Source of the DNA: a virus
IMG/VR virus record: IMGVR_UViG_2582581241_000004
Direction: 5' to 3' (one strand)
DNA: 64,000 bases
Part shown: piece by piece, positions 1-64,000 of the stretch
Layout of the letters: the number at the start of each line of letters is the position of its first letter
Position numbering within the stretch: position 1 is the first letter of the stretch
Position numbers and translations under genes: made by a program
Notes under the pieces: generated by a model
Databases searched by the model: none
What the model saw: only the letters and a program-made list of their open reading frames with translations
Told to the model about the DNA's origin: nothing

Positions 1-156
1 TCGCCTTCGATTTCTTCTCACGACGCCTTCCGATGACGAAATTGTCGGAAATGGCCTTCGCCGTCACAGTGCTGATATCCTGCCCAGGCGCCCTGACGCG
101 CAGCGCCTCGTTGACCACGGCGGTGATCTCGGCCTCGACATCCTTCACATTCGTCG

Positions 157-1173
157 TCATCTCGCTGCGCCCTCCCTTTTTCCCTCGATCTCCGAAACCG
201 CAACATCCAAGGCGTCCAGCAGCCCGCGCTCTACGATCTTACGCAAAGCGTCCTTATCCGAGATCGATCCGTCCTTCGGCGCCCAGTCGGCTTCGATGCC
301 GAGACGTGTGAGAATTGTGCTTTGGTCGATGCTCGGCAGATCGTTGAAGCGGCGGATGACGCAGATGACGAATTCGCGTTCCAGCGCCATGAATTCGGAT
401 GTCGAAACGATCTCGATCTTGAAACCGTCGTGAAACGACATCGGCGCGAAGGGCTTTCCGTCGTCGAAGACCAGTTGCGCCTCGCCGTTATCTTCCAGCG
501 CCAACGCCGACGCTATCGCGACCCACGCGCTGGGAAGGACGTAGATCGTCTTCCCGCGCAGGAATACCTTCCATCGCGTCGTCGACTTGGAGGATTTCGC
601 CTCCAGGACTCCGACCGACATGCGCTCGAAATATCGCGGGATTGGAGATGGCGCGGCGACGGCTCTCGCGCAATCCGCCAGCGTCGGCGTTTTGGCTCTC
701 GGAAAGGCGACGGAATTCGTGGAAGCGCCGGCACCTGTTTTCAGGATTGGCGATAAAATTCCGTCGAAGGACCAGCCAGACTCCATCATTTCACGGGTGA
801 TCTGCGTCATATCCCATGCCGGATCGCGCCTCGCCTTCACCTTGAGATCGCCGAGATCGATCGGCTTCCCGTCTACGAACGCCGCCGTGAAGTCGCCGTC
901 GTTTCCGCCGATATCGACGCCGACGACGAGCTTCCCGGCGTCCTTCAGGCGCTTCAATCTTTTCCGGCGTCGCTTCGCCTCGGCCGCCGCGATGATCGGC
1001 TTGGCCTTCTCCGCCTGCATCCGCCGGCGTTGCTCGGCGTCGATGCGTTCCCGTTCCTCGCCGGCCGCCCGAGTGCGCCTGCGTTCGGATCGCTCCTCGG
1101 GCGTCTCGAGGAACGGACCGGTTCCGCTCCACAGATGCGGCGCCAGTGCGATAGCTGCGAGCATGTTACGCAT
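157..1173 (-). CDS. hypothetical phage protein
   Basis: 338-aa ORF with an upstream AAGGA RBS and promoter motif at 1260-1287; no family recognised. Confidence 0.6.
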   Translation of the reverse strand: MRNMLAAIALAPHLWSGTGPFLETPEERSERRRTRAAGEERERIDAEQRRRMQAEKAKPIIAAAEAKRRRKRLKRLKDAGKLVVGVDIGGNDGDFTAAFVDGKPIDLGDLKVKARRDPAWDMTQITREMMESGWSFDGILSPILKTGAGASTNSVAFPRAKTPTLADCARAVAAPSPIPRYFERMSVGVLEAKSSKSTTRWKVFLRGKTIYVLPSAWVAIASALALEDNGEAQLVFDDGKPFAPMSFHDGFKIEIVSTSEFMALEREFVICVIRRFNDLPSIDQSTILTRLGIEADWAPKDGSISDKDALRKIVERGLLDALDVAVSEIEGKREGAAR

Positions 1174-1259
1174 CTTCGAGTCCTTGTTCGGTATGACGAC
1201 TCTGGTCCCGCCTACAAGCCCGGCGGGCAGGGTTGAATTTCAGGCACCACGAACAAGGA

Positions 1260-1287
1260 GGTGAATCGGGCGCGTGAAAATCACAAG
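1260..1287 (-). promoter_or_regulatory. recurrent 28-bp promoter-like motif, copy 1
   Basis: minus strand CTTGTG-ATTTTCAC-GCGCCCGA-TTCACC, same spacing as eight other copies. Confidence 0.65.
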
Positions 1288-1463
1288 CCGTTTTGAGCAG
1301 GTGACTCGATCCGCCGCATTTCTTTCCACATCGCAACCTCGCGAGCAGCATGAGCCTCGACGTATCTACCCCACGCCTCTATCTTCTCGTCATCGGTTTT
1401 TGCATGGGCGAAATCTAGAAGAGCCTTCTCGACAGGATCTCTTTCATTACTGGATTCCATCAC
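1281..1463 (-). CDS. small hypothetical protein
   Basis: 60-aa ORF whose start overlaps the stop of the CHAP gene. Confidence 0.5.
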   Translation of the reverse strand: MMESSNERDPVEKALLDFAHAKTDDEKIEAWGRYVEAHAAREVAMWKEMRRIESPAQNGL

Positions 1464-1966
1464 TCGATCTCCCTGTAGGCGATGACATTCCGAGCCGGGA
1501 ATCGTTTTATGCTGAAGCGTCCAGACTGATTTCCGCCCGCCAGATAGGGATTCCCGTCTTCATCGAGGGCACGGACGGTGCCGACATGATGCGGAAGCAC
1601 CGCGACGGCGCCGGGATGCGGCGCCGTCGGTCGTCCGACGCGCGCCCAGTCCCGAGCTCGCAATATCCAATAGTGCCGCCCCGTCGCCTCGGAAGCGACG
1701 ATGCTCATCGCCGCACCGCACCATGGCCCCCGAAATCCCGTGAAGTTCCTCGCGCCGACATATCTCTGCGCGACGGCCAGCAGACTCCCGCCGCCGGCAA
1801 TGACCGGCAGGGACGCATGCGCCCGCGATCTCGATTTCCGGACCTGCGGCGCCGGCGGCTGCGGACCGCCGAACAGGCCTCCGAAGAAATCCTCCAGCGG
1901 ATTGGCGGCGGCGAACTGCACCGTCAGCAGCAGCACCAGGACGACAAGAAAAAGGATCGTGATCAC
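1460..1966 (-). CDS. exported CHAP-family (TIGR02594-like) cell-wall amidase
   Basis: N-terminal hydrophobic signal segment, then PWCGAAM (Cys), HHVG (His) and GGNQS motifs. Confidence 0.75.
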   Translation of the reverse strand: MITILFLVVLVLLLTVQFAAANPLEDFFGGLFGGPQPPAPQVRKSRSRAHASLPVIAGGGSLLAVAQRYVGARNFTGFRGPWCGAAMSIVASEATGRHYWILRARDWARVGRPTAPHPGAVAVLPHHVGTVRALDEDGNPYLAGGNQSGRFSIKRFPARNVIAYREIE

Positions 1967-1994
1967 GGCGCGGGCCGTCCATGGATTCGATTCA

Positions 1995-2465
1995 TCAACA
2001 TGCGATCCTCTCCTTTTCCCTCAGGCTCCACATCGTCTCCACCGCGTCCACGACGACGCCCTCGGATGCATATCGAACGCGATGCACGGGCACACCGGTC
2101 TCGAAGGAAATGACGCCGAGCGATTTCCCCTGCGAGCGCAGTTCCCGCAGCCGCTCGATCTCCTCCCGTCCCGGCGCCCTGAACCTCGGCTGGACGCCGG
2201 CGCGGCGCAGACACATCGACACCGCGGCGGTGGACACCCCGGCGCGCCGCGCCATCTCGGCCTGCGGGATACCCTCATCCCGCCACCTCAAGGCGTCCTC
2301 GCGCCTCAGGCGTCGATTGGGATGCCCGGCAAGCTCCGGCGCCGCGCAGCGGACGACCTGTGCGACGGCGTATTCCGGAATCCCGGTCGCCTCGGAGATC
2401 GCCGCATAGCCCAGTTTCCGCTGCCGCAGATCGAGGATCGCGGCGACTTCCTCCTTCGGCGTCAT
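1995..2465 (-). CDS. tandem helix-turn-helix protein (three HTH repeats)
   Basis: repeats LGYAAISEATGIPEYAV, IPQAEMARRAGVSTAAV, KSLGVISFETGVPVHRV. Confidence 0.7.
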   Translation of the reverse strand: MTPKEEVAAILDLRQRKLGYAAISEATGIPEYAVAQVVRCAAPELAGHPNRRLRREDALRWRDEGIPQAEMARRAGVSTAAVSMCLRRAGVQPRFRAPGREEIERLRELRSQGKSLGVISFETGVPVHRVRYASEGVVVDAVETMWSLREKERIAC

Positions 2466-2674
2466 CGCGTGTCGCCTCCGGAGTCCTCCAGCGCCTTCTC
2501 GAGGACATGGATCCTTTGACGCAGCGTCTCGTTCTCCTCGATCAGCGGCGCGACCTTGGTGGCGTGAACCTCCTCGAGCACCTGCTCGATCAGGCGCCCG
2601 AGAGCCTGCGTCACGATGGATCCCTTGGCGAATTCGAGAGCCTGAAGACGCAGTTCATTGGATCGCTTGCTCAT
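2462..2674 (-). CDS. small coiled-coil hypothetical protein
   Basis: start reassigned to MSKRSNE, coupled to both neighbours; heptad LIEENETLRQRIHVLE. Confidence 0.55.
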   Translation of the reverse strand: MSKRSNELRLQALEFAKGSIVTQALGRLIEQVLEEVHATKVAPLIEENETLRQRIHVLEKALEDSGGDTR

Positions 2675-3519
2675 TGGGAGTCCACTCCCTTGCCGAGAAC
2701 GCGAAGCCGCTCGATTTCGTGAAACAGCGCATCGGCCTGCGAGTAGCTCCCCGTTGCGACGCCGGCCTCGAAGGCCATGCGGACGACCCCCGCATTCTTG
2801 CCGTCGGGATCGTCCAGCAGGCCGAGGATCTCCGTCAGAGGATCGCCGCGATATCTGACCAGATCGCGATGCCAATGTTCGCGCTTTTCTTTCAGCCACC
2901 AGACGATGCGGGAAAGCCGGTCATCCTCCGATGTGCGGGACAGGGGATCGAATTTCGACGATGGAGCCGCGAACGGCGAGCCCTTGGTAGCCGCCTTCTT
3001 GTTCCAGTATTCGGGGGCGTATTGCACCCATTTGCCGTCGGGGGCGATGAGAAAGATCGGGATGAAACCGAGCGCCTCGCTGTCCCAGATCGCATGACAG
3101 CCGTTGCGATACGGGTCCAGCCATTCGAGAGGCGTCGTCTCGAACGCGCGCTCGCTGTCGCTCCTCGACGCCCCAAGATCGATGACACAGAACCCGCTCT
3201 CGTCTTCTTTTCCATCCGAGCGCCGAATGTCGTCCTTCCCGATCGGCAGCACGAGTTCGTAGTAGCAAATGCGATTATAGGGCTCCGACCCGGTATGCTC
3301 CCACCGCAATTGCAGGCGCGGCGCCGGAAGACCCTCGGGAAGGCATTCCTGCGGCGGATCGTAATCCACGCGAAGCGCGCCGTTCAGTTCGCCGTGTTCC
3401 TGGGCGAGCTCCGTTTCTATTCCGTCGACTATGCCGTCGACAATCCGCTTTTCGAGACCCTTGGTCGCCTCCCTCGCCAGGGCGCGGGCCTTGGATTTCC
3501 AGCTAATGGTCTTCGACAT
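2671..3519 (-). CDS. hypothetical phage protein
   Basis: 282-aa ORF with GGAGG RBS, downstream of promoter motif copy 2. Confidence 0.65.
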   Translation of the reverse strand: MSKTISWKSKARALAREATKGLEKRIVDGIVDGIETELAQEHGELNGALRVDYDPPQECLPEGLPAPRLQLRWEHTGSEPYNRICYYELVLPIGKDDIRRSDGKEDESGFCVIDLGASRSDSERAFETTPLEWLDPYRNGCHAIWDSEALGFIPIFLIAPDGKWVQYAPEYWNKKAATKGSPFAAPSSKFDPLSRTSEDDRLSRIVWWLKEKREHWHRDLVRYRGDPLTEILGLLDDPDGKNAGVVRMAFEAGVATGSYSQADALFHEIERLRVLGKGVDSQ

Positions 3520-3701
3520 CCCGACGTCCCTCCACCACCGTTCTTCGATTGAGATATCGGGTGAAGGGCAATCGATTCGTCGTCAAGCTGCCTTACAACG
3601 GACAGGACTCCCTCACTCATGGCGCCGGAATCGTAACGACCGACTATCCATCGTGCGCCGTCCTCGGGATCGATCTCAGGCTGGTCGTCAATTGTCGTCA
3701 T
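3429..3701 (-). CDS. possible small hypothetical protein
   Basis: MTTIDD start next to the upstream stop, but the 3' part overlaps a promoter motif and the next gene. Confidence 0.3.
   Translation of the reverse strand: MTTIDDQPEIDPEDGARWIVGRYDSGAMSEGVLSVVRQLDDESIALHPISQSKNGGGGTSGCRRPLAGNPRPAPWRGRRPRVSKSGLSTA
3560..3587 (-). promoter_or_regulatory. recurrent 28-bp promoter-like motif, copy 2
   Basis: CTTGAC-GACGAATC-GATTGCCC-TTCACC, contains GANTC. Confidence 0.7.
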
Positions 3702-3703
3702 GA

Positions 3704-4435
3704 TCACCGTGCCCACTGCCGCGTCGCCAGGATCTCCTCGGCTCGCTCGTATGCGTCATCCTGATCATCGTAGCGTTCGTTCGCGAAGGCGACGATGGCC
3801 GAGGCATTCCATGTCTCTTCAACGCGCCACGACCCGTTCAGGAATTCGAGGGCGTCGGCTTGAAACGTCTCTCCCGAAGGCGCTCCGGTGCATTCGTCGC
3901 CGTCCGCATAGCCGACGATGACCGGATACCAGCCGTCTCCACGCGTCGGCTTGACGTCGCCATAGTCGTCCTCGCTGATCGCCTTCCAGGGATAGACGGC
4001 GGGACCGTCCTTCCTCAGGATGCCGGCGTTCATCTGCTCGACACGCAGGAGCGCATGCAAGATACAGTGCACGATCGCCATGCTTTCGCGCTCGCGGATC
4101 AGATGTCCGTTGTTTTGGAGATCGACCGCGAACACGCCGTCGAACAGCGCCGGCGGGAATTCCTCGATCATCCGCTCGTCGGCGCCGGCGCGATGATAGT
4201 CGGGTCCAATGTCCGCGTCGCCCGAAATCCCGCACCATCCCGAGCGATACCACCAGCCGGGGAATATCGCCTCGACCAGATCGCGGGAGCCTTGCAGCGA
4301 AAACACGCGATCTTGAACGGATGCCGATCGTTCTCCGATCACCCGGCGGATCTCGAACGCGAGTGCCCCCGTCGGCGCGTCCTCGCAATTCTCGATGGCC
4401 CTGATCGCTTTCTTCAGATTCTCGATGCGCGACAT
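3704..4435 (-). CDS. hypothetical phage protein
   Basis: start reassigned to MSRIENL with AAGGAG RBS. Confidence 0.65.
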   Translation of the reverse strand: MSRIENLKKAIRAIENCEDAPTGALAFEIRRVIGERSASVQDRVFSLQGSRDLVEAIFPGWWYRSGWCGISGDADIGPDYHRAGADERMIEEFPPALFDGVFAVDLQNNGHLIRERESMAIVHCILHALLRVEQMNAGILRKDGPAVYPWKAISEDDYGDVKPTRGDGWYPVIVGYADGDECTGAPSGETFQADALEFLNGSWRVEETWNASAIVAFANERYDDQDDAYERAEEILATRQWAR

Positions 4436-4445
4436 GTTGATCTCC

Positions 4446-5456
4446 TTATTCCGCAGCGACAGGCAGCGACAGCGATTGGTTGACTCTACGATCCAACACG
4501 TCGATCCACGGCTGCCACTCCGGAAGCGGCGGGAGATTGTTGACGGCCTTGACCTGTCTGAGATTGGTGGAGTGATCCCGCTCATATAGGAAGATCATCG
4601 ACCTGCCGACCTCCGCCGTCAGGAACACCTGCATTCCCTTGTCACCGCGATCCTTCCGTAGCGACCAGATGCCGAACGGCGGCGGCTGAAGACGGGCGCC
4701 GACGTAGCGATCATAGGAGCCGCGCCCGACGCAATGGCCCTGGCTCTCGGTCTCGCGCCGGAGTTCGTCCGCCGTTTCCAGGCGAATCCAATACATGCCG
4801 TCTTCGAGCACGATCCTCTCGCCGGCGCCGGTCTCCTTGCGCGACACCGTGATCGGAGTGGCATCCGTGCGTTGGATTTTCCGACCCTCGATAGCGACGT
4901 GCCACTCATGCGAAGCACGAAGAGCATCGGCCATCGACATTCTGGGAACCTTGAGCGCCTCGCGTGTCGGAAGCGAGCAGAACCAGTCGTAGATGTAGTT
5001 CATGTCGCGAATGGCTTTGTTGACGAACAGCATCAGAAGCCATGGCTGGCCGTTGAATGAAATTCGCAAACCTGAATAAGGCGTTGGATCGTCCACACTG
5101 TTCGGATGGAACGTCGGGCTTCCGGCTTTGAGACACGTGTCGTCGTCGATGCCGGGAATTAGCGTCACTGGACGCTCCACATATCCACGTCGGGAGAGCC
5201 TCATCAAATCGTCGCCTGCAATGACGAAGTTGTCGATGCCGCCTCCGTTCTGCGGGCGCGCCACCAACATCTGCAATCGGACGACCTCCTTCACGAAGCG
5301 CCGCTTCACGAAGAGACGCCAGGCCTCTATTCTCTTCATGCCGATTGAAAGGCCTTCGGCGCAGGTGATGACAATGCCGGAGTGGCCGGCCATGCCGTCG
5401 ACGTCCGTGACATTCACCTGCATCCTGTCCACGTAATCGTAATTCGCGAATTTCAT
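4446..5456 (-). CDS. PcfJ-like domain protein
   Basis: C-terminal LETADELRRETESQGHCVG...Y...IWSLR motif typical of the PcfJ family. Confidence 0.7.
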   Translation of the reverse strand: MKFANYDYVDRMQVNVTDVDGMAGHSGIVITCAEGLSIGMKRIEAWRLFVKRRFVKEVVRLQMLVARPQNGGGIDNFVIAGDDLMRLSRRGYVERPVTLIPGIDDDTCLKAGSPTFHPNSVDDPTPYSGLRISFNGQPWLLMLFVNKAIRDMNYIYDWFCSLPTREALKVPRMSMADALRASHEWHVAIEGRKIQRTDATPITVSRKETGAGERIVLEDGMYWIRLETADELRRETESQGHCVGRGSYDRYVGARLQPPPFGIWSLRKDRGDKGMQVFLTAEVGRSMIFLYERDHSTNLRQVKAVNNLPPLPEWQPWIDVLDRRVNQSLSLPVAAE

Positions 5457-6733
5457 GACGCCCTCCTCCCGTCATCCAGCGGCTCCAAGGCGTCCACGAC
5501 GCGCCGGGCCAGATCCATATTCCAGTGATTGCTGATCGCGATCCTGATGTCGCGGCTCTCGAGGACGGCTCCGGAAAGAGCCTCCGAGACCTTGTCGAAC
5601 AGGGCGGCGCGACGCGCATGACGTCCCGTCGGATCCGTATTCCGCTCCCAGTGATCGGCCACCATCGCGAGCGCCTTCCGGAGACAATTCAGTCCCGGCG
5701 CGGGATCTTCGAACGCATTCAGCGTCCCGAAATTCCCCGGCGAAATCTCGCCGGTGACATGCGCGAGGCAGGATCCGTCGGGCTTGCGCTCGATGAGGAT
5801 GCCGTATTTCAAGGGATCGAGGCTATTTCCGTCCATGAGAACCTGGAACATCCAGTCCTTCAGAATCGCCCGAGGCGTTAGGACGGCTTCCCATCTGTGG
5901 CCGTGGGCTTCTATCGGCGCCGCCGACGGAACGATTTCATGCGGATTCCTGAATGCCCAGTGATCGGCGAACTGGCGCAGCCCGACTTCGACGATCTCGA
6001 TCCACGGCGTTCCGAGCGGGAAGTTTTGCCCCGACGACGGGATCTCCCCGAAGTTCTCGCGCCCGATCTCGCCGCGAACGCGGATATAGAGATCATCACC
6101 ATCGTTTTCGCCAACGTTCAATTCCGCGTCGATCAGCTTGCCGTCGAGAAAGATCGGGAGATCGACTACCCACCCGTATTCGTTCGCGAAGCGATGCCTG
6201 ATCTTCTTCACGCTCCACTGGCGACCGTGGAATTCAAACGGCTGCGAAACCGCCTTGATCTCGAAGCGGTCTCCGAATCTTCCGCTCTTCCTCACCCTCA
6301 TGGTGATTTGGCTGATGTATTGCTGGGAACATCCGAGCCGTATCGCGATTTCCGAATTCGGCACTCCGGATCTGTACAGGCGCCCGACCTCGAGAGTGTC
6401 GATCCTCGAAGGCAAGGGTGCCTTCTGCGTCACCTTCTGCGTCACCTTCACCCGCATCCCGGTGCATGCATTGAGAACGACGCTCTCGGGCACCCCGGTC
6501 TCCTTCGCGATGACGCCGATGCTCTTCCCTTGCTCGCGAAGCGCTCGAATGCCGGCATAGTCGTATTTCGACTGCGAGCCGTTGACTGGAAGCACGCCAG
6601 CCCTTCGAAGGCATATGTAGACGGTGGCCTCCCTGACTCCGAACCGAGCCGCGATGCCCCCGACGGAGACACCCTCGTTGCGAAGGCGCATGGCCTCGGC
6701 GGGATCGAGCTTCCTTTTGTTCGCCACGTTCAC
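5453..6733 (-). CDS. tandem-HTH protein with uncharacterised C-terminal domains
   Basis: GTG start with GGAGGG RBS; three HTH repeats, two of them paralogous to those of 1995-2465. Confidence 0.65.
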   Translation of the reverse strand: MNVANKRKLDPAEAMRLRNEGVSVGGIAARFGVREATVYICLRRAGVLPVNGSQSKYDYAGIRALREQGKSIGVIAKETGVPESVVLNACTGMRVKVTQKVTQKAPLPSRIDTLEVGRLYRSGVPNSEIAIRLGCSQQYISQITMRVRKSGRFGDRFEIKAVSQPFEFHGRQWSVKKIRHRFANEYGWVVDLPIFLDGKLIDAELNVGENDGDDLYIRVRGEIGRENFGEIPSSGQNFPLGTPWIEIVEVGLRQFADHWAFRNPHEIVPSAAPIEAHGHRWEAVLTPRAILKDWMFQVLMDGNSLDPLKYGILIERKPDGSCLAHVTGEISPGNFGTLNAFEDPAPGLNCLRKALAMVADHWERNTDPTGRHARRAALFDKVSEALSGAVLESRDIRIAISNHWNMDLARRVVDALEPLDDGRRAS

Positions 6734-6939
6734 CCCTCCACCTGTTCCGCCATCATTTCCGCACGCGCCCGCGCCAGATAAGGCTCCTGCAATTCGTCCG
6801 AGAGAAAGCCGAATCCCCAGGGCAGCAGCGCGCCCTTTGCCCGGCATTCGACTTCGAAGATCCGTGCGGCGCGTCCGTAGACTTCGAAGTCGATGACGGT
6901 CGGCGCGTCGGACTGCTTGGGTTGTTTGCGCTTGGCCAT
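6730..6939 (-). CDS. small hypothetical protein
   Basis: MAKRKQPK start, coupled to the next gene. Confidence 0.5.
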   Translation of the reverse strand: MAKRKQPKQSDAPTVIDFEVYGRAARIFEVECRAKGALLPWGFGFLSDELQEPYLARARAEMMAEQVEG

Positions 6940-6943
6940 CGCG

Positions 6944-7291
6944 TCAGCCCTCCGCCTTCGCCCGATCCAGCCGCTCGATCTCCGCGATGAGCATAGCGAC
7001 GCCATCGACGAGTTTTTCGCGGGCGGTAGGAGACGCCGAGTAGTGCGACTCCCCCATCGCGCGCTGGATGCGAGCAATGGCCGCGCGTGCGATCTCGCCG
7101 TCCACATGCTCGTCGTCGTGTTCGGCGTCGTAGCCCTTGGTGATCTGACGGCGGCGTTCGTCGAGGACGTCGCGTTCCGCGTTCGACAGCACCTGCATCG
7201 ACGCCGGCCCGAGGTCGAGAACGACTTCCTCGTTGACACGCTTCGGGGAGGTCTTTTTTTCCAGAATGAAATACCGATGCGTCTTGCTCAT
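6944..7291 (-). CDS. conserved phage protein of unknown function
   Basis: motif DVLDERRRQI..GYDAEHDDEH..GEIARAA...LIAEIERLDR, recognised from many proteobacterial phages. Confidence 0.7.
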   Translation of the reverse strand: MSKTHRYFILEKKTSPKRVNEEVVLDLGPASMQVLSNAERDVLDERRRQITKGYDAEHDDEHVDGEIARAAIARIQRAMGESHYSASPTAREKLVDGVAMLIAEIERLDRAKAEG

Positions 7292-7298
7292 GATCGAT

Positions 7299-7376
7299 GT
7301 CCTCGGACGGAATCCCGGTCCGTTCCCGGCGACCCCATGCCGCCGGGCTGTATTTCGTCAGCGTGGATCAGAGGAC
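7299..7376 (-). other. intergenic multi-hairpin element
   Basis: closing stem GTCCTC/GAGGAC encloses three hairpins. Confidence 0.4.
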
Positions 7377-8867
7377 GGCTATGCCGTGCACGCTCAGGGA
7401 TCTCAGCGCGCCGATACGGTCCGCGAAGCCCTTCGTCACCGCGAGGTCATACGGCTCTTCGAGTCCGTCGAAGCCCGCCTTCAGGCGAATGACGGTCTTC
7501 CCGAGCGGATCGTAGACGACGGCCTCGACGCGATCCTGGATATCGACGATTCGACGGACCGCCAGCTCCTGCGACGACGAAATGTGTTCGACGCGGGCCG
7601 CCGCCTCGGCATTTCGATTCCGCAACAGCGCGACGTCGGCGACATGCCCCGTGATCTCCTCGCGCAGCTTGGAGATCACGTGATCCTTTTCTGCGACCAG
7701 GGATTCGAGACGCCAGATTTCCTCTTGCCGAGCGAGCGTTGACGCCTGCTCCGTCTTCAGATGCGCCCGCAGCGACTCCGTTTCGTCGCGGACCTGCGCC
7801 TTCGATGCCCGCTCCTCTTTCAGATTGCGCTCCAGCACGTCGATCGTCGCGTTGGCGCCGAGAATGGTGTCGGCCTTGTCCTTGATCTGCACTTCTTGGT
7901 TCCGGACGAGTTCCACTTGATTCTGGATGTATCCCAGAACAGACTCTAGACGCGTAAACGGAGTAAACGTACGGAGCGCCTCGGAAGCGTCCCAAAGGAA
8001 ATTTTCGATAGCGACGGATGCCGACGAAACCTTTTGCGTCGTGAGTTCTCTGATCTGCGCTTCCAGATCGCGAACTTTCATCGTCAGTTTGAAGTTCAGG
8101 CCGTTCTGCTCGCGGATGCACGCCACTTGCGTCGCGAACCATTTCGTCGCCGCCTCGAGGTCCGGAATGTCGCGTCCGCCGAGTTTCTTTACGTCGGCGA
8201 GGAAGGTGGAGACGGCATTCTTGAGTTCCGCCGCCTCGTTGCGCTTCCGAATGTCTTCGGCGCCCGAAAGGAAGTTCGCGAAGGAATTCCCCCATCCCGC
8301 GAGTTTCTTCTCCAAGTCGGCGATCTTATCCGCAGCCTCGCGCCGTTCGCGGTCCGACCGTTCCTTCTCGCGATCCAGGCCGAAATCCAGGGCGACGCGG
8401 ACACCGGAGTTCGTCAGAAACGAATAACCGCCCCGTCTTTCCACCCATCCCCTTTCGACCGCTATCAGACGATCGGTCTGGGATGCGATGCCGTCATCGG
8501 AAGTCGGGCCATCGAGGAATAGTTGCCGCAGCGTGGCGTAGCCGCGATGCTTTCCGGAGTCGTCCCCTCCGTCCCCGCCGCTTCCAGCAGGCACCGCCCT
8601 CCCAGGCGCGAAGGCTTCGGAGACCTTCTCGGCGCCGTTGTTCTCGTTGTCGTCGGGATAAAGCCGGGTGACGGGGACGGCCTCGTTGTCGTTCGTGATC
8701 TTCAGCCATTCACCGGGATTCGTCACATCCACAGATCGAACCGCCGTGACGCGATCGACGAAGTTCGTCGTGACGACATACCCCGCGCCGCCGCTTTTAT
8801 GCCGCACGATATCGCCGACTTCGAGTTCCTTGAGACTCGTCAGCGCTACTTCATTCTTCCTCGCCAT
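7368..8867 (-). CDS. coiled-coil phage protein
   Basis: start MARKNEV with GGAAGG RBS; KOW/SH3-like N-terminus (LEVGDIVRHK) and long heptad region. Confidence 0.65.
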   Translation of the reverse strand: MARKNEVALTSLKELEVGDIVRHKSGGAGYVVTTNFVDRVTAVRSVDVTNPGEWLKITNDNEAVPVTRLYPDDNENNGAEKVSEAFAPGRAVPAGSGGDGGDDSGKHRGYATLRQLFLDGPTSDDGIASQTDRLIAVERGWVERRGGYSFLTNSGVRVALDFGLDREKERSDRERREAADKIADLEKKLAGWGNSFANFLSGAEDIRKRNEAAELKNAVSTFLADVKKLGGRDIPDLEAATKWFATQVACIREQNGLNFKLTMKVRDLEAQIRELTTQKVSSASVAIENFLWDASEALRTFTPFTRLESVLGYIQNQVELVRNQEVQIKDKADTILGANATIDVLERNLKEERASKAQVRDETESLRAHLKTEQASTLARQEEIWRLESLVAEKDHVISKLREEITGHVADVALLRNRNAEAAARVEHISSSQELAVRRIVDIQDRVEAVVYDPLGKTVIRLKAGFDGLEEPYDLAVTKGFADRIGALRSLSVHGIAVL

Positions 8868-8962
8868 CGTCTTCCCTTCCAAGAACACAAAAGGAGTTGG
8901 ACGCCCGTAAATCATGCATAACGGAACACGGGCCGCCGCGACGGACGGCCGATGAATCAAGC

Positions 8963-8990
8963 GGTGAATACGAAGTGATTCGTCGTCAAG
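8963..8990 (-). promoter_or_regulatory. recurrent 28-bp promoter-like motif, copy 3
   Basis: CTTGAC-GACGAATC-ACTTCGTA-TTCACC. Confidence 0.7.
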
Positions 8991-9055
8991 AGTCGGACTT
9001 CGTGTCGATTGCCCGGCAGCCACCGTCGCCGGGCAATCGTGAATTCGACACGGTT

Positions 9056-9826
9056 TCAGTGGTCGCGTTCGGCTGACCAAAGATCCATGATGGAAGACGC
9101 GAAGCCGGTCGGAATCAGAATTTTCCGAGGAATCCCGGAGAACTCGATCTCCCCTGCGATACCTGGAGACGCATTGATGGATGTAATCTGCCTTGTGACG
9201 GCCCGAACCTTTTCGAGAAGCCGGTCGAAGTTCTTCTGACGCCCGTCGCGGGCCGCCGTCATGTCGGCGAGGTCGAATTCCAGACGCTCGATCTCGGCGT
9301 CCTTCTTCGCAAGCACCTGCTCGAGCGCCTTCGATATGACCTTCCGGAGTGTATAGCCCTGCGCGGTGTCGTGGAGTTCGACCTTCAGCTTCGAGATCTC
9401 GGTGTCCTTCGCATTGAGATCGCGCTTCAGATCGGCGATCTCCCGGTCGCGAGCCGCGATATTCCTCACCAGATTTGCACGCTCGAGGGATTTCTCGTCG
9501 AGCCGCGCTCCGAGATTCCGATTATTCTCCTCCAGCTCCGCGATCCTCGCGACGACGCCTTCGCCGACCTCGAGGATATCCGCCTCCGATTTGACGGTGG
9601 GGCTGCCAGACACGGCGCTTACTATTACCCTGGGATCGGCATAGTGCTCGTCGTCGATCCAGTTGATCGACGCAGCCGAGCCGTCGTGCGTCTCGCTTCC
9701 TTGGATCTGCAATCCCGGCGCGATCTCCTCGACCGGCACGCCGATGCTGTGCGCGAGATGCGCGGCTACGAAGGAAACGTATTTCTTCGCCGTGAATGCC
9801 GGGTTTTCCTTGATGTCGATGCTCAT
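9056..9826 (-). CDS. coiled-coil phage protein
   Basis: start MSIDIKE with GGAAGGA RBS; heptad repeats. Confidence 0.65.
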   Translation of the reverse strand: MSIDIKENPAFTAKKYVSFVAAHLAHSIGVPVEEIAPGLQIQGSETHDGSAASINWIDDEHYADPRVIVSAVSGSPTVKSEADILEVGEGVVARIAELEENNRNLGARLDEKSLERANLVRNIAARDREIADLKRDLNAKDTEISKLKVELHDTAQGYTLRKVISKALEQVLAKKDAEIERLEFDLADMTAARDGRQKNFDRLLEKVRAVTRQITSINASPGIAGEIEFSGIPRKILIPTGFASSIMDLWSAERDH

Positions 9827-9885
9827 CGAGCTTTCCTTCCGAACGCGAGTTAATCGGGACGCGCAACAAACCATTCGGATTGAGA

Positions 9886-9913
9886 GGTGAATCGAGAGCG
9901 ATTCGCCGTCAAG
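9886..9913 (-). promoter_or_regulatory. recurrent 28-bp promoter-like motif, copy 4
   Basis: CTTGAC-GGCGAATC-GCTCTCGA-TTCACC, two GANTC sites. Confidence 0.7.
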
Positions 9914-10208
9914 CCGCCTTGCTCTCGGGATTCCCGACGCCTCTCGCCGGCGCGCCTTCCCTTTGCAGTTCGCGCAGCAGCGAGAACATCCAGGAATCGA
10001 TCTCCGTCCATCCATGCTGGATTTCACGGTTCATTATCGTCGTCAGATCGTCGGCGAACTCATGCTCGCGCCCGGCCTCGAATTCGAGGATCTTCCGGCC
10101 TTCCTGGTCCTTCCAGATCTCTCGGAACCGCGAAAGCGGCACGATGATCGCCAGCGCCTGCTCATCCGTGTCGCCGGCATAGTCGATGATTTCGGCTTTG
10201 ATGCTCAT
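9909..10208 (-). CDS. hypothetical protein
   Basis: 99-aa ORF in operon order. Confidence 0.6.
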   Translation of the reverse strand: MSIKAEIIDYAGDTDEQALAIIVPLSRFREIWKDQEGRKILEFEAGREHEFADDLTTIMNREIQHGWTEIDSWMFSLLRELQREGAPARGVGNPESKAA

Positions 10209-10220
10209 GTCTTTGGCCCT

Positions 10221-10445
10221 TCAGTGCTTGACGCCCGGCGCCGGCTTCGCAGCGAATCCGCGACTTCCGTATTCCAACCCGACTTCGAGTGCGCCGAGCA
10301 CCAGCGTGTCCAGTCCGCCGCGCAGGGCATCATGGATGACGCGCATTTCGTCGTCCGTCACCGGCCGGTTGAATGCGACATGCAGCGTGCGATCATTTTC
10401 AGGATCCCGCGACACCCCGACCGCTTTGAGTCTCTCGTTGTCCAT
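10221..10445 (-). CDS. small hypothetical protein
   Basis: MDNERL start with GGAAG RBS. Confidence 0.55.
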   Translation of the reverse strand: MDNERLKAVGVSRDPENDRTLHVAFNRPVTDDEMRVIHDALRGGLDTLVLGALEVGLEYGSRGFAAKPAPGVKH

Positions 10446-10495
10446 TTCGCTTCCTTTCTTCTTCTCCCGGTCGTCCTCACGACATCGGGAATTCC

Positions 10496-10843
10496 TCACA
10501 TCTTCAACGTCGGCGATTCCTCGCCTTCGTCTGTCATCGCCATCCGCTGCAAAGCATGCGGCGTCCCGAGCCGATACCAGCGGCTCACCGTCCTCGCGAT
10601 CCCGGCCTCCGGATCGAGCCAGAGCACGATGCTGGTGCGCGTCAGCCGGCCTTCGCGAATCCGTGGATGGCCGCTGACCACGCCGTAAAGCGAATGGGTG
10701 CCGTCTTCCGCAGGATCGCTGACGAGCAGCCAGTCGTCGATGAAGACGGCCTCCGCCAGCGCGGACTCGCCGGGACGCCAGCCGCTGCGAAGACGCTCGA
10801 CGACATCGAGGGCGTTGGCAATGCGTTCGTTAGGGTCGATCAT
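10496..10843 (-). CDS. DUF6634-like protein
   Basis: LYGVVSGHPRI..G..TRTS.V..LD....IARTVSRWYRLG motif. Confidence 0.7.
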   Translation of the reverse strand: MIDPNERIANALDVVERLRSGWRPGESALAEAVFIDDWLLVSDPAEDGTHSLYGVVSGHPRIREGRLTRTSIVLWLDPEAGIARTVSRWYRLGTPHALQRMAMTDEGEESPTLKM

Positions 10844-10844
10844 T

Positions 10845-11150
10845 TCAGACCGCCTCCGCTTCGTGGACGCTGCCGGGGCGCGAAGCGAATCCGATGGCAA
10901 TCATGCGAGCCGCCTCGATATCGCCCGCTGTCACGCGCTCCGCCGTCTCGAGCCAGTCCTGCACTTCGCCGTCGTAATCGACGAAATCGCCACGCGACAC
11001 ATGCACGGACAACAGCGCGGTTCCGTCGGCGTCGTAGCGAAATCGGTAGCAGCACTCCACGCGCTCGCCGGAGATCGTGGCGTATGTTCTCGATTGCATG
11101 AATGCGTATTCGTCGGTTTCGATTTCGCGGATGTGGATTATCTCGGTCAT
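10845..11150 (-). CDS. hypothetical protein
   Basis: 101-aa ORF in operon order. Confidence 0.55.
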   Translation of the reverse strand: MTEIIHIREIETDEYAFMQSRTYATISGERVECCYRFRYDADGTALLSVHVSRGDFVDYDGEVQDWLETAERVTAGDIEAARMIAIGFASRPGSVHEAEAV

Positions 11151-11170
11151 CTTTGTTTACCCTTTGTTCG

Positions 11171-11497
11171 TTAGTGCGTTTCGATCTTCTCGATGATCTC
11201 GCACGCCGTCTTCATTCGATCGTAGTCGCTGGCTTCGATGACGACCGGAGGCCGCCTGGACGCCGTAGGATCTGGAGTCTCCCAAAGAAATCCCGGCGTC
11301 GAATAGCGCAGCGCGTTCTTCGCGCATTCGATATCGCGATAGATCTTCGCCAACCGGTCGCACGCGGCATCCACGGCGCCGATCGGATCTTTTTCGATAT
11401 CGCGGCGACGATCCGACGCGGATTGCATCAGGCGATCGAAGCGAGCCTGGGCCTCGCGAGCCCGACGGCCGAAATCGTGTTGGATGACTTCTCCCAT
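11171..11497 (-). CDS. hypothetical protein
   Basis: MGEVIQHDFG start with GAGGAAGG RBS. Confidence 0.55.
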   Translation of the reverse strand: MGEVIQHDFGRRAREAQARFDRLMQSASDRRRDIEKDPIGAVDAACDRLAKIYRDIECAKNALRYSTPGFLWETPDPTASRRPPVVIEASDYDRMKTACEIIEKIETH

Positions 11498-11516
11498 CGT
11501 CGCTATCCCTTCCTCG

Positions 11517-11819
11517 TCAATGCGCCTGATCGATGATTTCGAGATCGTGGAACGAGCCGCTCTCGACAATTTCGTCGGCGCGTTCCTTCGCTGCCTCACG
11601 GGACGTCCAAACGTCCGGAGCCCAGTAGATCCAGAACGCCAGATCCGAATCGACGCCCTGCCATTCTCGGCCACTCCAATGCACGGCCAGCGTCAGCGTC
11701 TCGCCATCGTCGCCGCTCTCGTCAGCGGCGGTGATGAACGCGGGATACCAGCCAGGCGCGAATGTCGCCGGAGGAATGTCGATCGACAGGAGCTTCAGGT
11801 CTTCAGGAATGAGTGTCAT
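11517..11819 (-). CDS. hypothetical protein
   Basis: MTLIPEDL start with GGAGG RBS. Confidence 0.55.
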   Translation of the reverse strand: MTLIPEDLKLLSIDIPPATFAPGWYPAFITAADESGDDGETLTLAVHWSGREWQGVDSDLAFWIYWAPDVWTSREAAKERADEIVESGSFHDLEIIDQAH

Positions 11820-12339
11820 CGCACCGTCCCTCCATTGCCAGATCATTTGCCATCTCTCGTCCGATATCGGTCATGACGACGCGATATTCGATGAGGCCGA
11901 GCCTTTGGAGATGGTGCAATGCCGGGGTCGGCGCCGGGCAGACCTTCCCTCCAGAGAGCAGATCCCTATTGTGCGTCAGGACTCCGACGCCGCCGTTGGC
12001 TTGAAACCAGCGCAATGCGCGCCGCTGGGGCTCGTCGAGTTTCGCAGCGATCCTTTTCTTGGTCTCTTCGGGACTGAACTTCCGTGGCTTTCTTTCGATG
12101 ATGCCGAATTTATAGAGGATGTAGTAGATCGCATTATCGGCCACTCCCAACTCGACCGCGATATGCCTTACCCTCATTCCCTCCAAATACATCCGCTTGA
12201 CGGCTGCACGGTCGAGATCTTTCCTTTGTCGAAAGGTTGGCTCAATTGACTCATCATCGGCACGCGGACGCGACGGCGCGCCCATCTCCGCCATCATGGC
12301 GGCGGCGAAATCCCTTTCGGCGTTGACGTTTATTCTCAT
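11803..12339 (-). CDS. HTH DNA-binding protein
   Basis: RMYLEGMRVRHIAVELGVADNAIYYIL HTH. Confidence 0.6.
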   Translation of the reverse strand: MRINVNAERDFAAAMMAEMGAPSRPRADDESIEPTFRQRKDLDRAAVKRMYLEGMRVRHIAVELGVADNAIYYILYKFGIIERKPRKFSPEETKKRIAAKLDEPQRRALRWFQANGGVGVLTHNRDLLSGGKVCPAPTPALHHLQRLGLIEYRVVMTDIGREMANDLAMEGRCDDTHS

Positions 12340-12370
12340 CGGATCGATCTCCTGATGTTGTATTCAGGCC

Positions 12371-12919
12371 TCACGCCGTCTCGCCGTTGCGAGCAGCGCG
12401 ATATGCGAATACTGCGCGCATTCCCGCCTCTGTTCCGTCCCAGCGCGGCGCATTGGGATCGCGGCGCAAAATCTCGGTGAAGCCGACACGCCGCATCCAC
12501 TCCTCCATGGTCTCTTTCGGCGGCGACGGCGGGACCGGCTGGAGATCGCGATACCGATAGGGAATCGGCTTTTCTTTCGTCGACGGCGGCGGATCGAACG
12601 AGGTCAGCGCGGGATCCTTCTCCGGACGGTTCTCCGGTCTCGCCCAGTCCGGGATCACCATCGGCTTCGTCCTGGGCGCGAACAGCTTCTCGAGGTATTC
12701 CGGGTATCTTCCCTGGTAGTCCTCCGGATTCGGACCCCTGTCCTCATCGACAGCCACCGGCGCCACGGCCACGGGTTCCGCAACGATCGCCGGCCCCGGC
12801 TTTTGAATTATCCTGCGCCGGAACACGAACTTTTTCGGCTTCGGCTTCGGGGCCTCGGCGGCCTCGATTTCGTCGAGCATCGCGACCAGGCCATCGACGA
12901 ATTCGGAGCGGTTTTCCAT
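12371..12919 (-). CDS. proline-rich hypothetical protein
   Basis: 182-aa ORF with AAAGGAA RBS, immediately downstream of the 20-bp repeat array. Confidence 0.6.
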   Translation of the reverse strand: MENRSEFVDGLVAMLDEIEAAEAPKPKPKKFVFRRRIIQKPGPAIVAEPVAVAPVAVDEDRGPNPEDYQGRYPEYLEKLFAPRTKPMVIPDWARPENRPEKDPALTSFDPPPSTKEKPIPYRYRDLQPVPPSPPKETMEEWMRRVGFTEILRRDPNAPRWDGTEAGMRAVFAYRAARNGETA

Positions 12920-12930
12920 AATTTGTTCCT

Positions 12931-13050
12931 TTCATGAATGGTTTTTCGCGGATCGTCGATTTCATGAACGTTTTTCGACGGCCATGAATGAATTTCGACG
13001 CCGATGGCGTTTCATGAATGCTTTTTGACGCGCATGAACGCTTTTCGACG
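12931..13050. repeat. five phased 20-bp direct repeats (consensus NNCATGAAYGNTTTTCGACG)
   Basis: copies start at 12931, 12961, 12981, 13011 and 13031; spacings 30/20/30/20. Confidence 0.8.
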
Positions 13051-13299
13051 AGCCCGGATCTTGATCTCCTGGCGCATTTCCAGCGGCCATGTGACGACCG
13101 ACAGCGCGAGTGAGAGTCCGAATCCGACGAGCGTCGCGATCTCGACCACGCGCCGTGACAGCCACGGAATCTGCGCGACGGCTTCATCGACAGTCGCCGA
13201 AATGAATTCGTCGCGATGCGGATCCCGCAGCGCTTCGATGGCGATCGACGACGCGTAGAGTATCCCGATCGCGAGATAGATTTTGACGAGGAGTTCCAT
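13012..13299 (-). CDS. small membrane protein (two TM segments)
   Basis: MELLVKIYLAIGILYASSIAI and LVGFGLSLALSVVTWPL. Confidence 0.55.
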   Translation of the reverse strand: MELLVKIYLAIGILYASSIAIEALRDPHRDEFISATVDEAVAQIPWLSRRVVEIATLVGFGLSLALSVVTWPLEMRQEIKIRARRKAFMRVKKHS

Positions 13300-13368
13300 T
13301 TCGATATCTCCTGACGATGTTTCTCCGGCGGCACGATCGCCGCCGGTGTCTTCCACGATCGTCGTCGA

Positions 13369-13785
13369 TCAGTTGCGCGCCGCGCCGACCGGAATCTCGA
13401 TCTCGTCCGCGGCGGCGGTCTGTTCGGTCCACCACTCGAACTGCCAGGATTCGACCCAGTGCGGCACGATCCGATCGTTGCTGATGTGCAGGACGCGGAG
13501 GTCGAGGCGCTGGCCAAACGTGTTCGAACCAGGCGCGCCGACGAACGCGAATTCCGCCTTGCTCGAATCTTTCGTCTCGATGACGACATGCGGATCCCCG
13601 GCGCCCTTCACATCCGAGTCCTTGCGAGGCGTGACGATGTCGCCGATCCTGAACAGGTTGCCGACGGCATATCGTTCCCCAGCTTCCCGCAGTCTCGCAA
13701 TCGCGGCCTCCGGCAGGATGCTCGGCGACGTGGATTTGTTCGCGCCGGCGAGGTTGCGGAGGAATTCTTCGAATCCGTTTTCCAT
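13369..13785 (-). CDS. hypothetical phage protein
   Basis: MENGFEE start; FRIGDIVTPR KOW-like motif. Confidence 0.6.
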   Translation of the reverse strand: MENGFEEFLRNLAGANKSTSPSILPEAAIARLREAGERYAVGNLFRIGDIVTPRKDSDVKGAGDPHVVIETKDSSKAEFAFVGAPGSNTFGQRLDLRVLHISNDRIVPHWVESWQFEWWTEQTAAADEIEIPVGAARN

Positions 13786-13881
13786 TGCGTTTTCCTTTCG
13801 ATCTTCGATTTCACGGCGGGACATCCGTCCCCTTGGATCACGCCGGCGAGGGAGAGCCCCTGGCGTCGAATGTCCTCGTCA

Positions 13882-14130
13882 TCATGCGGCTTCCTTCTTT
13901 TCGACCGCCGCGAACATTCCCTCGAAATTGCCGATCGGCGCGTATCCGTAGTGCGCGGCCACCCGAATGAATTCGAAGTCGTGGGCATCCGGCGACCTGA
14001 GCGATCGCGTGACGTTGCTGACGCCGATTCTCTTTGCGATCACGGATTTCGAGCCTTTCGGCATCGCCTCGACTTCTGCGAGAATCTTCGCGGCCAGCCT
14101 TCTTTTGGAAATCGTCTTTCCCCACCGCAT
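13882..14130 (-). CDS. small HTH-like protein
   Basis: SKSVIAKRIGVSNVTRSL; GGGAGG RBS. Confidence 0.5.
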   Translation of the reverse strand: MRWGKTISKRRLAAKILAEVEAMPKGSKSVIAKRIGVSNVTRSLRSPDAHDFEFIRVAAHYGYAPIGNFEGMFAAVEKKEAA

Positions 14131-14132
14131 GA

Positions 14133-14882
14133 TCAGTGTCCTCCCCTGGCGCTGTCCGGCACGTAGGCGACCAGCTTGTGGTGCGCGCAGTAGCTGCGCC
14201 CGACGACCGGATGACCGCAGCAGGTCACGCCGAACGGGATGACGACCGCCTCGGGCTCGACAACGGGATCGGGCTCGACGACCGCCGATTCCTTCGCCTG
14301 CGCTTCTTGTTCCGCGACATCGTCGATGATTTCGGCGAACAGCGGCATGGCGCGGGCCTTCCGCTTCGCCTTTTTCTTCGGCGTCTTCGGCGGCGTCGGC
14401 GTCTCGATTGCGTCGTCGATCCACGCGCACTGGACCGACGTCCTCTCGACGAACGGGATCCGCAGCGACGTCGGGGCGTCCATGACGACGGATTTCGGGA
14501 TGGCCTTCTCCGGCGTTGACGACGCCCTGAGACTCCGGTCGAACAAGGGCAGTCCACTGACCATGGCCGCCATCCGCTTCGACTGGACGCGCCTCGCGAT
14601 TCCGGCGTCACGCGGCCCGGCGCCCTTCCCGCGTCTCGGCCTCTGCGGGCACGCTTCCTGACCGAGCGTCAATCGTTTGGCGGACCGCACATCCTGCCCG
14701 AGCCTCACTTCCTGCTTGGGAGGCACCCACGCGACGCCTTTATCGCGAAGCCTCTTCAGCTTTCCGAGCACCGCGCTGCGCGGCATATCCAGCATCCGCC
14801 CCATCGCGCTGTAGGACATGCCGCCAGCGACGACGAGGGACTGGAGCCTCGATTCTCTTTCCATCGTCCACGATATCGTCAT
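14133..14882 (-). CDS. gcrA: GcrA-like cell-cycle regulator
   Basis: N-terminal WTMERESRLQSL...SYSAMGRML..PRSAVLGKLKRL and C-terminal CAW...CG.PV..RSYCAHH..VAY, matching both GcrA domains. Confidence 0.75.
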   Translation of the reverse strand: MTISWTMERESRLQSLVVAGGMSYSAMGRMLDMPRSAVLGKLKRLRDKGVAWVPPKQEVRLGQDVRSAKRLTLGQEACPQRPRRGKGAGPRDAGIARRVQSKRMAAMVSGLPLFDRSLRASSTPEKAIPKSVVMDAPTSLRIPFVERTSVQCAWIDDAIETPTPPKTPKKKAKRKARAMPLFAEIIDDVAEQEAQAKESAVVEPDPVVEPEAVVIPFGVTCCGHPVVGRSYCAHHKLVAYVPDSARGGH

Positions 14883-14893
14883 GACCGATCTCC

Positions 14894-15601
14894 TCACGCA
14901 GCGGTGTAGAGCGAGGCCGACATGCGGCGATGGATGAGACGCGCCTTCTCTACGTCGTCGGCGCAGTAGAGCGCGGCTCGCACGGGATCGGTCGCCCAGA
15001 GCCCCGCGAACTTGCTGCCGTCCAGGCCTTCGTATTTTCCGCCGATGCCAAGAGCTCTGGACAGCTTGTCGAGGCTGACGCGGTCGTGCGTACCGGCCCA
15101 GGCGATCATCGTATCGAACACGTTGTCGTCCCATGCGCGTGGTGCGATCGGAAACCAGCGCGGGATCTTCAATCCGAGAATGACGGCTCTCTGGACGATG
15201 AAGCGAATGTCGAAGTTGACGACGTTGTGCCCGATCACGCGGACGATTGCGTTGCCGTCGAAGAGTTCAAAGAACGATTGCAGCAGCGCTTTTTCGTCGA
15301 ACGGCGACAGTCCCGGCTTCGTGAAGCGCTCGCCGTCCTTCTCGACCTCGCCGTCCGTGGCCGTCCATGTGGTGACCGGATCGTCGCCGATCGCGAATCC
15401 GATGATCGCGAGGCGTCCGAACGCGGCGTCGAGACCGGTTTTCGCGACGGCCTCGGAAGCCTTCTCCGCTTTGTAGTCCGAGATCTTCTGCGGATCCTTG
15501 TAATTGCTCGGCGCCTCGATGCTTTCGAGAATGAAGCGCTTCACCGCTTCGTCGTCCGTCGGCAGGGTTTCAACATCGAGATAGAGATTGTGGATCGTCA
15601 T
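14894..15601 (-). CDS. PolB-type stand-alone 3'-5' exonuclease (DEDDy)
   Basis: Exo I LDVET, Exo II GHNVVNFD, Exo III YCADDV, plus SLDKL...G.K. Confidence 0.85.
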   Translation of the reverse strand: MTIHNLYLDVETLPTDDEAVKRFILESIEAPSNYKDPQKISDYKAEKASEAVAKTGLDAAFGRLAIIGFAIGDDPVTTWTATDGEVEKDGERFTKPGLSPFDEKALLQSFFELFDGNAIVRVIGHNVVNFDIRFIVQRAVILGLKIPRWFPIAPRAWDDNVFDTMIAWAGTHDRVSLDKLSRALGIGGKYEGLDGSKFAGLWATDPVRAALYCADDVEKARLIHRRMSASLYTAA

Positions 15602-15604
15602 CGT

Positions 15605-15868
15605 TCAGTTCCCTTCCCCGACATCGAAGCATTCGATGGCCATTCGCAGCGCCTCGTCGCGCTCGTCTCTCTGATCCCATTCCCGCACGGCTATCCGGAA
15701 CAAGCCCGCACGGACAGGATCCGTCAGCCTGCGCCGCCCGCCCATGACCGCCCGGATCAGGGCATCCGAGACGCCAAGATCACGTGCAAGAGGACGTCGC
15801 CATTCCACTCCGTAGAGCATGGCGCCCAGCGATTTGATTGCTTCGATGTCGGTGTTTCGAGTGTCCAT
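15605..15868 (-). CDS. XRE/Cro-like HTH regulator
   Basis: LYGVEWRRPLARDLGVSDALIRAVMGG; divergent from the 16-kb operon. Confidence 0.7.
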   Translation of the reverse strand: MDTRNTDIEAIKSLGAMLYGVEWRRPLARDLGVSDALIRAVMGGRRRLTDPVRAGLFRIAVREWDQRDERDEALRMAIECFDVGEGN

Positions 15869-15983
15869 GTCCTCATTCCGCGCACAATTTTCAATGTCGT
15901 CAAATTATTTTTTGAAAAATTAACCAAACCTCAAAATGGATGACAAGGTTAGACCCACGTTCTCGCGACGTTCTGAGAACATG

Positions 15984-16030
15984 CCAATGTTGACACCTTG
16001 CGATGATCTTTTTTCATAAAATATGAAAAA
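15984..16030 (+). promoter_or_regulatory. TTGACA-containing motif and adjacent palindrome
   Basis: CCAATGTTGACACCTTG at 15984-16000 (recurs at 19665 and 19742); TTTTTCAT-N5-ATGAAAAA at 16010-16030. Confidence 0.55.
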
Positions 16031-16167
16031 CTAGATTGACGGACATGAGGAGCGAGCTCACATTGATATCAACGAGCGACGGAGTGCCGCCGATCCCTGG
16101 GATCGGAACCATCGGTCGGATGAACGGACGCCCGAAGGGGTGGTGTCTCCAAGGACGGGAGAAAATC

Positions 16168-16458
16168 ATGTCGAAGCTCGAAAAACTCGTCGACCGCGTT
16201 GATAACGCGAAGTCCCTGAAGGCGCTCTGCAAGGCGCTCAACGCCCTCTCGATCGAATGCGACGAGCAGGAAATCACGTTGGACGAAGCGGGAGTCGACC
16301 TCGATTATCTCCCTGCATTCGGCGACTGCGAGGACTTCCACGATCCGAAGCAGTTCATCACTTGGTCCGCGACGGAACTGCTCAACTACGACTGGAATCT
16401 CTCTCCTGGCGAGAAGTTCGCCGTCCTGCCGCGCGAGGATTTCGAACTTCGCGACTGA
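16168..16458 (+). CDS. small acidic hypothetical protein
   Basis: MSKLEK start with GGGAG RBS; Asp/Glu-rich. Confidence 0.7.
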   Translation: MSKLEKLVDRVDNAKSLKALCKALNALSIECDEQEITLDEAGVDLDYLPAFGDCEDFHDPKQFITWSATELLNYDWNLSPGEKFAVLPREDFELRD

Positions 16459-16536
16459 CGCAAGGCCGAAACCTAGGCGGCGCTGGGCGTCGCCGATGGT
16501 CGCCGGGGTGGAGCCCCGCCTGACGAAGGCCGTCAG
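16455..16536 (+). ncRNA. type II hammerhead ribozyme (intergenic)
   Basis: GGCC-GAAA-CC..GG-UC^ then stem I GC(C)GGGG/CCCCGC, CUGACGA(A), GGCC-GUCAG pairing back to CUGAC..GGCC; predicted cleavage after 16501. Confidence 0.75.
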
Positions 16537-16558
16537 AAACCGATCAAGGAGAACCCCG

Positions 16559-17065
16559 ATGAGATATTCCCCAAATCCATATCTCGTTCGTTTCGACGGT
16601 GAACACATCGTTCCGCCGGTAGAGTGGACATCCAAGCAGGCGAAGCGTCTCTATGATGCCGGAGCCGACGGCGAAACCTGCGGCTATGACGGCGACCACC
16701 ACTGGATCAACCACGCCGTCGGCGGCACGATCCGCATCGCGCTGGCTCCGACGCACCGCGCGGCCTCGAAGTTCGGGACGGATCCGAAATGCGCGGAGGC
16801 GCATGCCCGCTGGGAGATCGCCAGAATGCGCGCCGAGGCGGATCGGCTCGAACGCGAACTGAACGCCTATGGCGGCAGCGCTTTCATTGAGAAGCCCTTC
16901 CCCGTTCGGTCGCCGAAGAACGGAGCCGACGCCGAGGAATTCCTGTTCGGCCTGATGAAGTCCAAGGCGACCGACATCTTCGTGAACGGCCATCACTTCA
17001 AGCGCGATCAGGGCAACGTCTTCCACGAAGTCGTGAAATCGAAGGAGATCGCCAAGGCGGCCTGA
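16559..17065 (+). CDS. hypothetical protein
   Basis: AAGGAG RBS just after the hammerhead. Confidence 0.65.
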   Translation: MRYSPNPYLVRFDGEHIVPPVEWTSKQAKRLYDAGADGETCGYDGDHHWINHAVGGTIRIALAPTHRAASKFGTDPKCAEAHARWEIARMRAEADRLERELNAYGGSAFIEKPFPVRSPKNGADAEEFLFGLMKSKATDIFVNGHHFKRDQGNVFHEVVKSKEIAKAA

Positions 17066-17158
17066 AGAACGCGACGACGGAGCCCGCGCCGGACAATCGC
17101 GGGACAGGATTTCCACATCCAACGCGTGGTTGCAACGAGTTCACCAGGGAGAGACACG

Positions 17159-17473
17159 ATGTTCCAACTCATTGTCGCGGTCGTCTCGATCGCACTCGTC
17201 GCCGCCATAGCCGTGGCGACGCTCTACTACGGCGGATCGGCTTTTTCCGCGTCGTCCTCGAAAATCGATGTGATCGCCGAAATGCGGCGCGCCGATGAAG
17301 CCAGGATGGCTGCGGTCCTCGGCGAGCGCGAACGCCCCGCGCCCGTGCTGACGTGCCCGGCGCCGCTGCCGATCATCGAGACATCCGCATTCGCCGTAGT
17401 CGCCGAAACGTTCGCCGCCGGCGTCCTGATCGGATCGGCTGCCGCCGCTTCCATCCTTCGCCGCATCGCCTGA
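17159..17473 (+). CDS. membrane protein with pilin-like N-terminal helix
   Basis: MFQLIVAVVSIALVAAIAVATLYYGGSAF. Confidence 0.55.
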   Translation: MFQLIVAVVSIALVAAIAVATLYYGGSAFSASSSKIDVIAEMRRADEARMAAVLGERERPAPVLTCPAPLPIIETSAFAVVAETFAAGVLIGSAAAASILRRIA

Positions 17474-17483
17474 GGAGATCCAG

Positions 17484-18146
17484 ATGCCCTACCTCATCGA
17501 AGAAAGATACGGCAACGCGAGGGTGATCCGTTCCTTCGCCTTCGCCACACGCTCGGACGCCGACGCTTTCATAGAGAGCGCGATTCTGTATCTCGACTCC
17601 ATGCGCGGTCTTCCCGGCGCCGCCGAAATTCGCGCCAAGTCGTCGTTCCGCGTCCTTGACGCCGCGCTGCATCCGGAGATCAAACATTTCCTGATGACCG
17701 TGGACATGGCCTTCGAATCCTGGTGCGGCGCATGGCGCACGGACGCCGTCCGCAAGACCACGTTGCTGTTTCCGCCGTCGATCGAGGCTATCATTCGACG
17801 CATTCCGGAAGTCCTGCGTGGGCGTCGGATCGATCTCGACGTCGGACCGGTGGCCTACATAATCGACGGAAAACCCGATAACTACGGCGTCTCGATAGCC
17901 GTGGGGCACATCTACGATCACGACTCTGTGAAGCATTACAGCCGCCCCAAGGACGGCTCGCCGCTGCTGGAGGTCGTCACGCCGCACAACGTCTTCATGG
18001 TCGGGACGCCTGATTTGACGCCGGCGTCGCAGTGGATACAAGACGGCCTGATGACGCGCTGCATCCGCAGTCATCTGATGCCTTTGAAAGGACGCCGCGG
18101 CGGCTATGAAAAGATCGAGAAAAGCCAACTGCAAAGGGTCGTCTGA
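17484..18146 (+). CDS. hypothetical protein
   Basis: 220-aa ORF with GAGGAG RBS. Confidence 0.65.
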   Translation: MPYLIEERYGNARVIRSFAFATRSDADAFIESAILYLDSMRGLPGAAEIRAKSSFRVLDAALHPEIKHFLMTVDMAFESWCGAWRTDAVRKTTLLFPPSIEAIIRRIPEVLRGRRIDLDVGPVAYIIDGKPDNYGVSIAVGHIYDHDSVKHYSRPKDGSPLLEVVTPHNVFMVGTPDLTPASQWIQDGLMTRCIRSHLMPLKGRRGGYEKIEKSQLQRVV

Positions 18147-18490
18147 TGGGCACGGAATATATCACTGAAGAAGAGCTCCTGAAGCTCCTCGACAGGCTCG
18201 CGGACGATCTGACGCTGGACCGGCTGTCGAAGCTGACGGGATCCGGGCTGTCGACCGTCCACGCGGTTCTGCACGGCGACCTCAAGATGAATGACCGTAT
18301 CGCCGGCGCGCTCGGATATCGACGCGTGAGAGTCTGGGAGAAGATCCCAGGCTTCGACGGCTCCGCGCTGATCGACGCGGCGGGGGCGGCTCGGTCGGAA
18401 GCCGAAGTGCTGGCGTATCTCGAGTTGGAGCGCCGGGCGGAACAGACGATACGAGACCAATTGAAGCCGAAGAAGAAGAAGAAGGTGTGA
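18146..18490 (+). CDS. XRE-like HTH protein
   Basis: TLDRLSKLTGSGLSTVHAVLHG; TGATG coupling. Confidence 0.65.
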   Translation: MGTEYITEEELLKLLDRLADDLTLDRLSKLTGSGLSTVHAVLHGDLKMNDRIAGALGYRRVRVWEKIPGFDGSALIDAAGAARSEAEVLAYLELERRAEQTIRDQLKPKKKKKV

Positions 18491-18578
18491 GCGACTCTTT
18501 CTTCTTTCTTGGCTGCATGTGAATTTGAATTCGACGATGCGTGGTTGAGAGTATCGACGTAATCGAGGAGGACGACAC

Positions 18579-19265
18579 ATGCTTGGAAGAATTCTCGCGG
18601 CGATCGGTCGCGCAATGAGAAGCATCGGCAGTGGGATTTGGGAGCCGCTGGAATTCACCTGGGGCGCGGCGACGCACGTCTGGGACGACGTCGGGGACTA
18701 TGTGAAGGCTCCGTTCCGTGCGGCCGGCGCCGTCGCGGGAACCGCAGCGAAAGCGACGGTCGGAATGGTTGCCCTTCCATTCGAGGCCATCGGCGCCGGC
18801 ATGGCGGCCGGGCAGCAGACGTCGTCGACTCCTGCCGTCGCTGCGGCGACCCGGCGAGTCGGCGAACTGGAGCAGGCCGCTGCGGATCGCGAGGCGAGGC
18901 GCGTCGCCCGCGAGGCTGCAAGACCGGTCCCGGCATGGAAGGTCGCCATCGCCGCGTCGAAGGCCGTCCTTGCCGGCGAGACGCCGGAGCCGGCGGCGTC
19001 GCGTCATCTTCCGTTCGAGCAGCGGGCCTGGATCGGCATGATGGATCGTCGGCAGGCGATAATCGTCCGCAACGCGGATCCGATGGACCTCTACAGATTT
19101 TTCGCGGGCACGGGCGAGATCGACGGCTTGAAGCGGCTGACGGCGGAGCAGATCGCCGAAGTCCAAAAGGGCTACGAGAAGGCGGCGAAGATCATGCGGA
19201 CGGAGAAAAGGATCCCGACGCCTGAGGACGTCGCCGACGACGACACGGTTTCCTGCAAGATCTGA
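18579..19265 (+). CDS. hypothetical protein
   Basis: GAGGAGG RBS; followed by a terminator. Confidence 0.7.
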   Translation: MLGRILAAIGRAMRSIGSGIWEPLEFTWGAATHVWDDVGDYVKAPFRAAGAVAGTAAKATVGMVALPFEAIGAGMAAGQQTSSTPAVAAATRRVGELEQAAADREARRVAREAARPVPAWKVAIAASKAVLAGETPEPAASRHLPFEQRAWIGMMDRRQAIIVRNADPMDLYRFFAGTGEIDGLKRLTAEQIAEVQKGYEKAAKIMRTEKRIPTPEDVADDDTVSCKI

Positions 19266-19284
19266 CGCCGACGCCGGAAACGAG

Positions 19285-19313
19285 AAAGCCCCCGACGCCG
19301 GGGGCTTTTTTTT
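19285..19313 (+). terminator. rho-independent terminator (probably bidirectional)
   Basis: AAAGCCCCC-gacgcc-GGGGGCTTT followed by a T run, between convergent genes. Confidence 0.85.
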
Positions 19314-19602
19314 ATGCCGACTTGCGACCGTCCCTTCGTCGCTTGGCCGAGGCGATGGCCATCGCGAAGGCGTCGTCGTCGGCAGCGGCACGGGATTCGT
19401 CCTCCCGGTCGGCGGCGACAATGCGATCGAAGGCGCGCTGGGCGCGGGCTTCGAGCCGGTCGAGTTCACGAAGGGCATGGAGATCGCGAATCTCGCGCTC
19501 ATACGCCTCGCGCTGATCGCGTGCGCCGAGGGCCAAGCCCATCGCCAATCCCCAATTGTCGTTGCGTCCGCCGTTCCACATCGTGTCGTCCTCCGTCTTC
19601 AT
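19312..19602 (-). CDS. hypothetical protein
   Basis: 96-aa ORF converging on the terminator. Confidence 0.55.
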   Translation of the reverse strand: MKTEDDTMWNGGRNDNWGLAMGLALGARDQREAYEREIRDLHALRELDRLEARAQRAFDRIVAADREDESRAAADDDAFAMAIASAKRRRDGRKSA

Positions 19603-19664
19603 TCAGCTATAGCAGCACGAAATTGAGGAAATACCAGGCCGTTCCGGATAATTTTCCGGATCGG

Positions 19665-19761
19665 CGCCGAGGTGTCAACATTGGGGAAAGCCGCACCAAA
19701 TTTTCTCATGCGGCTCGCTCGCGAAGATTGGAATCGTCCGACGCCAAGGTGTCAACATTGG
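19665..19761 (-). repeat. two 20-bp direct repeats containing TTGACA
   Basis: CGCC(G/A)AGGTGTCAACATTGG at 19665-19684 and 19742-19761. Confidence 0.75.
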
Positions 19762-19799
19762 TTTTTTCGAACGCCGTCTCCTTCCGGTCCCATCACATA

Positions 19800-20135
19800 T
19801 TAGGAGACATCCAGCTTCCTCGGCGTCGCCAGCAGGCCGTCCCAGGATCCGTCGCCGACGCGGTGGAGGACGCGGGCGATCTGTTTCCTGCTCTCCCGTG
19901 CGTATCCCGCCTCTTCCAACATCCGCAGCGCGATTTCGACGACCTCGCCGATTTCCGACTTTCGGCGCCACGCCAGCCTGACATCCGATTCATGTCTGTC
20001 GCGCAGGACGACGCCGATCGCCCGGACGAGGAAACTGTCGATGACGCGGGGATCCGCCAGCCCCGCCTCGGCGTCCCTTTCGCGTTTCAGTCTCTGCCGT
20101 CCGCGATCCGATCTCTTTCTCGTTTCATTGCTCAT
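19800..20135 (-). CDS. hypothetical basic protein
   Basis: 111-aa ORF with GGAGGG RBS, downstream of promoter motif copy 5. Confidence 0.65.
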   Translation of the reverse strand: MSNETRKRSDRGRQRLKRERDAEAGLADPRVIDSFLVRAIGVVLRDRHESDVRLAWRRKSEIGEVVEIALRMLEEAGYARESRKQIARVLHRVGDGSWDGLLATPRKLDVS

Positions 20136-20159
20136 CGAAAATCCCTCCGATTCCCAACC

Positions 20160-20187
20160 GGTGAAGGGAATTCATGAAAATCGCAAT
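20160..20187 (-). promoter_or_regulatory. recurrent 28-bp promoter-like motif, copy 5
   Basis: ATTGCG-ATTTTCAT-GAATTCCC-TTCACC. Confidence 0.65.
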
Positions 20188-20530
20188 GCGGATTCGTCAC
20201 GTGAGGCGTCATGCCAAACCGTCATGGCGTCCCCCCATTACCTGCTGCCATTGAAACCTTTTTATCCGCCGCGGTAACGGAAATATCCGCGGGACTCGTG
20301 ACGCCCGGAAACGCCCCTATTTTCGATTTTTCGTCCGCCGTCACGAAAACCGAACCGTCAGGATGGCCCGTAGGACGCCTCGGAGCGATCGACTGGATGA
20401 ATATGACTTCCTGAAATTAGAGGCGCGCCTTGAGGCATCCAGACGCGTTTTATAGGCATTGGCCTTTTCGAGAGTTATCGCAACTACACCGCAACTCGTG
20501 GAGTAGTCGCGAAAACCCTCGAATTCGGCG

Positions 20531-21997
20531 TCACCACCCCTGCCGGTCGTCCTCGTCGTCCTCATCGTCGTCGATATCGAAGGCCTTGCGGCGCGCCTCC
20601 TCGAACATTTTGTCGAAGTGCGGGTCGTATTGGAGGATCGGATGAAACGGCTGCGGGATCGTGTAGCGCGGGACGACGACGCCTTCCCTTTCGAGCCGGT
20701 CGAACCATTCGTCCTCGCTGATTTTGAAAAGGTGCGGCTGCTGGATGCGCTCGAAATTTCTCAACACGAAATCGTAGTCCGGCTCCGTCGTCGGATCCGG
20801 AAACATGTCGGCGCCGCGGCTGCGGGTGATGGGACCGCATGCCCTCCACCGCTCGTCGCGCTCGTCGTCGGTCTCGCCCGCCCGGCGAGTCCATGCGTCG
20901 GGAGACGCCTTGCGCGAAGCCTTCGATGCCGGCTTGGGCGACGGAGGTGCGCTCTTCGGCGCCGGTTCCGGAGACGGCTGTACGGGCGCCGCCGACGACA
21001 GGGGTTGCAGGCGTCTTGGACGGCTGTAAGACGTCCGCTTCGTGGTGGCGACCGGCGGCGCGGTCGGCGTCTCCACGGCGGCGGGTGCGGGTTCAAGGAT
21101 CGGCGTCGCCTCAATCGAATCCGCCGCGCCCGGCTTTTGGAGGCGACGGGGACGGACGGAGGACGCAGCGACCGGAGCGGGCGTCTCGGACGGCGCCGCA
21201 ACGACTGCCCTCCTGATCCTGGGCGGCCTCTTCTTCGTCGCCCGATCCTCCATTCTGATCGTCGGCAGCCCTTCGTGCCGCCAGCGGATCTTGAACGTCG
21301 TCAGGCGGCGCCCGTCGGCGACCCATCTTGACGATACGGCAATGCCGGCCGACGCAAGATCGTTTTCGACGGTTTTGAAGATCACGTTGAAATAGCCGGC
21401 GCGGAATTTTTGCATTTCCAGCCCGAGCAGCTCCGCCACCTCGTCGCGTGCGATGGTGACGATCCTCGCCCCGTCCTCGTCGTCCACGCGCAGCGGCGCC
21501 AGCGACGGATAGTAGGTCCACGCCAGCAGCCGCAGATAGACGGGGACGCTGTAGACGGTCCTGAAGCCCGCGACGGTCCGGATATCGACATGCAGCGGCT
21601 TGACGCGGGGATTGTCGATGCTTTCCGGATGCGCCTCGCGGATGTCGTCGGGGGCGATCTTGAATGACACCTTCTCGGGATCCCGGTTGTCGAAGTAGGC
21701 TCCGACGATGCAGAACGATTCCTCCAACCGCCCGCACATCGGTTCGACGGCCCGCCGATGATCGTGCCCCGACCACTTCAGAAGCTCCGAATTGTCGGTT
21801 TCGACCCACACGTCGTCCTCGATCTCCGCCGGGTCGACACACAAGATGTTGTGTTTTCCGTAGGCCGCCAACATGACGGCGAGATCCTTAGCCGTGACCT
21901 CGAAGCCGGCGCGAGCCGCGTTCTCCGGCATTTTGTAACGCGCCAGCCAGCCGGGATTGAAATCGAACCGAACCGTTGTTTTTTCAGGATTTTCCAT
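20531..21997 (-). CDS. rep: plasmid-type replication initiator (Rep_3-like winged helix) with long low-complexity tail
   Basis: IRTVAGFRTVYSVPVYLRLL and TIARDEVAELLGL..KFRAGYFNVIFKTVENDL resemble the Rep_3 WH2 signature; iterons directly upstream; an alternative start lies at 22060. Confidence 0.7.
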   Translation of the reverse strand: MENPEKTTVRFDFNPGWLARYKMPENAARAGFEVTAKDLAVMLAAYGKHNILCVDPAEIEDDVWVETDNSELLKWSGHDHRRAVEPMCGRLEESFCIVGAYFDNRDPEKVSFKIAPDDIREAHPESIDNPRVKPLHVDIRTVAGFRTVYSVPVYLRLLAWTYYPSLAPLRVDDEDGARIVTIARDEVAELLGLEMQKFRAGYFNVIFKTVENDLASAGIAVSSRWVADGRRLTTFKIRWRHEGLPTIRMEDRATKKRPPRIRRAVVAAPSETPAPVAASSVRPRRLQKPGAADSIEATPILEPAPAAVETPTAPPVATTKRTSYSRPRRLQPLSSAAPVQPSPEPAPKSAPPSPKPASKASRKASPDAWTRRAGETDDERDERWRACGPITRSRGADMFPDPTTEPDYDFVLRNFERIQQPHLFKISEDEWFDRLEREGVVVPRYTIPQPFHPILQYDPHFDKMFEEARRKAFDIDDDEDDEDDRQGW

Positions 21998-22019
21998 TTT
22001 GCCGGCCCCGCCATGATAC

Positions 22020-22554
22020 AGCAATGCCGGTATATTATACGGCAATACCGGTTCAAACAAGCCGAAAGTGGCGGAAATCCTGTATTGTACGGCAATGCCG
22101 GTTGATTGGCGGCTACCGGCATTGCCTTACGATCACCGGTATTGCCTGTCCATACCGGCATTGCCTTTTCACCACTTTTTTCTGTGGAATTGTCCAAAAG
22201 CCATATGGGACGCCGCATTCGCGGCTTTTGCCGGGAGGGAATGGTAAGGCAATGCCGGCTATATAGTACTTATAAGAATCTTGATATCTTAAAGAATATA
22301 AGATTCACGCGGGATTCCATTCCTGCAATCTAAAAACGGTAGATCCATGGTTGGGCGGCGCCGACCCCTTCCGCACCGGCCTCCAAAAGGCATATGCCGC
22401 GAAAAACGATTCTTTGGCCCATAGGCGTGATTTCAGGTGGCCGCCACGGGGAATTCCGCTCTGAAGTGGCTGGAGGCATTTCTAGGCCTATCCAGACGCT
22501 TTTTCGACGGGGTGGCAAAATTCGGAATTCCGGGCGATGGACAGGCAATGCCGT
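22020..22554. other. iteron-type replication origin
   Basis: eight copies of GGCAATGCCGG (0-1 mismatch) at 22020, 22041, 22091, 22248, 22544 (+) and 22116, 22136, 22155 (-); AT-rich tract at 22261-22305. Confidence 0.8.
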
Positions 22555-22655
22555 TTTCGGCCGACCTACTACATATAGTATTCCGCCCCTCAGACGGCCC
22601 CATCGATCCGGTCGGCGCCCGAGGCCGATTTTCCCGTCCTTGAGGTGCGCGAAAG

Positions 22656-22931
22656 TCATGACCGTTCCCTGCCGGCGCCCTGCCCTGTCGCCGTCCCTCG
22701 GCGCGCCCGCGCCCGATCGCGCAGCCTGGCGGCGAGCCGTCCCTCCTGCTCCTCGATCAGAGCCGTCGGAACGCCGAGTTCGATGAAGCGCGCAAGCCGC
22801 CGCGCCGACCACTGGAGGAGGACGAGCGATCTCTCCTCCGCCGGTATCGCGGCGATCACGCGCTCGACATCCGCGGCGACGCGCATGACGGCGCCCTCGA
22901 AATCATTTTTGAAATCGTCGATCCCGATCAC
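22656..22931 (-). CDS. hypothetical protein
   Basis: GTG start with GGGAGG RBS. Confidence 0.5.
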   Translation of the reverse strand: MIGIDDFKNDFEGAVMRVAADVERVIAAIPAEERSLVLLQWSARRLARFIELGVPTALIEEQEGRLAARLRDRARARRGTATGQGAGRERS

Positions 22932-23141
22932 ATTCGAATCCTCCCAAGGTGCAAGCGAACCGGCGCCGAAAAAAGCGGAAGCGAAAAATCCCGCCGCCCC
23001 GCTTGACGTTCGCACCGGCATGACTCAGGATTCCAATGTCGCCGCGGATCACCAGTCCCGGCGCGTCATCGTCCTGGCCATCGAGGCGGCACCCTCGATG
23101 GCCTTCTTTTTTTTGCGATGTTAACGATTTGAAAAATTGCG

Positions 23142-23169
23142 CTTTGAATTTTCGCGCCGCGGATTCATT
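23142..23169 (+). promoter_or_regulatory. recurrent 28-bp promoter-like motif, copy 6
   Basis: CTTTGA-ATTTTCGC-GCCGCGGA-TTCATT then CGTCGAAAT. Confidence 0.7.
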
Positions 23170-23265
23170 CGTCGAAATTGTCGAGCCCTTCCGAGTGGAG
23201 TCGACGAGTGGGTGGCGTACCCGGCGGCTTGGAAACTCGCCGCCGGGGGAGTTTCAGGCAAACAC

Positions 23266-23667
23266 GTGCCGGCAATCGAGAACGCATACAAATCGCATCT
23301 TATCGCGGTGATCCGTGAATTCGCACGGGGCTATGACCGCACGATTGCGACGGTGCTTCTCAAGAGCCCCGTGCGGAACGCGCACCTCCTGAAGCGGCTC
23401 GAAGCCGGAGGCGACATCACGCTTCGCAGTTACGACCGCGCAATCGAATATTTCTCGGAACATTGGCCACCCGGCGTCGAATGGCCGCGCATGCCGAAAA
23501 TCGTGCACGTCGTCCCGAGAGAAGATCTCGACATAACGCCGCCGCCGGTTCCCCGTCCCAGGAATCCGAATCTCGATCCGGAAATCCTCATCGTCCAGTC
23601 GCAACGCGCCAGGGGCGGAAGGACGTTGAAGCGCCGTCCTCGCCACACGCCCGAAAAGGAGACGTGA
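23266..23667 (+). CDS. small putative DNA-binding phage protein
   Basis: LKRLEAGGDITLRSYDRAIEYFSEHWP.GVEWP, a motif typical of alphaproteobacterial prophage proteins. Confidence 0.65.
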   Translation: MPAIENAYKSHLIAVIREFARGYDRTIATVLLKSPVRNAHLLKRLEAGGDITLRSYDRAIEYFSEHWPPGVEWPRMPKIVHVVPREDLDITPPPVPRPRNPNLDPEILIVQSQRARGGRTLKRRPRHTPEKET

Positions 23668-23669
23668 GG

Positions 23670-23906
23670 ATGGAAGCACCCGTCGTCGCCCCGGAGGATT
23701 TCAAGCGCGATCTCGCAAAGCGGCTTCAAAACCATTTCGCGTTCCGCGCCGACGCGATCGGAATCGAAGAGCTCGCTACCGGCCGCTGCGCGTGGCCGCT
23801 CGGAGAATCGGGAACGGAGGAGTTCGGCTATTGCGGCGCCGCGACCTCCAATGGCCGGACATATTGCGCGCACCATCATGGCGTCGCCTATAGGAAACCC
23901 GCATGA
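23670..23906 (+). CDS. stand-alone GcrA C-terminal domain protein
   Basis: IEELATGRCAWPLGE.G..EFGYCGA....RTYCAHH..VAY without the N-terminal HTH. Confidence 0.75.
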   Translation: MEAPVVAPEDFKRDLAKRLQNHFAFRADAIGIEELATGRCAWPLGESGTEEFGYCGAATSNGRTYCAHHHGVAYRKPA

Positions 23907-24742
23907 TAACGGATGGCGGTCTTCGAATAGAACTCCTGTCCGATCGCGTCCACGCGCGCATCGACGGCGTGCAGCGACGGATAGGAAATCCCGCGTGGCG
24001 GATTCTGTCCGCGCTCGACGAGGACTGGCCGCTTCCGCTGAAGACGACGGAAATCGCCGAAGCTTGCGACGTGAAAACCAAGGTATTCGCGAAATTCGTC
24101 GATTATGCGAGGGAGACTTTGACGCCTCTCGGCATCACGCTGCACTACGAACGCGCCACCGGCTACGACTTGCACGGCGTCGAGGATCTCTCGCACGCGG
24201 ACGACGAGACGAACGATATCGACCTGGAGGACGACGCCGAGGACGCCGTCTGCATCGACGCCTGCGACGCGCATCTTCAGGATCTTCGTGCCGACAGCAT
24301 CGTCACAAGGCTGGAAGCCGCGGCGGCCGACGGGACGGAAGTCGTTCTGGAGACCTCGTTCGCCAGGGACTTCATCGCCCACCTCGCCGAGCGCGACGCC
24401 GCAGCGGCGGCCCTTCTCGAAAAAATCGGGAGACTCGAACGCGAAGCGGCGTCTCTGCGAGACCGGCTGGCGCGGGCGTTGGACGGCGACGCCTATCGCT
24501 GGATCGAGGCGATCGAGATGGACGAGGAAGCCCGCGCCGACGATGCCGAGGCGCGCCGTCTCGCCGATATCGAGGCCGCACTGCGCGAGGAAGCCGACGC
24601 GAAAATCGAGGAGGTCAAGACCGCGACGGAGACGAGCCTGCGGGCCGAATTCTCGCGGACGATGGCGACGAAGCTCTCCGAGGCCAAGGCCGCGATGACC
24701 CGGCTGCTTTCGGGATTCGGGGAATCCGACGAGGCCGCGTGA
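23903..24742 (+). CDS. winged-helix plus coiled-coil protein
   Basis: N-terminal OmpR-like wHTH (RILSAL..LKTTEIAE..RETLTPLGITL..ERATGYDL) and C-terminal heptads. Confidence 0.6.
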   Translation: MITDGGLRIELLSDRVHARIDGVQRRIGNPAWRILSALDEDWPLPLKTTEIAEACDVKTKVFAKFVDYARETLTPLGITLHYERATGYDLHGVEDLSHADDETNDIDLEDDAEDAVCIDACDAHLQDLRADSIVTRLEAAAADGTEVVLETSFARDFIAHLAERDAAAAALLEKIGRLEREAASLRDRLARALDGDAYRWIEAIEMDEEARADDAEARRLADIEAALREEADAKIEEVKTATETSLRAEFSRTMATKLSEAKAAMTRLLSGFGESDEAA

Positions 24743-24771
24743 GCCGTCGTCGAAAAATGAAGGAGATCATC

Positions 24772-25185
24772 ATGGCGGAAATCAAGGTGAACATCTCGGG
24801 CCCGGTCGGCTCCGGAAAGACGGCGCTGGCGTTCGAAATCGAGAAGGCGCTGCTTGCGATCGGCGTCCCGGTGAGGTTCGATGACGAGCAGGAGATGGCG
24901 GCGGAACGCGGAGTCGTCGAGCCGCTGCCGAACTACGGCGCGTCCGTCGTCATCGAGGAGGCCGTCGTCGATATCGAAGCGGATCGCCGGGCGCAGGAGG
25001 CCATCGACGACGACCCGGCATCCGCTTTGGGTCTCGCGGTCGAGGAGGTCGCCGGCCTGTGCGGATTCCAGGTCGATCTTTGGGAGGCTTCCGACACGCA
25101 GATCAGGGTGACGCTCGGAGCGATTCCGCCGTCGGCGCCGACGGGAACGATACCGGGGCCTAACGGTCTCATTCGGCTGTCGTGA
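24772..25185 (+). CDS. small protein with P-loop (Walker A)
   Basis: VNISGPVGSGKT at the N-terminus; AAGGAG RBS. Confidence 0.6.
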   Translation: MAEIKVNISGPVGSGKTALAFEIEKALLAIGVPVRFDDEQEMAAERGVVEPLPNYGASVVIEEAVVDIEADRRAQEAIDDDPASALGLAVEEVAGLCGFQVDLWEASDTQIRVTLGAIPPSAPTGTIPGPNGLIRLS

Positions 25186-25319
25186 GGCGTCCAGCTATCC
25201 GTCGGACGCGTGGCGGCGAATCTCGTCCGACGGTAGCGTGAATAAGAAGTCCATGCGCGGAGTCATGACTCATCGCCTCTCAAACTGGACATAAATCTCG
25301 GAAGACGTGGAAAAACGGG

Positions 25320-25823
25320 ATGACCGCGAAGGGAAAGAAGGCAAAAAAGCCTGGCAGGTCCGAGGCGAACCGTCCTCGGAATCCACATACTCGCACCCGG
25401 TTTGTTCCGACCGATAAGGACATCCATCAGGTCGAGGCGCTCGCGCAGGTCGGGACTCCGGACATCGAGATCGCGGAATTCATCGGCCTCGACGTGAAGA
25501 CGTTGAAAAAATATTTCGCGAAGGAGCTGAAGGCGAAGTCGGTCGTCGATCAGCAGATCAATCGTCGTCTTGTGCAGATCGCCAGCAAGCCGGCCACCTT
25601 CAAGCGCGGACGGGACGGGAAATACATCCACGACGAGAACGGCAAGCTGATCGAGGAATGGGTCGATCCCTCTCAGATGCGCGCCATCGAATTCTGGAAC
25701 AACATCGTCATGCAACGGGCGGCGAGAAACAAGATCGAGATCGCCGGCAAGGACGGGGCGCCGCTGGAAAACGGCGCGCAAACGGTCATCGTTTTACCGT
25801 CGAACAACAGGGAGTCCTCATGA
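25320..25823 (+). CDS. terS: terminase small subunit
   Basis: HTH EIAEFIGLDVKTLKKYF and C-terminal KIEIAGKDGAPL...VIVLPSNNR typical of TerS. Confidence 0.7.
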   Translation: MTAKGKKAKKPGRSEANRPRNPHTRTRFVPTDKDIHQVEALAQVGTPDIEIAEFIGLDVKTLKKYFAKELKAKSVVDQQINRRLVQIASKPATFKRGRDGKYIHDENGKLIEEWVDPSQMRAIEFWNNIVMQRAARNKIEIAGKDGAPLENGAQTVIVLPSNNRESS

Positions 25824-25943
25824 CCACTGCAAGCCGCCTTCCCTGGAACGACGCCGCGAGCTGATGTTGCGGCGTGCGTCCCTGCGGCGCATAGTCCGGA
25901 CAGCTCAACCACCAGCCGCCGGCGTAAGCGTGGAGTGAGTTCC

Positions 25944-25963
25944 GGGCCCGCTTCGGCGGGTCC
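25944..25963. terminator. GC hairpin between convergent genes
   Basis: GGGCCCGC-TTCG-GCGGGTCC. Confidence 0.55.
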
Positions 25964-25968
25964 AGCCT

Positions 25969-26520
25969 TTATTGGCCGCCCTTGCCGACGTAGACGGGAT
26001 TGCCCACGCTGGTCGCCCTTTTAGCCTCCAGAGCTCTCAGGCTGTTCGCCAACGCCCTCGGCGTATTCGTAAGCCCGAGCACCTCCGCCGTTTTCAGGTC
26101 GACTCCGAAAATGTCATGGAGCTTTTCCGTAGCCCACGTCGCGCAATTGTGCGTCAATCGCCATCCGGTGAATTTTCCGAGCGCCATGACGGCTCGCGAT
26201 TGCTGGCCTTTGTAAAGGCCGTAGTATCTGGATGCGTTCGCGACGTAATGCAGCCTGCGCTCCAGATCGAATTCGACCTCGAATTTTTCGGCGAATTTAT
26301 CGGTGATGCCCGAATTGTGCAGGATATTTCCGGGATCCCTCACGACATGTCGAGGAAATCCGTTTGTTTGGACCTGCCACAGTCCGATCGTGTTGGACCG
26401 TCCGTTTGTATAGTGCATGCTCAGCCATGCATGCCCCCACGTGAGATCGACGGCGCCGGCGGGACGATAGTCGCCTTCCTTCGCATTGTGCCCGGCATGG
26501 ACACCGATTACGCTAAGCAT
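25969..26520 (-). CDS. papain-like (permuted NlpC/P60-type) cysteine hydrolase, accessory gene
   Basis: GHAWLS (His) precedes HNCATW (Cys) and TPRAL; lower GC than flanks. Confidence 0.6.
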   Translation of the reverse strand: MLSVIGVHAGHNAKEGDYRPAGAVDLTWGHAWLSMHYTNGRSNTIGLWQVQTNGFPRHVVRDPGNILHNSGITDKFAEKFEVEFDLERRLHYVANASRYYGLYKGQQSRAVMALGKFTGWRLTHNCATWATEKLHDIFGVDLKTAEVLGLTNTPRALANSLRALEAKRATSVGNPVYVGKGGQ

Positions 26521-26650
26521 AGGAATTCCCTTTAATATATTGCATGCGCGACGCGGCTTCGATGATGAAGTCTAACAAATCCGTCGTCTTTGGCCAGAGC
26601 GCGGGTTGCCTCTCATCGCACGAGCCGACGACGTCGCGGTCGGTCGCAGA

Positions 26651-26935
26651 TCAGTCCCTCTTCGTCTTCGGGCGCCCGAGACGTCTCTTCGTTGGGTCCG
26701 CCGGCGGCAGGTCGCCGGGATCGACGACGGGCGCCGCGCTGCGGATGTAGGCGATTTCGAGTCCGACTGCGTGGGCGAGCTTTTCACTGAGCGGGACGGC
26801 GCCGTCGCAGACTTGCGTGATCATGCCGGGCGTGACGCCGATGGCCTTGGCGAATTTCGAGCGGCCCATTCGGTCGGCGAAGTCCGTGAACAGGGCGACG
26901 GCCTGTTCGCGTGTGAGGATTTCGGGTTTCTTCAT
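26651..26935 (-). CDS. XRE-family HTH regulator (Aca-like)
   Basis: GRSKFAKAIGVTPGMITQVCDG..PLSEKLA; directly downstream of the AcrIF11-like gene. Confidence 0.75.
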   Translation of the reverse strand: MKKPEILTREQAVALFTDFADRMGRSKFAKAIGVTPGMITQVCDGAVPLSEKLAHAVGLEIAYIRSAAPVVDPGDLPPADPTKRRLGRPKTKRD

Positions 26936-26976
26936 TCGGGGTTCCTTTGAGTTTTTCTCTGTGAGTCGGCCTGCGG

Positions 26977-27561
26977 TCACACGGAGGCCTTTTCGAATTC
27001 CTCGAGCGGCATGATCTTTGTGCCGATGCCGCCGATGACGAGTGTGGAAATCCCGTTCTCGTCGTAGCAATCCACGGCTCTGAAGCCTGCGGCGCGGGCG
27101 AGTAATCCGCGAATGCGCTGGATTTCGAATCCGAGACTTCCGGCGTCGAAGGCTTGCGCGCCGACGAGGATTTCCTCGAATATTCCGCCGTATTCGCAGT
27201 CGTCGCCGCCGAAATAAATTTCGATCGAGTTGGCGTCGTCGGTTTCGAGAGCCCAGCGGCGCAGCATATTCAGCACTTCGGCCCGCTCGTTCTCGTCGAT
27301 GTCGTATTCGTCGAGCGCGTCGAGATCGATTTCGCCGGCGATGACCTCGTCGATCCGCTCGCGAGACAGACGCTCCGTAATATCTCCGTGCCGGCAGATC
27401 TCGCTGTCGTCGAGCGAGACGATGTGCAGATGCTCGCCGTAGCCGTGATTGACGCATCCGGGGTTGTAGTCGAGCGTGAAGATTCCACCGAAGATGCCCG
27501 TCTCGGTGATCCCGTCGATGTGGGCTTTGCTCGAACCGTGGATCAGATGCATCGTCGCCAT
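26977..27561 (-). CDS. acrIF11: AcrIF11-like ADP-ribosyltransferase
   Basis: LIHGS..I..I...GIFGGIF, NHG..EHLH and GFEIQRIRGLLA...GF.AV...DENG align with recalled AcrIF11 motifs LFHGS, GVFGGLF, GWELQRLRGVLA and EDEHG. Confidence 0.75.
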   Translation of the reverse strand: MATMHLIHGSSKAHIDGITETGIFGGIFTLDYNPGCVNHGYGEHLHIVSLDDSEICRHGDITERLSRERIDEVIAGEIDLDALDEYDIDENERAEVLNMLRRWALETDDANSIEIYFGGDDCEYGGIFEEILVGAQAFDAGSLGFEIQRIRGLLARAAGFRAVDCYDENGISTLVIGGIGTKIMPLEEFEKASV

Positions 27562-27597
27562 GTTCCGTCTCCCTGCACCGCGCCTTCCATTGATACA

Positions 27598-27645
27598 TTT
27601 ATAGCAATCGCTAAAAACAAAGTCAACATCTTTTTTTAGCGATTG
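27598..27645 (-). promoter_or_regulatory. consensus sigma70 promoter overlapped by a 13-bp inverted-repeat operator
   Basis: TTGACT (27626-27621)-N17-TATAAA (27603-27598); CAATCGCTAAAAA (27605-17) / TTTTTAGCGATTG (27633-45). Confidence 0.85.
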
Positions 27646-27676
27646 ATAAAAATAATTTCGAGGCCTCGAAAAATCC

Positions 27677-27704
27677 CTTTGAATTTTCACGGCGCCGCTT
27701 CACC
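27677..27704 (+). promoter_or_regulatory. recurrent 28-bp promoter-like motif, copy 7
   Basis: CTTTGA-ATTTTCAC-GGCGCCGC-TTCACC then GGTCGAATC. Confidence 0.7.
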
Positions 27705-27741
27705 GGTCGAATCGTCGAACGCATCGACCGGGAGAACGGAC

Positions 27742-28188
27742 ATGACGGAAATCATCAATCGCCCCACGAATCCCCAGGGAGACAAGGATCTCGCGAACGG
27801 CTGGTATTGGCTGGCGATCGGCATCGGCAACAAGGAGAAGCGGCCCGTCGAATTGAAGGACGGCGTCTGGCAGTGGGGATATGCCGGCGGCGGATTTCCG
27901 AAGACCTGTGTTTTCGTGCTGTCGAGAGTCGAAGACCCCGAGGATGCCGTCGAGGCCGGCTACTATTGGGGGCGGTTCCGTTCGGACGAGCCGTCCGACC
28001 TCGCATGGATTTTCGATGTCTCCGAAAGCGGACAAGTTCGGTGGAATGACAACATCTACAATCTCAGCGAAATCGAGATCGTCTGCCGCGTGCCGACGCC
28101 TGGCGATCTGGCGGAATTGGAAAGGCTGGCGAAGGCGCGCGAGCCGGGTTCGACGGACTTGCCATTGTCCGTCGAACCCGGACTCTAA
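27742..28188 (+). CDS. hypothetical protein with duplicated G[WY]YW motif
   Basis: LANGWYWL and VEAGYYWG; GGGAG RBS. Confidence 0.65.
   Translation: MTEIINRPTNPQGDKDLANGWYWLAIGIGNKEKRPVELKDGVWQWGYAGGGFPKTCVFVLSRVEDPEDAVEAGYYWGRFRSDEPSDLAWIFDVSESGQVRWNDNIYNLSEIEIVCRVPTPGDLAELERLAKAREPGSTDLPLSVEPGL
28144..28181. repeat. perfect 15-bp inverted repeat
   Basis: CCGGGTTCGACGGAC-N8-GTCCGTCGAACCCGG. Confidence 0.85.
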
Positions 28189-28195
28189 AATTCCG

Positions 28196-28223
28196 CTTTG
28201 AATTTTCTGATCGCGGATTCACT
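28196..28223 (+). promoter_or_regulatory. recurrent 28-bp promoter-like motif, copy 8
   Basis: CTTTGA-ATTTTCTG-ATCGCGGA-TTCACT then GGTCGAATC-ATG of tnpB. Confidence 0.7.
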
Positions 28224-28232
28224 GGTCGAATC

Positions 28233-29438
28233 ATGATCCTCCACAGGGCGAACATCTACCGTCTCTATCCGACCGACGAGCAGGCCCAGCGCCTGACGGA
28301 GTGGGTCGGATCCTGCCGATTCATGTACAACGTCGCGCTGGAGCAAAGGCGCGACTGGTGGAGGCCGGGGCGCCGTTTCAATTTCGCCACGCAGTGCCGG
28401 GAAGTCACGGCGGTGCGTGAAGAAGTGGATTGGATCAAGGACGTTCCGGTTCATGCCCTGCAACAAGCGATGAGGGATCTCGATCGCGCCTTCGTCAATT
28501 TCTGGGAAGGGCGGGCCGAATATCCGAAGCCGCGGCGGAAATTCGAGAACGACAGCATGCGCTTTCCTGATCCGAGCGCCTTCGGATTTCGCCGCATATC
28601 GAAGCATTGGGGCGAAGTGAAACTCCCCAAGCTCGGATGGGTGAAGCTGCGTTGGGACAAGGCGATTCCTGGAACGGTGAAGAACATCACCGTCTCGTTG
28701 AAGACCGGGATTTGGACCGTCGCGGCGCAATACGAAACGGAAATCGCGGATCCGCAGCCTTCGGAATTGCCGCCGGTCGGCATCGACCGCGGAGTCGCCG
28801 TCTTCGCTGCCATGTCGGACGGGACGAAGGTCGAGCCGGGAAACTTCGGCAAGAAGGCGCGGAAGAAGCTGTGCAAGGCGCAGCGGAATCTGTCGCGGAA
28901 GAAGAAAGGATCAAACAATTGGAAAAAGCAGAAGGCGCGGGTCGGGAAGATACAGGGTAAAATAGCCCGTCAGCGCAAGGACTATCTGCATAAACTCTCC
29001 ACCGACATTGCCAAGAGCCACGGCGTCGTCGCGATGGAGAATCTGAAGGTCAGGAACATGACGGCTTCCGCCGCCGGCACCGTCGAAGAGCCGGGGAAGA
29101 ACGTCCGTCAGAAGGCGGGATTGAACCGCTCCATTCTCGATCAGGGATGGGGGATGTTCCGCACGATGCTGAACTACAAGCTGGCGGAGCGCGGGGGAAG
29201 GCTGGTGGAGGTGAATCCCGCCTTCACGAGTCAGACATGCTCCGAGTGCGGCGTCGTCGACGCGAGGAGCCGCGCCAGTCAGGCGCGTTTCGTCTGCGTC
29301 GCTTGCGGACACGAAGAAAACGCCGACGTGAATGCGGCGAAGAATATCCTAAGCCGGGCGGGCTGCTCGGTTCTGCCTGTGGAGGGACAGCGTGGTAGAC
29401 GCCCCGATGAAGCAGGAACCATCCGGAGGGCTGCGTGA
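28233..29438 (+). CDS. tnpB: TnpB RNA-guided endonuclease (IS200/IS605 family)
   Basis: N-terminal YRLYPTDEQ; RuvC GIDRG, AMENL, NADVNAAKNI; zinc finger CSECG..CVACG. Confidence 0.95.
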   Translation: MILHRANIYRLYPTDEQAQRLTEWVGSCRFMYNVALEQRRDWWRPGRRFNFATQCREVTAVREEVDWIKDVPVHALQQAMRDLDRAFVNFWEGRAEYPKPRRKFENDSMRFPDPSAFGFRRISKHWGEVKLPKLGWVKLRWDKAIPGTVKNITVSLKTGIWTVAAQYETEIADPQPSELPPVGIDRGVAVFAAMSDGTKVEPGNFGKKARKKLCKAQRNLSRKKKGSNNWKKQKARVGKIQGKIARQRKDYLHKLSTDIAKSHGVVAMENLKVRNMTASAAGTVEEPGKNVRQKAGLNRSILDQGWGMFRTMLNYKLAERGGRLVEVNPAFTSQTCSECGVVDARSRASQARFVCVACGHEENADVNAAKNILSRAGCSVLPVEGQRGRRPDEAGTIRRAA

Positions 29439-29686
29439 TGCGCGCCCTTGCAGGAAACCCGCGCCCTTCGGGGACGGGTGGAGGTCAGTATTCGAACGAC
29501 AGCGGACGCTGGACCGAGCACAGGACGCTCGTTTTCCGGCACGACGGCATCCTTTGGGCCGCCGACTATGAACGCGGGCTGACGGAAAATCAGGAAACCG
29601 AGGCGTTCGAGGGCGAGACGACGGACGCCTACGAAGTCGAGGCCCGCGACAAGGTGGTCGTCGAATACGTGAGAAAGGCCGCCTGA
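29438..29686 (+). CDS. phage protein whose N-terminus derives from the IS right end
   Basis: ATG overlaps the tnpB stop; reads through the right end into GRWTEHRTLVF.HDG..W...Y..GLTENQE. Confidence 0.55.
   Translation: MRALAGNPRPSGTGGGQYSNDSGRWTEHRTLVFRHDGILWAADYERGLTENQETEAFEGETTDAYEVEARDKVVVEYVRKAA
29439..29487 (+). mobile_element. IS605-family right end (3' part of reRNA scaffold)
   Basis: GGAAACCCGCGCCCTTCGGGACGGGTGGAGGTCAG: subterminal hairpin then TCAG, resembling IS605 right ends. Confidence 0.7.
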
Positions 29687-30018
29687 TGCGCCTCACGTCG
29701 GACGAACTGATCGACGCGATTGCCCGCGAGATCGAGCCTCTCGCGTTTTCCTTCAGGGAGCCCGACGACTCGGAGCGCCACCGGATGTTGTCGGCGCGGA
29801 TGACGGCGAAACAAATACTCGGCATCGTTGTCGCGCAGGATGTCGAACCCGGCCTGTATTGGGCGACGCACAAGGGCGAAGACGAGGCCGCAGTGGTCAA
29901 CGTGGACGACAGGGGGCGCGTCAATACGATCGGGCGAACCTTCTCCGGATACGTATTCAACTACGATGTCGGAGAAAGGATCGTGATGCCGGCGATGGAA
30001 GGGAAGAAGGCGACATGA
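29686..30018 (+). CDS. hypothetical protein (GLYW motif)
   Basis: TGATG coupling; VEPGLYWA resembles the repeats in 27742-28188. Confidence 0.6.
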   Translation: MRLTSDELIDAIAREIEPLAFSFREPDDSERHRMLSARMTAKQILGIVVAQDVEPGLYWATHKGEDEAAVVNVDDRGRVNTIGRTFSGYVFNYDVGERIVMPAMEGKKAT

Positions 30019-30767
30019 GCGACAAATCCGATATCCGTCTTCAGGTCGTCTATCGGCCAATCGACGAACTGATCCCCTATTCGCGGAACAGCCGCACGCA
30101 TTCGCCGGCGCAGCTTCGAAAGCTCGCCGAGGCGATCAAGCGCTATGGTTTTACAAATCCGGTGCTTCTCGACGGCAAAAACGGAATCCTGGCAGGGCAT
30201 GGTAGAACGGCGGCTGCAAAAGAAGCTGGGCTGAATAAAGTTCCGACGATCGACCTCGGCCACCTCTCAAATGAAGAACAGCGCGCATACATCATCGCGG
30301 ACAATAAGCTTTCCGACGAGTCTTCATGGAACGACGACATGCTCGCCCTCGAACTCTCGGAACTCAAATCCCTCGACTTCGACCTGTCGCTCACCGGCTT
30401 CGACGACCAGGAGATCAAGAGCCTCCTCGAACCCGAGCCGCCGAAGGCCGAGGAGCCGAAGCCGACTCCGGGCGCGCCTGTGTCCCAGCCCGGCGACGTG
30501 TGGGTGATGGGGTCGCATCGCCTCGAGGTCGGCGAGTCCGATCACGCCGTCGCCGACGCGATCTGCGGCCTCTGGCATTCGCATCTGGATTCGCCGGCGG
30601 TGCTGGAGGCGACGGGACAGACGTTCGCCGAGGTCATGACGGAGCGGAATCCATCGGCGCCGGTCGTCCCGAAGCTGACGCGGGCCAAGGCGCGGGATGC
30701 CTTGGCAAAGGCTGGGAAGCCGCGGGCGAAGAAGGACGACGCGCCGAAGGGAGGAACCTACCATTGA
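30015..30767 (+). CDS. ParB/Srx-domain protein with truncated methyltransferase linker
   Basis: IDELIPYSRNSRTH, GFTNPVLLD, ILAGHGR, YIIADNKL; then PGDVWVMGSHRL..G but no MTase motifs. Confidence 0.8.
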   Translation: MSDKSDIRLQVVYRPIDELIPYSRNSRTHSPAQLRKLAEAIKRYGFTNPVLLDGKNGILAGHGRTAAAKEAGLNKVPTIDLGHLSNEEQRAYIIADNKLSDESSWNDDMLALELSELKSLDFDLSLTGFDDQEIKSLLEPEPPKAEEPKPTPGAPVSQPGDVWVMGSHRLEVGESDHAVADAICGLWHSHLDSPAVLEATGQTFAEVMTERNPSAPVVPKLTRAKARDALAKAGKPRAKKDDAPKGGTYH

Positions 30768-31213
30768 CTGTCATCGTCTACAGGGATGGATTTTTGGCGA
30801 GCGATTCGAGAGTGAGTTGCAGCGGCGTCGTCGCGCCGCACGACGCGCGGAAAATCCATCGCGCCTTCGACGGCGGAATGCTCGGAATCACCGGCAAGCT
30901 CGCTCACATCGGGCCGCTCTTGCGCCTGCTGAAACGAGAGGAGCCGAACGACGACGAGATCAACACCGGAGAGGCGACGCTCATACGTGTCATGCCCGAT
31001 CTCAGTGTGCGTGAATACGGCGGCGCGTCGTATTTCGACTATGGACAGATCGACATGGCCGCATGGGGATCGGGCCATGAAGCCGCGACGGCGGCCCTTC
31101 TCATGGGCGCCAACGCGAAACGAGCCGTCGAGATCGCATGCCAGGTCGTTCCGAGCTGCGGCGGCCCGGTGCAGTGCATGAGATTCAGGAATCTACTCGC
31201 CGAAGCGGCATAG
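30764..31213 (+). CDS. proteasome-beta/HslV-like Ntn hydrolase
   Basis: TTG start with GGAGG RBS, Thr at position 2, LASDSR, RKI, AAWGSG, CGGPV. Confidence 0.75.
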   Translation: MTVIVYRDGFLASDSRVSCSGVVAPHDARKIHRAFDGGMLGITGKLAHIGPLLRLLKREEPNDDEINTGEATLIRVMPDLSVREYGGASYFDYGQIDMAAWGSGHEAATAALLMGANAKRAVEIACQVVPSCGGPVQCMRFRNLLAEAA

Positions 31214-31271
31214 GCTCTCGAAAGCGAAGGTGGCCTTCGCTTTGTCTTCGAGGAATTGAGGAAACGGCAGG

Positions 31272-32456
31272 ATGTTCGAGGGAATCGTCGATTTCGCGCA
31301 GCACAATCAGTTCTTGACCGGCGGCGTCGGCGCGATGGCGCTGGGTTGGCTGGCATATCAAGCGAAATCGCTGCCCGATCGGATCATGAATGCGATCGAC
31401 AAGAACCTGCTCGTCCACGTCACCGTGTCGGACAATCGATTTCATTTCTCCGACGTCGACCGGCTCCTGTCGGCGCACCGCGTCCGCCGGTTTTCGAAGA
31501 ATTTCGATCTATCCTGCGGCTCGCTCGTCGTCGGCTACGGCAGCGGATGGGCGCACTGGAACGGCACGTGGATCCGCTACACGAAATCGAAGGACACTTC
31601 GCGGCTTCACGACATGTCGACGATCGCCATGACGTTCATGACGACGGACGAGCGCACGGCCCAGGCGTTTATCGACGAGGCGATTCCGAAGGACGTCTCC
31701 GAACGCCTCGTTGTGAACATCGAGGCCGGCAACGGTTGGACGCAAGTCATGAAGCGCCGGCGGCGCCTGGATTCCGTGTTTGCCAACGACGACGTCGGAC
31801 GGCGGATCGTCGAGCGGCTGCGCTGGTTCGAGGATAATCACGAATGGTATGAGCGGCGCGGCATTCCGAGGAAAATCGGCTTCGTGCTCCACGGGCCGCC
31901 GGGCACCGGCAAGACGTCGCTCATCCAGGCCGTCGCCTCGGAACTGGGGTTCGAAATCCGGTATCTCCGGAGCCTGCTGTCGATCTCCGAGCGGATGTCG
32001 GACATCACACCGAAGACGCTGCTCGTCGTCGAGGACATCGACACTCTCGCAGAAGGACTGAATAGGACGCCAGATCACGCGCAGCGCCGCCGGGACTCGG
32101 ACGCCTCCGAGAAGGAGGCCGCAGCCGCCGGCTGGGCGATGCACGAGATATTGAACACGCTGGACGGCATGCAGACGCCCGACGCACTTAAATTCGTGAT
32201 CACGACAAACCACCTCGACCGCCTCGACCCGGCGATCCTGCGCCCCGGCCGTGTCGATCACATCTACGAAATCGGGCCGCTGGAAATCGACGAGGCGCGC
32301 CGCATGTTCCGGGCCTTCTACGACCGCGACGGAATTCGTGGATACGTCCCGACGACCGGCGCCGCCCTTCAGGCCATGTTCTCCACGATGATCGCCGAGG
32401 AGGCCGAGGATGCGCTGGATGCGGCTGCGATGGACGGGCTTCGCGAGGCGGCGTGA
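31272..32456 (+). CDS. BCS1-like AAA+ ATPase with N-terminal TM helix
   Basis: GIPRKIGFVLHGPPGTGKTS, LLVVEDID, LNTLDG, TTNH.DRLDPAILRPGRVD. Confidence 0.9.
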   Translation: MFEGIVDFAQHNQFLTGGVGAMALGWLAYQAKSLPDRIMNAIDKNLLVHVTVSDNRFHFSDVDRLLSAHRVRRFSKNFDLSCGSLVVGYGSGWAHWNGTWIRYTKSKDTSRLHDMSTIAMTFMTTDERTAQAFIDEAIPKDVSERLVVNIEAGNGWTQVMKRRRRLDSVFANDDVGRRIVERLRWFEDNHEWYERRGIPRKIGFVLHGPPGTGKTSLIQAVASELGFEIRYLRSLLSISERMSDITPKTLLVVEDIDTLAEGLNRTPDHAQRRRDSDASEKEAAAAGWAMHEILNTLDGMQTPDALKFVITTNHLDRLDPAILRPGRVDHIYEIGPLEIDEARRMFRAFYDRDGIRGYVPTTGAALQAMFSTMIAEEAEDALDAAAMDGLREAA

Positions 32457-32575
32457 GGATCGTTCAAAGGCAAAGCGATGGATGAATTCACTTTTTGTGA
32501 AATCCAAAATCGCCGGGCGACGGCCCTCCCCGATCTCCGGAAACTCCGGTATGAAGGCCGCCGCAGGAGATTTCG

Positions 32576-33793
32576 ATGAAATATCCGTTTCCTCTCATTT
32601 CGAGCATCGACGACATCGAGGCGCACCGCGACGCCGGGCTCATCCATGAGGCGTTCAAGCGCGGCGAGCGTCACAACGGCACGATCGTCTACGACTACGC
32701 CTACATGGACAATCACGTCTTTCCTGCGATCGGCGACTCCCCGTTCGCGGCGTTGGCGCGGGAGCTTCGCGGGCTGACCTTCGACGCGAGGACCGGCGCG
32801 CTGCTGTCGCGGCCCTACCAGAAGTTCTTCAACGCCGGCGAGCGCGAGGAGACCCTGGCGGCGAACTTGCCCCTCGGCGACAGCCATCTTGTACTGGAGA
32901 AGCTCGACGGCTCGATGATCCACGCCTTCGAGCAGCCGGGCGGCGGGATCGCATTCGCCACGCGGTGGGGTGTCACGACGATCTCCAGGCAGGCGCTGGC
33001 GTTCTACGAAGCCGAAGATGCCGACGGCCACGGGCGCGCCGCGCTGCGCGATCTGATCGCCGCCGGTCTGACGCCGATCTTCGAATGGACGTCGCCCGAC
33101 AATATCGTCGTCGTCCGCCACGATACCGCGACACTGACGCTGACCGGCCTGCGCCGCCGCGATACGGGCGAGCAGATGCCCCACGGCGATCTCGCCGATC
33201 ATGCGCGCCTGCTGCGCGTTCCGCTCGTTCGCGCCTTCGATCCCGTCGCCGAGTGGAATTCGTTCACCGCGACGGCGATGGCCGAGATCGAGGGCGAGGG
33301 CTACGTCGTGCGCTTTGCCGACGGCCACATGGTAAAGGTGAAAAACTCGCTCTACGCCCGCGTCCATAAATTCAAGGCCAACCTTTCGCAGCCGAAGGAC
33401 GCGGCGGAGATCGTCGTCTCCGGCTCGCTGGACGACATGCTGCCGCATCTGTCCGCCGTCGAGCGGGGACGGATCGAGGCCTATAGGGATCTGCTGTTCA
33501 AGCGGATGCGCGACTGCGCCGGCGTCGTGTCCGCCACCGTCGAGCGGGCGAAGGCGGAGATCGCGACGGACGACCCGCGCGAACGCCAGAAGGCTTTTTG
33601 GATCGGCTACGCCGCCCCGCTCGGCTCCACGCTGGCCGGCAGCGCCACCGACGTCTGGCTCGGGCGCCGCGATGCGATGGAGGCCGTCGGGGCGTTGGTG
33701 CTGAAGAACATCGCGACGAATGCGCGCTTCGATCGGCTCGCCGAGGAACTCGGGCTTCCGAAACTGGAATTCGGGTTCGATGGGGATCAGTGA
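32576..33793 (+). CDS. T4 Rnl1-type RNA ligase
   Basis: ELRGLTF, RPYQKFFN.GE, motif I EKLDGS, FEW, motif IV EGYVV, motif V KVK. Confidence 0.9.
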   Translation: MKYPFPLISSIDDIEAHRDAGLIHEAFKRGERHNGTIVYDYAYMDNHVFPAIGDSPFAALARELRGLTFDARTGALLSRPYQKFFNAGEREETLAANLPLGDSHLVLEKLDGSMIHAFEQPGGGIAFATRWGVTTISRQALAFYEAEDADGHGRAALRDLIAAGLTPIFEWTSPDNIVVVRHDTATLTLTGLRRRDTGEQMPHGDLADHARLLRVPLVRAFDPVAEWNSFTATAMAEIEGEGYVVRFADGHMVKVKNSLYARVHKFKANLSQPKDAAEIVVSGSLDDMLPHLSAVERGRIEAYRDLLFKRMRDCAGVVSATVERAKAEIATDDPRERQKAFWIGYAAPLGSTLAGSATDVWLGRRDAMEAVGALVLKNIATNARFDRLAEELGLPKLEFGFDGDQ

Positions 33794-33798
33794 TTCCG

Positions 33799-33826
33799 CT
33801 TGCGATTTTCAGGACGGCGATTCAAA
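33799..33826 (+). promoter_or_regulatory. recurrent 28-bp promoter-like motif, copy 9
   Basis: CTTGCG-ATTTTCAG-GACGGCGA-TTCAAA, 6 nt after the ligase stop. Confidence 0.65.
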
Positions 33827-33874
33827 AAGAATGCCCGTGTGGTCTACCAGCCCATCGAACCTGTAGACATCTGG

Positions 33875-33951
33875 CCCGGCAATAAGACGGCTGACGATCG
33901 GCTGAGACGCCGTGAAACGCGAAAGCGTCCCGTGGAGAAGCCCCTGCCGGG
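33875..33951 (+). ncRNA. extended type I hammerhead ribozyme
   Basis: ACGG-CUGACGA-U-CGGC[UGAGAC]GCCG-U-GAAA-CGC[GAAA]GCG-UC^-CCGU; distal stem CCCGGCA/UGCCGGG; predicted cleavage after 33929. Confidence 0.85.
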
Positions 33952-34127
33952 GAATAACTGGCTTCCTAGGGTGGGCAAGAGTTTCCGCGCAAGCGGTCCG
34001 ACGAGTAGGCAGAAGGCGCGCAAACGCCGAGGGAGCTGACGCTGCGGGAGGGCTTACCCCCGCCGCCGAGTGATGGGTTTTGCGACTGTCATGTCGGCGA
34101 CGCATTCGCCAGAATCGGCAATAAAAG

Positions 34128-34156
34128 GCCGTCCTTCACCGGGCGGCTTTTTCTTT
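34128..34156 (+). terminator. rho-independent terminator
   Basis: GCCGTCC-TTCACC-GGGCGGC-TTTTTCTTT. Confidence 0.8.
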
Positions 34157-34388
34157 ACGCCTCGACCGCCTCGCCGTCGCCCACTTCGGTCCAGTCCGGC
34201 CTGAACCCCGGCTGCAATCCGAGCGCGATCGCGACCAGCGCCAGACCGATGTAGCGCGGGCACCCGGTTTCCCGCCATCGCGTGATCTGGTTCACGCCGC
34301 AGCCCAGCCGCTCCCTGACATCGACGGCCTTCCAGCCGAACTCGGCGCGCAGGAAATCGATATAGGACGAGAACTCCTCGCCGGTCAT
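34155..34388 (-). CDS. small HTH repressor
   Basis: FGWKAVDVRERLGCGVNQITRWRETGCPRYIGLA; GAAGGG RBS. Confidence 0.7.
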   Translation of the reverse strand: MTGEEFSSYIDFLRAEFGWKAVDVRERLGCGVNQITRWRETGCPRYIGLALVAIALGLQPGFRPDWTEVGDGEAVEA

Positions 34389-34442
34389 GAATCACCCCTT
34401 CGATTCGGATTTCGATCCGTTTCCGACCAATAGCACAAATAT

Positions 34443-34501
34443 TTTCACGTTTCAGTGATTTTTTTGTTGCACACGGTTTATAAATCACTTATAGGTGATT
34501 T
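34443..34501 (+). promoter_or_regulatory. sigma70 promoter with two TCAC-N6-GTGA operators
   Basis: TTGCAC (34467)-N17-TATAGG (34490); TCACGTTTCAGTGA and TCACTTATAGGTGA. Confidence 0.8.
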
Positions 34502-34540
34502 TATGGAACGGCAAGACGCCGCAACGAAGGGAAAACTCAA

Positions 34541-34963
34541 ATGGTCGATCTCACTCAAGTCCTCACCTTCTCCGCCCGCCAGTTCAACAGGGTCCGCCCG
34601 GTGAAGTTCGAAATCCGCGCCAACATGGACAAGCTGGAAGTCGAGATCACGCGCAACGGTAAGCTGCTCGATTACTGGCATATCGAAGTCATCTTCCTCA
34701 AGGACGGCTGCTGCTCCGGACACAACTCATATGTGATGCCGGACGACGTCCGCGATGCCACGCTGGCGATGAAGGAGGAGCTCGCGATCATGTATCGCGA
34801 CCGCTACGAGGCGGCCAACCCCTACTTCAAGGAGCGCCGCCTCAGGGAGGAGGCCGAATACGAGGCCAGAAAGAACCGTGTCAAGACGGACAGGGAACTC
34901 GCATACGAAGTGTTCCTGCGGTCCGCCGGAAAGTGGGACCGGTTCAGCTACCACGGCGACTGA
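34541..34963 (+). CDS. hypothetical protein under operator control
   Basis: 140 aa, AAGGGA RBS. Confidence 0.7.
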   Translation: MVDLTQVLTFSARQFNRVRPVKFEIRANMDKLEVEITRNGKLLDYWHIEVIFLKDGCCSGHNSYVMPDDVRDATLAMKEELAIMYRDRYEAANPYFKERRLREEAEYEARKNRVKTDRELAYEVFLRSAGKWDRFSYHGD

Positions 34964-35017
34964 GCGAACCCCGAGCACGGGCCGCCCATCCAAGCGGCCC
35001 TCGCCCGGAACATTTTT

Positions 35018-35077
35018 TTTCACCTTTCAGTGATTTTTATGGTTGACGCATAATTTAAATTCACCTATAAGTGATTT
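35018..35077 (+). promoter_or_regulatory. sigma70 promoter with two TCAC-N6-GTGA operators
   Basis: TTGACG (35043)-N17-TATAAG (35066); TCACCTTTCAGTGA and TCACCTATAAGTGA. Confidence 0.8.
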
Positions 35078-35122
35078 TAGTGGACGACGGCATGAGGCCG
35101 CCCCACCGCAAGGACGACTCCG

Positions 35123-35470
35123 ATGGCCATCGACCTCACCAGATACCCGAACGGAAGGCCCCGCTGCCTGAGAAAGCCGGGCACGGCGGCCGCCACGGCT
35201 CCGGTCGCCACCACGGCCCCGGTCGCCGTCGCGTCCAAGGCCTTCGACCTCGGCGAAGGCGGCGAAATGGTCATGGACGCCGCCCGCCGCCGCTACGCGA
35301 TGTATGCGCGGCTCTACGGGCGCCGCGAATTCGACGCCGGCCTCTTCGCCCGCTGCCTCGTTCGGGTGGCCGAGGAAATCAAGGATCCCGCGCTGGTCCA
35401 GCGCGAGAACAACCGCCGCCGCCTCCGCACCCGCGACAGCGGCCGGCTCTATGAAGCCTTTGCACGGTAA
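35123..35470 (+). CDS. hypothetical protein under operator control
   Basis: 115 aa, AAGGA RBS. Confidence 0.6.
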   Translation: MAIDLTRYPNGRPRCLRKPGTAAATAPVATTAPVAVASKAFDLGEGGEMVMDAARRRYAMYARLYGRREFDAGLFARCLVRVAEEIKDPALVQRENNRRRLRTRDSGRLYEAFAR

Positions 35471-35481
35471 GGAGAACGACG

Positions 35482-35781
35482 ATGACGACGAGCAATGAGG
35501 AAACGATACTCGAGGTTCCGGAACTCTCTCCTGAAGAGCGGGCCCGCGAGGCGGCCGAGTCGCGGCTTCGCATCGATGCCGCTTTCCAAGCGTTCGTCTC
35601 GGAGGAGAAGTCCGAGCGCGACGACCAGCCATTGTATGTCTCGGCGGATACGATCCGGAAGAGAAAGGCGGCCGCCGCCAGGATCCGTTCTCAGCGCACC
35701 GCGATCGAGAGGCGCGAGAAGAGACGGAAACAGATTCTCGCCAACCGCGAGATCCCGGTCTTCCACGGTCTATGGGACTGA
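35482..35781 (+). CDS. hypothetical helical protein
   Basis: AAGGAG RBS. Confidence 0.6.
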   Translation: MTTSNEETILEVPELSPEERAREAAESRLRIDAAFQAFVSEEKSERDDQPLYVSADTIRKRKAAAARIRSQRTAIERREKRRKQILANREIPVFHGLWD

Positions 35782-36121
35782 TCCATTCGAATCCGCCGGC
35801 TCCTTTCTTCCTGTGGGGTCGGCGCTGGCCGCCGGGTGATGCGCCACCCGGCGGCCTATATCGTTACCGTTACGCATTGCCGTTGCGCTTTTCGCTACGT
35901 ATATCGCGATTGCGGCCACAACATCGGTCGGACATCGTCAGCATCGTGATCCACCACAGCAAGCAGCAAACACTTGATCGCTTGATGCCGTCCACCATCC
36001 GATCCCAAAATCGTTCGTTAGCACATAGGCCAACACGCGGACGCCGAGGGATACCCCGGCGTCCGTTCACTATCCCACAACCCGTTTGCGGCTTTCCCGC
36101 CGGCGTCGCAGTCGTCGATGC

Positions 36122-38722
36122 ATGGCGAAATCCGCGAAGAAAAAGCTCACTGATCTGGACTACGAAGAGGGCGTGAAGGCCGCGATAGCTGCCGGCAACG
36201 TCGTTATCTATCCGCAGCCCGGCCCGCAGACGCAGTTCGCGATGTCGCCTGCGGACATCGTGTTTTTCGGCGGCCAAGCTGGCGGCGGGAAAATGCTGGA
36301 TATTCATACGCTGATCCCGACAGTGGATGGCTGGCGTTCCATGCTGACCATCCGCGTCGGCGATCGCGTCTTCGATGAAAACGGCATCCCCTGCACGGTC
36401 ACGCACGTTCATCCTGTCGACTTGAATCCCGAAAGCTATCTCGTTCGCTTCGATGATGGCGTCGAAATAAAGGCCTGTGCCGACCATCAATGGCTGACCT
36501 ACACGGCCAGCGATCTCGCCGCCATGACGCGCCTCGATCCTGAATGGCGTGCAAGACGTCGCGCAAAGCGGCCAAGTCGTGCCAACGGAGGAAACGGCGC
36601 CGCATATACCGCACAGTTGGCGAAGCGAAATTCCGAGCGCGCATATGTCTACAAGGATGTTCCGACCGGCGGCGTGAAAACGACCCGTGAAATCGCCGCG
36701 ACGCTGACGGTAAGAAACGGGACGCGTGCGAACCACGCCATCCCCATGCAGAAGCCGCTGGATCTTCCTGCGCGTCTTCTGCCAATTGATCCTTACGTCC
36801 TTGGTCTATGGCTTGGAGATGGAACTTCCCAGAGTGGACACATCACCACAATCGACGACCAAATTCTCGAAGAAATCCGCACGGTTGGATTCGAGGTCGT
36901 CAGTGTTCCTTCCTCAAAATATGCCTACAACATCCGTGGGCTGTCCCCGCACCTCAGGCGCTTGGGCATTTTGGGCAACAAGTGCATTCCACAGGAATAC
37001 CTGCGTGCGTCCTTCGAACAGCGTCTCGCGCTCCTTCAGGGATTGATGGACACGGACGGTCATGCCTGCGAGAGCGGTTCATCCGAATTCATTACGGTTG
37101 ACCCCGTTCTCCGCGACAACATGATGGAGCTCCTGGCATCGCTTGGGATCAGGTCCAACTATACGACCGGCATTGCGAAACTAAACGGCAAGGACTGCGG
37201 GCCAAAATACCGATTCCACTTCACGACTTCGCTGCCGACTTTTCGTCTCAAACGGAAGCTCGATCGCCAGGATCGAGGAGCCCGGCGCCGCACGACAAGC
37301 TTTCGCTACATCGTCGCCGTCGATCCCATCGACCCGATTCCGATGCGCTGCATCAGCGTCGACTCGCCGAGTCGGCTCTACCTTGCCGGCGAGCATTTTG
37401 TGCCGACGCACAACAGCTATGCCCTCCTTATGGAGGCGGCCCGCTACAAGGACAAGCCCGGCTACACAGGCGTCATCTTCCGTCGAAATCTCGTCGATGT
37501 CCGTCAGCCGGGCGGTCTGCTCGACGTGTCGCAAAACATCTATTCGAACATCGGCGGGAAACTGACCCAGTCCCCCGACACGCGATGGAAGTTTTTCAAC
37601 GACAAAGGACAGGCCATAAGCGACCTCCGGTTCGCGCATCTTTCCGAGGAAAAGACCGTATATAGCTGGCAAGGAAGCCAGTTGGTCTTCATCGGCTTCG
37701 ATGAAATTACACATTTTACTCGAAAACAATTTTTCTACATGCTCTCCCGTCTTCGAGCCGGCATGGGCGAAGGCATGCGTCCATATGTGCGCGCCACCTG
37801 CAATCCCGACGCGGATTCCTGGGTGGCGGAGTTCATCGACTGGTGGATCGACAAGAACGGCTACCCGATACCGGATCACTGCGGAAAGCTCAGATGGTTC
37901 GTCAATAAGAGCAACAAGCTGGACTGGTTCGACTCCAAGGAAGCGGCCGTCGCGAAGCATCCCGGCAGTCGCCCGAAAAGCGTAACATTCATTCCATCGA
38001 AGCTGTCGGACAACAAGATTCTCGAGGACCGCGACCCCGATTACAGAGGTAACCTCGAAGCGCTCGATCCCGTCGAGAAGGCGCGCCTGCTCGAGGGCAA
38101 CTGGAAAATCCGCCCGGCTCCTGGACTCTATTTCCAGCGCGATTGGTGCGGTCTTATCGACGCGTCGCAAATTCCCAACGTCGATATCCAGTGGGTCCGC
38201 GCATGGGATCTTGCAGCTACTCCGAAGACGGAAGGCAACGATCCGGATTGGACCGCCGGCGTGAAAATGGGGCTACTGCCGAACGGCATGCTCATCGTCG
38301 CGGACTGCTACATGTTTCGTGAAGGACCGGGCGTCGTCGAAGAGCAGGTGCTCAACACGGCGATGTGGGATGGATCGGAAGTCGTCATCTCCATTCCACA
38401 GGATCCTGGGCAAGCCGGCGTCGGCCAAAAGAACACGTATCTGAACCTTCTCGCAGGCTATGACATCCGCTCGCACGCGGTTACGCAGAAGAACGCAAAG
38501 ATAACGCGCTTTGCCGCCTTTTCAGCCCAGGTGGATCAGAAGCGCGTCCTTGTCGTCCGCGACGAGCCGGGCAAGCGGTGGAACGAGCAATGGTTCGCCT
38601 GCCTTGAGGCCTTCCCTTCGAAGGCACACGATGACGCAGTCGATGCCACGTCGGAAGCCTTTCATCGGCTGGTGACGATGCCACGCCGGCGCGGCATCGC
38701 AATGGGAACGATTCGAACATGA
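36122..38722 (+). CDS. terL: terminase large subunit (intein-containing)
   Basis: PQPGPQT, Walker A GGQAGGGK/S, Walker B IGFDE, TCNP, nuclease AWDLAA and HDDAVDA. Confidence 0.95.
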   Translation: MAKSAKKKLTDLDYEEGVKAAIAAGNVVIYPQPGPQTQFAMSPADIVFFGGQAGGGKMLDIHTLIPTVDGWRSMLTIRVGDRVFDENGIPCTVTHVHPVDLNPESYLVRFDDGVEIKACADHQWLTYTASDLAAMTRLDPEWRARRRAKRPSRANGGNGAAYTAQLAKRNSERAYVYKDVPTGGVKTTREIAATLTVRNGTRANHAIPMQKPLDLPARLLPIDPYVLGLWLGDGTSQSGHITTIDDQILEEIRTVGFEVVSVPSSKYAYNIRGLSPHLRRLGILGNKCIPQEYLRASFEQRLALLQGLMDTDGHACESGSSEFITVDPVLRDNMMELLASLGIRSNYTTGIAKLNGKDCGPKYRFHFTTSLPTFRLKRKLDRQDRGARRRTTSFRYIVAVDPIDPIPMRCISVDSPSRLYLAGEHFVPTHNSYALLMEAARYKDKPGYTGVIFRRNLVDVRQPGGLLDVSQNIYSNIGGKLTQSPDTRWKFFNDKGQAISDLRFAHLSEEKTVYSWQGSQLVFIGFDEITHFTRKQFFYMLSRLRAGMGEGMRPYVRATCNPDADSWVAEFIDWWIDKNGYPIPDHCGKLRWFVNKSNKLDWFDSKEAAVAKHPGSRPKSVTFIPSKLSDNKILEDRDPDYRGNLEALDPVEKARLLEGNWKIRPAPGLYFQRDWCGLIDASQIPNVDIQWVRAWDLAATPKTEGNDPDWTAGVKMGLLPNGMLIVADCYMFREGPGVVEEQVLNTAMWDGSEVVISIPQDPGQAGVGQKNTYLNLLAGYDIRSHAVTQKNAKITRFAAFSAQVDQKRVLVVRDEPGKRWNEQWFACLEAFPSKAHDDAVDATSEAFHRLVTMPRRRGIAMGTIRT
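36293..37414 (+). mobile_element. class 3 intein with LAGLIDADG homing endonuclease (374 aa)
   Basis: between GK and S of the P-loop; starts MLDIHTLIPT, ends PTHN; W (DHQW), C (MRCISV) and T (PTHN) triad; LGLWLGDG and LQGLMDTDG. Confidence 0.9.
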
Positions 38723-40197
38723 TAAAAAGAAGGAAATCGGGTTCCGTCGCGTCCGCCGTCGCAGCTCGCATCGACGCCGCACGTCGCGGACGTCCGCCGC
38801 ACGAGCCGCAGCGCGTCACGTTTCCGTTCCCGATGTTCGTCCGCCCCGGCACGAAGGCGAAGACCGCGCTGCCGAAGCCGACGCCGCGCAACCTGCGGCA
38901 ATTCAGCTACACCTCCATCGCCAGGCGCGCCATCAATGTGATCAAGGATCCGATCGCCATGGCCGACTGGGCCATCGTGCCGATCGACGACAAGGCGCCG
39001 ATGAACTCGGAGCTGCGCCGGCAGATCAAGGTCGATACATACTGCTTCGACCACCCGAACCGCGACGACTCCTTCCGCTCGCTCCTCGAAAAAGCGATCG
39101 AGGAGGATCTCGTCGTCGGCGCCGGAACGATCGAGATGCAGGTTTCCGGCGACCGGGAACGCCCGCTGTGGATGTATCCCGTCGACGCCTCGACGATCAA
39201 AATCTATCCGGCCTGGTCGGGGGATCCGAACGAGGCCCGATACGCGCAGAGCTTCCAAAACGGCGTCTTCGGATCGACGATCGCGGACATCCCTCTCCGC
39301 AACGACGAACTGCTCTACATCGAGAGCAACCCGTCCGCCGCGACTCCGTTTGGGAAGTCGCCGCTCGAGATCTCGTTCAACGATATTGCGCGCTTTCTCG
39401 CCACGGCGGACTCCGTCGGCCAGATCGCTTCGAACCTGCGTCCGTCCATCCTCATCGACATCGGCGACGTCGGACCCGACGAAGTCGAGAGGATGCGCGC
39501 ATATTGGACGAACGACGTCGAAGGCCAGGGAACGACGCCGCTGATGGGATTCCCCGGAAATCCCGGCGATCCAAAATCGCGCGGTATCGGCGTCCATCGC
39601 CTCTATCCCGACGGCGATTCCGCGATGTTCCTGAAGTATCAGGAATTCCTCATTCGGTTGATCGCCAACGGGTTCAACATCTCGCCGATGAACCTCGCCC
39701 TCGAACGAGACGTGAACCGGAACACGTCCGAGACCATGACGGACAACGACTGGAAGAACGCCGTCCTGCCGCTGGCGAAGAGGATCGAGGCGTATTTCAC
39801 GCGCGAGGTGCTGCACAGGAAGCTCGGCCACACGTCGCTGAAATTCCAGTTCCTCGGCATGCACCGCGTCGACGAGCAGGCCGACGCCGAGACGTTCGAG
39901 AGGCACTACAAGTCGAATGCCAAGACGCCGAACGAGTGGCGCGTCTCCCGCGGCCTGCCGCCGCTCGATCCGAAGAAACATCCGTTCGCCGACATGCTTT
40001 GGGCGGACACACAGATCGCGATCGCGGCCGCCAAGGGCGCCGCCGTCGTGGACGACAAGGCCATCGAGAAGGCCGGAAACGAAGATCCGAAGGGAAACAG
40101 AAATGGCGGAACTGAGAAAGGCAAAGACGAACTCGGCACCAGGCGTCCAAGAGGGGGCGGATCCGACAACGGAGACGACGGCTCCGGAGACGAATGA
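38719..40197 (+). CDS. portal protein
   Basis: follows terL; MYPVDASTI, PFGKSPLE, IANGFNISP. Confidence 0.9.
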   Translation: MIKRRKSGSVASAVAARIDAARRGRPPHEPQRVTFPFPMFVRPGTKAKTALPKPTPRNLRQFSYTSIARRAINVIKDPIAMADWAIVPIDDKAPMNSELRRQIKVDTYCFDHPNRDDSFRSLLEKAIEEDLVVGAGTIEMQVSGDRERPLWMYPVDASTIKIYPAWSGDPNEARYAQSFQNGVFGSTIADIPLRNDELLYIESNPSAATPFGKSPLEISFNDIARFLATADSVGQIASNLRPSILIDIGDVGPDEVERMRAYWTNDVEGQGTTPLMGFPGNPGDPKSRGIGVHRLYPDGDSAMFLKYQEFLIRLIANGFNISPMNLALERDVNRNTSETMTDNDWKNAVLPLAKRIEAYFTREVLHRKLGHTSLKFQFLGMHRVDEQADAETFERHYKSNAKTPNEWRVSRGLPPLDPKKHPFADMLWADTQIAIAAAKGAAVVDDKAIEKAGNEDPKGNRNGGTEKGKDELGTRRPRGGGSDNGDDGSGDE

Positions 40198-40552
40198 CGG
40201 GACGCAGGCGAGCGCGGAGGCGAAGGCGGACACGGTGGCGTCTCCCGCGTCCGCGACGACCGATGAAAAGGCTGCCGCCGCGCCGGCGTCTCCAGTCGAG
40301 GAAGCGAGCGCGCCTTCCCCTGTGGCCCCGGTCTATCGCTACACGCCGCCGGCAAAGACCTATGCCGGGAACGTGCGCGGCGGACTTCGCCAACTCATCG
40401 ACACGGCGGCGCCGACGCAGCAGGAGATCGGCGCGCTGGAGCACATCCACTCCGGGCTGAACGACGTCCGCGCATTCGTGGATCTCTACAGCAAGTCGGC
40501 GACGACGCCCGCTGTCGTGGAGTTCCTGGAGAAGCTCGACCGCATCCTCTGA
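40103..40552 (+). CDS. hypothetical Ala/Pro-rich protein
   Basis: MAELRKAK start overlapping the portal 3' end; followed by a terminator. Confidence 0.55.
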   Translation: MAELRKAKTNSAPGVQEGADPTTETTAPETNDGTQASAEAKADTVASPASATTDEKAAAAPASPVEEASAPSPVAPVYRYTPPAKTYAGNVRGGLRQLIDTAAPTQQEIGALEHIHSGLNDVRAFVDLYSKSATTPAVVEFLEKLDRIL

Positions 40553-40576
40553 GCGGCGCGCATATATATAAGGACG

Positions 40577-40606
40577 ACGGCGGGAGTGATCCCGCCGTTT
40601 TCTTTT
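40577..40606 (+). terminator. rho-independent terminator
   Basis: ACGGCGGGA-GTGA-TCCCGCCGT-TTTCTTTT. Confidence 0.8.
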
Positions 40607-40667
40607 GGCGGCGACTATCCGAAAACCCATTTCCCGATTGCGCGAACGGCGAGTAGCTGTCGCGTCC

Positions 40668-42284
40668 ATGGCCAAACTGACCAGAAAACAAAAGGCGGCT
40701 CTTCCGGACAGCGATTATGCGCTGCCGGCGGAAAGGCGCGTTCCGATCAACGACGAGACGCACGTTCGTCTCGCATGGCAGCTTCTTTCCCGCGTCAAAG
40801 ACATTTCCAAGGACGACCGCGCCGCCGCCCGAAAGCGCATCCTTCGTCGCGCTCATGAACTCGGCATCGACACCTCCGACTGGGAAAGCGTCCAGGCGAA
40901 CGAAGTCGAAGAAATCCTCGCCGCCGCTGCGCTGGTCGAAGCCGACGACGCGCTGGCAGACGAAATCTCCGCCGTCGAGATCGAAGGCGACATCGACGGG
41001 GCCGAGGACATCGATCTCACGTCGTCCGACGTCTCCGACGTTCTCGCCTGCATGTCGCTGGCGGTTTCCGATCTTCCCGACGACCATCCGAACTTCAAGC
41101 CGTTCGAGGGCGTGCTCTTTAAAATCGACACGCCGTCCGACGGACCGCCCGGCGGCGCACGCGGTCGCCGCATCATCATTTCGAAAGCCGTCGCCGAAGC
41201 GGCGATTCCGACGATCCTTCGCATGGGCGTCAATCTCGCTCCGCGAATGGACGGTCACGATCCGCAGAAGAAGCTCGGATTGGTATCCGAAGCCTTCGTT
41301 GACGGCTCCGACTTCCGAATAAAGGGTGGCCTCTACGCCGAGGACTTCCCGAAGGAATACGCGGAGATCAAGGCCGCGCAGAAGGAATTGGGATTCTCCC
41401 TCGAAGCCTGCCGTTTCAGGGGCAAGGTCGAAGGGGAATTCCTCAGGATCACCGCGCTGACATTCAGCGGCGCCGCGATCCTGAAGGCAAAGGACGCCGC
41501 ATACAAGAGCACGTCTCTGAAGGCGAGCGAGAGCAAGGAAGAGATCGACATGACGAAGGAAGAACTCGAGGCGCTGATCGCCAAGCTGACCGCCTCCTTC
41601 TCCAAGGATACCGAGGCGCTGAAGGCGTCCGTCGACGAGGCCAAGGCCGCCGCAGCGGCGTCCGCCGCCGAGGTCGAGAAGCTGAAGGCCGAGAAGCTTT
41701 CCGCGAACGACAAGCTCTGCGCGCTGGTCGAGCCGCATGCGAAGGCGCTCGAGGCCGCAGCCGACGCGATGGCGACGGACGGCATCGGCGGACACCAGAC
41801 GTATGGCCATGTCGTGCTGGCTCGCGGTCTCGCGAAGTCGCTGCGCGCTTCCGCCGTCACCGGCATCCTGCCGACGATCCACCGCGACCACGATTGGCCG
41901 CTGCGCGGGTCCGAGGACAAGGCCGAAGCCGAGAAGGCCGTGAGGGAGGCGATCGACAAGGCGACGAAGGACATCGCCGACAAGCTCGCCGCGTCCGACG
42001 CCGCGCTGAAGGCTTCCGCCGACGCCGCGAAGGCCGCAGCCGACAAGCTGGAGGCCGCCGAGCAGAAGATCAGCGATCTCGAGAAGGCGCGCCTGGAGGC
42101 GTCCCGCGATCCCGGCCGGAGAACGCTGGATCCCGCGATCACCAACGCGCTGTCCAGAGCCGGTTACGGCGCCGACGCGGACGTCGCGAAGATCGACGCC
42201 GACAAGCTGATCAAGGACGCCGGTCTCACCGACCAGCTCCAGTGCGCGGCGCTGCGGCGTGCGCTCGCCCGCGCCGGTCACTGA
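40668..42284 (+). CDS. prohead protease/scaffold protein with DUF6582-like N-terminus
   Basis: LPDSDYALP..RR.PI.DETHVR.A N-domain; central GHDPQKKLG..GFSLE protease-like region; Ala/Lys-rich coiled-coil tail; directly upstream of the capsid gene. Confidence 0.75.
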   Translation: MAKLTRKQKAALPDSDYALPAERRVPINDETHVRLAWQLLSRVKDISKDDRAAARKRILRRAHELGIDTSDWESVQANEVEEILAAAALVEADDALADEISAVEIEGDIDGAEDIDLTSSDVSDVLACMSLAVSDLPDDHPNFKPFEGVLFKIDTPSDGPPGGARGRRIIISKAVAEAAIPTILRMGVNLAPRMDGHDPQKKLGLVSEAFVDGSDFRIKGGLYAEDFPKEYAEIKAAQKELGFSLEACRFRGKVEGEFLRITALTFSGAAILKAKDAAYKSTSLKASESKEEIDMTKEELEALIAKLTASFSKDTEALKASVDEAKAAAAASAAEVEKLKAEKLSANDKLCALVEPHAKALEAAADAMATDGIGGHQTYGHVVLARGLAKSLRASAVTGILPTIHRDHDWPLRGSEDKAEAEKAVREAIDKATKDIADKLAASDAALKASADAAKAAADKLEAAEQKISDLEKARLEASRDPGRRTLDPAITNALSRAGYGADADVAKIDADKLIKDAGLTDQLQCAALRRALARAGH

Positions 42285-42338
42285 TCGGCACGGCGCAACG
42301 AATTCGCCGCAAGGCGAGCAACTGAAGGGAAAATCGAC

Positions 42339-43445
42339 ATGGCTACTCAGGCCAGAATGTACGACCGAAACGACCCTGACGAGTCTGCGAAGCTCTTCGC
42401 CGGCAGGGCGGTCGTGGGATCCGACGGCAAGCTCGCTGCGGCGGCCGACGTCAACACGACCGGCGCCATCGTCGTGCCGAAGTACGAACCCGAGATCATC
42501 GATCTGATCAAGCGGAAGTCCGCAGTGCTCCAGCGCCTCAAAGACAAGAACCGCTGGGTTCCGACGACCGGCCTGCCGCACCGCTTCTTCGAGCAGACTG
42601 CGGTCGTCGCGGCCACCGCTACGGACATTCGGAACATCGTTCCGACGCCGGGCGGACCGACCCGCGTCGAGCGGAACGCGTCGATCAAGGGCGCGACCTC
42701 GCAGTCCAACTTCGGACTCGCCGACGTCATGGCGACCAAGGCGCAGGGCGGCTCGTTCGCGGCCCTGGAGGCCAAGGACATCGCCGACATCGCCACCGGC
42801 ATCCGTCGTCTTCAGGCCAAGATGTTCTGGCTCGGCGCGGCTCCGACCATCGACGACACCGGCAACGTCGAGTGGTGCGGCGTGATCAGGCAGCTCGCTG
42901 CGAGCGCCTCTCATATCGTGATCCTCGACACCGTTGTGGCGCACGACTCGCTGATCGACGGCATCCAGAACACGACCGCCGCGGTCCTCAACAACATCGA
43001 CTTCGATCCGAGTCCTTCGGCCGTCTGGTCGAACGGCGAGCTGATCTCGAAGATCGAGAAGGAGGCGCGCACGAGCGCCTACCACATGAACGAGGAGGAG
43101 TTCACCTACGGCGTTCGGGTGACCTCCGTCCAGACGCAGGCCGGCAAGCTGCCGCTGGCGCAGGATCCTAACCTGCGGAAGCTGACGGTCGCCGAGGCGA
43201 AGTCGATCTTCGGGATACTCGACGCCAACGTGCCCGTCGGCGCCACCGGCATGTTCCTCGTCGTGATCATGGACGAGTCGAAGATCGAGCTTCCATATCT
43301 GAATCTCGACGGCGACGACACGCCGATGATCTTCCAGCTCGGCCTGCTCGCAGGGCTCCAGGGCCAGTTCGTCGGCATCGCCTTTTCCAGCGTCGCCGTC
43401 CAGTGCGCCGCCTATGACCACGGCCTGATCGGCGTCTGGGTCTAA
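42339..43445 (+). CDS. major capsid protein
   Basis: 368 aa after the scaffold; GAIVVPKYEPEIIDL; strong codon bias; followed by a terminator. Confidence 0.8.
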   Translation: MATQARMYDRNDPDESAKLFAGRAVVGSDGKLAAAADVNTTGAIVVPKYEPEIIDLIKRKSAVLQRLKDKNRWVPTTGLPHRFFEQTAVVAATATDIRNIVPTPGGPTRVERNASIKGATSQSNFGLADVMATKAQGGSFAALEAKDIADIATGIRRLQAKMFWLGAAPTIDDTGNVEWCGVIRQLAASASHIVILDTVVAHDSLIDGIQNTTAAVLNNIDFDPSPSAVWSNGELISKIEKEARTSAYHMNEEEFTYGVRVTSVQTQAGKLPLAQDPNLRKLTVAEAKSIFGILDANVPVGATGMFLVVIMDESKIELPYLNLDGDDTPMIFQLGLLAGLQGQFVGIAFSSVAVQCAAYDHGLIGVWV

Positions 43446-43473
43446 AGGCCGGCCCGACCGGTGGGTGAAAAGG

Positions 43474-43507
43474 AAGGCCGGGATGTCGAAAGGCGTCCCG
43501 GCCTTTT
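43474..43507 (+). terminator. rho-independent terminator
   Basis: AAGGCCGGGATGTC-GAAA-GGCGTCCCGGCCTT-TT. Confidence 0.75.
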
Positions 43508-43535
43508 GTCCGAATGAAGCGGGAAATCGAGAAAA

Positions 43536-43823
43536 ATGCGCGTCTATCAAGTGTCCAAGGCCGCCGCAGGGGCGAAATACTCCTACGCTTTTCCGAAGCC
43601 GGGAACGCATCCCGAGAGCGATCCCCGAGAATGGTTCGCCAGGGACGGCGTGACGCCGCGCACGATCACCGTGCGATTTCACTACGGCGTCGCCGAGGTC
43701 TCCGATGCGCTCGGCAGATATCTGATCGCCACCAAGAAGGCGACGCTGATCCCGCATCTCGTCCAGCCGAACGTCGCCACTCAGCGTCTGCGCTACGACG
43801 GATCCCTCGTCGTCAATCAGTGA
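43536..43823 (+). CDS. virion-associated hypothetical protein
   Basis: position after the capsid gene. Confidence 0.6.
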   Translation: MRVYQVSKAAAGAKYSYAFPKPGTHPESDPREWFARDGVTPRTITVRFHYGVAEVSDALGRYLIATKKATLIPHLVQPNVATQRLRYDGSLVVNQ

Positions 43824-43834
43824 GGACGCCGGCA

Positions 43835-44791
43835 GTGGCCTACATCGATCCCGTCGCGGACAAGGAATCGCTCGGACTCGTCAACGGCGTCACGCAGGCG
43901 CGGGCCGACGCCGCGAGCGCGATGGTGGACGGCTATCTGCGCCGTCCCGAAGGGCTTCTGCACGTCGTGGATGATCTCGGTCGCCCGTCATACATGAGCG
44001 GCCTGAAGCCGACGGGAACGTGGACGCTCGGCGGGGATATCGCGCCGGGAGAATCCGTCGTCTGTTCGGTCGCCGGGATCGACAAGGACATGATCGGCGA
44101 CCTGATGGGCGAGGTTCTGGTCATCGACCGCGACACGGAAACGATGGAGGCGGTCTACGTCTCCGGCTATTCGAACAATCAAATCACGCTGGCGAGTGTC
44201 AAGTTCGCCCACACCGCAAGCGCGAAGATGGAGCGCGGCCTCGTTATCCTCGAGGAGCGAAAGCTTCCAAAAAGCCGTCCGACGATCCAATTGCGTCGTC
44301 CCGGCGTCGCCAAGGTGATCTCGATCGCCGGTCGCTACGGGCTGCCGCGCCACGGCGATCTGATACGCGGCGACTATCTGAACACCAGCCCGATGATTGT
44401 GAACATGGCGGTCCTCGGTCCGCCGGCATGGCAGCCGGTCAACATCTCTCAGGCGACGATCGACTCGACGACGGGAATGGTCTGGGTTCCGGCGTCCATT
44501 CTCGCCGTCTATTACACCGACGTCCGCCTCCGCTATGTCGCCGGCTGGACGCTCGACACGCTGCCCGATGCGGTGAGGATCGCCACGGCCGCGATAGCCA
44601 ACGCGATGGCGATGAGCAGCGACGTCCTGATGGGCGGCGCGCTGCGCGAAGCCAAGGCCGGCGACCAGAGCCTGAGAAGCGCCGCCCCGCAACGCGTCGG
44701 CAATCCGCGCACCGGCGGCGCCGATTCGCCGTATCTGACGCCGGAAGCCAGGGCGATGCTCGATCCATACAGGGCGAGGTCCTTCGCATGA
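43835..44791 (+). CDS. head-tail adaptor protein
   Basis: ASAMVDGYLRR; VRLRYVAGW..LPDAVRIAT..; AMLDPYR. Confidence 0.7.
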   Translation: MAYIDPVADKESLGLVNGVTQARADAASAMVDGYLRRPEGLLHVVDDLGRPSYMSGLKPTGTWTLGGDIAPGESVVCSVAGIDKDMIGDLMGEVLVIDRDTETMEAVYVSGYSNNQITLASVKFAHTASAKMERGLVILEERKLPKSRPTIQLRRPGVAKVISIAGRYGLPRHGDLIRGDYLNTSPMIVNMAVLGPPAWQPVNISQATIDSTTGMVWVPASILAVYYTDVRLRYVAGWTLDTLPDAVRIATAAIANAMAMSSDVLMGGALREAKAGDQSLRSAAPQRVGNPRTGGADSPYLTPEARAMLDPYRARSFA

Positions 44792-45138
44792 GCGCGCTTT
44801 ATCCGTTCAGAATTCGGGTTACGCGCTCGACGCCGAACGACGCGGTCGGCATCCAGCCCTACAAGGGCCGCACCGACGCGACCGACACCGTCGTCATCTG
44901 CGAATGCGACGCCTCGATTCAGGAGAAGGGCCAGGGCAAGGGCGCGTCGGAATCCCTGCCGACGGACGGGCGCAAGGGCGAGTGGATCGTTTTCATTCCG
45001 GCCTACGAAGGCGTTCCGTGGGATGCGATCCGCCAGGGAGACATCGTGCACGACAACCTCGGACGCCGGTTTCATGTCGTCAATGAATACCCGAACTTCA
45101 TGGGATGGAAGCTCCGCTGCGCGAGACTGAAAGTCTGA
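44788..45138 (+). CDS. head closure (head-tail joining) protein
   Basis: IRQGDIVHDNLGRRFHV; position. Confidence 0.65.
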   Translation: MSALYPFRIRVTRSTPNDAVGIQPYKGRTDATDTVVICECDASIQEKGQGKGASESLPTDGRKGEWIVFIPAYEGVPWDAIRQGDIVHDNLGRRFHVVNEYPNFMGWKLRCARLKV

Positions 45139-45461
45139 TGCGGAAGGGCGTCATCCACATCCTGCCAGACGACCGGCTGGGGTTTCTCTGCCCCGCCTGC
45201 GGCTGTCTGCACTTCGTCGACCATCGCTGGTCGTTCGCCGGCGACTACGACAGGCCGACGTTCTCGCCGAGCATTCGCGTCAATGGCGTCGCGGCGCCGA
45301 CCGACGAGGAGCTCGACGAATATGCGCGGACGCGAAAGCTGCCGGCGCCGCGCCCCTTCGTCTGCCATTCGTTCGTGACCGCCGGGAAAATTCAATTCCT
45401 GGGCGACTGCACGCACGAACTCGCCGGCAGGACGGTCGATCTAACGACGGGAGACGATTGA
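45138..45461 (+). CDS. DUF6527-like Cys/His protein
   Basis: CPACGCLH, W.F.GD.DRPTFSPSI, CHSFV..G.IQFLGDCTH.LAG. Confidence 0.7.
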   Translation: MRKGVIHILPDDRLGFLCPACGCLHFVDHRWSFAGDYDRPTFSPSIRVNGVAAPTDEELDEYARTRKLPAPRPFVCHSFVTAGKIQFLGDCTHELAGRTVDLTTGDD

Positions 45462-46294
45462 TGGCCGATCTTGTGGACGTCGAAACCGCAGTCGTCGCGC
45501 TCGTCGCGGACGCCGTCTATCCGAACGGGACGTCGCAGCCATCCGCCATCGTCGGCCCGAACGGCGTCGCCGCGCCGGTGAAGGTATTCGCCGGCTGGCC
45601 AGACAAGGACGAGCTCGACCGCGATCTCAAGGCGAAGAAGGTCACGATCTCCGTCTTCTCGGCGAACTCCGTCGAGACCTCCATGCCGATCTACAACCGC
45701 GATTGGCACGAGTTCATTCCGCCGGCGCCGACGCTCGAATGGACGGTGGACGGCTACGACGCGACGATCTCCGGAACGCCCGATCCGACGCAGGTGGCCT
45801 GGCTGCTGGTGGACGGCAAGGGCTATCCCTATCGGCCCTTGACGACCGATGGATTGCCGCAAATCGCCGCCGCCATCGCCGCGCAAATTCCCGGCGCCTC
45901 CGCGAACGGGGCGACCGTCACCGTCGCGCCGCCGACGAGATCGCTGGAAGGACGCGTCTCCGCCCAGGGCACTCTCATCCGCGAGATCAACCGGCAGAAG
46001 CACGAATTCCTGATTTCGATATGGGCGCCGAACAACGATTTGAGGACGGCGGCGGCGCGCGTCGTCGGCCCCGCGCTGATCGCGCCGATGTGGCTGCCGC
46101 TCGTCGACGGCACGAACGCCAAGTGGACCTACAGCCGCACGATGAACGTCGACGCCGAGCAGTTGGACGGCGTCTATCGCCGCGACTTCCGGCATTGGGC
46201 CGAGTATCCGACCGTCGAATTGAAACGGGCGCAAAGCGCTGTGATTGTCGGCGTGCAGATCGGCGGCTCTTCGTCGTCGAACACGGATCACTGA
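45458..46294 (+). CDS. tail completion/terminator-like protein
   Basis: MADLVDVETAVV..., upstream of the sheath gene. Confidence 0.6.
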   Translation: MMADLVDVETAVVALVADAVYPNGTSQPSAIVGPNGVAAPVKVFAGWPDKDELDRDLKAKKVTISVFSANSVETSMPIYNRDWHEFIPPAPTLEWTVDGYDATISGTPDPTQVAWLLVDGKGYPYRPLTTDGLPQIAAAIAAQIPGASANGATVTVAPPTRSLEGRVSAQGTLIREINRQKHEFLISIWAPNNDLRTAAARVVGPALIAPMWLPLVDGTNAKWTYSRTMNVDAEQLDGVYRRDFRHWAEYPTVELKRAQSAVIVGVQIGGSSSSNTDH

Positions 46295-46295
46295 C

Positions 46296-46502
46296 ATGCT
46301 CGTCGTCATCGGACATTTCGGAAAATACAAGCCCGGACAGGTCGTCGACGCCGCCGACGAGGCGGACGCGCTCGCCAAGCACCGGCGGGATGTCGTGCCG
46401 GTCGCGACGCCCAAGCCGGTCGACCCGAAGGCCGACAATTCGCCGAAGCCCGTCGAGATTCCGAAGCCGGCGCCGACCGAACCCGCCGCGCCGACGAACT
46501 GA
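46296..46502 (+). CDS. small Pro-rich protein
   Basis: FGKYKPGQVV; between tail completion and sheath genes. Confidence 0.55.
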   Translation: MLVVIGHFGKYKPGQVVDAADEADALAKHRRDVVPVATPKPVDPKADNSPKPVEIPKPAPTEPAAPTN

Positions 46503-46531
46503 CCGTCCCACGGATTCAAAGGAAACACTGA

Positions 46532-48085
46532 ATGATCACGCAGGACGGTCTCCTCAACACCACGTCGCTCTCGGTGCCCGGCGTCTATGTCGTCATCGTG
46601 CCGCCGCAGACGGTTCTCAACGGCGTGCCTTCGAACTATGTCGGCCTCGTCGGCGTGGCGTCCTGGGGACCGGTCAATCAGGCCGTCCCTCTCGGATCGC
46701 CGGCGCACATCCAGGCGTCGTTCGGCAACGTCGCGCTCCGCGACAATGACATCGCCACGCACGCGACCGTCGCCATGCAGCAGGGCGCCGCCGCCATTTT
46801 CGGCGTGCGCGTGACCGACGGCACGGACACCGCCGCGACGACCGGCGGAATCGTCAACGCCAATCTCGATTCAAAATATGTCGCGGCCATCGCCGACGCG
46901 ATCAACAACGGCCAGTCGCAGATTCGCGGGAAGTCCAATCTCGTCGTCGCTACCGTGGCGACCGTCGGCGGGAATCCGCAATTGACGGTTCACGGCCGCT
47001 ATACCGGCGTGCGCGGGAACTCCCTGTCCGTGTCCTTCACCAAGGGCACCAAGGCGGGCACGATACGCGTCTCCGTCGTCCTTGGATCGCTGCGAGAGGT
47101 CTTCGACAACATCGTCGGCCTTTCCGGAGCCGTCGCCCCCGCCGCGAATTTCTCCGTCGCCTTCACCGGCGGCACCGACGGTGCGGCTGGAGTGACCTCT
47201 TCGACGCTTCTCGGCGTCGATGGCCTCGTCCGCACGGGCCTCTACGTCCTGAGAAAGACCGGCATCGCGGCCTTCTCGCTGGCGGACAACACGGATTCCA
47301 CGACCTGGGCCGCCGAGTCCGAGTTCGCGATCTCCGAGGGATCCTACGCGATCACCACCGGCGCGCCGTCCGAGGACATCACGGACGCCATCACGGCCCT
47401 GCACACCGCCGGGATCGACACGCCGTGGGTCAAGCGGCTCCTCGGCGACTGGGTCTATTGGAACGACACCTTCAACGGCGTCTCCAAGCGGCTGGTGTCG
47501 CCCCAGGCGTTCACGCTCGGACTCTTCGGCGTCCTGTCGCCCCAGCATTCGGGCCTCAACAAGCAACTGAAGGGCGTCGTGGCGACCCAGCGTTCGGATT
47601 CCGGGCTCGGATATTCGTTCGCCGACATTTCGCTGATCAACACGAACGGGCTCGACGTCATCGCGTCGCCTTCGCCGGGCGGAAACTATTTCTCGCTCCA
47701 GAGCGGACTGAACACGTCTTCGGACGCTTCGGTGAACGGCGACAACTATCCGCGCCTGACCGGCATGATCGCACGCACCATCGACAAGGGCTGCGGCGTC
47801 TACGTCGGACAGCTTCAGGACGCCGATGTCCGCCAGCATGCCGCCGGGACGCTGAACTCCTATTTTCACGCTCTCCAGAGCGCGAAGATCATCGGGGATT
47901 CGAACGGCGGCGTCGCGTGGCAGGTCGTCATCGACGACAGCGTCAATGATCCGCTGCTGGTCGTGCTCGGCCAGATGAAGGCCTACGTCAAGGTCGTCTA
48001 TCTGAGCGTCATCCGCTTCTTTGTTGTCGACCTCGAAGCCGGTCAGACCGTTCAGATCACCGACGCCAACGGCTTCGGCGCGTAA
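46532..48085 (+). CDS. tail sheath protein
   Basis: VPGVYVVI, GLVGVASWGPVN, GVRGNSL, C-terminal sheath domain. Confidence 0.9.
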   Translation: MITQDGLLNTTSLSVPGVYVVIVPPQTVLNGVPSNYVGLVGVASWGPVNQAVPLGSPAHIQASFGNVALRDNDIATHATVAMQQGAAAIFGVRVTDGTDTAATTGGIVNANLDSKYVAAIADAINNGQSQIRGKSNLVVATVATVGGNPQLTVHGRYTGVRGNSLSVSFTKGTKAGTIRVSVVLGSLREVFDNIVGLSGAVAPAANFSVAFTGGTDGAAGVTSSTLLGVDGLVRTGLYVLRKTGIAAFSLADNTDSTTWAAESEFAISEGSYAITTGAPSEDITDAITALHTAGIDTPWVKRLLGDWVYWNDTFNGVSKRLVSPQAFTLGLFGVLSPQHSGLNKQLKGVVATQRSDSGLGYSFADISLINTNGLDVIASPSPGGNYFSLQSGLNTSSDASVNGDNYPRLTGMIARTIDKGCGVYVGQLQDADVRQHAAGTLNSYFHALQSAKIIGDSNGGVAWQVVIDDSVNDPLLVVLGQMKAYVKVVYLSVIRFFVVDLEAGQTVQITDANGFGA

Positions 48086-48102
48086 TCGAAGGGAACAGTA
48101 AA

Positions 48103-48552
48103 ATGGCAGTCGATACCGGCTATGGCGTCTTTTCAACCGGCGTAGACACGTCGCTGATCGTCGCCGATCCGCTCACGGGCCTTCCGCTGCGCTTCGGAAA
48201 CCTTACGGATTTCGACGCGAAACCGCAGTTCGACACGATCGAAAGCTATGGCATCGACGGCCTCAGCCGCACCGCGGACATGCCGAAGAACCACAAGCTG
48301 TCGTTCACCGTCGACCGCGACTCGCCCAACTTCGAGCGATGGGTGGCGGCGCGCGAGGAATCCTACTTCCGCGGAATTCCACCGAAGAACATAACGATCA
48401 CGCAGATCATCCGCGAGCCGGACGGTTCCATCTCGACGTATCTCTACACCGGCGTCGCAGTCAAGCCGACCGACTTCGGCGCGTGGAGCGGCGCGAAGAA
48501 GGTGACGATGAAGTGGGAAGGCACCGCGACGAGGAAGAGACGCCTGGTCTGA
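48103..48552 (+). CDS. tail tube protein
   Basis: 149 aa directly after the sheath gene. Confidence 0.75.
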   Translation: MAVDTGYGVFSTGVDTSLIVADPLTGLPLRFGNLTDFDAKPQFDTIESYGIDGLSRTADMPKNHKLSFTVDRDSPNFERWVAAREESYFRGIPPKNITITQIIREPDGSISTYLYTGVAVKPTDFGAWSGAKKVTMKWEGTATRKRRLV

Positions 48553-48609
48553 TCGGTTCATACTGAAACATGGCGGACGTGGAGTCCGCCGAAACGAGGT
48601 CTTAAAAAC

Positions 48610-48960
48610 ATGGCTACCCAGTTCGAAGCGACCGAGAGCAAAACCGAACGGACGTTCGTGTCGAAAAACGGTCGCAGGATCACGATCCGCAAGATCAACG
48701 GCGCCCGTCGCATGCAGTTCCTTCGGGTTCTCGGGTCCGATCTCGCCGCCAATGCGGCATATCTGTCGCTTGCCGCCATCATCGTCTCCATTTCCAAGGT
48801 CGGAGAGGAGCCGTTCCCGTTTCCGAATAACCCGTTTCAGATCGAGGCTCTGATGGAGCGCTTCGACGAGGACGGCACGGCGGAAGAGGTCGCGATCGCT
48901 TATCGCGACGCATTCATGGTCGAGGCCGAAGGGGACGCCGCAGCCGCAAAAAACTCGTAG
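48610..48960 (+). CDS. tail assembly chaperone (G)
   Basis: between tube and tape measure genes; ends at A AAA AAC TCG TAG. Confidence 0.75.
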   Translation: MATQFEATESKTERTFVSKNGRRITIRKINGARRMQFLRVLGSDLAANAAYLSLAAIIVSISKVGEEPFPFPNNPFQIEALMERFDEDGTAEEVAIAYRDAFMVEAEGDAAAAKNS

Positions 48961-49127
48961 AGGATCCCGAGTTCCGCATGATCGCCTATTGCGTGCGGAA
49001 CGGGGTCCCGAAATCTGAAGCCGAGGAGATGGACTACCACGAACTGGTCGCATGGACCGTCGTCAACGGGGAGTTCGAGACCGGCAAGAGCTACGACTGG
49101 GACAACAGGCGATGGCCGAAGGAATAG
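48948..49127 (+). other. -1 programmed frameshift site and G-T extension
   Basis: slippery AAAAAAC at 48948-54; -1 frame open to TAG at 49125-27 (KLVEDPEFRMIAYCVRNGVP...WDNRRWPKE). Confidence 0.8.
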
Positions 49128-49139
49128 CAGGAGCGAACG

Positions 49140-49676
49140 ATGTCCTTCTCCGTCGCCGAATTCGTCAAGGAACTCCTCCGAGTCTTGCACCTGCTTCCCG
49201 CTGCGGAGCGTGTCGCGCTCGAAGCGGCATGCAAGATCATCCTTGAGGAGGCCAAGTCGATGCCCGGCGAATACCAGGCGGGCGCCGGGCCGTTCAATAC
49301 ATGGGCGCCGCTCGCGCAGCGCACGCTCAACGATAAGATAACCGGCGGATGGCCGGTTCCGTCGCCGCTGAAGCGCACAGGTGAACTCGCCGAGTCCTAC
49401 GAATACAAGATCAAGGGCAACGAGGCATGGGTTGGGTCAAACAATCCAAAGGCGACCTGGCAGGAACTCGGAACCTCCAGAATTCCGCCTCGGCCAATCC
49501 TCGGTATCGCCGCCGCGCGGCATGAGAAGGAAATCGTCGAACTCGTCGGACGCTCGGTCTATGAGGCGCTGATCGGGCGAAATCTCCATGGCATCGTCAA
49601 CGAAGGCAAGGCTGCGGGAATGCAGACGACGATGAACGTTCCGCCTAAGCCGAGGACTTGGGGCTTTAAGCCATGA
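49140..49676 (+). CDS. HK97 gp10-like / virion morphogenesis neck protein
   Basis: WAPLAQRT, PLKRTGELAES, QELGTSRIPPRPILG. Confidence 0.75.
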   Translation: MSFSVAEFVKELLRVLHLLPAAERVALEAACKIILEEAKSMPGEYQAGAGPFNTWAPLAQRTLNDKITGGWPVPSPLKRTGELAESYEYKIKGNEAWVGSNNPKATWQELGTSRIPPRPILGIAAARHEKEIVELVGRSVYEALIGRNLHGIVNEGKAAGMQTTMNVPPKPRTWGFKP

Positions 49677-51862
49677 GCGGCGGATCGGTCTACGAGATCG
49701 GGATGAGGATGACGCTGGCGGGAAATGCCGCCGGCGCGCTCGCCGGTATCATCGCGCAGATGGGCCACATCCACCAGCTCGAAGGCAAGATCGAGAAAGG
49801 GTTCCACAGTTGGAACGCCGCCATAATCGGAGCCGGAGTGGCGACGGTTGGCGCCGGCGTGCTCAAGATGGCCGGTCACTTCGAGCAAGCTGGCGAAAAA
49901 CTCGCGCACGCGCAGAATATCCTTGCCGCAAGTCTGCCTGACGCGTCGCGGGCGATGGATATGCAGATCGCGAAGACATCGGCTTATGCCGAGGCCGGCA
50001 GAAATCTGAACACGACGCTCGCCGACAACATCACTCACCTGAACGACCTGAACAATGTCGTCCAGGACATGCATGAATCGACGCTCATCCTTCCCGTGTT
50101 CAACGACTTGCAGACGGCTTTCGACTTCGTTGGAACCGATAAGACATCCCACGCGAGGAGCGCGAAGAACCTTGCCGACCTCGCCCGCGCATTCGAGCTT
50201 GCTGGGCGCAACACGCCCGAGGCAATGAAGGACATCGGCGAGGAGTTCAAGAAAACCGTCATCGGTCTCCGCGGCCAAGTCAACGGCTCCATGATGTTCC
50301 AGGCACTGTCGTCGGCGCAGCTCTATCGCGGAGGCTATAGCGACGACTTCCTGACCAAGGGACTGCCCGCGATGTCGAACGTGATGAAGGGACGCCTCGG
50401 CACGGCCCTGAATGCGATCGGATCGAACCTCGTCGGCGGCACTTCGTCTAGCGAGATGCAAGCGAACTTCCAGGAGAAGTGGGGTCTTCACAAAGAATCC
50501 GACAGGCTGATGATCGACGGCAAGTTCAAGGGCTTCAAGCCCGGATCGCTGTGGCACTCGCAGGAGGCGACAGAGGACCCGCTGCTTTGGGCCTTCGAGT
50601 TCCGCAAGATGCTCCACGACGAGAAGGGCGTGAACGTCGAAAGCACGAAGGAGATGTTCCAGGTCGTCATGGAGATCTCCAAGGGCAATAAGCTCCTCGG
50701 CGGAGCCCTCGGCGAGCTGCTGATGCCGAAGACCTTCCACCAGCTCGAGAAGGAGCACAACAAGATCGCGGGGGTCAACCTCGAAAACGTGCGCGAGCAG
50801 ATGGAGAAGGATCCGGCAATGTGGCGCAAGCGTCTCCACGACCAATGGGAGAATTTCGAGGAATCCTTTGGCGTCGCGCTCGTGAACCCGTTCGTAAATC
50901 ATATTCTCAAGCCGATCACCGAGGGACTGCGTGACGTGTCGCAGTGGGCAATTCAGAATCCCGAGACCGTCAAGGAGATCATGAGGATCCTCGTCGGCGT
51001 CGGAGCCGGATTGGTTGCGCTCGGCGGAATCATGATCGGAGGCGCGTTGATGGCAGCCATCGGCCCCGCCGGATGGCTGATCGCTGGAATGGTCGCTCTC
51101 GGAGCCTATTTCGGGACAGGAGGCAAGGCATTTGCGTCCACCGGCGGCTTCGCGGCGAAGGCCGAAAAATGGGGCACGAAGCTGAAGGACTCTATCGTCG
51201 CAAAGTTCAATGCGATCGATTGGGCCGGTGTCTGGACGTCCGCCAAGGGCATCGGTTCAAAGATCCTCGGTGGCGTTGGCAAACTTTTCGAGTCGGCATT
51301 CTCCGGCATCGAGGGATGGGCGTCCAGTGGAGGATTCGGAAAGGCGCTCGAATCCATGAAGGCTTGGGCCACTGGATCGTTTCTCCCATGGTTGCTCGGT
51401 TCCTTCACGGACGACCTCTACGCATTCTCCGTCAAGGGAAGCCAATATGCGGTGAGACTGGCCGGCGTCGTCTTCAATATGATGGCCGATCTCGGCGGCT
51501 TCCTCATGAAGGAGATGGCCGGTCTTCCAGGCATGGTGTCGTCGGCGATTTCCGCCGCGATCGCCGGCATCGGGGAATTGATCAAGAAGGCCATCGGAAG
51601 CTTTTGGTCGTGGGGAACGACGCCGCTCTTTGGGCCGCACGCCGGGACTCCAATGGGCGGCGCAGCGGAGCCTGCACAGCAGAAGCAAAGCTACGTTCCT
51701 CCGGCACAGACCGACAAGCAGTCTTCCACGGTCATCATGCAGGTGGACGGCCAGAAGATCGGCGAGGTCGCGGCGAGCTACATCGGTCGCAGCGGCACAT
51801 ACCCGCTGTCGCCGTCGTTTAACGATTCCCACGGCAACTTCTCGCTGCCGGCGTTCAATTGA
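49673..51862 (+). CDS. tape measure protein
   Basis: 729 aa, Ala/Gly-rich helical with hydrophobic segments; after the chaperone. Confidence 0.8.
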   Translation: MSGGSVYEIGMRMTLAGNAAGALAGIIAQMGHIHQLEGKIEKGFHSWNAAIIGAGVATVGAGVLKMAGHFEQAGEKLAHAQNILAASLPDASRAMDMQIAKTSAYAEAGRNLNTTLADNITHLNDLNNVVQDMHESTLILPVFNDLQTAFDFVGTDKTSHARSAKNLADLARAFELAGRNTPEAMKDIGEEFKKTVIGLRGQVNGSMMFQALSSAQLYRGGYSDDFLTKGLPAMSNVMKGRLGTALNAIGSNLVGGTSSSEMQANFQEKWGLHKESDRLMIDGKFKGFKPGSLWHSQEATEDPLLWAFEFRKMLHDEKGVNVESTKEMFQVVMEISKGNKLLGGALGELLMPKTFHQLEKEHNKIAGVNLENVREQMEKDPAMWRKRLHDQWENFEESFGVALVNPFVNHILKPITEGLRDVSQWAIQNPETVKEIMRILVGVGAGLVALGGIMIGGALMAAIGPAGWLIAGMVALGAYFGTGGKAFASTGGFAAKAEKWGTKLKDSIVAKFNAIDWAGVWTSAKGIGSKILGGVGKLFESAFSGIEGWASSGGFGKALESMKAWATGSFLPWLLGSFTDDLYAFSVKGSQYAVRLAGVVFNMMADLGGFLMKEMAGLPGMVSSAISAAIAGIGELIKKAIGSFWSWGTTPLFGPHAGTPMGGAAEPAQQKQSYVPPAQTDKQSSTVIMQVDGQKIGEVAASYIGRSGTYPLSPSFNDSHGNFSLPAFN

Positions 51863-51872
51863 GGCTGACGCC

Positions 51873-52628
51873 ATGGAACCGCAATTCCAACTGAAGCTCG
51901 GCAACTTCGTCTTCCAGGAATTCGAGATTCCCTCGAAGATCACGGGTCTCGGCGGCAAGCAGACGATCGCGAAATCCCAGCTCATCGGCGGCCTGCGGGT
52001 CGTCGATGCGATGGGCGCCGACAATGCCGATCTGTCGTGGGATGGACGCTTTCGCGGTATCGACGCGCTGAAGCGGGCGCAGACGCTCGACCGGATGCGG
52101 AAGGGGGGCGAGGTCTTCCAGTTGCGGTGGGGCGGCCTGTATTACGAGGTCGTGATCTCGGATTTCACGTTCGACTATCTGCGAATGCAGGAGATCGAAT
52201 ACAGGATCACGGTTGTCGTGGTCTACGACTCCAACACGGTGTTCGTTCCGCCCGCGCCGGCGGAGTCCCTCGTGCAGTCCGACCTCGACGCGGCGTCGAA
52301 GCTCACGAATGTGGGCCAGAATATCCTCGACGGCGTGAATTCGCTCTCGACCGCCCTGGAAGCCGTCGGCCCGTTGGCGATGGCGGCGACGTCCACCGTC
52401 GTCTCCCTGGCGTCGCAGGCGACGTCCATTGCATCCGAGGCGTCGTCGGCATTCGTCGCGGCCCAGTCCGCCGCGTCGGCCATCATCGCCTCCCCCGGCG
52501 GCAACCCGGCGGAGATCGCGGCGAATCTCGTCGCGCTCGACGGCTATCACGACGAATCCATCGACGCCGGCGGCATCGCGAATCTGATGACACGGGCGGC
52601 GATCAACCTGACGGGCGCCGCGCAATGA
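51873..52628 (+). CDS. tail tube initiator / baseplate protein
   Basis: LKLGNFVF..FEIP, IGGLRVVD.MG, LSWDGRF. Confidence 0.7.
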   Translation: MEPQFQLKLGNFVFQEFEIPSKITGLGGKQTIAKSQLIGGLRVVDAMGADNADLSWDGRFRGIDALKRAQTLDRMRKGGEVFQLRWGGLYYEVVISDFTFDYLRMQEIEYRITVVVVYDSNTVFVPPAPAESLVQSDLDAASKLTNVGQNILDGVNSLSTALEAVGPLAMAATSTVVSLASQATSIASEASSAFVAAQSAASAIIASPGGNPAEIAANLVALDGYHDESIDAGGIANLMTRAAINLTGAAQ

Positions 52629-52861
52629 CGATCCAGACTCCCGTTCCCGCAAAGCGGGTATCCGTCAGCAACGTGTCGCTCTACGACGTCGCGCTGCAAT
52701 ATCTGGGCGACGCGACGCAGTGGTATCGGATCGCCCAGGCGAATCCCGGCATCGTCAACGGCCTCACCGCCGGCGGCTGCGTCGATCCGATGATACGGGG
52801 GACCGTCACGCTGACGATTCCACCGACGGGCAAGGCGTCCAATGGCGGCATTCTCGACTGA
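52625..52861 (+). CDS. LysM/tail-X-like baseplate protein
   Basis: SLYDVALQYLGDATQWYRIAQAN. Confidence 0.7.
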   Translation: MTIQTPVPAKRVSVSNVSLYDVALQYLGDATQWYRIAQANPGIVNGLTAGGCVDPMIRGTVTLTIPPTGKASNGGILD

Positions 52862-53972
52862 AACCGCGCGAAAGATCTGGGCCTACGTGGAGATCGACGG
52901 CGTAAGCATTCCCGTCGTCTCGGCGTCCTGCGCCATATCGAAGCTCGCCGCGTCGAACAATTTTTCCGCCGAACTTCCGTTGCACTACGGCGACGCCGAC
53001 ACGGCGTTCTGGGCGGCGCTGACTTCGAAATCCAAATGCTCGCTGTTTGTCTCCGACGGCAAGCAGACCAAGCGGATGGTGTCCGCCCCGCTCGACAGCC
53101 TCGATCTGAAATTCGCGTCGCAGCGCGTCTCGATCTCGGCGAGGTCGTCCGACAGGAAAGCCTTGAACGCGAAGTCCAACGAGCAGTGGCACAACCGCAA
53201 GCCGACGGAGGTCGTCAAGGACATCGCCGACCGCCACGGCTGGAATTTCGTCACCGACGACGTGGAGGACACGTCGCAGGACGATCAGGCCGGCAAGATG
53301 CACCACCTCGACAACGTCAAGATCACCGACTCCGACACCGAATGGGGCGTCATCCAGAAGCTCGCAGAGGAGGAAGGCGTCAACGCGTGGCTGGACGGCG
53401 ACACGCTGTATTTCAAGGAGGCGGACGACGACAACGACGACGTCTATGTCGTCAACTACAAGGCTCCCAGCCCCGTGCACGCCGCCTTCGCCGACTTCAT
53501 CGACCTCAAGATCACGCGCCACCTCGGCGCCGGGAAGGCCGTGCGCTGCCACACCCATTCGTGGCATTCGAAATCGAAGAAGGTCGTCCACGGCAAGCAC
53601 GAGATCGCCGGCGACGACGACAAGGACGCGCTGGAATATCACGAGCGCGTCGCGAACCTGTCGCAGCACAAGGCCGACAGGCGCGCCCGCAAGAACGCCA
53701 GGAAGCATGCGCGGCACGAGATCACGATCAGTCTCGACATGCCCGGCGACCTGGACTGCAACCCGTCGAAGCGCCTCGAACTGAGGGGAACCGGCGGCTT
53801 CGACCACATCTACTACATCGACACCGTGAACTATTCGATCGGCGACGGGCTGCGGATGACGATCGACGCCAAGAACACCAAGCCGGGCCGCAAGGGCGGC
53901 GGCGGAAAGACCAGGGCGGCGCCGAAGAGCACCAAGGCTCCCCTGCCGCCCAAGAGACCGACGGGGCTGTGA
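52842..53972 (+). CDS. baseplate hub protein (GpD/gp44-like)
   Basis: DTEWGVIQKLAEEEG..WLDGDTLYF; position. Confidence 0.75.
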   Translation: MAAFSTETARKIWAYVEIDGVSIPVVSASCAISKLAASNNFSAELPLHYGDADTAFWAALTSKSKCSLFVSDGKQTKRMVSAPLDSLDLKFASQRVSISARSSDRKALNAKSNEQWHNRKPTEVVKDIADRHGWNFVTDDVEDTSQDDQAGKMHHLDNVKITDSDTEWGVIQKLAEEEGVNAWLDGDTLYFKEADDDNDDVYVVNYKAPSPVHAAFADFIDLKITRHLGAGKAVRCHTHSWHSKSKKVVHGKHEIAGDDDKDALEYHERVANLSQHKADRRARKNARKHARHEITISLDMPGDLDCNPSKRLELRGTGGFDHIYYIDTVNYSIGDGLRMTIDAKNTKPGRKGGGGKTRAAPKSTKAPLPPKRPTGL

Positions 53973-54538
53973 TGCATTTCGAGGGACTCTGGAACGCCAT
54001 CCGCCGGGAGATTCACACGGCCATCCGCAGCGCCGTCCTGAAGCCGCGCTACGGCGTCATGACGTCGTGGGACGCCGCCACGCACAGCGGGAAATTCCTG
54101 CTGCAACCCGAGGGCGTCCAGACCGGCTGGGTCCATGTCGGCGTCATGGCGGCCGGCAACGGCTTCGGATTTTCCGTCGCCCCGAACGTCGGCGACCAGG
54201 CTCTTTTGATGGGCGCCGAGGGGGATCCGGATTCCTGGCACGTCCTGCATTTCCTCCATTCCGATGCCGACGCCGCGATGGGATTGCAGGCCGGCGAAGG
54301 CAAATGGCGCGGCAAGGACGGCTCCGAGGTCCACATGGCGCAGAACGGCGACCTGACGGTGAAGCACCACACCGGCGCGCAGACGACGCTCACCGCCTCG
54401 GGCATCGTCCACAAGGACGAGACGGGCTTCGAGACGCACATGGCGGGCGGCAAGGTTCTGGTCGGCGGAACGGACGCGATCAAGCCTGTCAAGCTCGCCG
54501 ACGGATCGAACTCCACGCAGCTATTCACGAAGGGATGA
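53972..54538 (+). CDS. baseplate spike (gpV/gp45-like)
   Basis: OB-fold LQPEGVQTGW, PNVGDQ; beta-repeat tail. Confidence 0.8.
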   Translation: MHFEGLWNAIRREIHTAIRSAVLKPRYGVMTSWDAATHSGKFLLQPEGVQTGWVHVGVMAAGNGFGFSVAPNVGDQALLMGAEGDPDSWHVLHFLHSDADAAMGLQAGEGKWRGKDGSEVHMAQNGDLTVKHHTGAQTTLTASGIVHKDETGFETHMAGGKVLVGGTDAIKPVKLADGSNSTQLFTKG

Positions 54539-54542
54539 CCTG

Positions 54543-54908
54543 ATGGCCGACCTGAATCACGTCTTCGGCGAGGATCTTTCGTTCGGGCCTTCGAACGATC
54601 TCGCGACCGTGGACGGCTCCGATCTCGGGCATCAGCGCATCATCCGCCGCCTGATGACGGCGGTGCGGGGCTATGTGTGGCACGGAGACTACGGCGCCGG
54701 CGTTCCGCAGCAGATCGGACTGGCCGAGGACTATTTCGAAATCCAATCCGCCGTCATGTCGCAGATCCGCAAGGAGGCTGCCGTCGCCTCGACGCCGGTA
54801 CCCGACGTATCCGTCACCGGTATCCTCAACGGGGTCCGTTGCGACGTAACATACTGGGACGCCGACACCGGCGACCAGAGATTCCTCTCATTCGACGTGG
54901 CGAAATGA
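54543..54908 (+). CDS. baseplate wedge (gp25/GpW-like)
   Basis: QRIIRRLMT..GYVWH.DYGAG. Confidence 0.75.
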   Translation: MADLNHVFGEDLSFGPSNDLATVDGSDLGHQRIIRRLMTAVRGYVWHGDYGAGVPQQIGLAEDYFEIQSAVMSQIRKEAAVASTPVPDVSVTGILNGVRCDVTYWDADTGDQRFLSFDVAK

Positions 54909-56047
54909 AGCTCAATCTGAAGACCTTCGATCAGATCGTCAGCGATCAGGCCGCCGCCGCGCAGGCCTCGGCGGGGAAGCTGCTCGACTTCTCGGTCGGC
55001 TCGATCCTGCGCGCCTTCGCGGAATCCATCGCAGGCATCGCGCTGTGGCTTCAGGCACAGATCTCGAAGCTGCTGCTGACGACGCGCGCCGCCACCTCGA
55101 CGTCCACCGATCTCGACACGTGGATGGCGGACTTCGATCTGACGCGCATTCCCGGCGTAGCGGCGACCGGCATCGTCACGTTCACGCGCTTTTCCGCAGG
55201 CGCATCGCAGCCGGTCGTGCCCGTCGGAACCGTCGTCCAGACGTCGGACGGCTCGCTGCGGTTTACCGTCGTCGCCGACACCACCAACGCCAACTGGTCG
55301 GCCACGCTCGGCGGCTTCCTGTTTCCGGTGAACGTCGGATCGATCGACGTCCCTGTGGCGGCCGCCGATGTCGGGACGTCCTACAACGTCGTAGCCGGCG
55401 CGATCTCGCAGGTCGCCACCGCCGTTTCCGGCGTCGATCAGGTCGTCAACGTCAACGCTTTCGCCAACGGCGCCAACGCGGAATCCGACGACGCCTTCCG
55501 CACCCGCTTCCAAGGCTATATTCTCGGCCTGTCGCGCGGCGACCTCTATGGGCTTTCGGCGGCCATCGCGGCCATCGGCGTCTCCGTCCAATACGCGCCC
55601 GTCGAGAACTATTCCGTCGACGGCGTGTGGTCGCCGGGGTTCTTCTATGTCGTCGCCGACGACGGGACGGGCGCGCCTTCGTCGGAATTCCTCGGACGCA
55701 TCGCAACCGCCGTGGATTCGGTGCGTCCGATGACGGTGCGTTTCACCGTGGTCGCGCCGACCGTCCAAGCCGCCGTCGTCAATCTCAACATCGGCGTCTT
55801 GTCGGGCTACGACGCCCCGACCGTCCGCGCCGCGGTCGCCGACGCCGTATCCGCGAACATAAACGCGCTCGGCCTGGGCAAGGGTCTGGAGTTCGGGTTG
55901 CTCTATGCGTGGGCGCTCGCGATTCCCGGCGTCTCCTACGCGCACGGCGTCACGCTCAACGGGCTGGACGGCGACGCGGCGTCGATAGCGGCGTCGCCCA
56001 AGGTGACGATCAAATGCAACCGCGCAACCCAGATCACGGTGTCCTGA
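54905..56047 (+). CDS. baseplate J-like protein
   Basis: GSILRA, ATGIVTF, AESDDAFRTR. Confidence 0.9.
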   Translation: MKLNLKTFDQIVSDQAAAAQASAGKLLDFSVGSILRAFAESIAGIALWLQAQISKLLLTTRAATSTSTDLDTWMADFDLTRIPGVAATGIVTFTRFSAGASQPVVPVGTVVQTSDGSLRFTVVADTTNANWSATLGGFLFPVNVGSIDVPVAAADVGTSYNVVAGAISQVATAVSGVDQVVNVNAFANGANAESDDAFRTRFQGYILGLSRGDLYGLSAAIAAIGVSVQYAPVENYSVDGVWSPGFFYVVADDGTGAPSSEFLGRIATAVDSVRPMTVRFTVVAPTVQAAVVNLNIGVLSGYDAPTVRAAVADAVSANINALGLGKGLEFGLLYAWALAIPGVSYAHGVTLNGLDGDAASIAASPKVTIKCNRATQITVS

Positions 56048-56048
56048 C

Positions 56049-57380
56049 ATGGCGGTCGGCGACTTCGACGACATGATGCTTCGGCTGCGGAGCCATCTCC
56101 CCAAGGGATGGTTTCCCGACGTCGCGCCGGGTCTCGACGCCGTGCTGTCAATGCCGGCGACGGCGTTCCGCTACGTCTGGGACCAGATAGTCGATGCGAA
56201 GGCGCAGAGCCGCATTTCGACGGCCACCGGCGTCTGGCTCGATCTCGCGGCCTACGACTTTCTCGGAACGCGCGTCATGCGCCGAAAGGACCAGTCGGAC
56301 GACTCTTTCCGAACGCGCGTGAAGGCCGAGATCCTGCGCGAGCGCGTCACCAAGGCCGGCATGAAGAAGATGCTGACCGACCTGACGGGGAAGACGCCGA
56401 CAATCTTCGAGCTTTGGGACGCAAATTTTTCAGGCGGCCTCGACGCGGGATTCTATCTGGACTATTCGCCGCTCGGCGAGACGTCCCTGCCCTACCAGTG
56501 CCTGATGGACGTCCCGCGCCAGCCGACGACCGGCGAGGCGTGGGTGGGAGGCTTGGCGGCGGAATACGATTCGCCTGTCGTCATGTTCCCGGCGACGCTC
56601 GTCGACGCCAATTCGTCGCCGCAACTCTATGAACAGTATCCGGCCTTCGGATGCCTGACCGGCGACAGCGTCATATCGTCGTGGAGCCATACGATCAGCA
56701 TCGACTTCTCTAGTGGGCGGACGAGCCACGCACTCAAGGTGGTTGGAGAATCCGGAGAGTCCCCGCTCTTCCATATCGTGACATCCGAAACGATTTCGTT
56801 CCGCATCGTCATCGCGCGCAACGTTCCGATCATCAATTTCAACACCGGCAACGGAATCTATATCGACAAGGGGACCATTCTCGCCGACTCGGGGATTATC
56901 ACGCTGCCGAAGACGGCGACGCTCAACGATCTGATCGCGGCGCTGAATGCCGTCGCTGGTGCGTTCTGCACAGTTTCGACGAACAATCCCACCGGCCCCG
57001 GCGCGCCCGACACGAACCTGAAGTTCGACTTCACCGACTGGATCGCGGCAAACGCGCCGGGAGACGGGACCATCACCTGCGCGATCGGCTGCTCGCTGGA
57101 AGGGATTTTAGGGACTTGGTTCCAGCGCTTTATCGGCGTCTCCTATCCGAGGAACTACTGCGACGCGAACGGTCTCGTCTACGACGAAGCGATCCTCGGC
57201 GCCGAACTGACGTCTCGATGGGACGGCTGGATCGGCCTCGGCGACGGCTGGGAAATCGGCGGCTACACGCTCGGGACTATCCCTGACGCTGCTGGCTCCG
57301 GACTGACGGATGCCGATATTTATGACGCGATAGAACACACGCGCCCGACGGGAACCGTCGCGTGGACGGCGCTGGAGTAG
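56049..57380 (+). CDS. baseplate wedge protein (GpI-like) with large internal insertion
   Basis: N-terminal LPKGWF..ATGVWLD..SDDSFRTR and C-terminal DADIYDAI..RPTGTVAW. Confidence 0.7.
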   Translation: MAVGDFDDMMLRLRSHLPKGWFPDVAPGLDAVLSMPATAFRYVWDQIVDAKAQSRISTATGVWLDLAAYDFLGTRVMRRKDQSDDSFRTRVKAEILRERVTKAGMKKMLTDLTGKTPTIFELWDANFSGGLDAGFYLDYSPLGETSLPYQCLMDVPRQPTTGEAWVGGLAAEYDSPVVMFPATLVDANSSPQLYEQYPAFGCLTGDSVISSWSHTISIDFSSGRTSHALKVVGESGESPLFHIVTSETISFRIVIARNVPIINFNTGNGIYIDKGTILADSGIITLPKTATLNDLIAALNAVAGAFCTVSTNNPTGPGAPDTNLKFDFTDWIAANAPGDGTITCAIGCSLEGILGTWFQRFIGVSYPRNYCDANGLVYDEAILGAELTSRWDGWIGLGDGWEIGGYTLGTIPDAAGSGLTDADIYDAIEHTRPTGTVAWTALE

Positions 57381-57387
57381 AGAACGC

Positions 57388-58752
57388 ATGTCGGACAGAA
57401 AAGTAGTCTATCCCGGTCAGCAACTGCCGGCGCGCGCAATCCTCGACAACGCCAAATTCGGGCTGATCGGGCTCGGCTCGCTCGCCAGGGCGCTGTTCGG
57501 CGTTCGCGACGACGGCATGGGATCGTCCACCGGCGTTCCGCTCAAGGAATCCTTCAAGCCCGTCGTCGCCGGCCTGCAATGCGCGCCGACGACGCCCGCG
57601 AGCCTCAGTGTCGTCGTCTCCCCCGGCGAGATCTATGTCCAGGAGGCCGTCGACTCCTCGGATTTCGGAATTTCCGGCAACACCGACGCGCACACGACGA
57701 TCAAGCAGGGCATCCTCGCCGATGCCGTGACGCTGCCGATCACGCCGCCGGCGACGGCGGGATACGCGCAATATTTCCTGATCCAGGCGACCTATCAGAA
57801 CCTCGATACGGACTCGTTTGTCGTTTCCTACGTCAACCACGCCAACCCGCAGATGCCGTTCTCCGGGCCCGGCGGCACCGGCGTCGCGCAGCCGACGACG
57901 CGCAAGGGACTCTGCGTCGTGAACCTCAAGGCGGGAGCGGCGGCGGCTTCGGGATCCGAGGTCGCGCCGACTCCCGACGTGGGCTATGCCGGACTGTGGC
58001 TGATCCGCGTCTCTCACGGGCAGACGGAGATCTCGAGCTATTCGACGGGCGGCGGACTGGCGGACATCAAAGTTTATCCGAACGCGCCGTTCATTCCGTC
58101 GTTCGGCGCGCCAAGGATCTTTAGCGGCACGATTCCCGGAAGCCTGACCGATGGGACGCCGATCGGCGGACTGTCGCCAGCGTTTCACGACACCGGTTCG
58201 AACGCGCCGCCTCACGGCTCTCTCGTATCGCTTTCGATTCAGATTCCAACATGGGCCGTCGGCGACACGCCGCGCCTGCAATTCGTTCCCGGCGGCGCCT
58301 ACATCCCGATCCAGCGCTTCGACGGATTCCCGATCTCGTCCGGGGACGTCGGCGGCTCGGCGCTGTTCATCATGGACAACGGCGTCGCCAAGCTCGTCAA
58401 TCCTGCGGTTCCCGGTCGATGGGAATCCTCGGGCGGCGCCGGCTCGGGTTCCATCCTCCTGCCGAACGGCTACCTGCTGCAATGGATCAAGGGTCCGGAC
58501 ATGACGCATGCCGGCGGCGCGGGACCCGGCGTCGATCCGACGCAATACATCCCGTGGCCGACGTCGTTCAACGAGGCCTGCTACGCCGCCTTCCCCGTCA
58601 CCGTGAACGCGGCGGCGTCCACCGTCGCCGATCGCGCCATCCAGCTCGTGGACTACGACCAATACGGCGCGAACATCATCAATCAATGGATGGGCGGCGG
58701 CGCGACCGACACGACCACCGTCGCCGCATTCGTCTTCGCCATCGGAAAGTAA
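57388..58752 (+). CDS. proximal tail fibre / baseplate protein
   Basis: conserved N-terminal region; C-terminal LLPNGYLLQW...PWPTSF gp53-like domain. Confidence 0.75.
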   Translation: MSDRKVVYPGQQLPARAILDNAKFGLIGLGSLARALFGVRDDGMGSSTGVPLKESFKPVVAGLQCAPTTPASLSVVVSPGEIYVQEAVDSSDFGISGNTDAHTTIKQGILADAVTLPITPPATAGYAQYFLIQATYQNLDTDSFVVSYVNHANPQMPFSGPGGTGVAQPTTRKGLCVVNLKAGAAAASGSEVAPTPDVGYAGLWLIRVSHGQTEISSYSTGGGLADIKVYPNAPFIPSFGAPRIFSGTIPGSLTDGTPIGGLSPAFHDTGSNAPPHGSLVSLSIQIPTWAVGDTPRLQFVPGGAYIPIQRFDGFPISSGDVGGSALFIMDNGVAKLVNPAVPGRWESSGGAGSGSILLPNGYLLQWIKGPDMTHAGGAGPGVDPTQYIPWPTSFNEACYAAFPVTVNAAASTVADRAIQLVDYDQYGANIINQWMGGGATDTTTVAAFVFAIGK

Positions 58753-58759
58753 GGACGTC

Positions 58760-59359
58760 ATGGACACCATCGCCGCCAATTCGCTCCCGACCGCCCAGGC
58801 CTACGTCCTGCTCGGCGACGACAAGCGCGCCCGCGCCTTCTTCCTTCAGGGCTTGAATTCGAACATCCCCGCCGGCGCCGTGGCCATCACCCGCGCCGTA
58901 TACGATGCGCTGCGGGCGAACTTCACGACGCTGACCTACGACGCCGCGACGGGAACGACCGCGCCCTATGTCGCGCCGGCGCCGACAAAGGACGCCTTGA
59001 TCGCCTATACGGACTCCAAGCGCGACCGCGTGGCCGCATCGGGCATCACGGTGAACATAGCGGCGGCGGGACAGCCGTCGCAGAATATCAAGGTCGCCAC
59101 GCAGGCGCAGAACAACAGCGACTATCAGGGTCTCTATCTGCTCGCGGCGCAGAACTCCGCGTTCACGACGGAATGGGACGACGCCGTTCTCGGCGGCCTC
59201 ACGATCAACGCGACGCAGGTCGCCATCATCGCGAATGCTGCCGCCGCATTCCGCCAAGCGGCATTCGCGGCAGGCATCGCCGTCAAGGCTCAGATCGCCG
59301 CCGGCACGATCACGACGACCGCACAGATCGACGCCTTTGCGTGGCCGTCGAACGCCTGA
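58760..59359 (+). CDS. tail fibre assembly protein (DUF4376-like)
   Basis: C-terminal KAQIAAGTITTTAQIDAFAWP. Confidence 0.7.
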   Translation: MDTIAANSLPTAQAYVLLGDDKRARAFFLQGLNSNIPAGAVAITRAVYDALRANFTTLTYDAATGTTAPYVAPAPTKDALIAYTDSKRDRVAASGITVNIAAAGQPSQNIKVATQAQNNSDYQGLYLLAAQNSAFTTEWDDAVLGGLTINATQVAIIANAAAAFRQAAFAAGIAVKAQIAAGTITTTAQIDAFAWPSNA

Positions 59360-59429
59360 GTATCCGACGCACGGAATGCGGCTTCCTTCGACGGCGACTA
59401 GAATCGCCGGGTGAGCGGGAGTCGCGTCT

Positions 59430-59786
59430 TTGGCATGCAGTCCTAAAAACGTCGTCTTGAAACAGCGCGTCAACGACAGCTTCGGCTGGTCGGGGACGGT
59501 GACGCTGCCGACATATGCATGGACGGTCGAGCTCGACTTTCTCGACGATCGCGGCAAGGCGATTCCCAACGCCGGCGGCATTTCCGCGACGATTTCGCCG
59601 GTGGACGGCACGACCGCAGGCGGCAAGACGCAGTATCTGCTGCACCTCACAGCGGACCGCGAGGACACCGCCAACTGGCCGGCGAAAGACCGCGTGAATC
59701 CGTTGACGCTGATCCTGCGACTTCGCTTCGTCGGTGCGGTCGCCGTGACGGCGAAGAACGACATCGAGGTGAGGACGACGCTTTGA
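59430..59786 (+). CDS. hypothetical tail-associated protein
   Basis: 118 aa, beta-rich. Confidence 0.6.
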   Translation: MACSPKNVVLKQRVNDSFGWSGTVTLPTYAWTVELDFLDDRGKAIPNAGGISATISPVDGTTAGGKTQYLLHLTADREDTANWPAKDRVNPLTLILRLRFVGAVAVTAKNDIEVRTTL

Positions 59787-60190
59787 CAGATCAAGCGATC
59801 ATCCTGACCGACGACCTGCCGGAGATCGTGCTCGAAACCGGGTGCGTCTCGGGCGGCACCACGCTCGTCCTCTCCGACGACCTGCCATGGATCGGCATCG
59901 GCACGCAGGATCCCGAGCCGCAGATGCTGATGCTCGAGCAGTTCTTCGTCGGGCCGCCGGGCGCGGACGGGCCGCAGGGACTTCCCGGCAGGGACGCGAC
60001 GACGTTCACATGGGACCAAGCATCGGCGTCGAACATCTGGGCGATCGCGCACAACCTCGGTCGCTTCCCCGGCGTGACCACGGTCGATCCGTTCGGCGCC
60101 GTCTTCGAAGGGACGGTCTCATACGTGGACGCCAATAATGTCCGCGTCGAATTCAACGCCGCAGTCAACGGCAAGGCCTATCTGAACTGA
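59783..60190 (+). CDS. short collagen-repeat tail protein
   Basis: TTG start; GPPGADGPQGLPG then WAIAHNLG domain. Confidence 0.65.
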   Translation: MTDQAIILTDDLPEIVLETGCVSGGTTLVLSDDLPWIGIGTQDPEPQMLMLEQFFVGPPGADGPQGLPGRDATTFTWDQASASNIWAIAHNLGRFPGVTTVDPFGAVFEGTVSYVDANNVRVEFNAAVNGKAYLN

Positions 60191-60200
60191 GGATGTCGCC

Positions 60201-61310
60201 ATGGCGGCCAAGAATTTTCTCTCCGACATCGACCTCCATCTCAATCAGATCCTCAACGGGATATTGCACAAGCTTTCGGCCGCGCCGGCAGGCCCGGTCG
60301 AAGGGCAGGTCTACTACAATTCGACGACCAAGAGCGGCTATGTGTGGAACGGCTCCGCATGGCGTCCGCTCGATGCGAACCAACTCGCGGACGGCTCGAT
60401 CCAGATCGCGGCTCTCGCGACGAACCCGCTCGCGCGCGTAAACCACACCGGCACGCAGACGGCCTCGACGATCAGCGATCTCGCCACGGTGGTGAAGGCC
60501 TACACTTTGGATTCCTTCGCCGCCGCCGTCGCCGCGCTGAATCTCAACGGGCAGAAGATCACGAATGTTGCGACCGGCACGAATTCCGGCGACGCGGTGA
60601 ACAAGGGGCAGATGGATTCCGCCATCGCCGCCGCCATCGCCGGCCAGACCGCCGTGAAGTCGCCGGTCCGCGTCGTCGCCGCGTCGAACATCGTGCTTTC
60701 CGGGCTGCCGACCATCGACGGGATCTCCATCGATGCAGGCGACCGCGTTCTCTGCGTCGGGCAGACCGCCGGGGCGGAGAACCTCATCCACGTCGCCGCC
60801 GCCGGCGCATGGACGGTCGCCACCGACAACAACAGCGTCGGCCAGCTCATCGAGGGTACGGACGTCCTCGTCAACGAAGGCACGGCCTACGGCGGCGCGA
60901 TTTTCCGCGTGACCACGAGCGGCCCGATCACGCCCGGCGTCACCTCGGTCGCGTGGACGCAGACCTTCAAATTGAACACATATGTCGGCGACGGCTCGAC
61001 GATCTCGATCACCGGCACGATCATCAGCGTCATCTTCGGATACGGGCTGACCAGCGGCGGCGGCGCGCTGGCGGTGGACAGGACGAAGATCAAATCGCGA
61101 TGGGCCGGGACGATCACCGGCGACGGCGCGACCACCGTTTTTACATTGACGCACAATCTCGCCAATTCGAATCCCGACCTGACGCTGCGAGATTCGAGCG
61201 GGAACGAATACGAGATCGCCAATCAGGCGATCAATTCGAACCAAATCGCCGTCACCTTCGGCAATGCGCCCGCCGTCGGCGTCTCCTACGTCGTCGAGAT
61301 CGGGGGATAA
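60201..61310 (+). CDS. tail fibre/appendage protein
   Basis: ITNVATGTNSGDAVNKGQ, VKSPVRV..NI.LSG..TIDG, C-terminal GDGATTVFTLTHNL. Confidence 0.7.
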   Translation: MAAKNFLSDIDLHLNQILNGILHKLSAAPAGPVEGQVYYNSTTKSGYVWNGSAWRPLDANQLADGSIQIAALATNPLARVNHTGTQTASTISDLATVVKAYTLDSFAAAVAALNLNGQKITNVATGTNSGDAVNKGQMDSAIAAAIAGQTAVKSPVRVVAASNIVLSGLPTIDGISIDAGDRVLCVGQTAGAENLIHVAAAGAWTVATDNNSVGQLIEGTDVLVNEGTAYGGAIFRVTTSGPITPGVTSVAWTQTFKLNTYVGDGSTISITGTIISVIFGYGLTSGGGALAVDRTKIKSRWAGTITGDGATTVFTLTHNLANSNPDLTLRDSSGNEYEIANQAINSNQIAVTFGNAPAVGVSYVVEIGG

Positions 61311-61313
61311 GAC

Positions 61314-62672
61314 GTGGCGAATCCGCTCGCCCTCCTCATCGGGAAATCGCTCAAGGTCGCGAGCAACCTCGTCGAGGTCGCCCTGTCGACCGACGCGGGG
61401 AATCTGCTCGGCTTGGGGTCGGACAACGCGCCGTATTTCGGCGTCACGACGGCATCCGTCGATATCGACGCGACGACGCCGGCGCCGGCGGTGGCGACGC
61501 AGTTCCTGTGGTCGACATTGCTCGGCTGCTACATGCGTTGGAACGGGTCGTCGTGGCAGCAGGCGACGATGGCGACGAACAACATCACGATCACCGAAAC
61601 TGGTGGCTCTGGTTCGAACGCGTGGCTGGTGGCGGCCATCGCGAAAGCGCTGAGATATACGACCGCCAATGGCGTCACGGTCACCGTTCAGCTTTCAGCC
61701 GCTTCCTATACGGCGACGAGTGTGGCCGACTATAATTTTACGGACGGCGACTTCTCGAACATCATCATTCAAGGCGCTCCGAGCACGACGACGACGCTGG
61801 TTTCCTGCGGTTCCGCCACACTGGTCTCGGGCACGACATATAATGTCACATTCACGCTCGCATCCGTGACCGGATTCGTGGTCGGTCAATACGTCGGCTT
61901 ATCCGTCATCAACGGAGCCGCGGGCTATTGGGCTAACCTCAACGGTTTGTGGCCTATCACCGCCGTGAATTCTGGGGCCAACACGATAACCGTCCAGGTT
62001 CGCGTTCAGACCGGAACATCCCTCGCCGCGCAGTCATCGCTGACCGGAACGGCGATCACGTGGACATCGATACTTTATACTCAGTACGGAGTTCAGTTCG
62101 TCGGACGCAATGTCAAGTCGCTGACCGATTTCATGATAATTCAGCAGGGAGTTCCGACCGCCGGGACATCCGGTTTGACGATCGACGGAAAGGATGCGGT
62201 CGCGAACATATCGAATGTCGGTATTTATGGGTTCAGCACAAATGGATCCGCGATGGCGCTTTATGTCGCGCACGGCGGGCGGGTCGGAGTATCCGGTCTG
62301 TACGCGTCATTTTGCGGATCGGGAATATTTCTGGATCAGGGCGCGACATTCGACGGATGGGCGGTTTTGTCGTCGTTCGCCCCGGCTGGGAGCGGCCTGA
62401 CGGGATGGGGCGTCGATATCTACCGACTTGCCAGATTCCGCGTCACGGATCAGCGCATGGCGGCGATCAATTGCCAATGGGGAGTAAATCTGAATGTCCT
62501 GTCCGAAATATACATTGAAGCGGCGGTTTCCTATAAAATAGGAGGAACATCGGGAGGAATGCAGGCATGGAACAACTGCATAGCCGAAGGAAACGGCTAT
62601 ATAGCGAACATCGGAACGTGCAGTCCGACACGCGGCACGTTCGGGAACAATGCGTCGGCGATCTATTCGTGA
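61314..62672 (+). CDS. tail spike / receptor-binding protein with beta-helix-like C-terminus
   Basis: Thr/Gly-rich; repeated beta strands; GC drops after about 61700. Confidence 0.7.
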   Translation: MANPLALLIGKSLKVASNLVEVALSTDAGNLLGLGSDNAPYFGVTTASVDIDATTPAPAVATQFLWSTLLGCYMRWNGSSWQQATMATNNITITETGGSGSNAWLVAAIAKALRYTTANGVTVTVQLSAASYTATSVADYNFTDGDFSNIIIQGAPSTTTTLVSCGSATLVSGTTYNVTFTLASVTGFVVGQYVGLSVINGAAGYWANLNGLWPITAVNSGANTITVQVRVQTGTSLAAQSSLTGTAITWTSILYTQYGVQFVGRNVKSLTDFMIIQQGVPTAGTSGLTIDGKDAVANISNVGIYGFSTNGSAMALYVAHGGRVGVSGLYASFCGSGIFLDQGATFDGWAVLSSFAPAGSGLTGWGVDIYRLARFRVTDQRMAAINCQWGVNLNVLSEIYIEAAVSYKIGGTSGGMQAWNNCIAEGNGYIANIGTCSPTRGTFGNNASAIYS

Positions 62673-62681
62673 GGGCGGACC

Positions 62682-63098
62682 GTGATTCTCATCATTGACT
62701 CTACGGGAAGCATCTTTGCCGCACACGCCGACGGACAGATCGAAACCGTCCTCGCGGCGTCCGACTATTCCGGAAAGGCCGTCGTCTCCGTTCCTGACAG
62801 CTACAACGCGCAGCCGGGCGGCGCGCCTCCGGAAGGAGCCGTCGTCCTGCGCCCTGCCGGCGGCGTCTATGTCCCGCAGAGCATCACGAGATTGCAGTTC
62901 GTCAGACAGAGCAAGGCACTCGGCATCTGGTCGAGCGTGCAGGCCTATTTGAGCGCGAATCCAGAAGCCGACGACTGGTGGACGTATGCAAGCGCCATCG
63001 AACGTCAGAGCCCCGTGCTGATCGCGGCGGCAACGGCGTTCGGGATGGACAGCGCGGCGGTCGACGCTTTCTTCATCGCGGCAGCGGAATTGGTGTGA
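62682..63098 (+). CDS. tail fibre chaperone
   Basis: PQSITRLQF..W.YA..IER.SP.L..G.DSAAVDAFFIAA. Confidence 0.7.
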   Translation: MILIIDSTGSIFAAHADGQIETVLAASDYSGKAVVSVPDSYNAQPGGAPPEGAVVLRPAGGVYVPQSITRLQFVRQSKALGIWSSVQAYLSANPEADDWWTYASAIERQSPVLIAAATAFGMDSAAVDAFFIAAAELV

Positions 63099-63126
63099 GC
63101 GGCGCCGCATTTCCCTCGCCGCCTGA

Positions 63127-64000
63127 TCACCCCGGCCTCCGCTCGAACAGCATCCTCACCCCGAGATCGACGAGACGCTCCTTTCGCGTCTCTTCCTTCA
63201 TCGTTTCCTTGCTGGTGATCCGCAGCGGATATTTCCGGTCTTCGCGCTTGAATCCGAATTTCAGGATCTCGTCCCACATTGTAGCCAACGCCTGATGGAA
63301 CTCATAATCCTCGGCGTAGGCCCGATTCTCCGGCGTCCCGAACGAGAGGTCCATGGCGTCGGGCTTCTTCGGCAACGCCAGCGACATGTCCGCCTTTCCC
63401 GAGACGATGGTGACGCCCGCCGCCAGCCTCGCGGGCGCCTTAGTTCCGTCCTCGAGATAGACCAAGCCGTCGTGCGCCCTCCGCAGCGCCCATTCCAGCC
63501 GTTCGTGCGGCACGAACATCGGAGCGCGGATGCGGCGGATCCGATCCTGGCCTTCCAGGCGATACTCGAACTCCATCAGCCCCCGATCCGCGCCGCACTC
63601 CGAGATTTCGCGCATAAACCGCGACATGATCGTCGCGTCCACGATATCCAGCGTCTCGACGCATGACCGATGCGCGTCGGCGAGACCGGTGCGGCGGACG
63701 GCCTCCCAGCCCTGGTAGTGGACCCGCAGATCGTCGAGCGTCATCACGTCGTCGAGGATCACGCCCTCGGGAATGACGGACGACATGATGATCGCCAGCG
63801 GCGCCTTGCCTTCCCGGTAGACCGGGCGCAGTCGTCCAATGAACTGTCGGGTCTCCTCCTCGCGGTATTGACGCTGGACCAATTCCGCCCACCTGCCGGC
63901 GCAGCGCGGAATCCGAACGGTGACGTCGCGCCCGTCGCGCAGCGGGTAGGTCCGCTCGGACATGTTCACCGGCAGCGGGTTGCCTTCATGATCGCAGCCG
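63127..64000 (-). CDS. C-terminal part of a large protein, possibly a helicase/primase (runs off the window)
   Basis: frame open to the window edge; EETRQFIGRLR resembles SF2 helicase motif VI. Confidence 0.5.
   Translation of the reverse strand, partial: GCDHEGNPLPVNMSERTYPLRDGRDVTVRIPRCAGRWAELVQRQYREEETRQFIGRLRPVYREGKAPLAIIMSSVIPEGVILDDVMTLDDLRVHYQGWEAVRRTGLADAHRSCVETLDIVDATIMSRFMREISECGADRGLMEFEYRLEGQDRIRRIRAPMFVPHERLEWALRRAHDGLVYLEDGTKAPARLAAGVTIVSGKADMSLALPKKPDAMDLSFGTPENRAYAEDYEFHQALATMWDEILKFGFKREDRKYPLRITSKETMKEETRKERLVDLGVRMLFERRPG

What the first reader, a model, noticed from the sequence alone, without database searches (positions are those of the whole stretch)
1260..33826. Nine-copy promoter-like motif rich in GANTC: a possible GcrA-driven phage regulon
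A 28-bp element of fixed geometry, (C/A)TT(G/T)-N18-TTCA(C/T/A)N, sits just upstream of nine transcription units: 1260, 3560, 8963, 9886, 20160 on minus and 23142, 27677, 28196, 33799 on plus. It has two spacer subtypes, GACGRCGAATC and ATTTTC. The TTCACC box is not a canonical sigma70 -10. Most copies carry GANTC in or beside the motif. GANTC is the CcrM methylation site that GcrA reads while bound to sigma70 in Caulobacter, and this phage encodes its own GcrA. Inference: these are methylation-sensitive, GcrA-activated phage promoters that could tie phage transcription to the host cell cycle.
Basis: partly seen in the sequence, partly recalled or inferred. Interest (0 to 1): 0.7.

Follow-up and report, generated by a model that had tools for sequence, protein, structure and literature searches.

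The report
Prophage promoter class with GcrA-type boxes
A 121-kb prophage of an alphaproteobacterium starts at least 13 of its non-structural gene blocks from one private type of promoter, most copies of which carry the host's methylation site GANTC at fixed spots in the form preferred by the cell-cycle factor GcrA; this suggests, without proving, that phage transcription is tied to the host's methylation machinery.

Summary
All nine copies are at the stated coordinates, all intergenic and all pointing at the next gene or, for one copy, at a terminator-bounded non-coding unit. A matrix built from them finds four more strong and three weak copies. All of these lie inside one 121-kb prophage (C9:931524-1052546, in tRNA-His). 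None lies elsewhere in the 5.1-Mb genome or in the virion-gene block.

The upstream half looks sigma70-like: an A-tract and a TTG -35. The downstream TTCACC box is unlike the host's own -10, which is CTATAA at 17-nt spacing in the rRNA promoters.

GANTC sits at three phased positions, with centres at motif positions 12, 23 and 35. Sites at 12 and 35 match the GcrA box YGAKTCG in 9 of 11 cases, against 15% of other intergenic GANTC. Sites at 23 never match. The host has CcrM and GcrA. The phage has a divergent full-length GcrA and a sigma-binding-domain-only copy.

Promoter function is well supported. GcrA and methylation dependence is plausible but unproven: no start sites are mapped, three strong copies lack a good box, and box positions fit the Caulobacter windows only loosely. 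No relatives carry the motif. This scan has noted GcrA-type boxes in early promoters of other phages.

The parts
1260..1287 (-). Class B promoter copy (CTTGTGATTTTC...GATTCACC), 86 nt before the ATG of gene 157-1173
   Evidence: GANTC centred at motif position 23
3560..3587 (-). Class C promoter copy (CTTGACGACGAATCG...TTCACC), 40 nt before gene 2671-3519; the spacer holds a perfect GcrA-type box (CGATTCG on the other strand)
8963..8990 (-). Class C promoter copy, 95 nt before gene 7368-8867; spacer box is TGATTCG on the other strand; a hairpin lies upstream
9886..9913 (-). Class C promoter copy, 59 nt before gene 9056-9826; spacer box CGATTCG plus a GATTC at the TTCACC box
20160..20187 (-). 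Class B promoter copy, 24 nt before gene 19800-20135; no GANTC at the three fixed positions (one is centred at position 37)
23142..23169 (+). Class A promoter copy (A-tract, CTTTGAATTTTC, GATTCATT). It follows a strong terminator at 23076-23103 and drives the operon that holds the sigma-binding-domain-only GcrA gene
27677..27713 (+). Class A promoter copy with a downstream GTCGAATCG box (GAATC at 27709-27713), 37 nt before gene 27742-28188
28196..28232 (+). Class A promoter copy with a downstream GTCGAATCA box (GAATC at 28228-28232). The TnpB ATG at 28233 lies 9 nt after the TTCACT box and has no ribosome-binding site, so the layout looks leaderless
33799..33826 (+). Class B promoter copy, 5 nt after the RNA ligase stop codon; it drives a non-coding unit of about 300 nt
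34125..34160 (+). Intrinsic terminator (GC hairpin plus T run) that closes the non-coding unit started at 33799
   Evidence: sequence read directly
14133..14882 (-). Phage GcrA-like protein, 249 aa. The DNA-binding domain is kept (R33, G38, K39 and R42 conserved; N34 to S). The zinc ligands of the sigma-binding domain are kept, but that domain is interrupted by a 51-aa insertion
   Evidence: residue roles from PMC5887438
23670..23906 (+). 78-aa protein made only of the GcrA sigma70-interacting domain, with all four zinc ligands and the key aromatic residues kept; second gene after the 23142 promoter
28233..29438 (+). TnpB (OrfB_IS605) gene served by the 28196 promoter; one of three copies, all inside the prophage

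Best explanation
The motif is a promoter class private to this prophage. It heads at least 13 early, middle or accessory transcription units: anti-defence genes, TnpB, nucleic-acid enzymes, regulators and one non-coding RNA. It is absent from the virion genes. I infer that host RNA polymerase is recruited through the upstream half, namely an UP-like A-tract in class A and a TTG -35 element. The conserved TTCACC box replaces a normal -10, so firing should need a helper that acts at the sigma70 region 2 / open-complex step. The leading candidate is a GcrA-type cofactor, either host GcrA or the phage's own GcrA proteins. It would read CcrM-methylated CGAATC(R) boxes (YGATTCG on the other strand). 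These boxes sit at a fixed place in the spacer in class C, or just after the TTCACC box in class A. Under this reading, transcription of 10 of the 13 strong units would depend on the methylation state of the DNA and on GcrA availability, and so on the host cell cycle. What is shown: the motif, its specificity to the element, its placement, the phased GANTC sites, their box quality, and the presence of CcrM and GcrA genes. What is inferred: promoter activity, the start site, and any role of GcrA or methylation.
For: Promoter function.
- All 16 copies are intergenic and point at the next gene.
- They occur only in the 121-kb prophage, out of 5.13 Mb.
- Conservation is in two blocks separated by an unconserved GC-rich spacer of about 9 nt.
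- Terminators or hairpins lie just upstream of several copies.
- One copy plus a terminator brackets a unit with no ORF.
- Five genes have their ATG 8-9 nt after the box with no ribosome-binding site.
- The TnpB paralogues share only 47% amino-acid identity, yet both promoter blocks are identical and the spacer differs.

Not a plain sigma70 promoter.
- The host rRNA promoters read TTGACA-N17-CTATAA.
- The consensus scan picks none of the motif copies.

GcrA link.
- GANTC centres fall at motif positions 12, 23 and 35, which are 11 and 12 bp apart and so on one face of the helix.
- Sites at 12 and 35 match YGAKTCG in 9 of 11 cases, against 12 of 80 other intergenic and 76 of 457 coding GANTC sites (Fisher p = 1.6e-5; the copies are not fully independent).
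- The same box occurs in two unrelated contexts, the spacer and downstream of the TTCACC box.
- The host has CcrM and GcrA. The phage has two GcrA-family genes that keep the key residues.
- GcrA is known to bind sigma70 region 2 and to stimulate open-complex formation. It acts from spacer or downstream boxes (PMC4647560, PMC9976885).
Against: - No transcription start site or expression data exist.
- Three strong copies (1287, 20187, 33799) have no good GcrA box.
- The most frequent GANTC, at position 23, is of the NGATTCA type, which ranks lowest for GcrA. It overlaps the -10-like box, where GcrA-regulated Caulobacter promoters almost never have sites.
- If transcription starts 7-10 nt after the box, the good boxes are centred at about -23 to -26 and -3 to +1, outside the preferred windows of -20 +/-1, -30 +/-2 and +2/+5 to +30.
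- Known GcrA targets keep a normal -10.
- The spacing between the TTG hexamer and TTCACC is 14-15 nt, which is short for sigma70.
- The phage GcrA has N34 replaced by S in the methyl-reading pocket and an insertion in its sigma-binding domain.
- No related phage carries the motif, so there is no comparative support.
Confidence: 0.45

Rival explanations
1. These are the same promoters, but they are read through a dedicated factor unrelated to GcrA. That factor could be an unrecognised phage sigma factor, a sigma-appropriation pair or an activator that recognises TTCACC and ATTTTC. The GANTC sites would then be incidental to the consensus, or would only tune activity through methylation, as Dam sites do in IS10 or Mu mom promoters.
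For: - TTCA is invariant in all 16 copies and ATTTTC in 10 of 13 strong copies. This is stronger conservation than a merely weak -10 would need.
- No host promoter carries the motif, so a phage-specific determinant is likely.
- The 14-15 nt block spacing and the absence of A-11 and T-7 do not fit sigma70.
- Class B copies work without a good GcrA box.
- The element holds many proteins with no known family and several HTH proteins.
Against: - Pfam and PHROGs found no sigma factor or RNA polymerase among about 100 proteins scanned.
- One promoter serves an Acb2/Tad1-like anti-defence gene, which is expected to be needed before phage proteins accumulate.
- The upstream half looks like a host alpha/sigma70 target.
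- The excess of YGAKTCG-quality boxes at two fixed positions would be left unexplained.
Confidence: 0.35
2. The conserved blocks are mainly operator sites of a phage repressor spread over many operons, as the C1 operators of phage P1 are. Under this reading the promoter elements are secondary.
For: - In class A the A-tract and ATTTTC form an inverted repeat around CTTTG.
- GATTC and GAATC, 12 bp apart, form a second inverted repeat over the predicted start site.
- The phage is large and temperate, with many scattered units that must be silenced in the lysogen.
Against: - The inverted repeats are absent from classes B and C, and they do not extend beyond the GANTC pentamers.
- TTG shifts by 1 nt between classes while the other blocks keep register. 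That is typical of promoter elements, not of a rigid dimer site.
- All 16 copies point at the next gene.
- This reading is not exclusive of the promoter reading.
Confidence: 0.1
3. The motif is the left end of a TnpB (IS200/IS605-type) mobile element, and the other copies are remnants of such ends.
For: - Three copies lie directly before the three TnpB genes.
- Two of these belong to a 1.3-kb duplication that starts 38 nt upstream of the motif.
Against: - Thirteen of 16 copies are not next to TnpB and share no flanking similarity.
- All copies precede unrelated genes in the correct orientation.
- TnpB and the motif occur only inside the prophage.
- The extended pattern is absent from 185,579 species genomes, apart from one chance-level hit, and from IMG/VR.
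Confidence: 0.02

Closest known systems
GcrA/CcrM-dependent sigma70 promoters of Caulobacter crescentus, e.g. PcsM and PmipZ (Haakonsen 2015, PMC4647560; Wu 2018, PMC5887438; Wu 2023, PMC9976885)
   Same: - Methylatable GANTC with the extended consensus YGAKTCG.
- The box is placed either in the -35/-10 spacer or just downstream of the core promoter.
- The host has both CcrM and GcrA.
- The cofactor acts at sigma70 region 2 and the open-complex step, which suits a promoter with a good upstream half and a defective -10.
   Different: - The -10 is the non-canonical TTCACC.
- Hexamer spacing is 14-15 nt.
- Box centres lie about 3 bp off the known windows for any plausible start site.
- A further low-rank GANTC sits on the -10-like box.
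- Three copies lack a good box.
- The regulon belongs to a prophage that also brings its own GcrA variants.
Phage-encoded GcrA homologues of phiCbK-like Caulobacter phages (gp222; Gill 2012, PMC3556154)
   Same: A phage of an alphaproteobacterium carries a GcrA-family gene.
   Different: - For phiCbK the proposed role is to switch on host replication genes, and no phage promoter class with GcrA boxes was described.
- A later scan of alphaproteobacterial phages with a GcrA site model found no positional signal (PMC9437464).
- Here there are two genes, one of them the sigma-binding domain alone, plus a promoter class that carries the boxes.
Phage-specific middle promoter classes that re-use host sigma70, e.g. 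the T4 MotA box with AsiA (established knowledge, from memory)
   Same: - A private, many-copy promoter motif keeps part of the sigma70 signal and replaces the other part with a phage-specific box.
- It is absent from the late genes.
   Different: - In T4 the -35 is replaced and the -10 is kept; here the -35 is kept and the -10 is replaced.
- No MotA or AsiA homologue was found.
Methylation-gated promoters of mobile elements, e.g. Dam sites in the IS10 transposase promoter (established knowledge, from memory)
   Same: Methylation sites are built into the -10 and start region of the promoters of transposon-type genes. Here that applies to three TnpB genes.
   Different: - The methylase is CcrM (GANTC) rather than Dam (GATC).
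- The motif serves many genes that have nothing to do with transposition.
Earlier notes of this scan: GcrA-type GANTC boxes at fixed positions in early promoters of uncultured T4-like, jumbo and Roseobacter phages (e1-5379403, e1-5410181, e1-5402532, e1-5410132; unchecked AI notes)
   Same: A GAATC/GATTC box with GcrA-preferred flanks sits at a fixed spacer position in many phage promoters.
   Different: - Those promoters are described as host-type, with a normal -10.
- This case is a temperate prophage in a sequenced host that demonstrably has CcrM and GcrA.
- It has its own GcrA genes, a non-canonical downstream box and a second box position after the core promoter.

Membership tests
GcrA/CcrM-dependent promoter | The host methylates GANTC (a CcrM orthologue is present) | tested here: met
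   C9:1096343-1097008(-), in a 392-aa open frame, matches Caulobacter CcrM (6PBD) over its full length with E 1e-156. Methylation itself was not measured.
GcrA/CcrM-dependent promoter | A GcrA protein with both a DNA-binding and a sigma70-interacting domain is available | tested here: met
   Host GcrA covers the full Pfam profile 1-155. The phage 249-aa homologue has both domains, and a 78-aa protein has the sigma-binding domain only.
GcrA/CcrM-dependent promoter | GANTC within 40 bp of the start site, with the extended consensus YGAKTCK/G | tested here: met
   10 of 13 strong copies carry a YGAKTCG box at motif position 12 or 35. Taken over all 16 copies, 9 of 11 sites at those positions match, against 15% elsewhere in intergenic DNA. 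Three strong copies have none.
GcrA/CcrM-dependent promoter | Box centred at -20 +/-1 or -30 +/-2, or at +2/+5 to +30; none on the -10 | tested here: inconclusive
   The start site is unknown. With a start 7-10 nt after the TTCACC box, the good boxes fall at about -23 to -26 and -3 to +1. Nine copies have a further GANTC on the -10-like box.
GcrA/CcrM-dependent promoter | Core promoter is an ordinary sigma70 promoter (-35 and -10) | tested here: not met
   The -35 is TTG-type, but the downstream box is TTCACC at 14-15 nt spacing. The consensus scan finds none of the copies. The host rRNA promoters use CTATAA at 17 nt.
GcrA/CcrM-dependent promoter | Activity depends on GcrA and on adenine methylation | not testable with these tools
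   No RNA run holds the locus. Reporter assays or in vitro transcription are needed.
Bacterial promoter (generic) | Intergenic, pointing at the downstream gene, two-block conservation, transcript start downstream | tested here: inconclusive
   Placement, orientation and block structure are met for 16 of 16 copies. The transcript start was not observed.
IS200/IS605 element end | Motif confined to the ends of TnpA/TnpB units | tested here: not met
   Only 3 of 16 copies adjoin TnpB.

The most novel reading that the evidence does not exclude
The phage has turned a cell-cycle regulator into a sigma-appropriation system. Its divergent full-length GcrA and its sigma-binding-domain-only protein dock on host sigma70 region 2. 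Together they let RNA polymerase open promoters that lack a -10 element (the TTCACC box), while displacing host GcrA. A whole phage regulon would then be switched by a hijacked epigenetic reader.
Probability: 0.12. Interest if true: 0.85.

Novelty: new variant of a known kind. Interest (0 to 1): 0.55.

Why it matters
GcrA and CcrM are known as a chromosomal cell-cycle circuit. Phage GcrA genes have been seen before but never linked to phage promoters; the papers I read propose only host targets. Here several pieces sit together in the genome of a sequenced host:
- a well-defined private promoter class;
- GcrA-quality methylation boxes at fixed positions;
- two phage GcrA-family genes;
- a host with both CcrM and GcrA.

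This makes a direct test possible of whether a temperate phage couples its transcription to host DNA methylation and replication state. It also allows a test of how a promoter without a -10 element is opened. Even if GcrA plays no part, the motif maps the transcription units of a 121-kb phage that has almost no relatives.

Tried and rejected
1. RNA evidence: no RNA holder is listed for the locus, only the source DNA sample. Start sites could not be checked and read laying was not used.

3. Relatives.
   - No match among cultured phages.
   - Portal matches in phages and plasmids are only 21-33% identical.
   - Gene 27742-28188 has no relatives in the genome or viral collections.
   - Genes 7368-8867 and 23212-23667 have no homologues in 5.8 billion proteins.
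   - Two prophages of the same host family with 48-49% portal identity (G103, G195) lack the motif.
   - The extended class A pattern gives one chance-level hit in 185,579 species genomes and none in IMG/VR.
   - Comparative conservation therefore could not be tested.

4. False lead. ATTTTC-N10-TTCACC looked widespread in the host family, with about 230 hits against about 20 for the reversed control. The fetched hits mostly share the sequence that, read on the other strand, encodes the ABC-ATPase Walker A motif GESGSGK. It is a coding artefact, not a promoter.

5. Rfam and tRNA scans of the window found nothing.

6. A Pfam and PHROGs search for a phage sigma factor or RNA polymerase found none, only HTH proteins.

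7. Host alternative sigma regulon: no host promoter carries the motif.

8. IS-end and chance explanations were rejected (see rival explanations).

9. I compared the motif from memory with the consensus sequences of sigma32, sigma54, sigma28, the ECF sigmas and CtrA. None fits. This is recollection, not a test.

Full report
**1. The observation**

The loose pattern it gave is not very specific: 10 hits in the window against 3.7 per 64 kb genome-wide. The copies share much more than that pattern.

A weight matrix built from the nine copies scores them 24.9-32.0 bits, or 17.0-27.2 bits when each copy is left out of its own matrix. The next best site in the window scores 12.3 bits. In the whole 5.13-Mb assembly the 13 best hits all fall in C9:940184-1041465, and the best background hit is 19.5 bits.

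Four of those 13 hits lie outside the window and were not used for training:
- C9:940184(-)
- C9:1008274(+)
- C9:1014839(+)
- C9:1041465(+)

A two-block model adds three weaker copies at C9:1041422(-), 1043303(-) and 1051421(+). All 16 are intergenic. The motif is real and far beyond chance.

**2. The element**

The window (C9:941257-1005256) is part of a larger unit. Perfect 56-bp direct repeats lie at C9:931524-931579 and 1052491-1052546. The right-hand repeat overlaps the 3' part of a tRNA-His gene. An integrase-like gene lies just inside the left repeat. This is a 121-kb prophage integrated in tRNA-His.

It carries a terminase with an intein, a portal and a long plus-strand virion block. 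All motif copies lie inside the prophage. None lies in the virion block, that is window 34.5-64 kb and on to C9:1008274.

Genes were called with my own codon-usage caller and named with Pfam and PHROGs.

**3. Anatomy of the motif**

Every copy points the same way as the next gene. In the window, eight copies lie 9-95 nt before a start codon. The ninth (33799) starts 5 nt after the RNA ligase stop codon. It is followed by about 300 nt without an ORF and a clear intrinsic terminator at 34125-34156.

Conservation falls in two blocks separated by about nine unconserved, GC-rich bases. Three classes can be told apart.
- **Class A** (seven copies) has an A-tract of the form AAAAATCG directly upstream, then CTTTGAATTTTC, then (G)ATTCACC, then nGTCGAATC.
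- **Class B** (three copies) has CTTG(Y)GATTTTC and the same box.
- **Class C** (three copies, all in the left arm) has CTTGACGRCGAATC and the box.

Further points:
- The TTG shifts by one base between class A and the others, while ATTTTC and the box keep register.
- Terminators or hairpins lie just upstream of several copies, for example at 23076-23103.
- Five genes have their ATG 8-9 nt after the box and no ribosome-binding site. These are the three TnpB copies, a gene at C9:1008311 and a DNA methylase at C9:1051457. This points to leaderless or near-leaderless mRNAs and places the start site about 7-10 nt after the box.
- The three TnpB genes occur only in this prophage. The window copy is only 47% identical in protein to the other two. 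Both promoter blocks and the box-to-ATG distance are nevertheless identical, and the spacer differs completely. That is the pattern expected of a constrained bipartite promoter.

**4. Not a plain host promoter**

The host's three rRNA promoters read TTGACA, 17 nt, CTATAA, behind an A/T-rich upstream element. The consensus sigma70 scan picks none of the motif copies. TTCACC lacks the A and T that define a -10, and it lies only 14-15 nt from the TTG hexamer.

No host promoter carries the motif. This argues against a host alternative sigma regulon. The upstream half (A-tract at the position of a proximal UP subsite, TTG -35) still looks like a target for host alpha and sigma70. That last point is inference.

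**5. GANTC**

| Region | GANTC per kb | Source |
|---|---|---|
| Host genome | 2.5 | |
| Prophage overall | 4.6 | |
| Prophage intergenic DNA | 8.6 | |

The intergenic DNA holds 100 sites, where base-shuffled controls give 41 +/- 6.

Aligned on the motif, GANTC centres pile up at three positions:
- position 12: three copies, class C spacer;
- position 23: nine copies, overlapping the box as GATTCA;
- position 35: eight copies, just after the box.

The positions are 11 and 12 bp apart, so they lie on one face of the helix.

According to Haakonsen 2015 and Wu 2023:
- GcrA prefers YGAKTCK/G.
- It acts from boxes centred at -20 +/-1 or -30 +/-2 in the spacer, or from +2/+5 to +30.
- It almost never has sites on the -10.

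Match of GANTC sites to YGAKTCG:

| GANTC sites | Match YGAKTCG |
|---|---|
| Positions 12 and 35 | 9 of 11 |
| Other intergenic | 12 of 80 |
| Coding | 76 of 457 |
| Position 23 | 0 of 9 |

Fisher's test for positions 12 and 35 against other intergenic sites gives p = 1.6e-5. Two of the copies are duplicates, so the test overstates independence. The sites at position 23 are of the type ranked lowest for GcrA.

**6. The players**

The host has a CcrM orthologue (E 1e-156 over the full length of 6PBD) and a canonical GcrA (P0002).

The phage has two GcrA-family genes.
- Gene 14133-14882(-) encodes 249 aa. Its GcrA DNA-binding domain keeps R33, G38, K39 and R42, with I37 replaced by L, N34 by S and W15 by V. 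Its C-terminal sigma-interacting domain keeps the zinc ligands and Y142/Y151, but it is split by a 51-aa insertion (residue roles from PMC5887438).
- Gene 23670-23906(+) encodes 78 aa that are the sigma-interacting domain alone. All four zinc ligands, W120, F130, Y142 and Y151 are kept. It is the second gene of the operon started by the 23142 copy.

The prophage also encodes two N6/N4 DNA methylases. The smaller one matches CcrM only over generic regions, so its specificity is unknown.

**7. Reading**

That these are promoters is well supported by placement, orientation, block structure, element specificity and conservation across diverged paralogues. I put it at about 0.85-0.9, although no transcript end has been seen.

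What reads them is open. The GcrA reading has real support:
- box quality;
- two independent fixed positions;
- the presence of all partners;
- a mechanism, help with open-complex formation through sigma70 region 2, that suits a promoter with a good upstream half and no -10.

It also has real problems:
- box positions about 3 bp off the known windows;
- a poor GANTC on the box itself;
- three strong copies without a good box;
- no explanation for the invariant TTCA.

I give about 0.45 to a GcrA-type cofactor contributing to classes A and C. I give about 0.35 to an unrelated dedicated factor. Smaller weights go to a repressor-operator reading, which is not exclusive, and to an IS-end reading.

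**8. Comparison and novelty**

The closest known system is the set of GcrA/CcrM-dependent sigma70 promoters of Caulobacter. Membership fails on the canonical -10 and is inconclusive on box position. So this is at most a variant that may work like them.

Phage GcrA genes are known from phiCbK-like phages. There they were proposed to act on host genes. A published scan with a GcrA site model found no signal in alphaproteobacterial phages.

Earlier notes of this scan report GcrA-type boxes at fixed positions in early promoters of many uncultured phages. I did not check them, and they are not independent evidence. They do suggest the theme recurs. This case adds a sequenced host with CcrM and GcrA, phage-borne GcrA variants, a second box position and a non-canonical downstream box.

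**9. Limits**

- No RNA data.
- No relatives for comparative tests.
- An apparent family-wide occurrence of the two-block pattern turned out to be largely the reverse strand of ABC-ATPase Walker A codons.

Noticed in passing
C9:931524-1052546 (window plus about 10 kb to the left and 47 kb to the right): The window is part of a 121-kb prophage bounded by perfect 56-bp direct repeats. The right repeat overlaps tRNA-His (C9:1052493-1052569), and an integrase-like gene lies at C9:931728-933110.
   Followed up: partly
window 28233-29438; C9:938942-940147(-); C9:1041502-1042695(+): There are three TnpB genes, and none occurs elsewhere in the genome. Each lies behind a class A promoter with its ATG 9 nt after the box. 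Two belong to an inverted 1.3-kb duplication (90.6% identity) near the two ends of the prophage. A prophage flagellin gene lies 2.6 kb from one copy. From memory, this recalls the prophage TnpB-derived repressors that sit next to flagellin genes.
   Followed up: partly
C9:1031591-1037566: A gene cluster has a PAPS-reductase/DUF3440 protein, a weak RAMP-family match (below the Pfam cut-off) and a Cas6e-like (CRISPR_assoc) protein. It may be a type IV-like CRISPR-Cas module carried by the prophage.
   Followed up: no
C9:1037752-1038849: A complete flagellin gene (Flagellin_N plus Flagellin_C) lies inside the prophage.
   Followed up: no
C9:1014922-1015230: A gene with the Acb2/Tad1 hairpin domain (an anti-CBASS/Thoeris sponge family) lies directly behind the class A promoter at C9:1014839.
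   Followed up: no
window 36122-38722: The large terminase is 866 aa and holds a LAGLIDADG homing-endonuclease insert, probably an intein.
   Followed up: no
C9:1023389-1024975 and C9:1051457-1052350: The prophage has two N6/N4 DNA methylases. The first is fused to an Mrr-like nuclease domain. The second lies 8 nt after a weak motif copy. Their target sequences are unknown; a GANTC specificity would matter for this finding.
   Followed up: partly
C9:625044-625533: A further GcrA-like locus lies elsewhere in the host chromosome. Its N- and C-terminal matches are in separate frames, with a TGA inside. It may be a broken copy or belong to a second mobile element.
   Followed up: no
host family genomes: The pattern ATTTTC-N10-TTCACC is about ten times commoner than its reversed control across 400 genomes. 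Most of the hits examined are the reverse strand of the codons for the ABC-ATPase Walker A motif GESGSGK. This is a caution for motif searches that use reversed-pattern controls.
   Followed up: yes
window 15869-16119: An AT-rich 251-nt divergent region lies between the minus-strand operon that holds the phage GcrA gene and a plus-strand operon. It has no copy of the motif and contains TTGACA. It is probably a differently controlled promoter region.
   Followed up: no
window 34404: A perfect CGATTCG box lies in the divergent gap 34389-34540, ahead of the genes that lead into the virion block. It is not part of the motif.
   Followed up: no

What the first reader, a model, noticed from the sequence alone, without database searches (positions are those of the whole stretch)
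16455..16536. Type II hammerhead ribozyme inside a phage operon
The core elements are present in permuted order. Stem II is CUGAC(GCAA bulge)GGCC paired with GGCC-GUCAG. Then come GAAA, stem III (ACC/GGU with a GCGGCG/CGUCGC extension), the GUC cleavage triplet (cut after 16501), stem I with loop UGGAG, and CUGACGA with one extra A before stem II. It overlaps the stop of gene 16168-16458 and ends 10 nt before the RBS of the next gene. Inference: it splits the polycistronic mRNA and gives the downstream part a 5'-OH end.
Basis: partly seen in the sequence, partly recalled or inferred. Interest (0 to 1): 0.7.

Follow-up and report, generated by a model that had tools for sequence, protein, structure and literature searches.

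The report
Hammerhead ribozyme between prophage genes
The flagged 68-82 bases are a genuine copy of a self-cutting "hammerhead" RNA of a kind that is common between genes of bacterial viruses, so it is a real but fairly ordinary element that probably cuts the prophage's early message in two.

Summary
Observation confirmed. Every hammerhead core element is present in type II order at 16464-16531, with predicted cleavage between C16501 and G16502.

Rfam's Hammerhead_II model gives only 16.7 bits against a cut-off of 37, which is noise level. Both flanking genes are ORFans, so the locus has no orthologues to compare.

Pattern scans nevertheless found a large phage family sharing the candidate's non-core features:
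- a 4-bp stem II;
- ACC/GGU plus a UA/GAY internal loop in stem III;
- a 6-bp stem I with a U-N-N-N-G loop;
- a position between a stop codon and the next ribosome-binding site.

The family has at least 150 copies, often in arrays. Models built only from those viral copies score the candidate at 51-58 bits (E about 1e-16 in the window, 2e-14 in its genome); the next best hit scores 16 bits. Family stems covary strongly.

The GUCAG tail instead covaries with the ribozyme's own CUGAN core, giving an alternative hairpin.

The candidate is a fringe member: an extra A after A9, a bulged C in stem I, and a competing fold 3 kcal/mol more stable. Activity is likely but untested.

Verdict: a new member of a known kind. 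This scan has already found many phage type II hammerheads on other DNA.

The parts
16464..16467 (+). Stem II, 5' strand (positions 11.4-11.1, GGCC)
   Evidence: Pairs with 16528-16531. Family stem II is 4 bp in 89 of 122 copies and covaries.
16468..16471 (+). Core G12 A13 A14 A15.1 (GAAA)
   Evidence: Sequence; aligned to the invariant GAAA of models R1 and R2.
16471..16500 (+). Stem III hairpin: ACC/GGU, internal loop UA/GAU, then a 7-bp helix with loop CUGGG
   Evidence: The ACC-UAG...CGAY-GGU frame recurs in 112 IMG/VR stretches whose inner helix covaries.
16501..16501 (+). C17; predicted cleavage between 16501 and 16502
   Evidence: Position after U16.1 in the GUC triplet. Cleavage itself was not tested.
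16502..16519 (+). Stem I hairpin (6 bp with one bulged C, loop UGGAG)
   Evidence: Family stem I is paired in 99.9% of cells and closes on a G-UNNNG-C loop. Among the copies inspected (listing), only L159 shows a bulge at this place.
16520..16526 (+). Core C3 U4 G5 A6 C7 G8 A9 (CUGACGA)
16527..16527 (+). Extra A between A9 and G10.1
   Evidence: 23 of 122 family copies carry one inserted base here, mostly U. Rfam-grade type II hammerheads in L018 carry U or A here.
16528..16531 (+). Stem II, 3' strand (10.1-10.4, GGCC)
16532..16536 (+). Tail GUCAG: complementary both to the core C3-N7 (16520-24) and to the upstream CUGAC (16455-59)
   Evidence: Tails of the form N'UCAG covary with core N7 in the family: 11 of 106 against 5.1 in shuffles, and 2 of 1000 shuffles reach that count.
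16455..16459 (+). Upstream CUGAC overlapping the UGA stop of gene 16168-16458; possible extension of stem II
   Evidence: Complementarity seen. It is not a family feature.
16168..16458 (+). Upstream gene (96 aa, ORFan), first gene of the rightward operon
   Evidence: ORF list. No homologue other than itself among 5.8 billion proteins, and no Pfam or PHROG family above threshold.
16559..17065 (+). Downstream gene (168 aa, ORFan) with ribosome-binding site AAGGAG at 16546-51

Best explanation
The element at 16464-16531 is a type II hammerhead self-cleaving ribozyme. It lies in the early rightward operon of a myovirus-like prophage and belongs to a large phage-borne sub-family.

Shown here: the operon appears to run from an AT-rich divergent regulatory region near 15880-16060 to an intrinsic terminator near 19287-19314. 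The ribozyme sits between its first and second genes.

Inferred: once transcribed, the RNA folds into the three-helix junction and cuts itself between C16501 and G16502.
- The first cistron (16168-16458) is left with a 2',3'-cyclic phosphate end capped by the stem III hairpin.
- The downstream mRNA starts with a 5'-OH and the stem I hairpin, 57 nt before the ATG at 16559.
- Only the 4-bp stem II holds the two products together, so they should separate. The tail GUCAG can then pair with CUGAC(G) of the spent core to form a second 5' hairpin.

The likely net effect is that the stability and translation of the first small gene are uncoupled from the rest of the operon.

This copy has three oddities: an extra A after A9, a bulged C in stem I, and a competing fold 3 kcal/mol more stable. 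It may therefore cut more slowly or less completely than typical members.
For: - All core nucleotides and core-adjacent pairs are present in type II order.
- Covariance models built only from viral-contig copies score the candidate at 51.1 bits (R1, 6 seeds; E 5.9e-16) and 58.4 bits (R2, 150 sequences; E 2.4e-16 in the window; 1.9e-14 in the genome). The next best window hit scores 16.2 bits.
- The family is real. 160 hits in 100 loci show 97.9% of cells paired, 18 of 20 pairs with changes on both sides, and a covariation score of 0.737 against 0.152 when shuffled and at most 0.116 when slid.
- Many contigs hold arrays, for example 8 copies in L245 and 7 in L203.
- The context matches. 90 of 106 members have a same-strand ORF ending within 45 nt upstream. 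84 of 106 have a ribosome-binding site plus start codon within 90 nt downstream (median 24 nt). The candidate's values are -5 and +27.
- No intrinsic terminator-like or sigma-70-like site lies between the two genes.
- An inserted base after A9 occurs in 23 of 122 family copies and in Rfam-grade type II hammerheads.
- Published work: type II hammerheads flank genes in prophages (PMC3088659), and three type II hammerheads near phage-like genes were detected self-cleaving in total RNA from D. vulgaris (PMC8782182).
Against: - Rfam RF02276 gives only 16.7 bits (cut-off 37), a level reached by chance elsewhere in the genome and in control genomes.
- There is no orthologous locus: none in 100 relatives, and both flanking proteins are singletons. 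This copy itself therefore has no covariation support.
- The seed sequences were retrieved with patterns derived from the candidate, so part of the sequence score is circular. The hairpins and their covariation are not.
- The hammerhead fold of this copy is 3.0 kcal/mol above its minimum-energy fold. In the family 88% of members are within 0.5 kcal/mol, and only 1 of 106 is as bad.
- Stem I carries a bulge, whereas family stem I is paired in 99.9% of cells.
- No loop I-tail pseudoknot is present.
- Cleavage has not been observed.
Confidence: 0.8

Rival explanations
1. It is a decaying, catalytically dead or very slow relic of a family hammerhead. The sequence descends from a ribozyme, but the bulged C in stem I, the extra A and the competing fold have disabled it, and the transcript stays intact.
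For: The hammerhead fold lies 3.0 kcal/mol above the minimum-energy fold, worse than 99% of family members. Over 96 nt the minimum-energy fold is a different structure at -42.4 against -34.9 kcal/mol. A stem I bulge is almost absent from the family. Only one copy exists in the genome, so selection on it cannot be checked.
Against: All 13 invariant core nucleotides and all three core-adjacent pairs are intact, which is not expected after neutral decay. L159 combines the same three oddities (bulge after the second pair of stem I, extra A, N'UCAG tail) with different helix sequences. An inserted base after A9 is frequent in the family. Secondary-structure energies ignore the tertiary contacts that stabilise hammerheads.
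Confidence: 0.15
2. It is a chance occurrence of the short hammerhead consensus in GC-rich DNA, with no relation to ribozymes.
For: Rfam scores it at noise level. A relaxed descriptor finds three other hits in this genome and 0-2 per simulated 5 Mb. The fold is no more stable than shuffled sequence (z = -0.97).
Against: Family models give E about 1e-16, with a gap of about 40 bits to the next hit. The candidate shares non-core features that the consensus does not require: the UA/GAY internal loop, G-UNNNG-C closing of stem I, a 4-bp GGCC stem II, the GUCAG tail and the stop-codon/ribosome-binding-site placement.
Confidence: 0.01
3. It is a regulated, not constitutive, ribozyme. The GUCAG tail toggles between the catalytic core (off-state hairpin CUGACG/CGUCAG) and the upstream CUGAC that overlaps the UGA stop codon (extended stem II, on-state). 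Ribosomes terminating on the first gene would then decide whether the message is cut.
For: The tail-core hairpin is an enriched and covarying family feature. In this copy it is iso-energetic with the minimal hammerhead fold (-29.6 against -30.0 kcal/mol), and the upstream pairing adds about 5 kcal/mol to the active fold. The upstream partner includes the stop codon.
Against: Pairing between the upstream flank and the tail is not enriched in the family (3 of 106 against 2.7), so the upstream CUGAC may be coincidence. Only about 10-13% of members have the tail at all. The tail may simply trap the 3' product after cleavage. There is no experimental evidence.
Confidence: 0.1

Closest known systems
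Type II hammerhead ribozymes of bacteria and prophages (Perreault et al. 2011, PMC3088659; Rfam RF02276, clan CL00010)
   Same: Same catalytic core and same permutation: stems I and III closed, stem II open. Same habitat between genes of prophages, often in arrays. The same proposed role of cutting long phage transcripts into shorter mRNAs.
   Different: The published and Rfam consensus relies on a pseudoknot of at least 4 bp between loop I and the 3' tail, with a stem II as short as 2 bp. This copy and 89 of 106 of its relatives have a short stem I with a UNNNG loop and no such pseudoknot, plus a 4-bp stem II and a conserved UA/GAY internal loop in stem III. RF02276 scores it at 16.7 bits. 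None of the copies in eight family loci reached the cut-off; the best scored 27.7 bits.
Sub-family copies found here in IMG/VR and metagenome contigs, closest L168, L162, L208 and L159
   Same: L168 shares GGCC-GAAACCUAGG...CCGAUGGUC...CUGACGA-A-GGCC-GUCAG, including the extra A and the tail. L162 shares the GGCC stem II, the extra A and a 5-nt loop I. L159 shares the stem I bulge, the extra A and an N'UCAG tail.
   Different: The helix sequences differ (covariation). None shares the flanking genes. None has the upstream CUGAC partner in the same place.
The three type II hammerheads of Desulfovibrio vulgaris detected by cyPhyRNA-seq (PMC8782182)
   Same: Bacterial type II hammerheads near hypothetical and phage-like genes; their self-cleavage was detected in total RNA from the bacterium.
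   Different: Different host. Their sequences were not compared here.
Chrysanthemum chlorotic mottle viroid (+) hammerhead with an extra nucleotide in the core (De la Pena and Flores 2001, J Biol Chem 276:34586, cited in PMC2632901)
   Same: From memory of that paper, the extra base is an A between A9 and G10.1 of a natural, active hammerhead. Only its title was checked here.
   Different: It is a type III viroid ribozyme that processes replication intermediates, not a phage mRNA element.

Membership tests
Hammerhead ribozyme (Rfam clan CL00010) | Core C3 U4 G5 A6 N7 G8 A9 | tested here: met
   CUGACGA at 16520-16526.
Hammerhead ribozyme (Rfam clan CL00010) | Core G12 A13 A14 A15.1 and U16.1 H17 | tested here: met
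   GAAA at 16468-71; U16500 and C16501.
Hammerhead ribozyme (Rfam clan CL00010) | Watson-Crick pairs next to the core (10.1-11.1, 15.1-16.1, 1.1-2.1), the acceptance rule of Perreault et al. 2011 | tested here: met
   G16528-C16467, A16471-U16500 and G16502-C16519. One extra A (16527) separates A9 from G10.1, as in 23 of 122 family copies.
Hammerhead ribozyme (Rfam clan CL00010) | Mg2+-dependent self-cleavage after H17, giving 2',3'-cyclic phosphate and 5'-OH ends | not testable with these tools
   No RNA run was listed for this DNA.
Hammerhead_II, Rfam RF02276 | Score at or above the gathering cut-off (37 bits) | tested here: not met
   16.7 bits, E 0.55 on 241 bases; no match at gathering in the whole window.
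Hammerhead_II, Rfam RF02276 | Type II topology: stems I and III closed by loops, stem II open | tested here: met
Hammerhead_II, consensus of Perreault et al. 2011 | Pseudoknot of 4 or more pairs between loop I and the bases just after stem II (present in the majority, not in all) | tested here: not met
   No 4-nt complement of loop GUGGAGC in the tail or the 5' flank. The same holds for the short-stem-I class as a whole (11 of 89 against 9.3 in shuffles).
Phage type II sub-family with the ACC-UAG...CGAY-GGU stem III (defined here) | Significant score against covariance models built without the candidate | tested here: met
   R1 51.1 bits, R2 58.4 bits; E 6e-16, 2e-16 and 1.9e-14.
Phage type II sub-family with the ACC-UAG...CGAY-GGU stem III (defined here) | Placement between the stop codon of one gene and the ribosome-binding site of the next gene on the same strand | tested here: met
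   The stop ends 5 nt before stem II and the ATG lies 27 nt after it. Family mode is 0 to +1 and median is 24 nt.
Phage type II sub-family with the ACC-UAG...CGAY-GGU stem III (defined here) | Compensatory changes at this locus itself among orthologues | tested here: inconclusive
   No orthologous locus was found. Covariation is shown only across the family.

The most novel reading that the evidence does not exclude
The GUCAG tail is a built-in switch. In about a tenth of this phage hammerhead family it pairs with the ribozyme's own C3-G8, either as an off-state or as a trap for the 3' product. In this prophage a second partner (CUGAC) overlaps the stop codon of the upstream gene. Translation termination on the first cistron would then decide whether the tail silences the core or extends stem II, which would make this a translation-coupled self-cleaving ribozyme.
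Probability: 0.1. Interest if true: 0.6.

Novelty: new member of a known kind. Interest (0 to 1): 0.3.

Why it matters
In itself it adds one more prophage hammerhead to hundreds already known.

Three side results are of some use:
1. The commonest form in the viral contigs found by these pattern scans lacks the loop I-tail pseudoknot. It has a 4-bp stem II, a G-UNNNG-C loop I and a UA/GAY internal loop in stem III. The curated Rfam model misses it almost entirely, so routine annotation undercounts phage hammerheads.
2. How this form aligns stems I and II is unknown.
3. A covarying tail-core hairpin suggests that some copies are switchable or trap their product.

This copy lies in the genome of a cultured or assembled bacterium, inside an apparently complete prophage. 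Cleavage and its effect on the early operon could therefore be tested after induction.

Tried and rejected
- Rfam at gathering threshold on the whole window: nothing. With E-value threshold: Hammerhead_II at 16.7 bits and a CRISPR-DR20 hit on the opposite strand at 18.1 bits, both noise.
- RF02276 over the whole genome: only noise-level hits, and control genomes ring too.
- BLAST of 15900-17200 against 50,697 phage records: no match.
- DNA search of 16100-16700 in 100 relatives: only 25-47-nt chance matches inside GC-rich coding sequence.
- Protein searches for both flanking genes: only themselves. Pfam and PHROGs on eight operon genes: nothing above threshold.
- RNA sequencing runs: no RNA holder was listed, so no read-end test was possible.
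- Single-sequence folding: z = -0.97, and the minimum-energy fold is not the hammerhead. This is uninformative for a tertiary-stabilised junction.
- Loop I-tail or loop I-5' flank pseudoknot for this class: rejected.
- Weak model hits elsewhere in the genome (L280-L284): not hammerheads, because the core is mutated; three of them are copies of an unrelated repeat.
- Search of held papers and of the supplements of PMC3088659 for the sub-family's signature strings: nothing relevant. This does not show that the sub-family is undescribed.
- Complex prediction, structure prediction and read laying were not used; they were not relevant or had no data.

Full report
**What is in the sequence**

- GGCC 16464-67 pairs with GGCC 16528-31 (stem II).
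- GAAA lies at 16468-71.
- Stem III is ACC 16471-73 with GGU 16498-500. It continues through an internal loop (UA / GAU) into a 7-bp helix capped by CUGGG.
- C16501 is C17.
- Stem I (16502-19) has six pairs, one bulged C and the loop UGGAG.
- CUGACGA occupies 16520-26 and is followed by one extra A (16527).
- CUGAC 16455-59, which contains the UGA stop of gene 16168-16458, is complementary to GUCAG 16532-36.
- The next gene starts at ATG 16559 (not 16560), behind AAGGAG at 16546-51.

**Is it more than chance? First tests were discouraging**

- Rfam finds nothing in the window at gathering thresholds.
- On a 241-base slice, Hammerhead_II aligns end to end but scores only 16.7 bits against a cut-off of 37. 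The same model produces hits of 15-23 bits elsewhere in this genome and rings in 11 of 14 control genomes.
- The fold is no more stable than shuffled sequence (z = -0.97), and the minimum-energy structure is not the hammerhead.
- A relaxed type II descriptor that I wrote finds four hits in the 5.1-Mb genome and 0-2 per simulated 5 Mb. Over the many windows of this scan, the bare motif is therefore not significant.
- The locus cannot be compared with orthologues. There is no match in phage records. In 100 related genomes there are only short chance matches. Both flanking proteins are singletons among 5.8 billion proteins.
- No RNA run was listed.

**The decisive evidence: a family**

I scanned public collections for the candidate's stem-proximal bases joined to the core.
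- The scans returned clean type II hammerheads that share non-core features with the candidate.
- A pattern that leaves stem II and the inserted base free (CGAAACCUAG...CGAYGGUC...CUGANGA) hit 112 stretches of IMG/VR contigs, giving 122 distinct copies.
- Nearly all copies have a perfect inner stem III helix, a 6-7-bp stem I and a 4-bp stem II of differing sequence.

I then built covariance models without the candidate.
- Model R1 came from six equal-length viral copies. It scores the candidate at 51.1 bits (E 5.9e-16 over both strands of the window, filters off); the next hit scores 13.6 bits.
- The same model found 160 copies in 100 loci, many in arrays: eight in L245, seven in L203, six in L198.
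- On the resulting alignment, 97.9% of cells are paired and 18 of 20 pairs show changes on both sides. The covariation score is 0.737, against 0.152 for shuffles and at most 0.116 for slid partners.
- Model R2, rebuilt from 150 copies, gives the candidate 58.4 bits (E 2.4e-16 in the window; 1.9e-14 in its genome). It is the only convincing copy in the genome.
- Two of 150 related genomes carry copies, one of them three within 2.2 kb. This is the patchy distribution expected of prophage cargo.

One caveat applies. The seeds were fished with patterns taken from the candidate, so the sequence part of the score is partly circular. The helices and their covariation, the loop I signature and the genomic placement were not imposed.

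**Context**

- The window is a prophage. Portal, head-tail adaptor, tail sheath, tape-measure and baseplate genes lie at 38.7-58.8 kb.
- Regulators, a GcrA-like protein, a PolB-type exonuclease, an IS605-family TnpB, an AAA ATPase and an RNA ligase lie upstream.
- The ribozyme sits after the first gene of a rightward operon. The operon starts at an AT-rich divergent region (15880-16060) and ends at a strong terminator-like hairpin with a U-run (19287-19314). No terminator-like or promoter-like site lies between the two flanking genes.
- In the family, 90 of 106 copies follow a same-strand ORF that ends within 45 nt (mode: the stop codon abuts stem II). 84 of 106 precede a ribosome-binding site plus start codon, at a median of 24 nt. 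The candidate's values are -5 and +27.

**How it most likely works**

The following steps are inferred from the established hammerhead mechanism. The RNA cuts itself after C16501.
- The 5' product ends in a 2',3'-cyclic phosphate behind the stem III hairpin.
- The 3' product begins with a 5'-OH and the stem I hairpin.
- Only four pairs hold the products together.

From general knowledge, 5'-monophosphate-dependent RNase E and RNase J attack 5'-OH ends poorly, so the downstream message may be stabilised. That step is inference. The general idea that such ribozymes cut long phage transcripts into gene-length mRNAs is that of Perreault et al. (PMC3088659). Self-cleavage of bacterial type II hammerheads near phage-like genes has been detected in total RNA from D. 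vulgaris (PMC8782182).

**Corrections and refinements**

A 5-nt complement between the 5' flank and the tail occurs in 3 of 106 copies, against 2.7 in shuffles.
2. *The tail.* UCAG occurs in 14 of 106 nine-base tails. The base before it matches core position N7 (C-G 8, U-A 5, U-G 3, A-U 1, mismatches 4). An exact 5-nt complement of C3-N7 occurs in 11 of 106 copies against 5.1 in shuffles, and only 2 of 1000 shuffles reach that count. The tail therefore pairs with the ribozyme's own core in an alternative hairpin, acting either as an off-state or as a trap for the 3' product. In the candidate, the alternative hairpin (-29.6 kcal/mol) and the minimal hammerhead (-30.0) are iso-energetic, and the upstream CUGAC would add about 5 kcal/mol to the active fold.
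3. *No pseudoknot.* The class to which the candidate belongs (stem I of 18 nt or less; 89 of 106 copies) has no loop I-tail pseudoknot above chance (11 against 9.3). The minority with a long stem I does have one (14 of 17 against 4.8). What aligns stems I and II in the short class is unknown. The conserved G-UNNNG-C loop and the UA/GAY internal loop are candidates.
4. *Rfam coverage.* Rfam's model largely misses this sub-family. None of the copies in eight family loci reaches 37 bits; the best scores 27.7. L018, with the classical UGGU/AGCCA pseudoknot, scores 42-55 bits.

**How typical is this copy?**

- The extra base after A9 is found in 23 of 122 copies, mostly as U. It also occurs in Rfam-grade copies. 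A viroid precedent exists (De la Pena and Flores 2001, cited in PMC2632901; the details are from memory).
- The bulged C in stem I is rare. Family stem I is paired in 99.9% of cells, and among the copies I inspected only L159 shows the same bulge, together with an extra A and an N'UCAG tail.
- The bulge creates a competitor fold: GGC 16464-66 with GCC 16502-04. The hammerhead fold of the 68-nt core lies 3.0 kcal/mol above the minimum. In the family 88% are within 0.5 kcal/mol and only 1 of 106 is as unfavourable.

I therefore rate family membership as near certain, and efficient self-cleavage as likely (about 0.8) but open.

**Comparison with the known, and novelty**

The element works like, and by core and topology is, a type II hammerhead. 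It fails the Rfam score threshold and lacks the consensus pseudoknot, so it belongs to a variant sub-class rather than to the curated seed type. Hammerheads between prophage genes have been known since 2011, and this scan has already reported several on other DNA (e1-3429482, e1-3443683, e1-3669149). A second hammerhead-like motif was noted on this same window near 33.9 kb (e1-5343599). The finding is a new member of a known kind. Its modest added value lies in the pseudoknot-free class, the Rfam blind spot and the tail-core hairpin.

Noticed in passing
window 33875-33929 (+): A compact type I hammerhead-like motif: ACGG / CUGACGA / U-CGGC...GCCG-U / GAAA / CGC-GAAA-GCG / UC / CCGU. It has a U-U juxtaposition at 10.1/11.1. 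Rfam gives no hammerhead hit there at E up to 1.
   Followed up: partly
L281, L282, L283 (G000:C9 near 273067, 1218014 and 798419): Three copies of a dispersed repeat ending in GGUGGCCCCGC(A/G)AAGCGGGGUCGGAUGAGGGC gave weak hits to the hammerhead model. They lack the core (CGGAUGA instead of CUGAUGA; GAAU or GACU instead of GAAA). Their nature is unknown.
   Followed up: no
L245, L203, L198, L174, L188, L186 (IMG/VR contigs): Arrays of up to eight type II hammerheads of this sub-family within 4-5 kb, one per intergenic gap. None reaches the Rfam RF02276 cut-off.
   Followed up: partly
family alignment A2; loci L171-L278: Stem III of this sub-family carries a nearly invariant asymmetric internal loop (UA opposite GAY), three pairs from the core. 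Loop I is nearly always G-U-N-N-N-G-C. Both are conserved without an obvious pairing partner.
   Followed up: partly
window 28233-29438 (+): An IS605-family TnpB (OrfB_IS605 and Cas12f1-like TNB domains) sits inside the prophage.
   Followed up: no
window 15880-16060 and 19287-19314: An AT-rich divergent regulatory region with TTGACA-like hexamers lies ahead of the ribozyme-bearing operon. A strong terminator hairpin (GCCCCCG...CGGGGGC plus eight U) lies at its end. The tool's terminator scan missed it.
   Followed up: partly
window 10688-10735 (+): A second weak RF02276 hit (17.5 bits) falls inside the window, as G000:C9:951944-951991. It was not recovered by the family models and is judged to be noise.
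   Followed up: partly

Follow-up and report, generated by a model that had tools for sequence, protein, structure and literature searches.

AcrIF11 inhibits type I-F CRISPR-Cas interference by ADP-ribosylating residue N250 of Cas8f, while the anti-CRISPR-associated proteins Aca1 and Aca2 are autorepressors. Marino et al. are said to have found, in 2018, aca4 to aca7 downstream of acrIF11 orthologues. The presence of aca5 in acrIF11-aca operons is documented, and acr loci follow a pattern in which the same layout is maintained with interchangeable regulators and optional additional small genes (PMC7648647). For AcrIF11Pae1, the account in PMC8120803 names H7, F26, H37 and D115 among the key residues and describes the D115A substitution as abolishing activity. 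The D115/E116 residues of AcrIF11Pae1 are equivalent to D146/E147 of AcrIF11Pae2 and constitute a conserved pair, while the helical region varies more than any other part in the family and has been proposed to confer specificity for the Cascade orthologue, facing lysines of Cas7f (Chen et al., 10.1101/2024.08.26.609590).

The locus described here lies in a window, by which we mean the whole stretch of DNA that was analysed, of 64,000 nucleotides (IMG/VR record IMGVR_UViG_2582581241_000004). The window encodes a large terminase, a portal, a tail sheath, a tape measure and baseplate proteins and represents a contractile-tailed prophage, which sits within a contig of 2.9 Mb that belongs to a 5.13-Mb genome with a completeness of 100%. 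No related phage was returned when 16 kb was compared by megablast with the phage collection. Within a block of phage genes that lie mostly on the plus strand, a minus-strand islet (27653-25969) carries, in the order of transcription, a promoter region, genes for proteins of 194 aa, 94 aa and 183 aa, and a GC-rich hairpin. The first gene (P0001; 26977..27561, minus strand) has a Shine-Dalgarno sequence, GGAGA (27568..27572, minus strand), 6 nt before its ATG at position 27561. The second (P0002; 26651..26935, minus strand) starts 41 nt beyond the stop of the first, on the same strand, and has its own Shine-Dalgarno sequence, AGGAA, 6 nt before its ATG. The same three products are present in the gene calls of public collections, made on identical contigs. 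Two longer reading frames were rejected: a 237-aa form of the first gene, with a GTG start at 27690, was dropped as it would take in the promoter and the repeat described below, and it is further disfavoured by the family profile, which aligns to the 194-aa form from residue 4 onwards; an ORF of 315 aa (26651..27598) is not considered a gene, being an arginine-rich alternative frame over the first gene that is in frame with the second.

The third gene (25969..26520, minus strand) begins 130 nt downstream of the second, and since no terminator-like structure was found in this 130-nt gap it is possibly co-transcribed with the preceding pair, its membership of the unit being uncertain. Its product is a candidate permuted papain-like (Cys/His) enzyme, its feature and structure neighbours in the atlas being IcsB_M, TseH, Lnb_N and Peptidase_C92. 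Homologues of this gene occur in cellular contexts that are unrelated. The hairpin (25944..25963, unstranded), detected as a terminator-like site on the plus strand, lies directly 3' of the stop of the 183-aa gene, where it marks the convergent end of the three-gene islet and is shared with the convergent plus-strand gene. A ParB-like gene was also observed near the operon in the window.

Although divergent, the 194-aa protein genuinely belongs to the AcrIF11 family. Against NF052490 (NCBIfam), the equivalog model for the "AcrIF11 family anti-CRISPR ADP-ribosyltransferase" with a curated cut-off of 50 bits, it scored 68.5 bits (E 1.1e-18) with positions 1-142 of the 142-position profile covered, and a six-frame search of the genome with the same model gave 68.2 bits. 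An older copy of Pfam-A produced no match to the enzyme because PF26151 (AcrIF11_ADP_ribosyl), which is on record for the protein and its relatives, is newer than that copy; the annotation is thus already automatic, as the present NCBIfam and Pfam models both label the protein. A phmmer search of the PDB matched solely AcrIF11Pae1 (6KYF, E 1.7e-8) and AcrIF11Pae2 (8DWQ, E 0.0075). The same two structures were the only ones retrieved by Foldseek at E <= 0.001 (6KYF: E 1.7e-8, probability 1.00, TM 0.65 by target; 8DWQ: E 7.9e-4) when the AF2 model of the protein, built with 57 homologues (pLDDT 89.8, pTM 0.87), was used as the query. These profile and pairwise alignments uphold the family assignment made in the preliminary description of this DNA, which had been based on four motifs. 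All four are present (HGS at residues 8-10, GIFGGIF at 22-28, QRIRGLLA at 148-155 and DENG at 167-170) and, as they fall on the conserved columns of the family, they can be regarded as real: an alignment of 57 sequences shows no variation at G26, F28, D167 and E168, and H8, F24, G42, Q148, R151, G152 and A155 occupy columns conserved at 90% or above. Furthermore, when phmmer aligned the protein to 6KYF and 8DWQ, residues H8, F28, H39 and D167/E168 fell opposite the key residues of AcrIF11Pae1.

Close relatives of the enzyme are few. A search of 1.84 billion cluster representatives gave 7 matches in all at E <= 1e-10, the nearest protein outside the enzyme's own cluster sharing 37% identity, and in a collection of 5.8 billion proteins the sole close relative was P0003, with 65% identity. 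A scan of IMG/VR revealed only two distant relatives, and a profile search of genome contigs with the subclade alignment revealed none. The acidic insertion pointed out previously is real: it comprises approximately 27 aa (about residues 85-112), maps to the variable helical domain, and is specific to a subclade, being common only to the 194-aa protein, P0003 and P0004. Beside the acidic block, these three proteins have other additional residues in their helical domain; the AF2 model shows this extra sequence as additional helices, and the helical region of the 194-aa protein (residues 52-139) has a net charge of -20.

Upstream of the enzyme gene, a sigma70-like promoter can be read from the sequence on the minus strand, with a -35 hexamer TTGACT (27626..27621), a 17-nt spacer and a -10 hexamer TATAAA (27603..27598). 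It matches the consensus at 10 of 12 positions and includes a TG one base upstream of the -10, corresponding to an extended -10 element (TG-n-TATAAA, 27606..27598). This agrees with its earlier characterisation as near-consensus, but a consensus scan makes no promoter call here, because the -10 lacks the last T. The 13-bp inverted repeat reported to overlap this promoter was also recovered, with perfect 13-nt cores at 27605-27617 and 27633-27645, and was found by repeat search to extend further (27597..27653, unstranded) as two arms of 21 nt that are 90% complementary (27597-27617 and 27633-27653) and 15 nt apart. In this putative operator, the 15-nt stretch separating the arms contains the -35 and the promoter-proximal arm contains the -10, and the perfect core occurs at these two sites alone in the window and in the 5.1-Mb genome. 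Each arm holds a small quasi-palindrome, TAGC-N4-GCTA. Measured between their centres, the cores are separated by 28 bp, a wide spacing for one HTH dimer, and by inference two dimers, one on each arm, would be as likely an arrangement as one dimer across both arms.

The 94-aa product of the second gene had been described as an XRE HTH protein following the enzyme gene, and this stands at the level of the predicted fold, which is of the XRE/Cro type, the sequence match being weak. Pfam yielded a weak match to Cro (PF09048, E 0.007), the PDB yielded lambda Cro at E 0.19 with a convincing alignment of the helix-turn-helix, and the NCBIfam match to HigA was faint (E 0.22). A single-sequence model places four helices in residues 9-56 (pLDDT about 90) and has HigA, ClgR, HipB, 434 and P22 c2 as Foldseek neighbours (probability 0.9-0.99, E 0.04-0.7), while the tail of residues 60-94, which is basic and proline-rich, is disordered in the model. 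The suggestion that this protein may serve as a new Aca marker found no support: in the collection of 5.8 billion proteins it matched only itself, and a protein without detectable homologues is unusable as a marker for guilt-by-association searches. Gene position and the inverted repeat are what point to a putative Aca role for it.

Genes related to that of the enzyme are likewise followed by small genes. At the P0003 locus the acr gene is followed first by a gene for 86 aa, in which no HTH is evident, and next by one for a protein of 120 aa in which motif reading suggests an HTH. At the P0004 loci, represented by five metagenomic contigs, a 69-aa gene, again with an HTH by motif reading, overlaps the stop codon of the enzyme gene, and an 18-bp palindrome lies between TTGACA and the start codon. 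At an IMG/VR locus (L025) the gene for a 163-aa homologue comes before a 77-aa gene, beyond which lies a ParB-like/methyltransferase pair. BLASTP detected no similarity between the 94-aa protein and the HTH proteins of these loci, nor homology among the small partners of the related loci. An alignment of P0002 with P0118 made by eye is not claimed as homology, since BLASTP between the HTH proteins of related loci was empty. The succession of enzyme and small genes at three related loci would fit acr-aca modularity, interchangeable regulators in a conserved layout being what is seen at acr loci. The arrangement proposed at the outset, an Acr-Aca operon, is thus borne out in its layout, with a promoter bearing an inverted repeat, the enzyme gene and then the HTH gene, and this layout recurs at related loci.

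Based on these findings, we consider it highly probable that the locus specifies a functional AcrIF11-type counter-defence enzyme under autoregulation by the HTH protein, in an operon of a contractile-tailed prophage. The enzymatic activity, repression and target that we infer would operate as follows. The 194-aa enzyme would most likely carry out NAD+-dependent mono-ADP-ribosylation of one host defence protein, resulting in its catalytic inactivation, with the beta-sheet core (H8, F28, H39 and D167-E168) responsible for NAD+ binding and transfer catalysis and the enlarged, very acidic helical domain (about residues 52-139, including the insertion of approximately 27 aa) responsible for the choice of substrate. 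The HTH protein would most likely bind the inverted repeat around the -35 and over the -10 of the strong promoter of the operon, and this binding would switch the operon off after an early burst of expression, in the manner of Aca proteins.

Concerning the target, the CRISPR-Cas content of the host and its relatives is informative. The host genome has a single Cas1, which forms part of a complete type I-C locus (Cas3c, Cas5c, Cas8c, Cas7c, Cas4 and Cas1c), and a CRISPR array of 75 repeats and 74 spacers at a distance of about 0.8 Mb from the prophage. A search of this 100% complete genome found neither Csy1 nor Csy3, which are the signature proteins of type I-F. Among 150 relatives from the same genus, family and order, Csy1 was found in none and Cas8c in 22, and among 400 genomes of the host's class Csy1 was found in 3. 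Since no type I-F system was detected in the host or these relatives, the substrate in this host is probably other than Cas8f. A changed target, whether type I-C Cascade or another protein, is plausible, given that the putative specificity domain is remodelled and that the one known substrate of the family was not found in this lineage.

The leading candidate is type I-C Cascade (Cas8c), and we tentatively entertain the possibility that the acidic helical domain steers the same chemistry to Cas8c or a neighbouring subunit, which would make the enzyme an enzymatic AcrIC. The host's sole CRISPR-Cas system, with its 74 spacers, is of type I-C, which is also the type found among the relatives, and the insertion lies within the very region proposed to confer target specificity (10.1101/2024.08.26.609590). 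This support, which also extends to the first suggestion that the target may be something other than type I-F, is purely circumstantial. Outside the array, the host's 74 spacers gave nothing in the genome other than partial matches at the level of chance, so that neither self-targeting nor targeting of the prophage was detected, and none of 564 spacers from 15 related type I-C arrays matched the window or the 160 kb around it; there is consequently no direct sign of CRISPR pressure on the prophage. The literature searched, moreover, reports no AcrIF11 homologue that inhibits type I-C. As an evolutionary course, it is conceivable, though we would put it forward with caution, that the lineage of P0001, P0003 and P0004 gained an acidic helical module and was retargeted from Cas8f to type I-C Cascade in alphaproteobacterial hosts.

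It is somewhat doubtful that the enzyme has instead kept the canonical function, acting on Cas8f of type I-F Cascade, such that the gene would serve in other hosts or persist as an inert remnant in a type I-C host. All experimentally characterised AcrIF11 members act on type I-F (10.1101/2024.08.26.609590; PMC8120803), and carriage without a resident type I-F system does occur, since in 13 species genomes with canonical AcrIF11 genes, selected for such carriage and mostly from Enterobacterales, Csy1 is present in 8 and absent from 5, these five lacking Cas8c and also Cse1. The near absence of Csy1 from the host's class, with none in the host or its 150 relatives, counts against this reading, as does the remodelling of the proposed specificity domain. 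The gene could be a recent import, the family having been detected in 0 of 60 relatives and in 0 of the 400 genomes of the class, although its G+C content (0.59) fits that of the phage (0.62); this phage-like composition and an identity of at most 37% outside its own cluster argue for long residence in the lineage.

That the enzyme is not an anti-CRISPR, and modifies another host protein belonging either to a different defence system or to a core process in the way of Alt, ModA and ModB of T4, appears unlikely. The occurrence of the same domain within very large proteins (1226 to 3661 aa) and the resemblance of the fold to a cyanophage pre-ejectosome chain (9k3a_B, Foldseek E 9e-3) suggest that this fold is used beyond the inhibition of Cascade, and the ADP-ribosyltransferases of T4 provide a precedent (PMC8120803), but the enzyme passes an equivalog-level model built on AcrIF11 and is encoded in an acr-aca layout that is typical of anti-CRISPR loci. 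Finally, it is very improbable that the operon constitutes a type II toxin-antitoxin system with an ADP-ribosylating toxin and a HigA-like HTH antitoxin that neutralises it via the disordered C-terminal tail, for while HigA antitoxins rank highest among the structural neighbours of the modelled HTH and are matched faintly in NCBIfam, the tail comprises 35 residues and ADP-ribosyltransferase toxins with Xre-type antitoxins exist (ParT; PMC8120803), the main argument to the contrary is the interchangeable partner, which is not conserved among relatives and at one locus is separated by an extra gene, unlike cognate pairing, and in addition no toxin family was matched, PADLOC matched none of the operon proteins and AcrIF11 is reported to be highly specific and non-toxic (10.1101/2024.08.26.609590).

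As it stands, the counter-defence operon described here is an ordinary annotation result, namely a divergent member of a known family in a known operon design. Its value is that of a test case, in that a well-conserved AcrIF11-type enzyme whose proposed specificity domain is remodelled is carried in a lineage with type I-C as the resident system, type I-F not having been found there. The substrate of the enzyme would reveal whether retargeting to further Cascade types or to other defences is possible for the AcrIF11 family. This bears on the breadth of enzymatic anti-CRISPRs and on how they might be used to switch type I-C genome-editing tools. Should retargeting to type I-C prove true, the enzyme would be the first inhibitor of type I-C CRISPR-Cas to act enzymatically and at substoichiometric amounts, and would exemplify a natural target switch through a specificity-domain swap in an Acr enzyme.

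In comparison with known systems, the operon shares with ADP-ribosyltransferase toxin-antitoxin modules (ParT-ParS, and RES-Xre modules such as MbcT-MbcA) the pairing of an NAD-using enzyme with an Xre-type HTH protein; it differs from them in the lack of any sequence match and in a gene order and partner that are not conserved, and the fold match of the enzyme to MbcT is insignificant (Foldseek E 0.8). AcrIF11Pae2 (8DWQ; Chen et al., mBio 2025, PMC12421852) differs from the 194-aa enzyme in its helical domain and is only weakly similar to it in sequence (E 0.0075), while it resembles it in the beta-sheet NAD-binding core, in the correspondence of D146/E147 to D167/E168 and in the variability of the helical region, which is characteristic of the family (PMC12421852). 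AcrIF11Pae1 (6KYF; Niu et al. 2020, as outlined in PMC8120803) shares the family, the fold, the H-F-H-D residues and the D-E loop with the 194-aa protein and, like it, is small, acidic and encoded on a mobile element. In contrast to the 194-aa protein, however, it measures 132 aa and is about 23% identical over the structural alignment, and it is without the enlarged helical domain and its subclade-specific acidic insertion; the host of the present enzyme, moreover, is without Cas8f, the family's only known substrate. From the acrIF11-aca operons the locus is distinguished by an orphan, weakly Cro-like HTH protein without assignment to a named Aca family and by a third gene on the same strand, encoding the papain-like enzyme candidate, but it has in common with them a strong promoter with inverted repeats, behind which an enzyme gene is succeeded by a small gene for an HTH protein.

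The minus-strand islet that carries the 194-aa AcrIF11-family enzyme also encodes, downstream of the HTH gene, a 183-aa product (25969-26520) which returned no matches in Pfam, PHROG or PADLOC. Its neighbours by Atlas feature and structure are permuted papain-like Cys/His enzymes, namely the IcsB middle domain, TseH, Lnb_N and Peptidase_C92. Approximately 20 homologues (38-58% identity) were identified, and in the two contexts examined these are stand-alone genes within cellular contigs. With the 183-aa gene, the islet may carry a second accessory gene that encodes an enzyme. Additional acr genes are usually stacked between the acr gene and the HTH gene, and on the contig of the closest relative this position is occupied by an extra 86-aa gene to which no function is assigned (L005:745-1005).

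Concerning regulation, a perfect 16-bp palindrome, TTTCGAGGCCTCGAAA (27656-27671), adjoins the distal arm of the putative operator of acr. It falls in the intergenic stretch between divergent genes that precedes a 148-aa plus-strand gene (27742-28188), and may be the site for a second regulator. The operator arms contain A5/T5 tracts, and the disordered C-terminal tail of the 94-aa HTH protein (26651-26755) includes the basic, AT-hook-like stretch R-L-G-R-P-K-T-K-R, which could contact these tracts.

At a distance of 670 nt from the acr gene lies an intact-looking plus-strand TnpB gene (28233-29438) with HTH_OrfB_IS605, OrfB_IS605 and Cas12f1-like TNB domains (phrog_506, E 3e-110); no tnpA was seen among the neighbours scanned. 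Past TnpB, approximately 2.4 kb from the acr gene, a ParB-like gene is present (30010-30767). On another IMG/VR contig (L025:1886-3473), the pair formed by acr and a small gene is located immediately ahead of two genes, one for a ParB-like nuclease and one for a DNA methyltransferase, and the proximity of acr to a ParB-like gene on both stretches may reflect a recurring anti-defence neighbourhood.

The host possesses a complete type I-C CRISPR-Cas locus (G000:C9:1805271-1818600) with a 75-repeat array of 32-nt repeats and 33-39-nt spacers, none of which matched the host's own genome.

Within the subclade of the AcrIF11-family enzyme, the next-nearest member, P0004 (L006:6001-6549), has the near-invariant His of the family's HGS motif replaced by R, so that the motif reads LYRGNN, and keeps the D-E loop; this protein may have a changed NAD-binding motif. 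AcrIF11-like domains are also contained in the very large proteins P0019, P0027, P0076 and P0092 (1226-3661 aa), and the third Foldseek match of the modelled 194-aa enzyme is to one chain (PDB 9k3a_B, E 9e-3) of the pre-ejectosome of cyanophage A4, which together suggests that some phages inject an AcrIF11-like enzyme together with their DNA.
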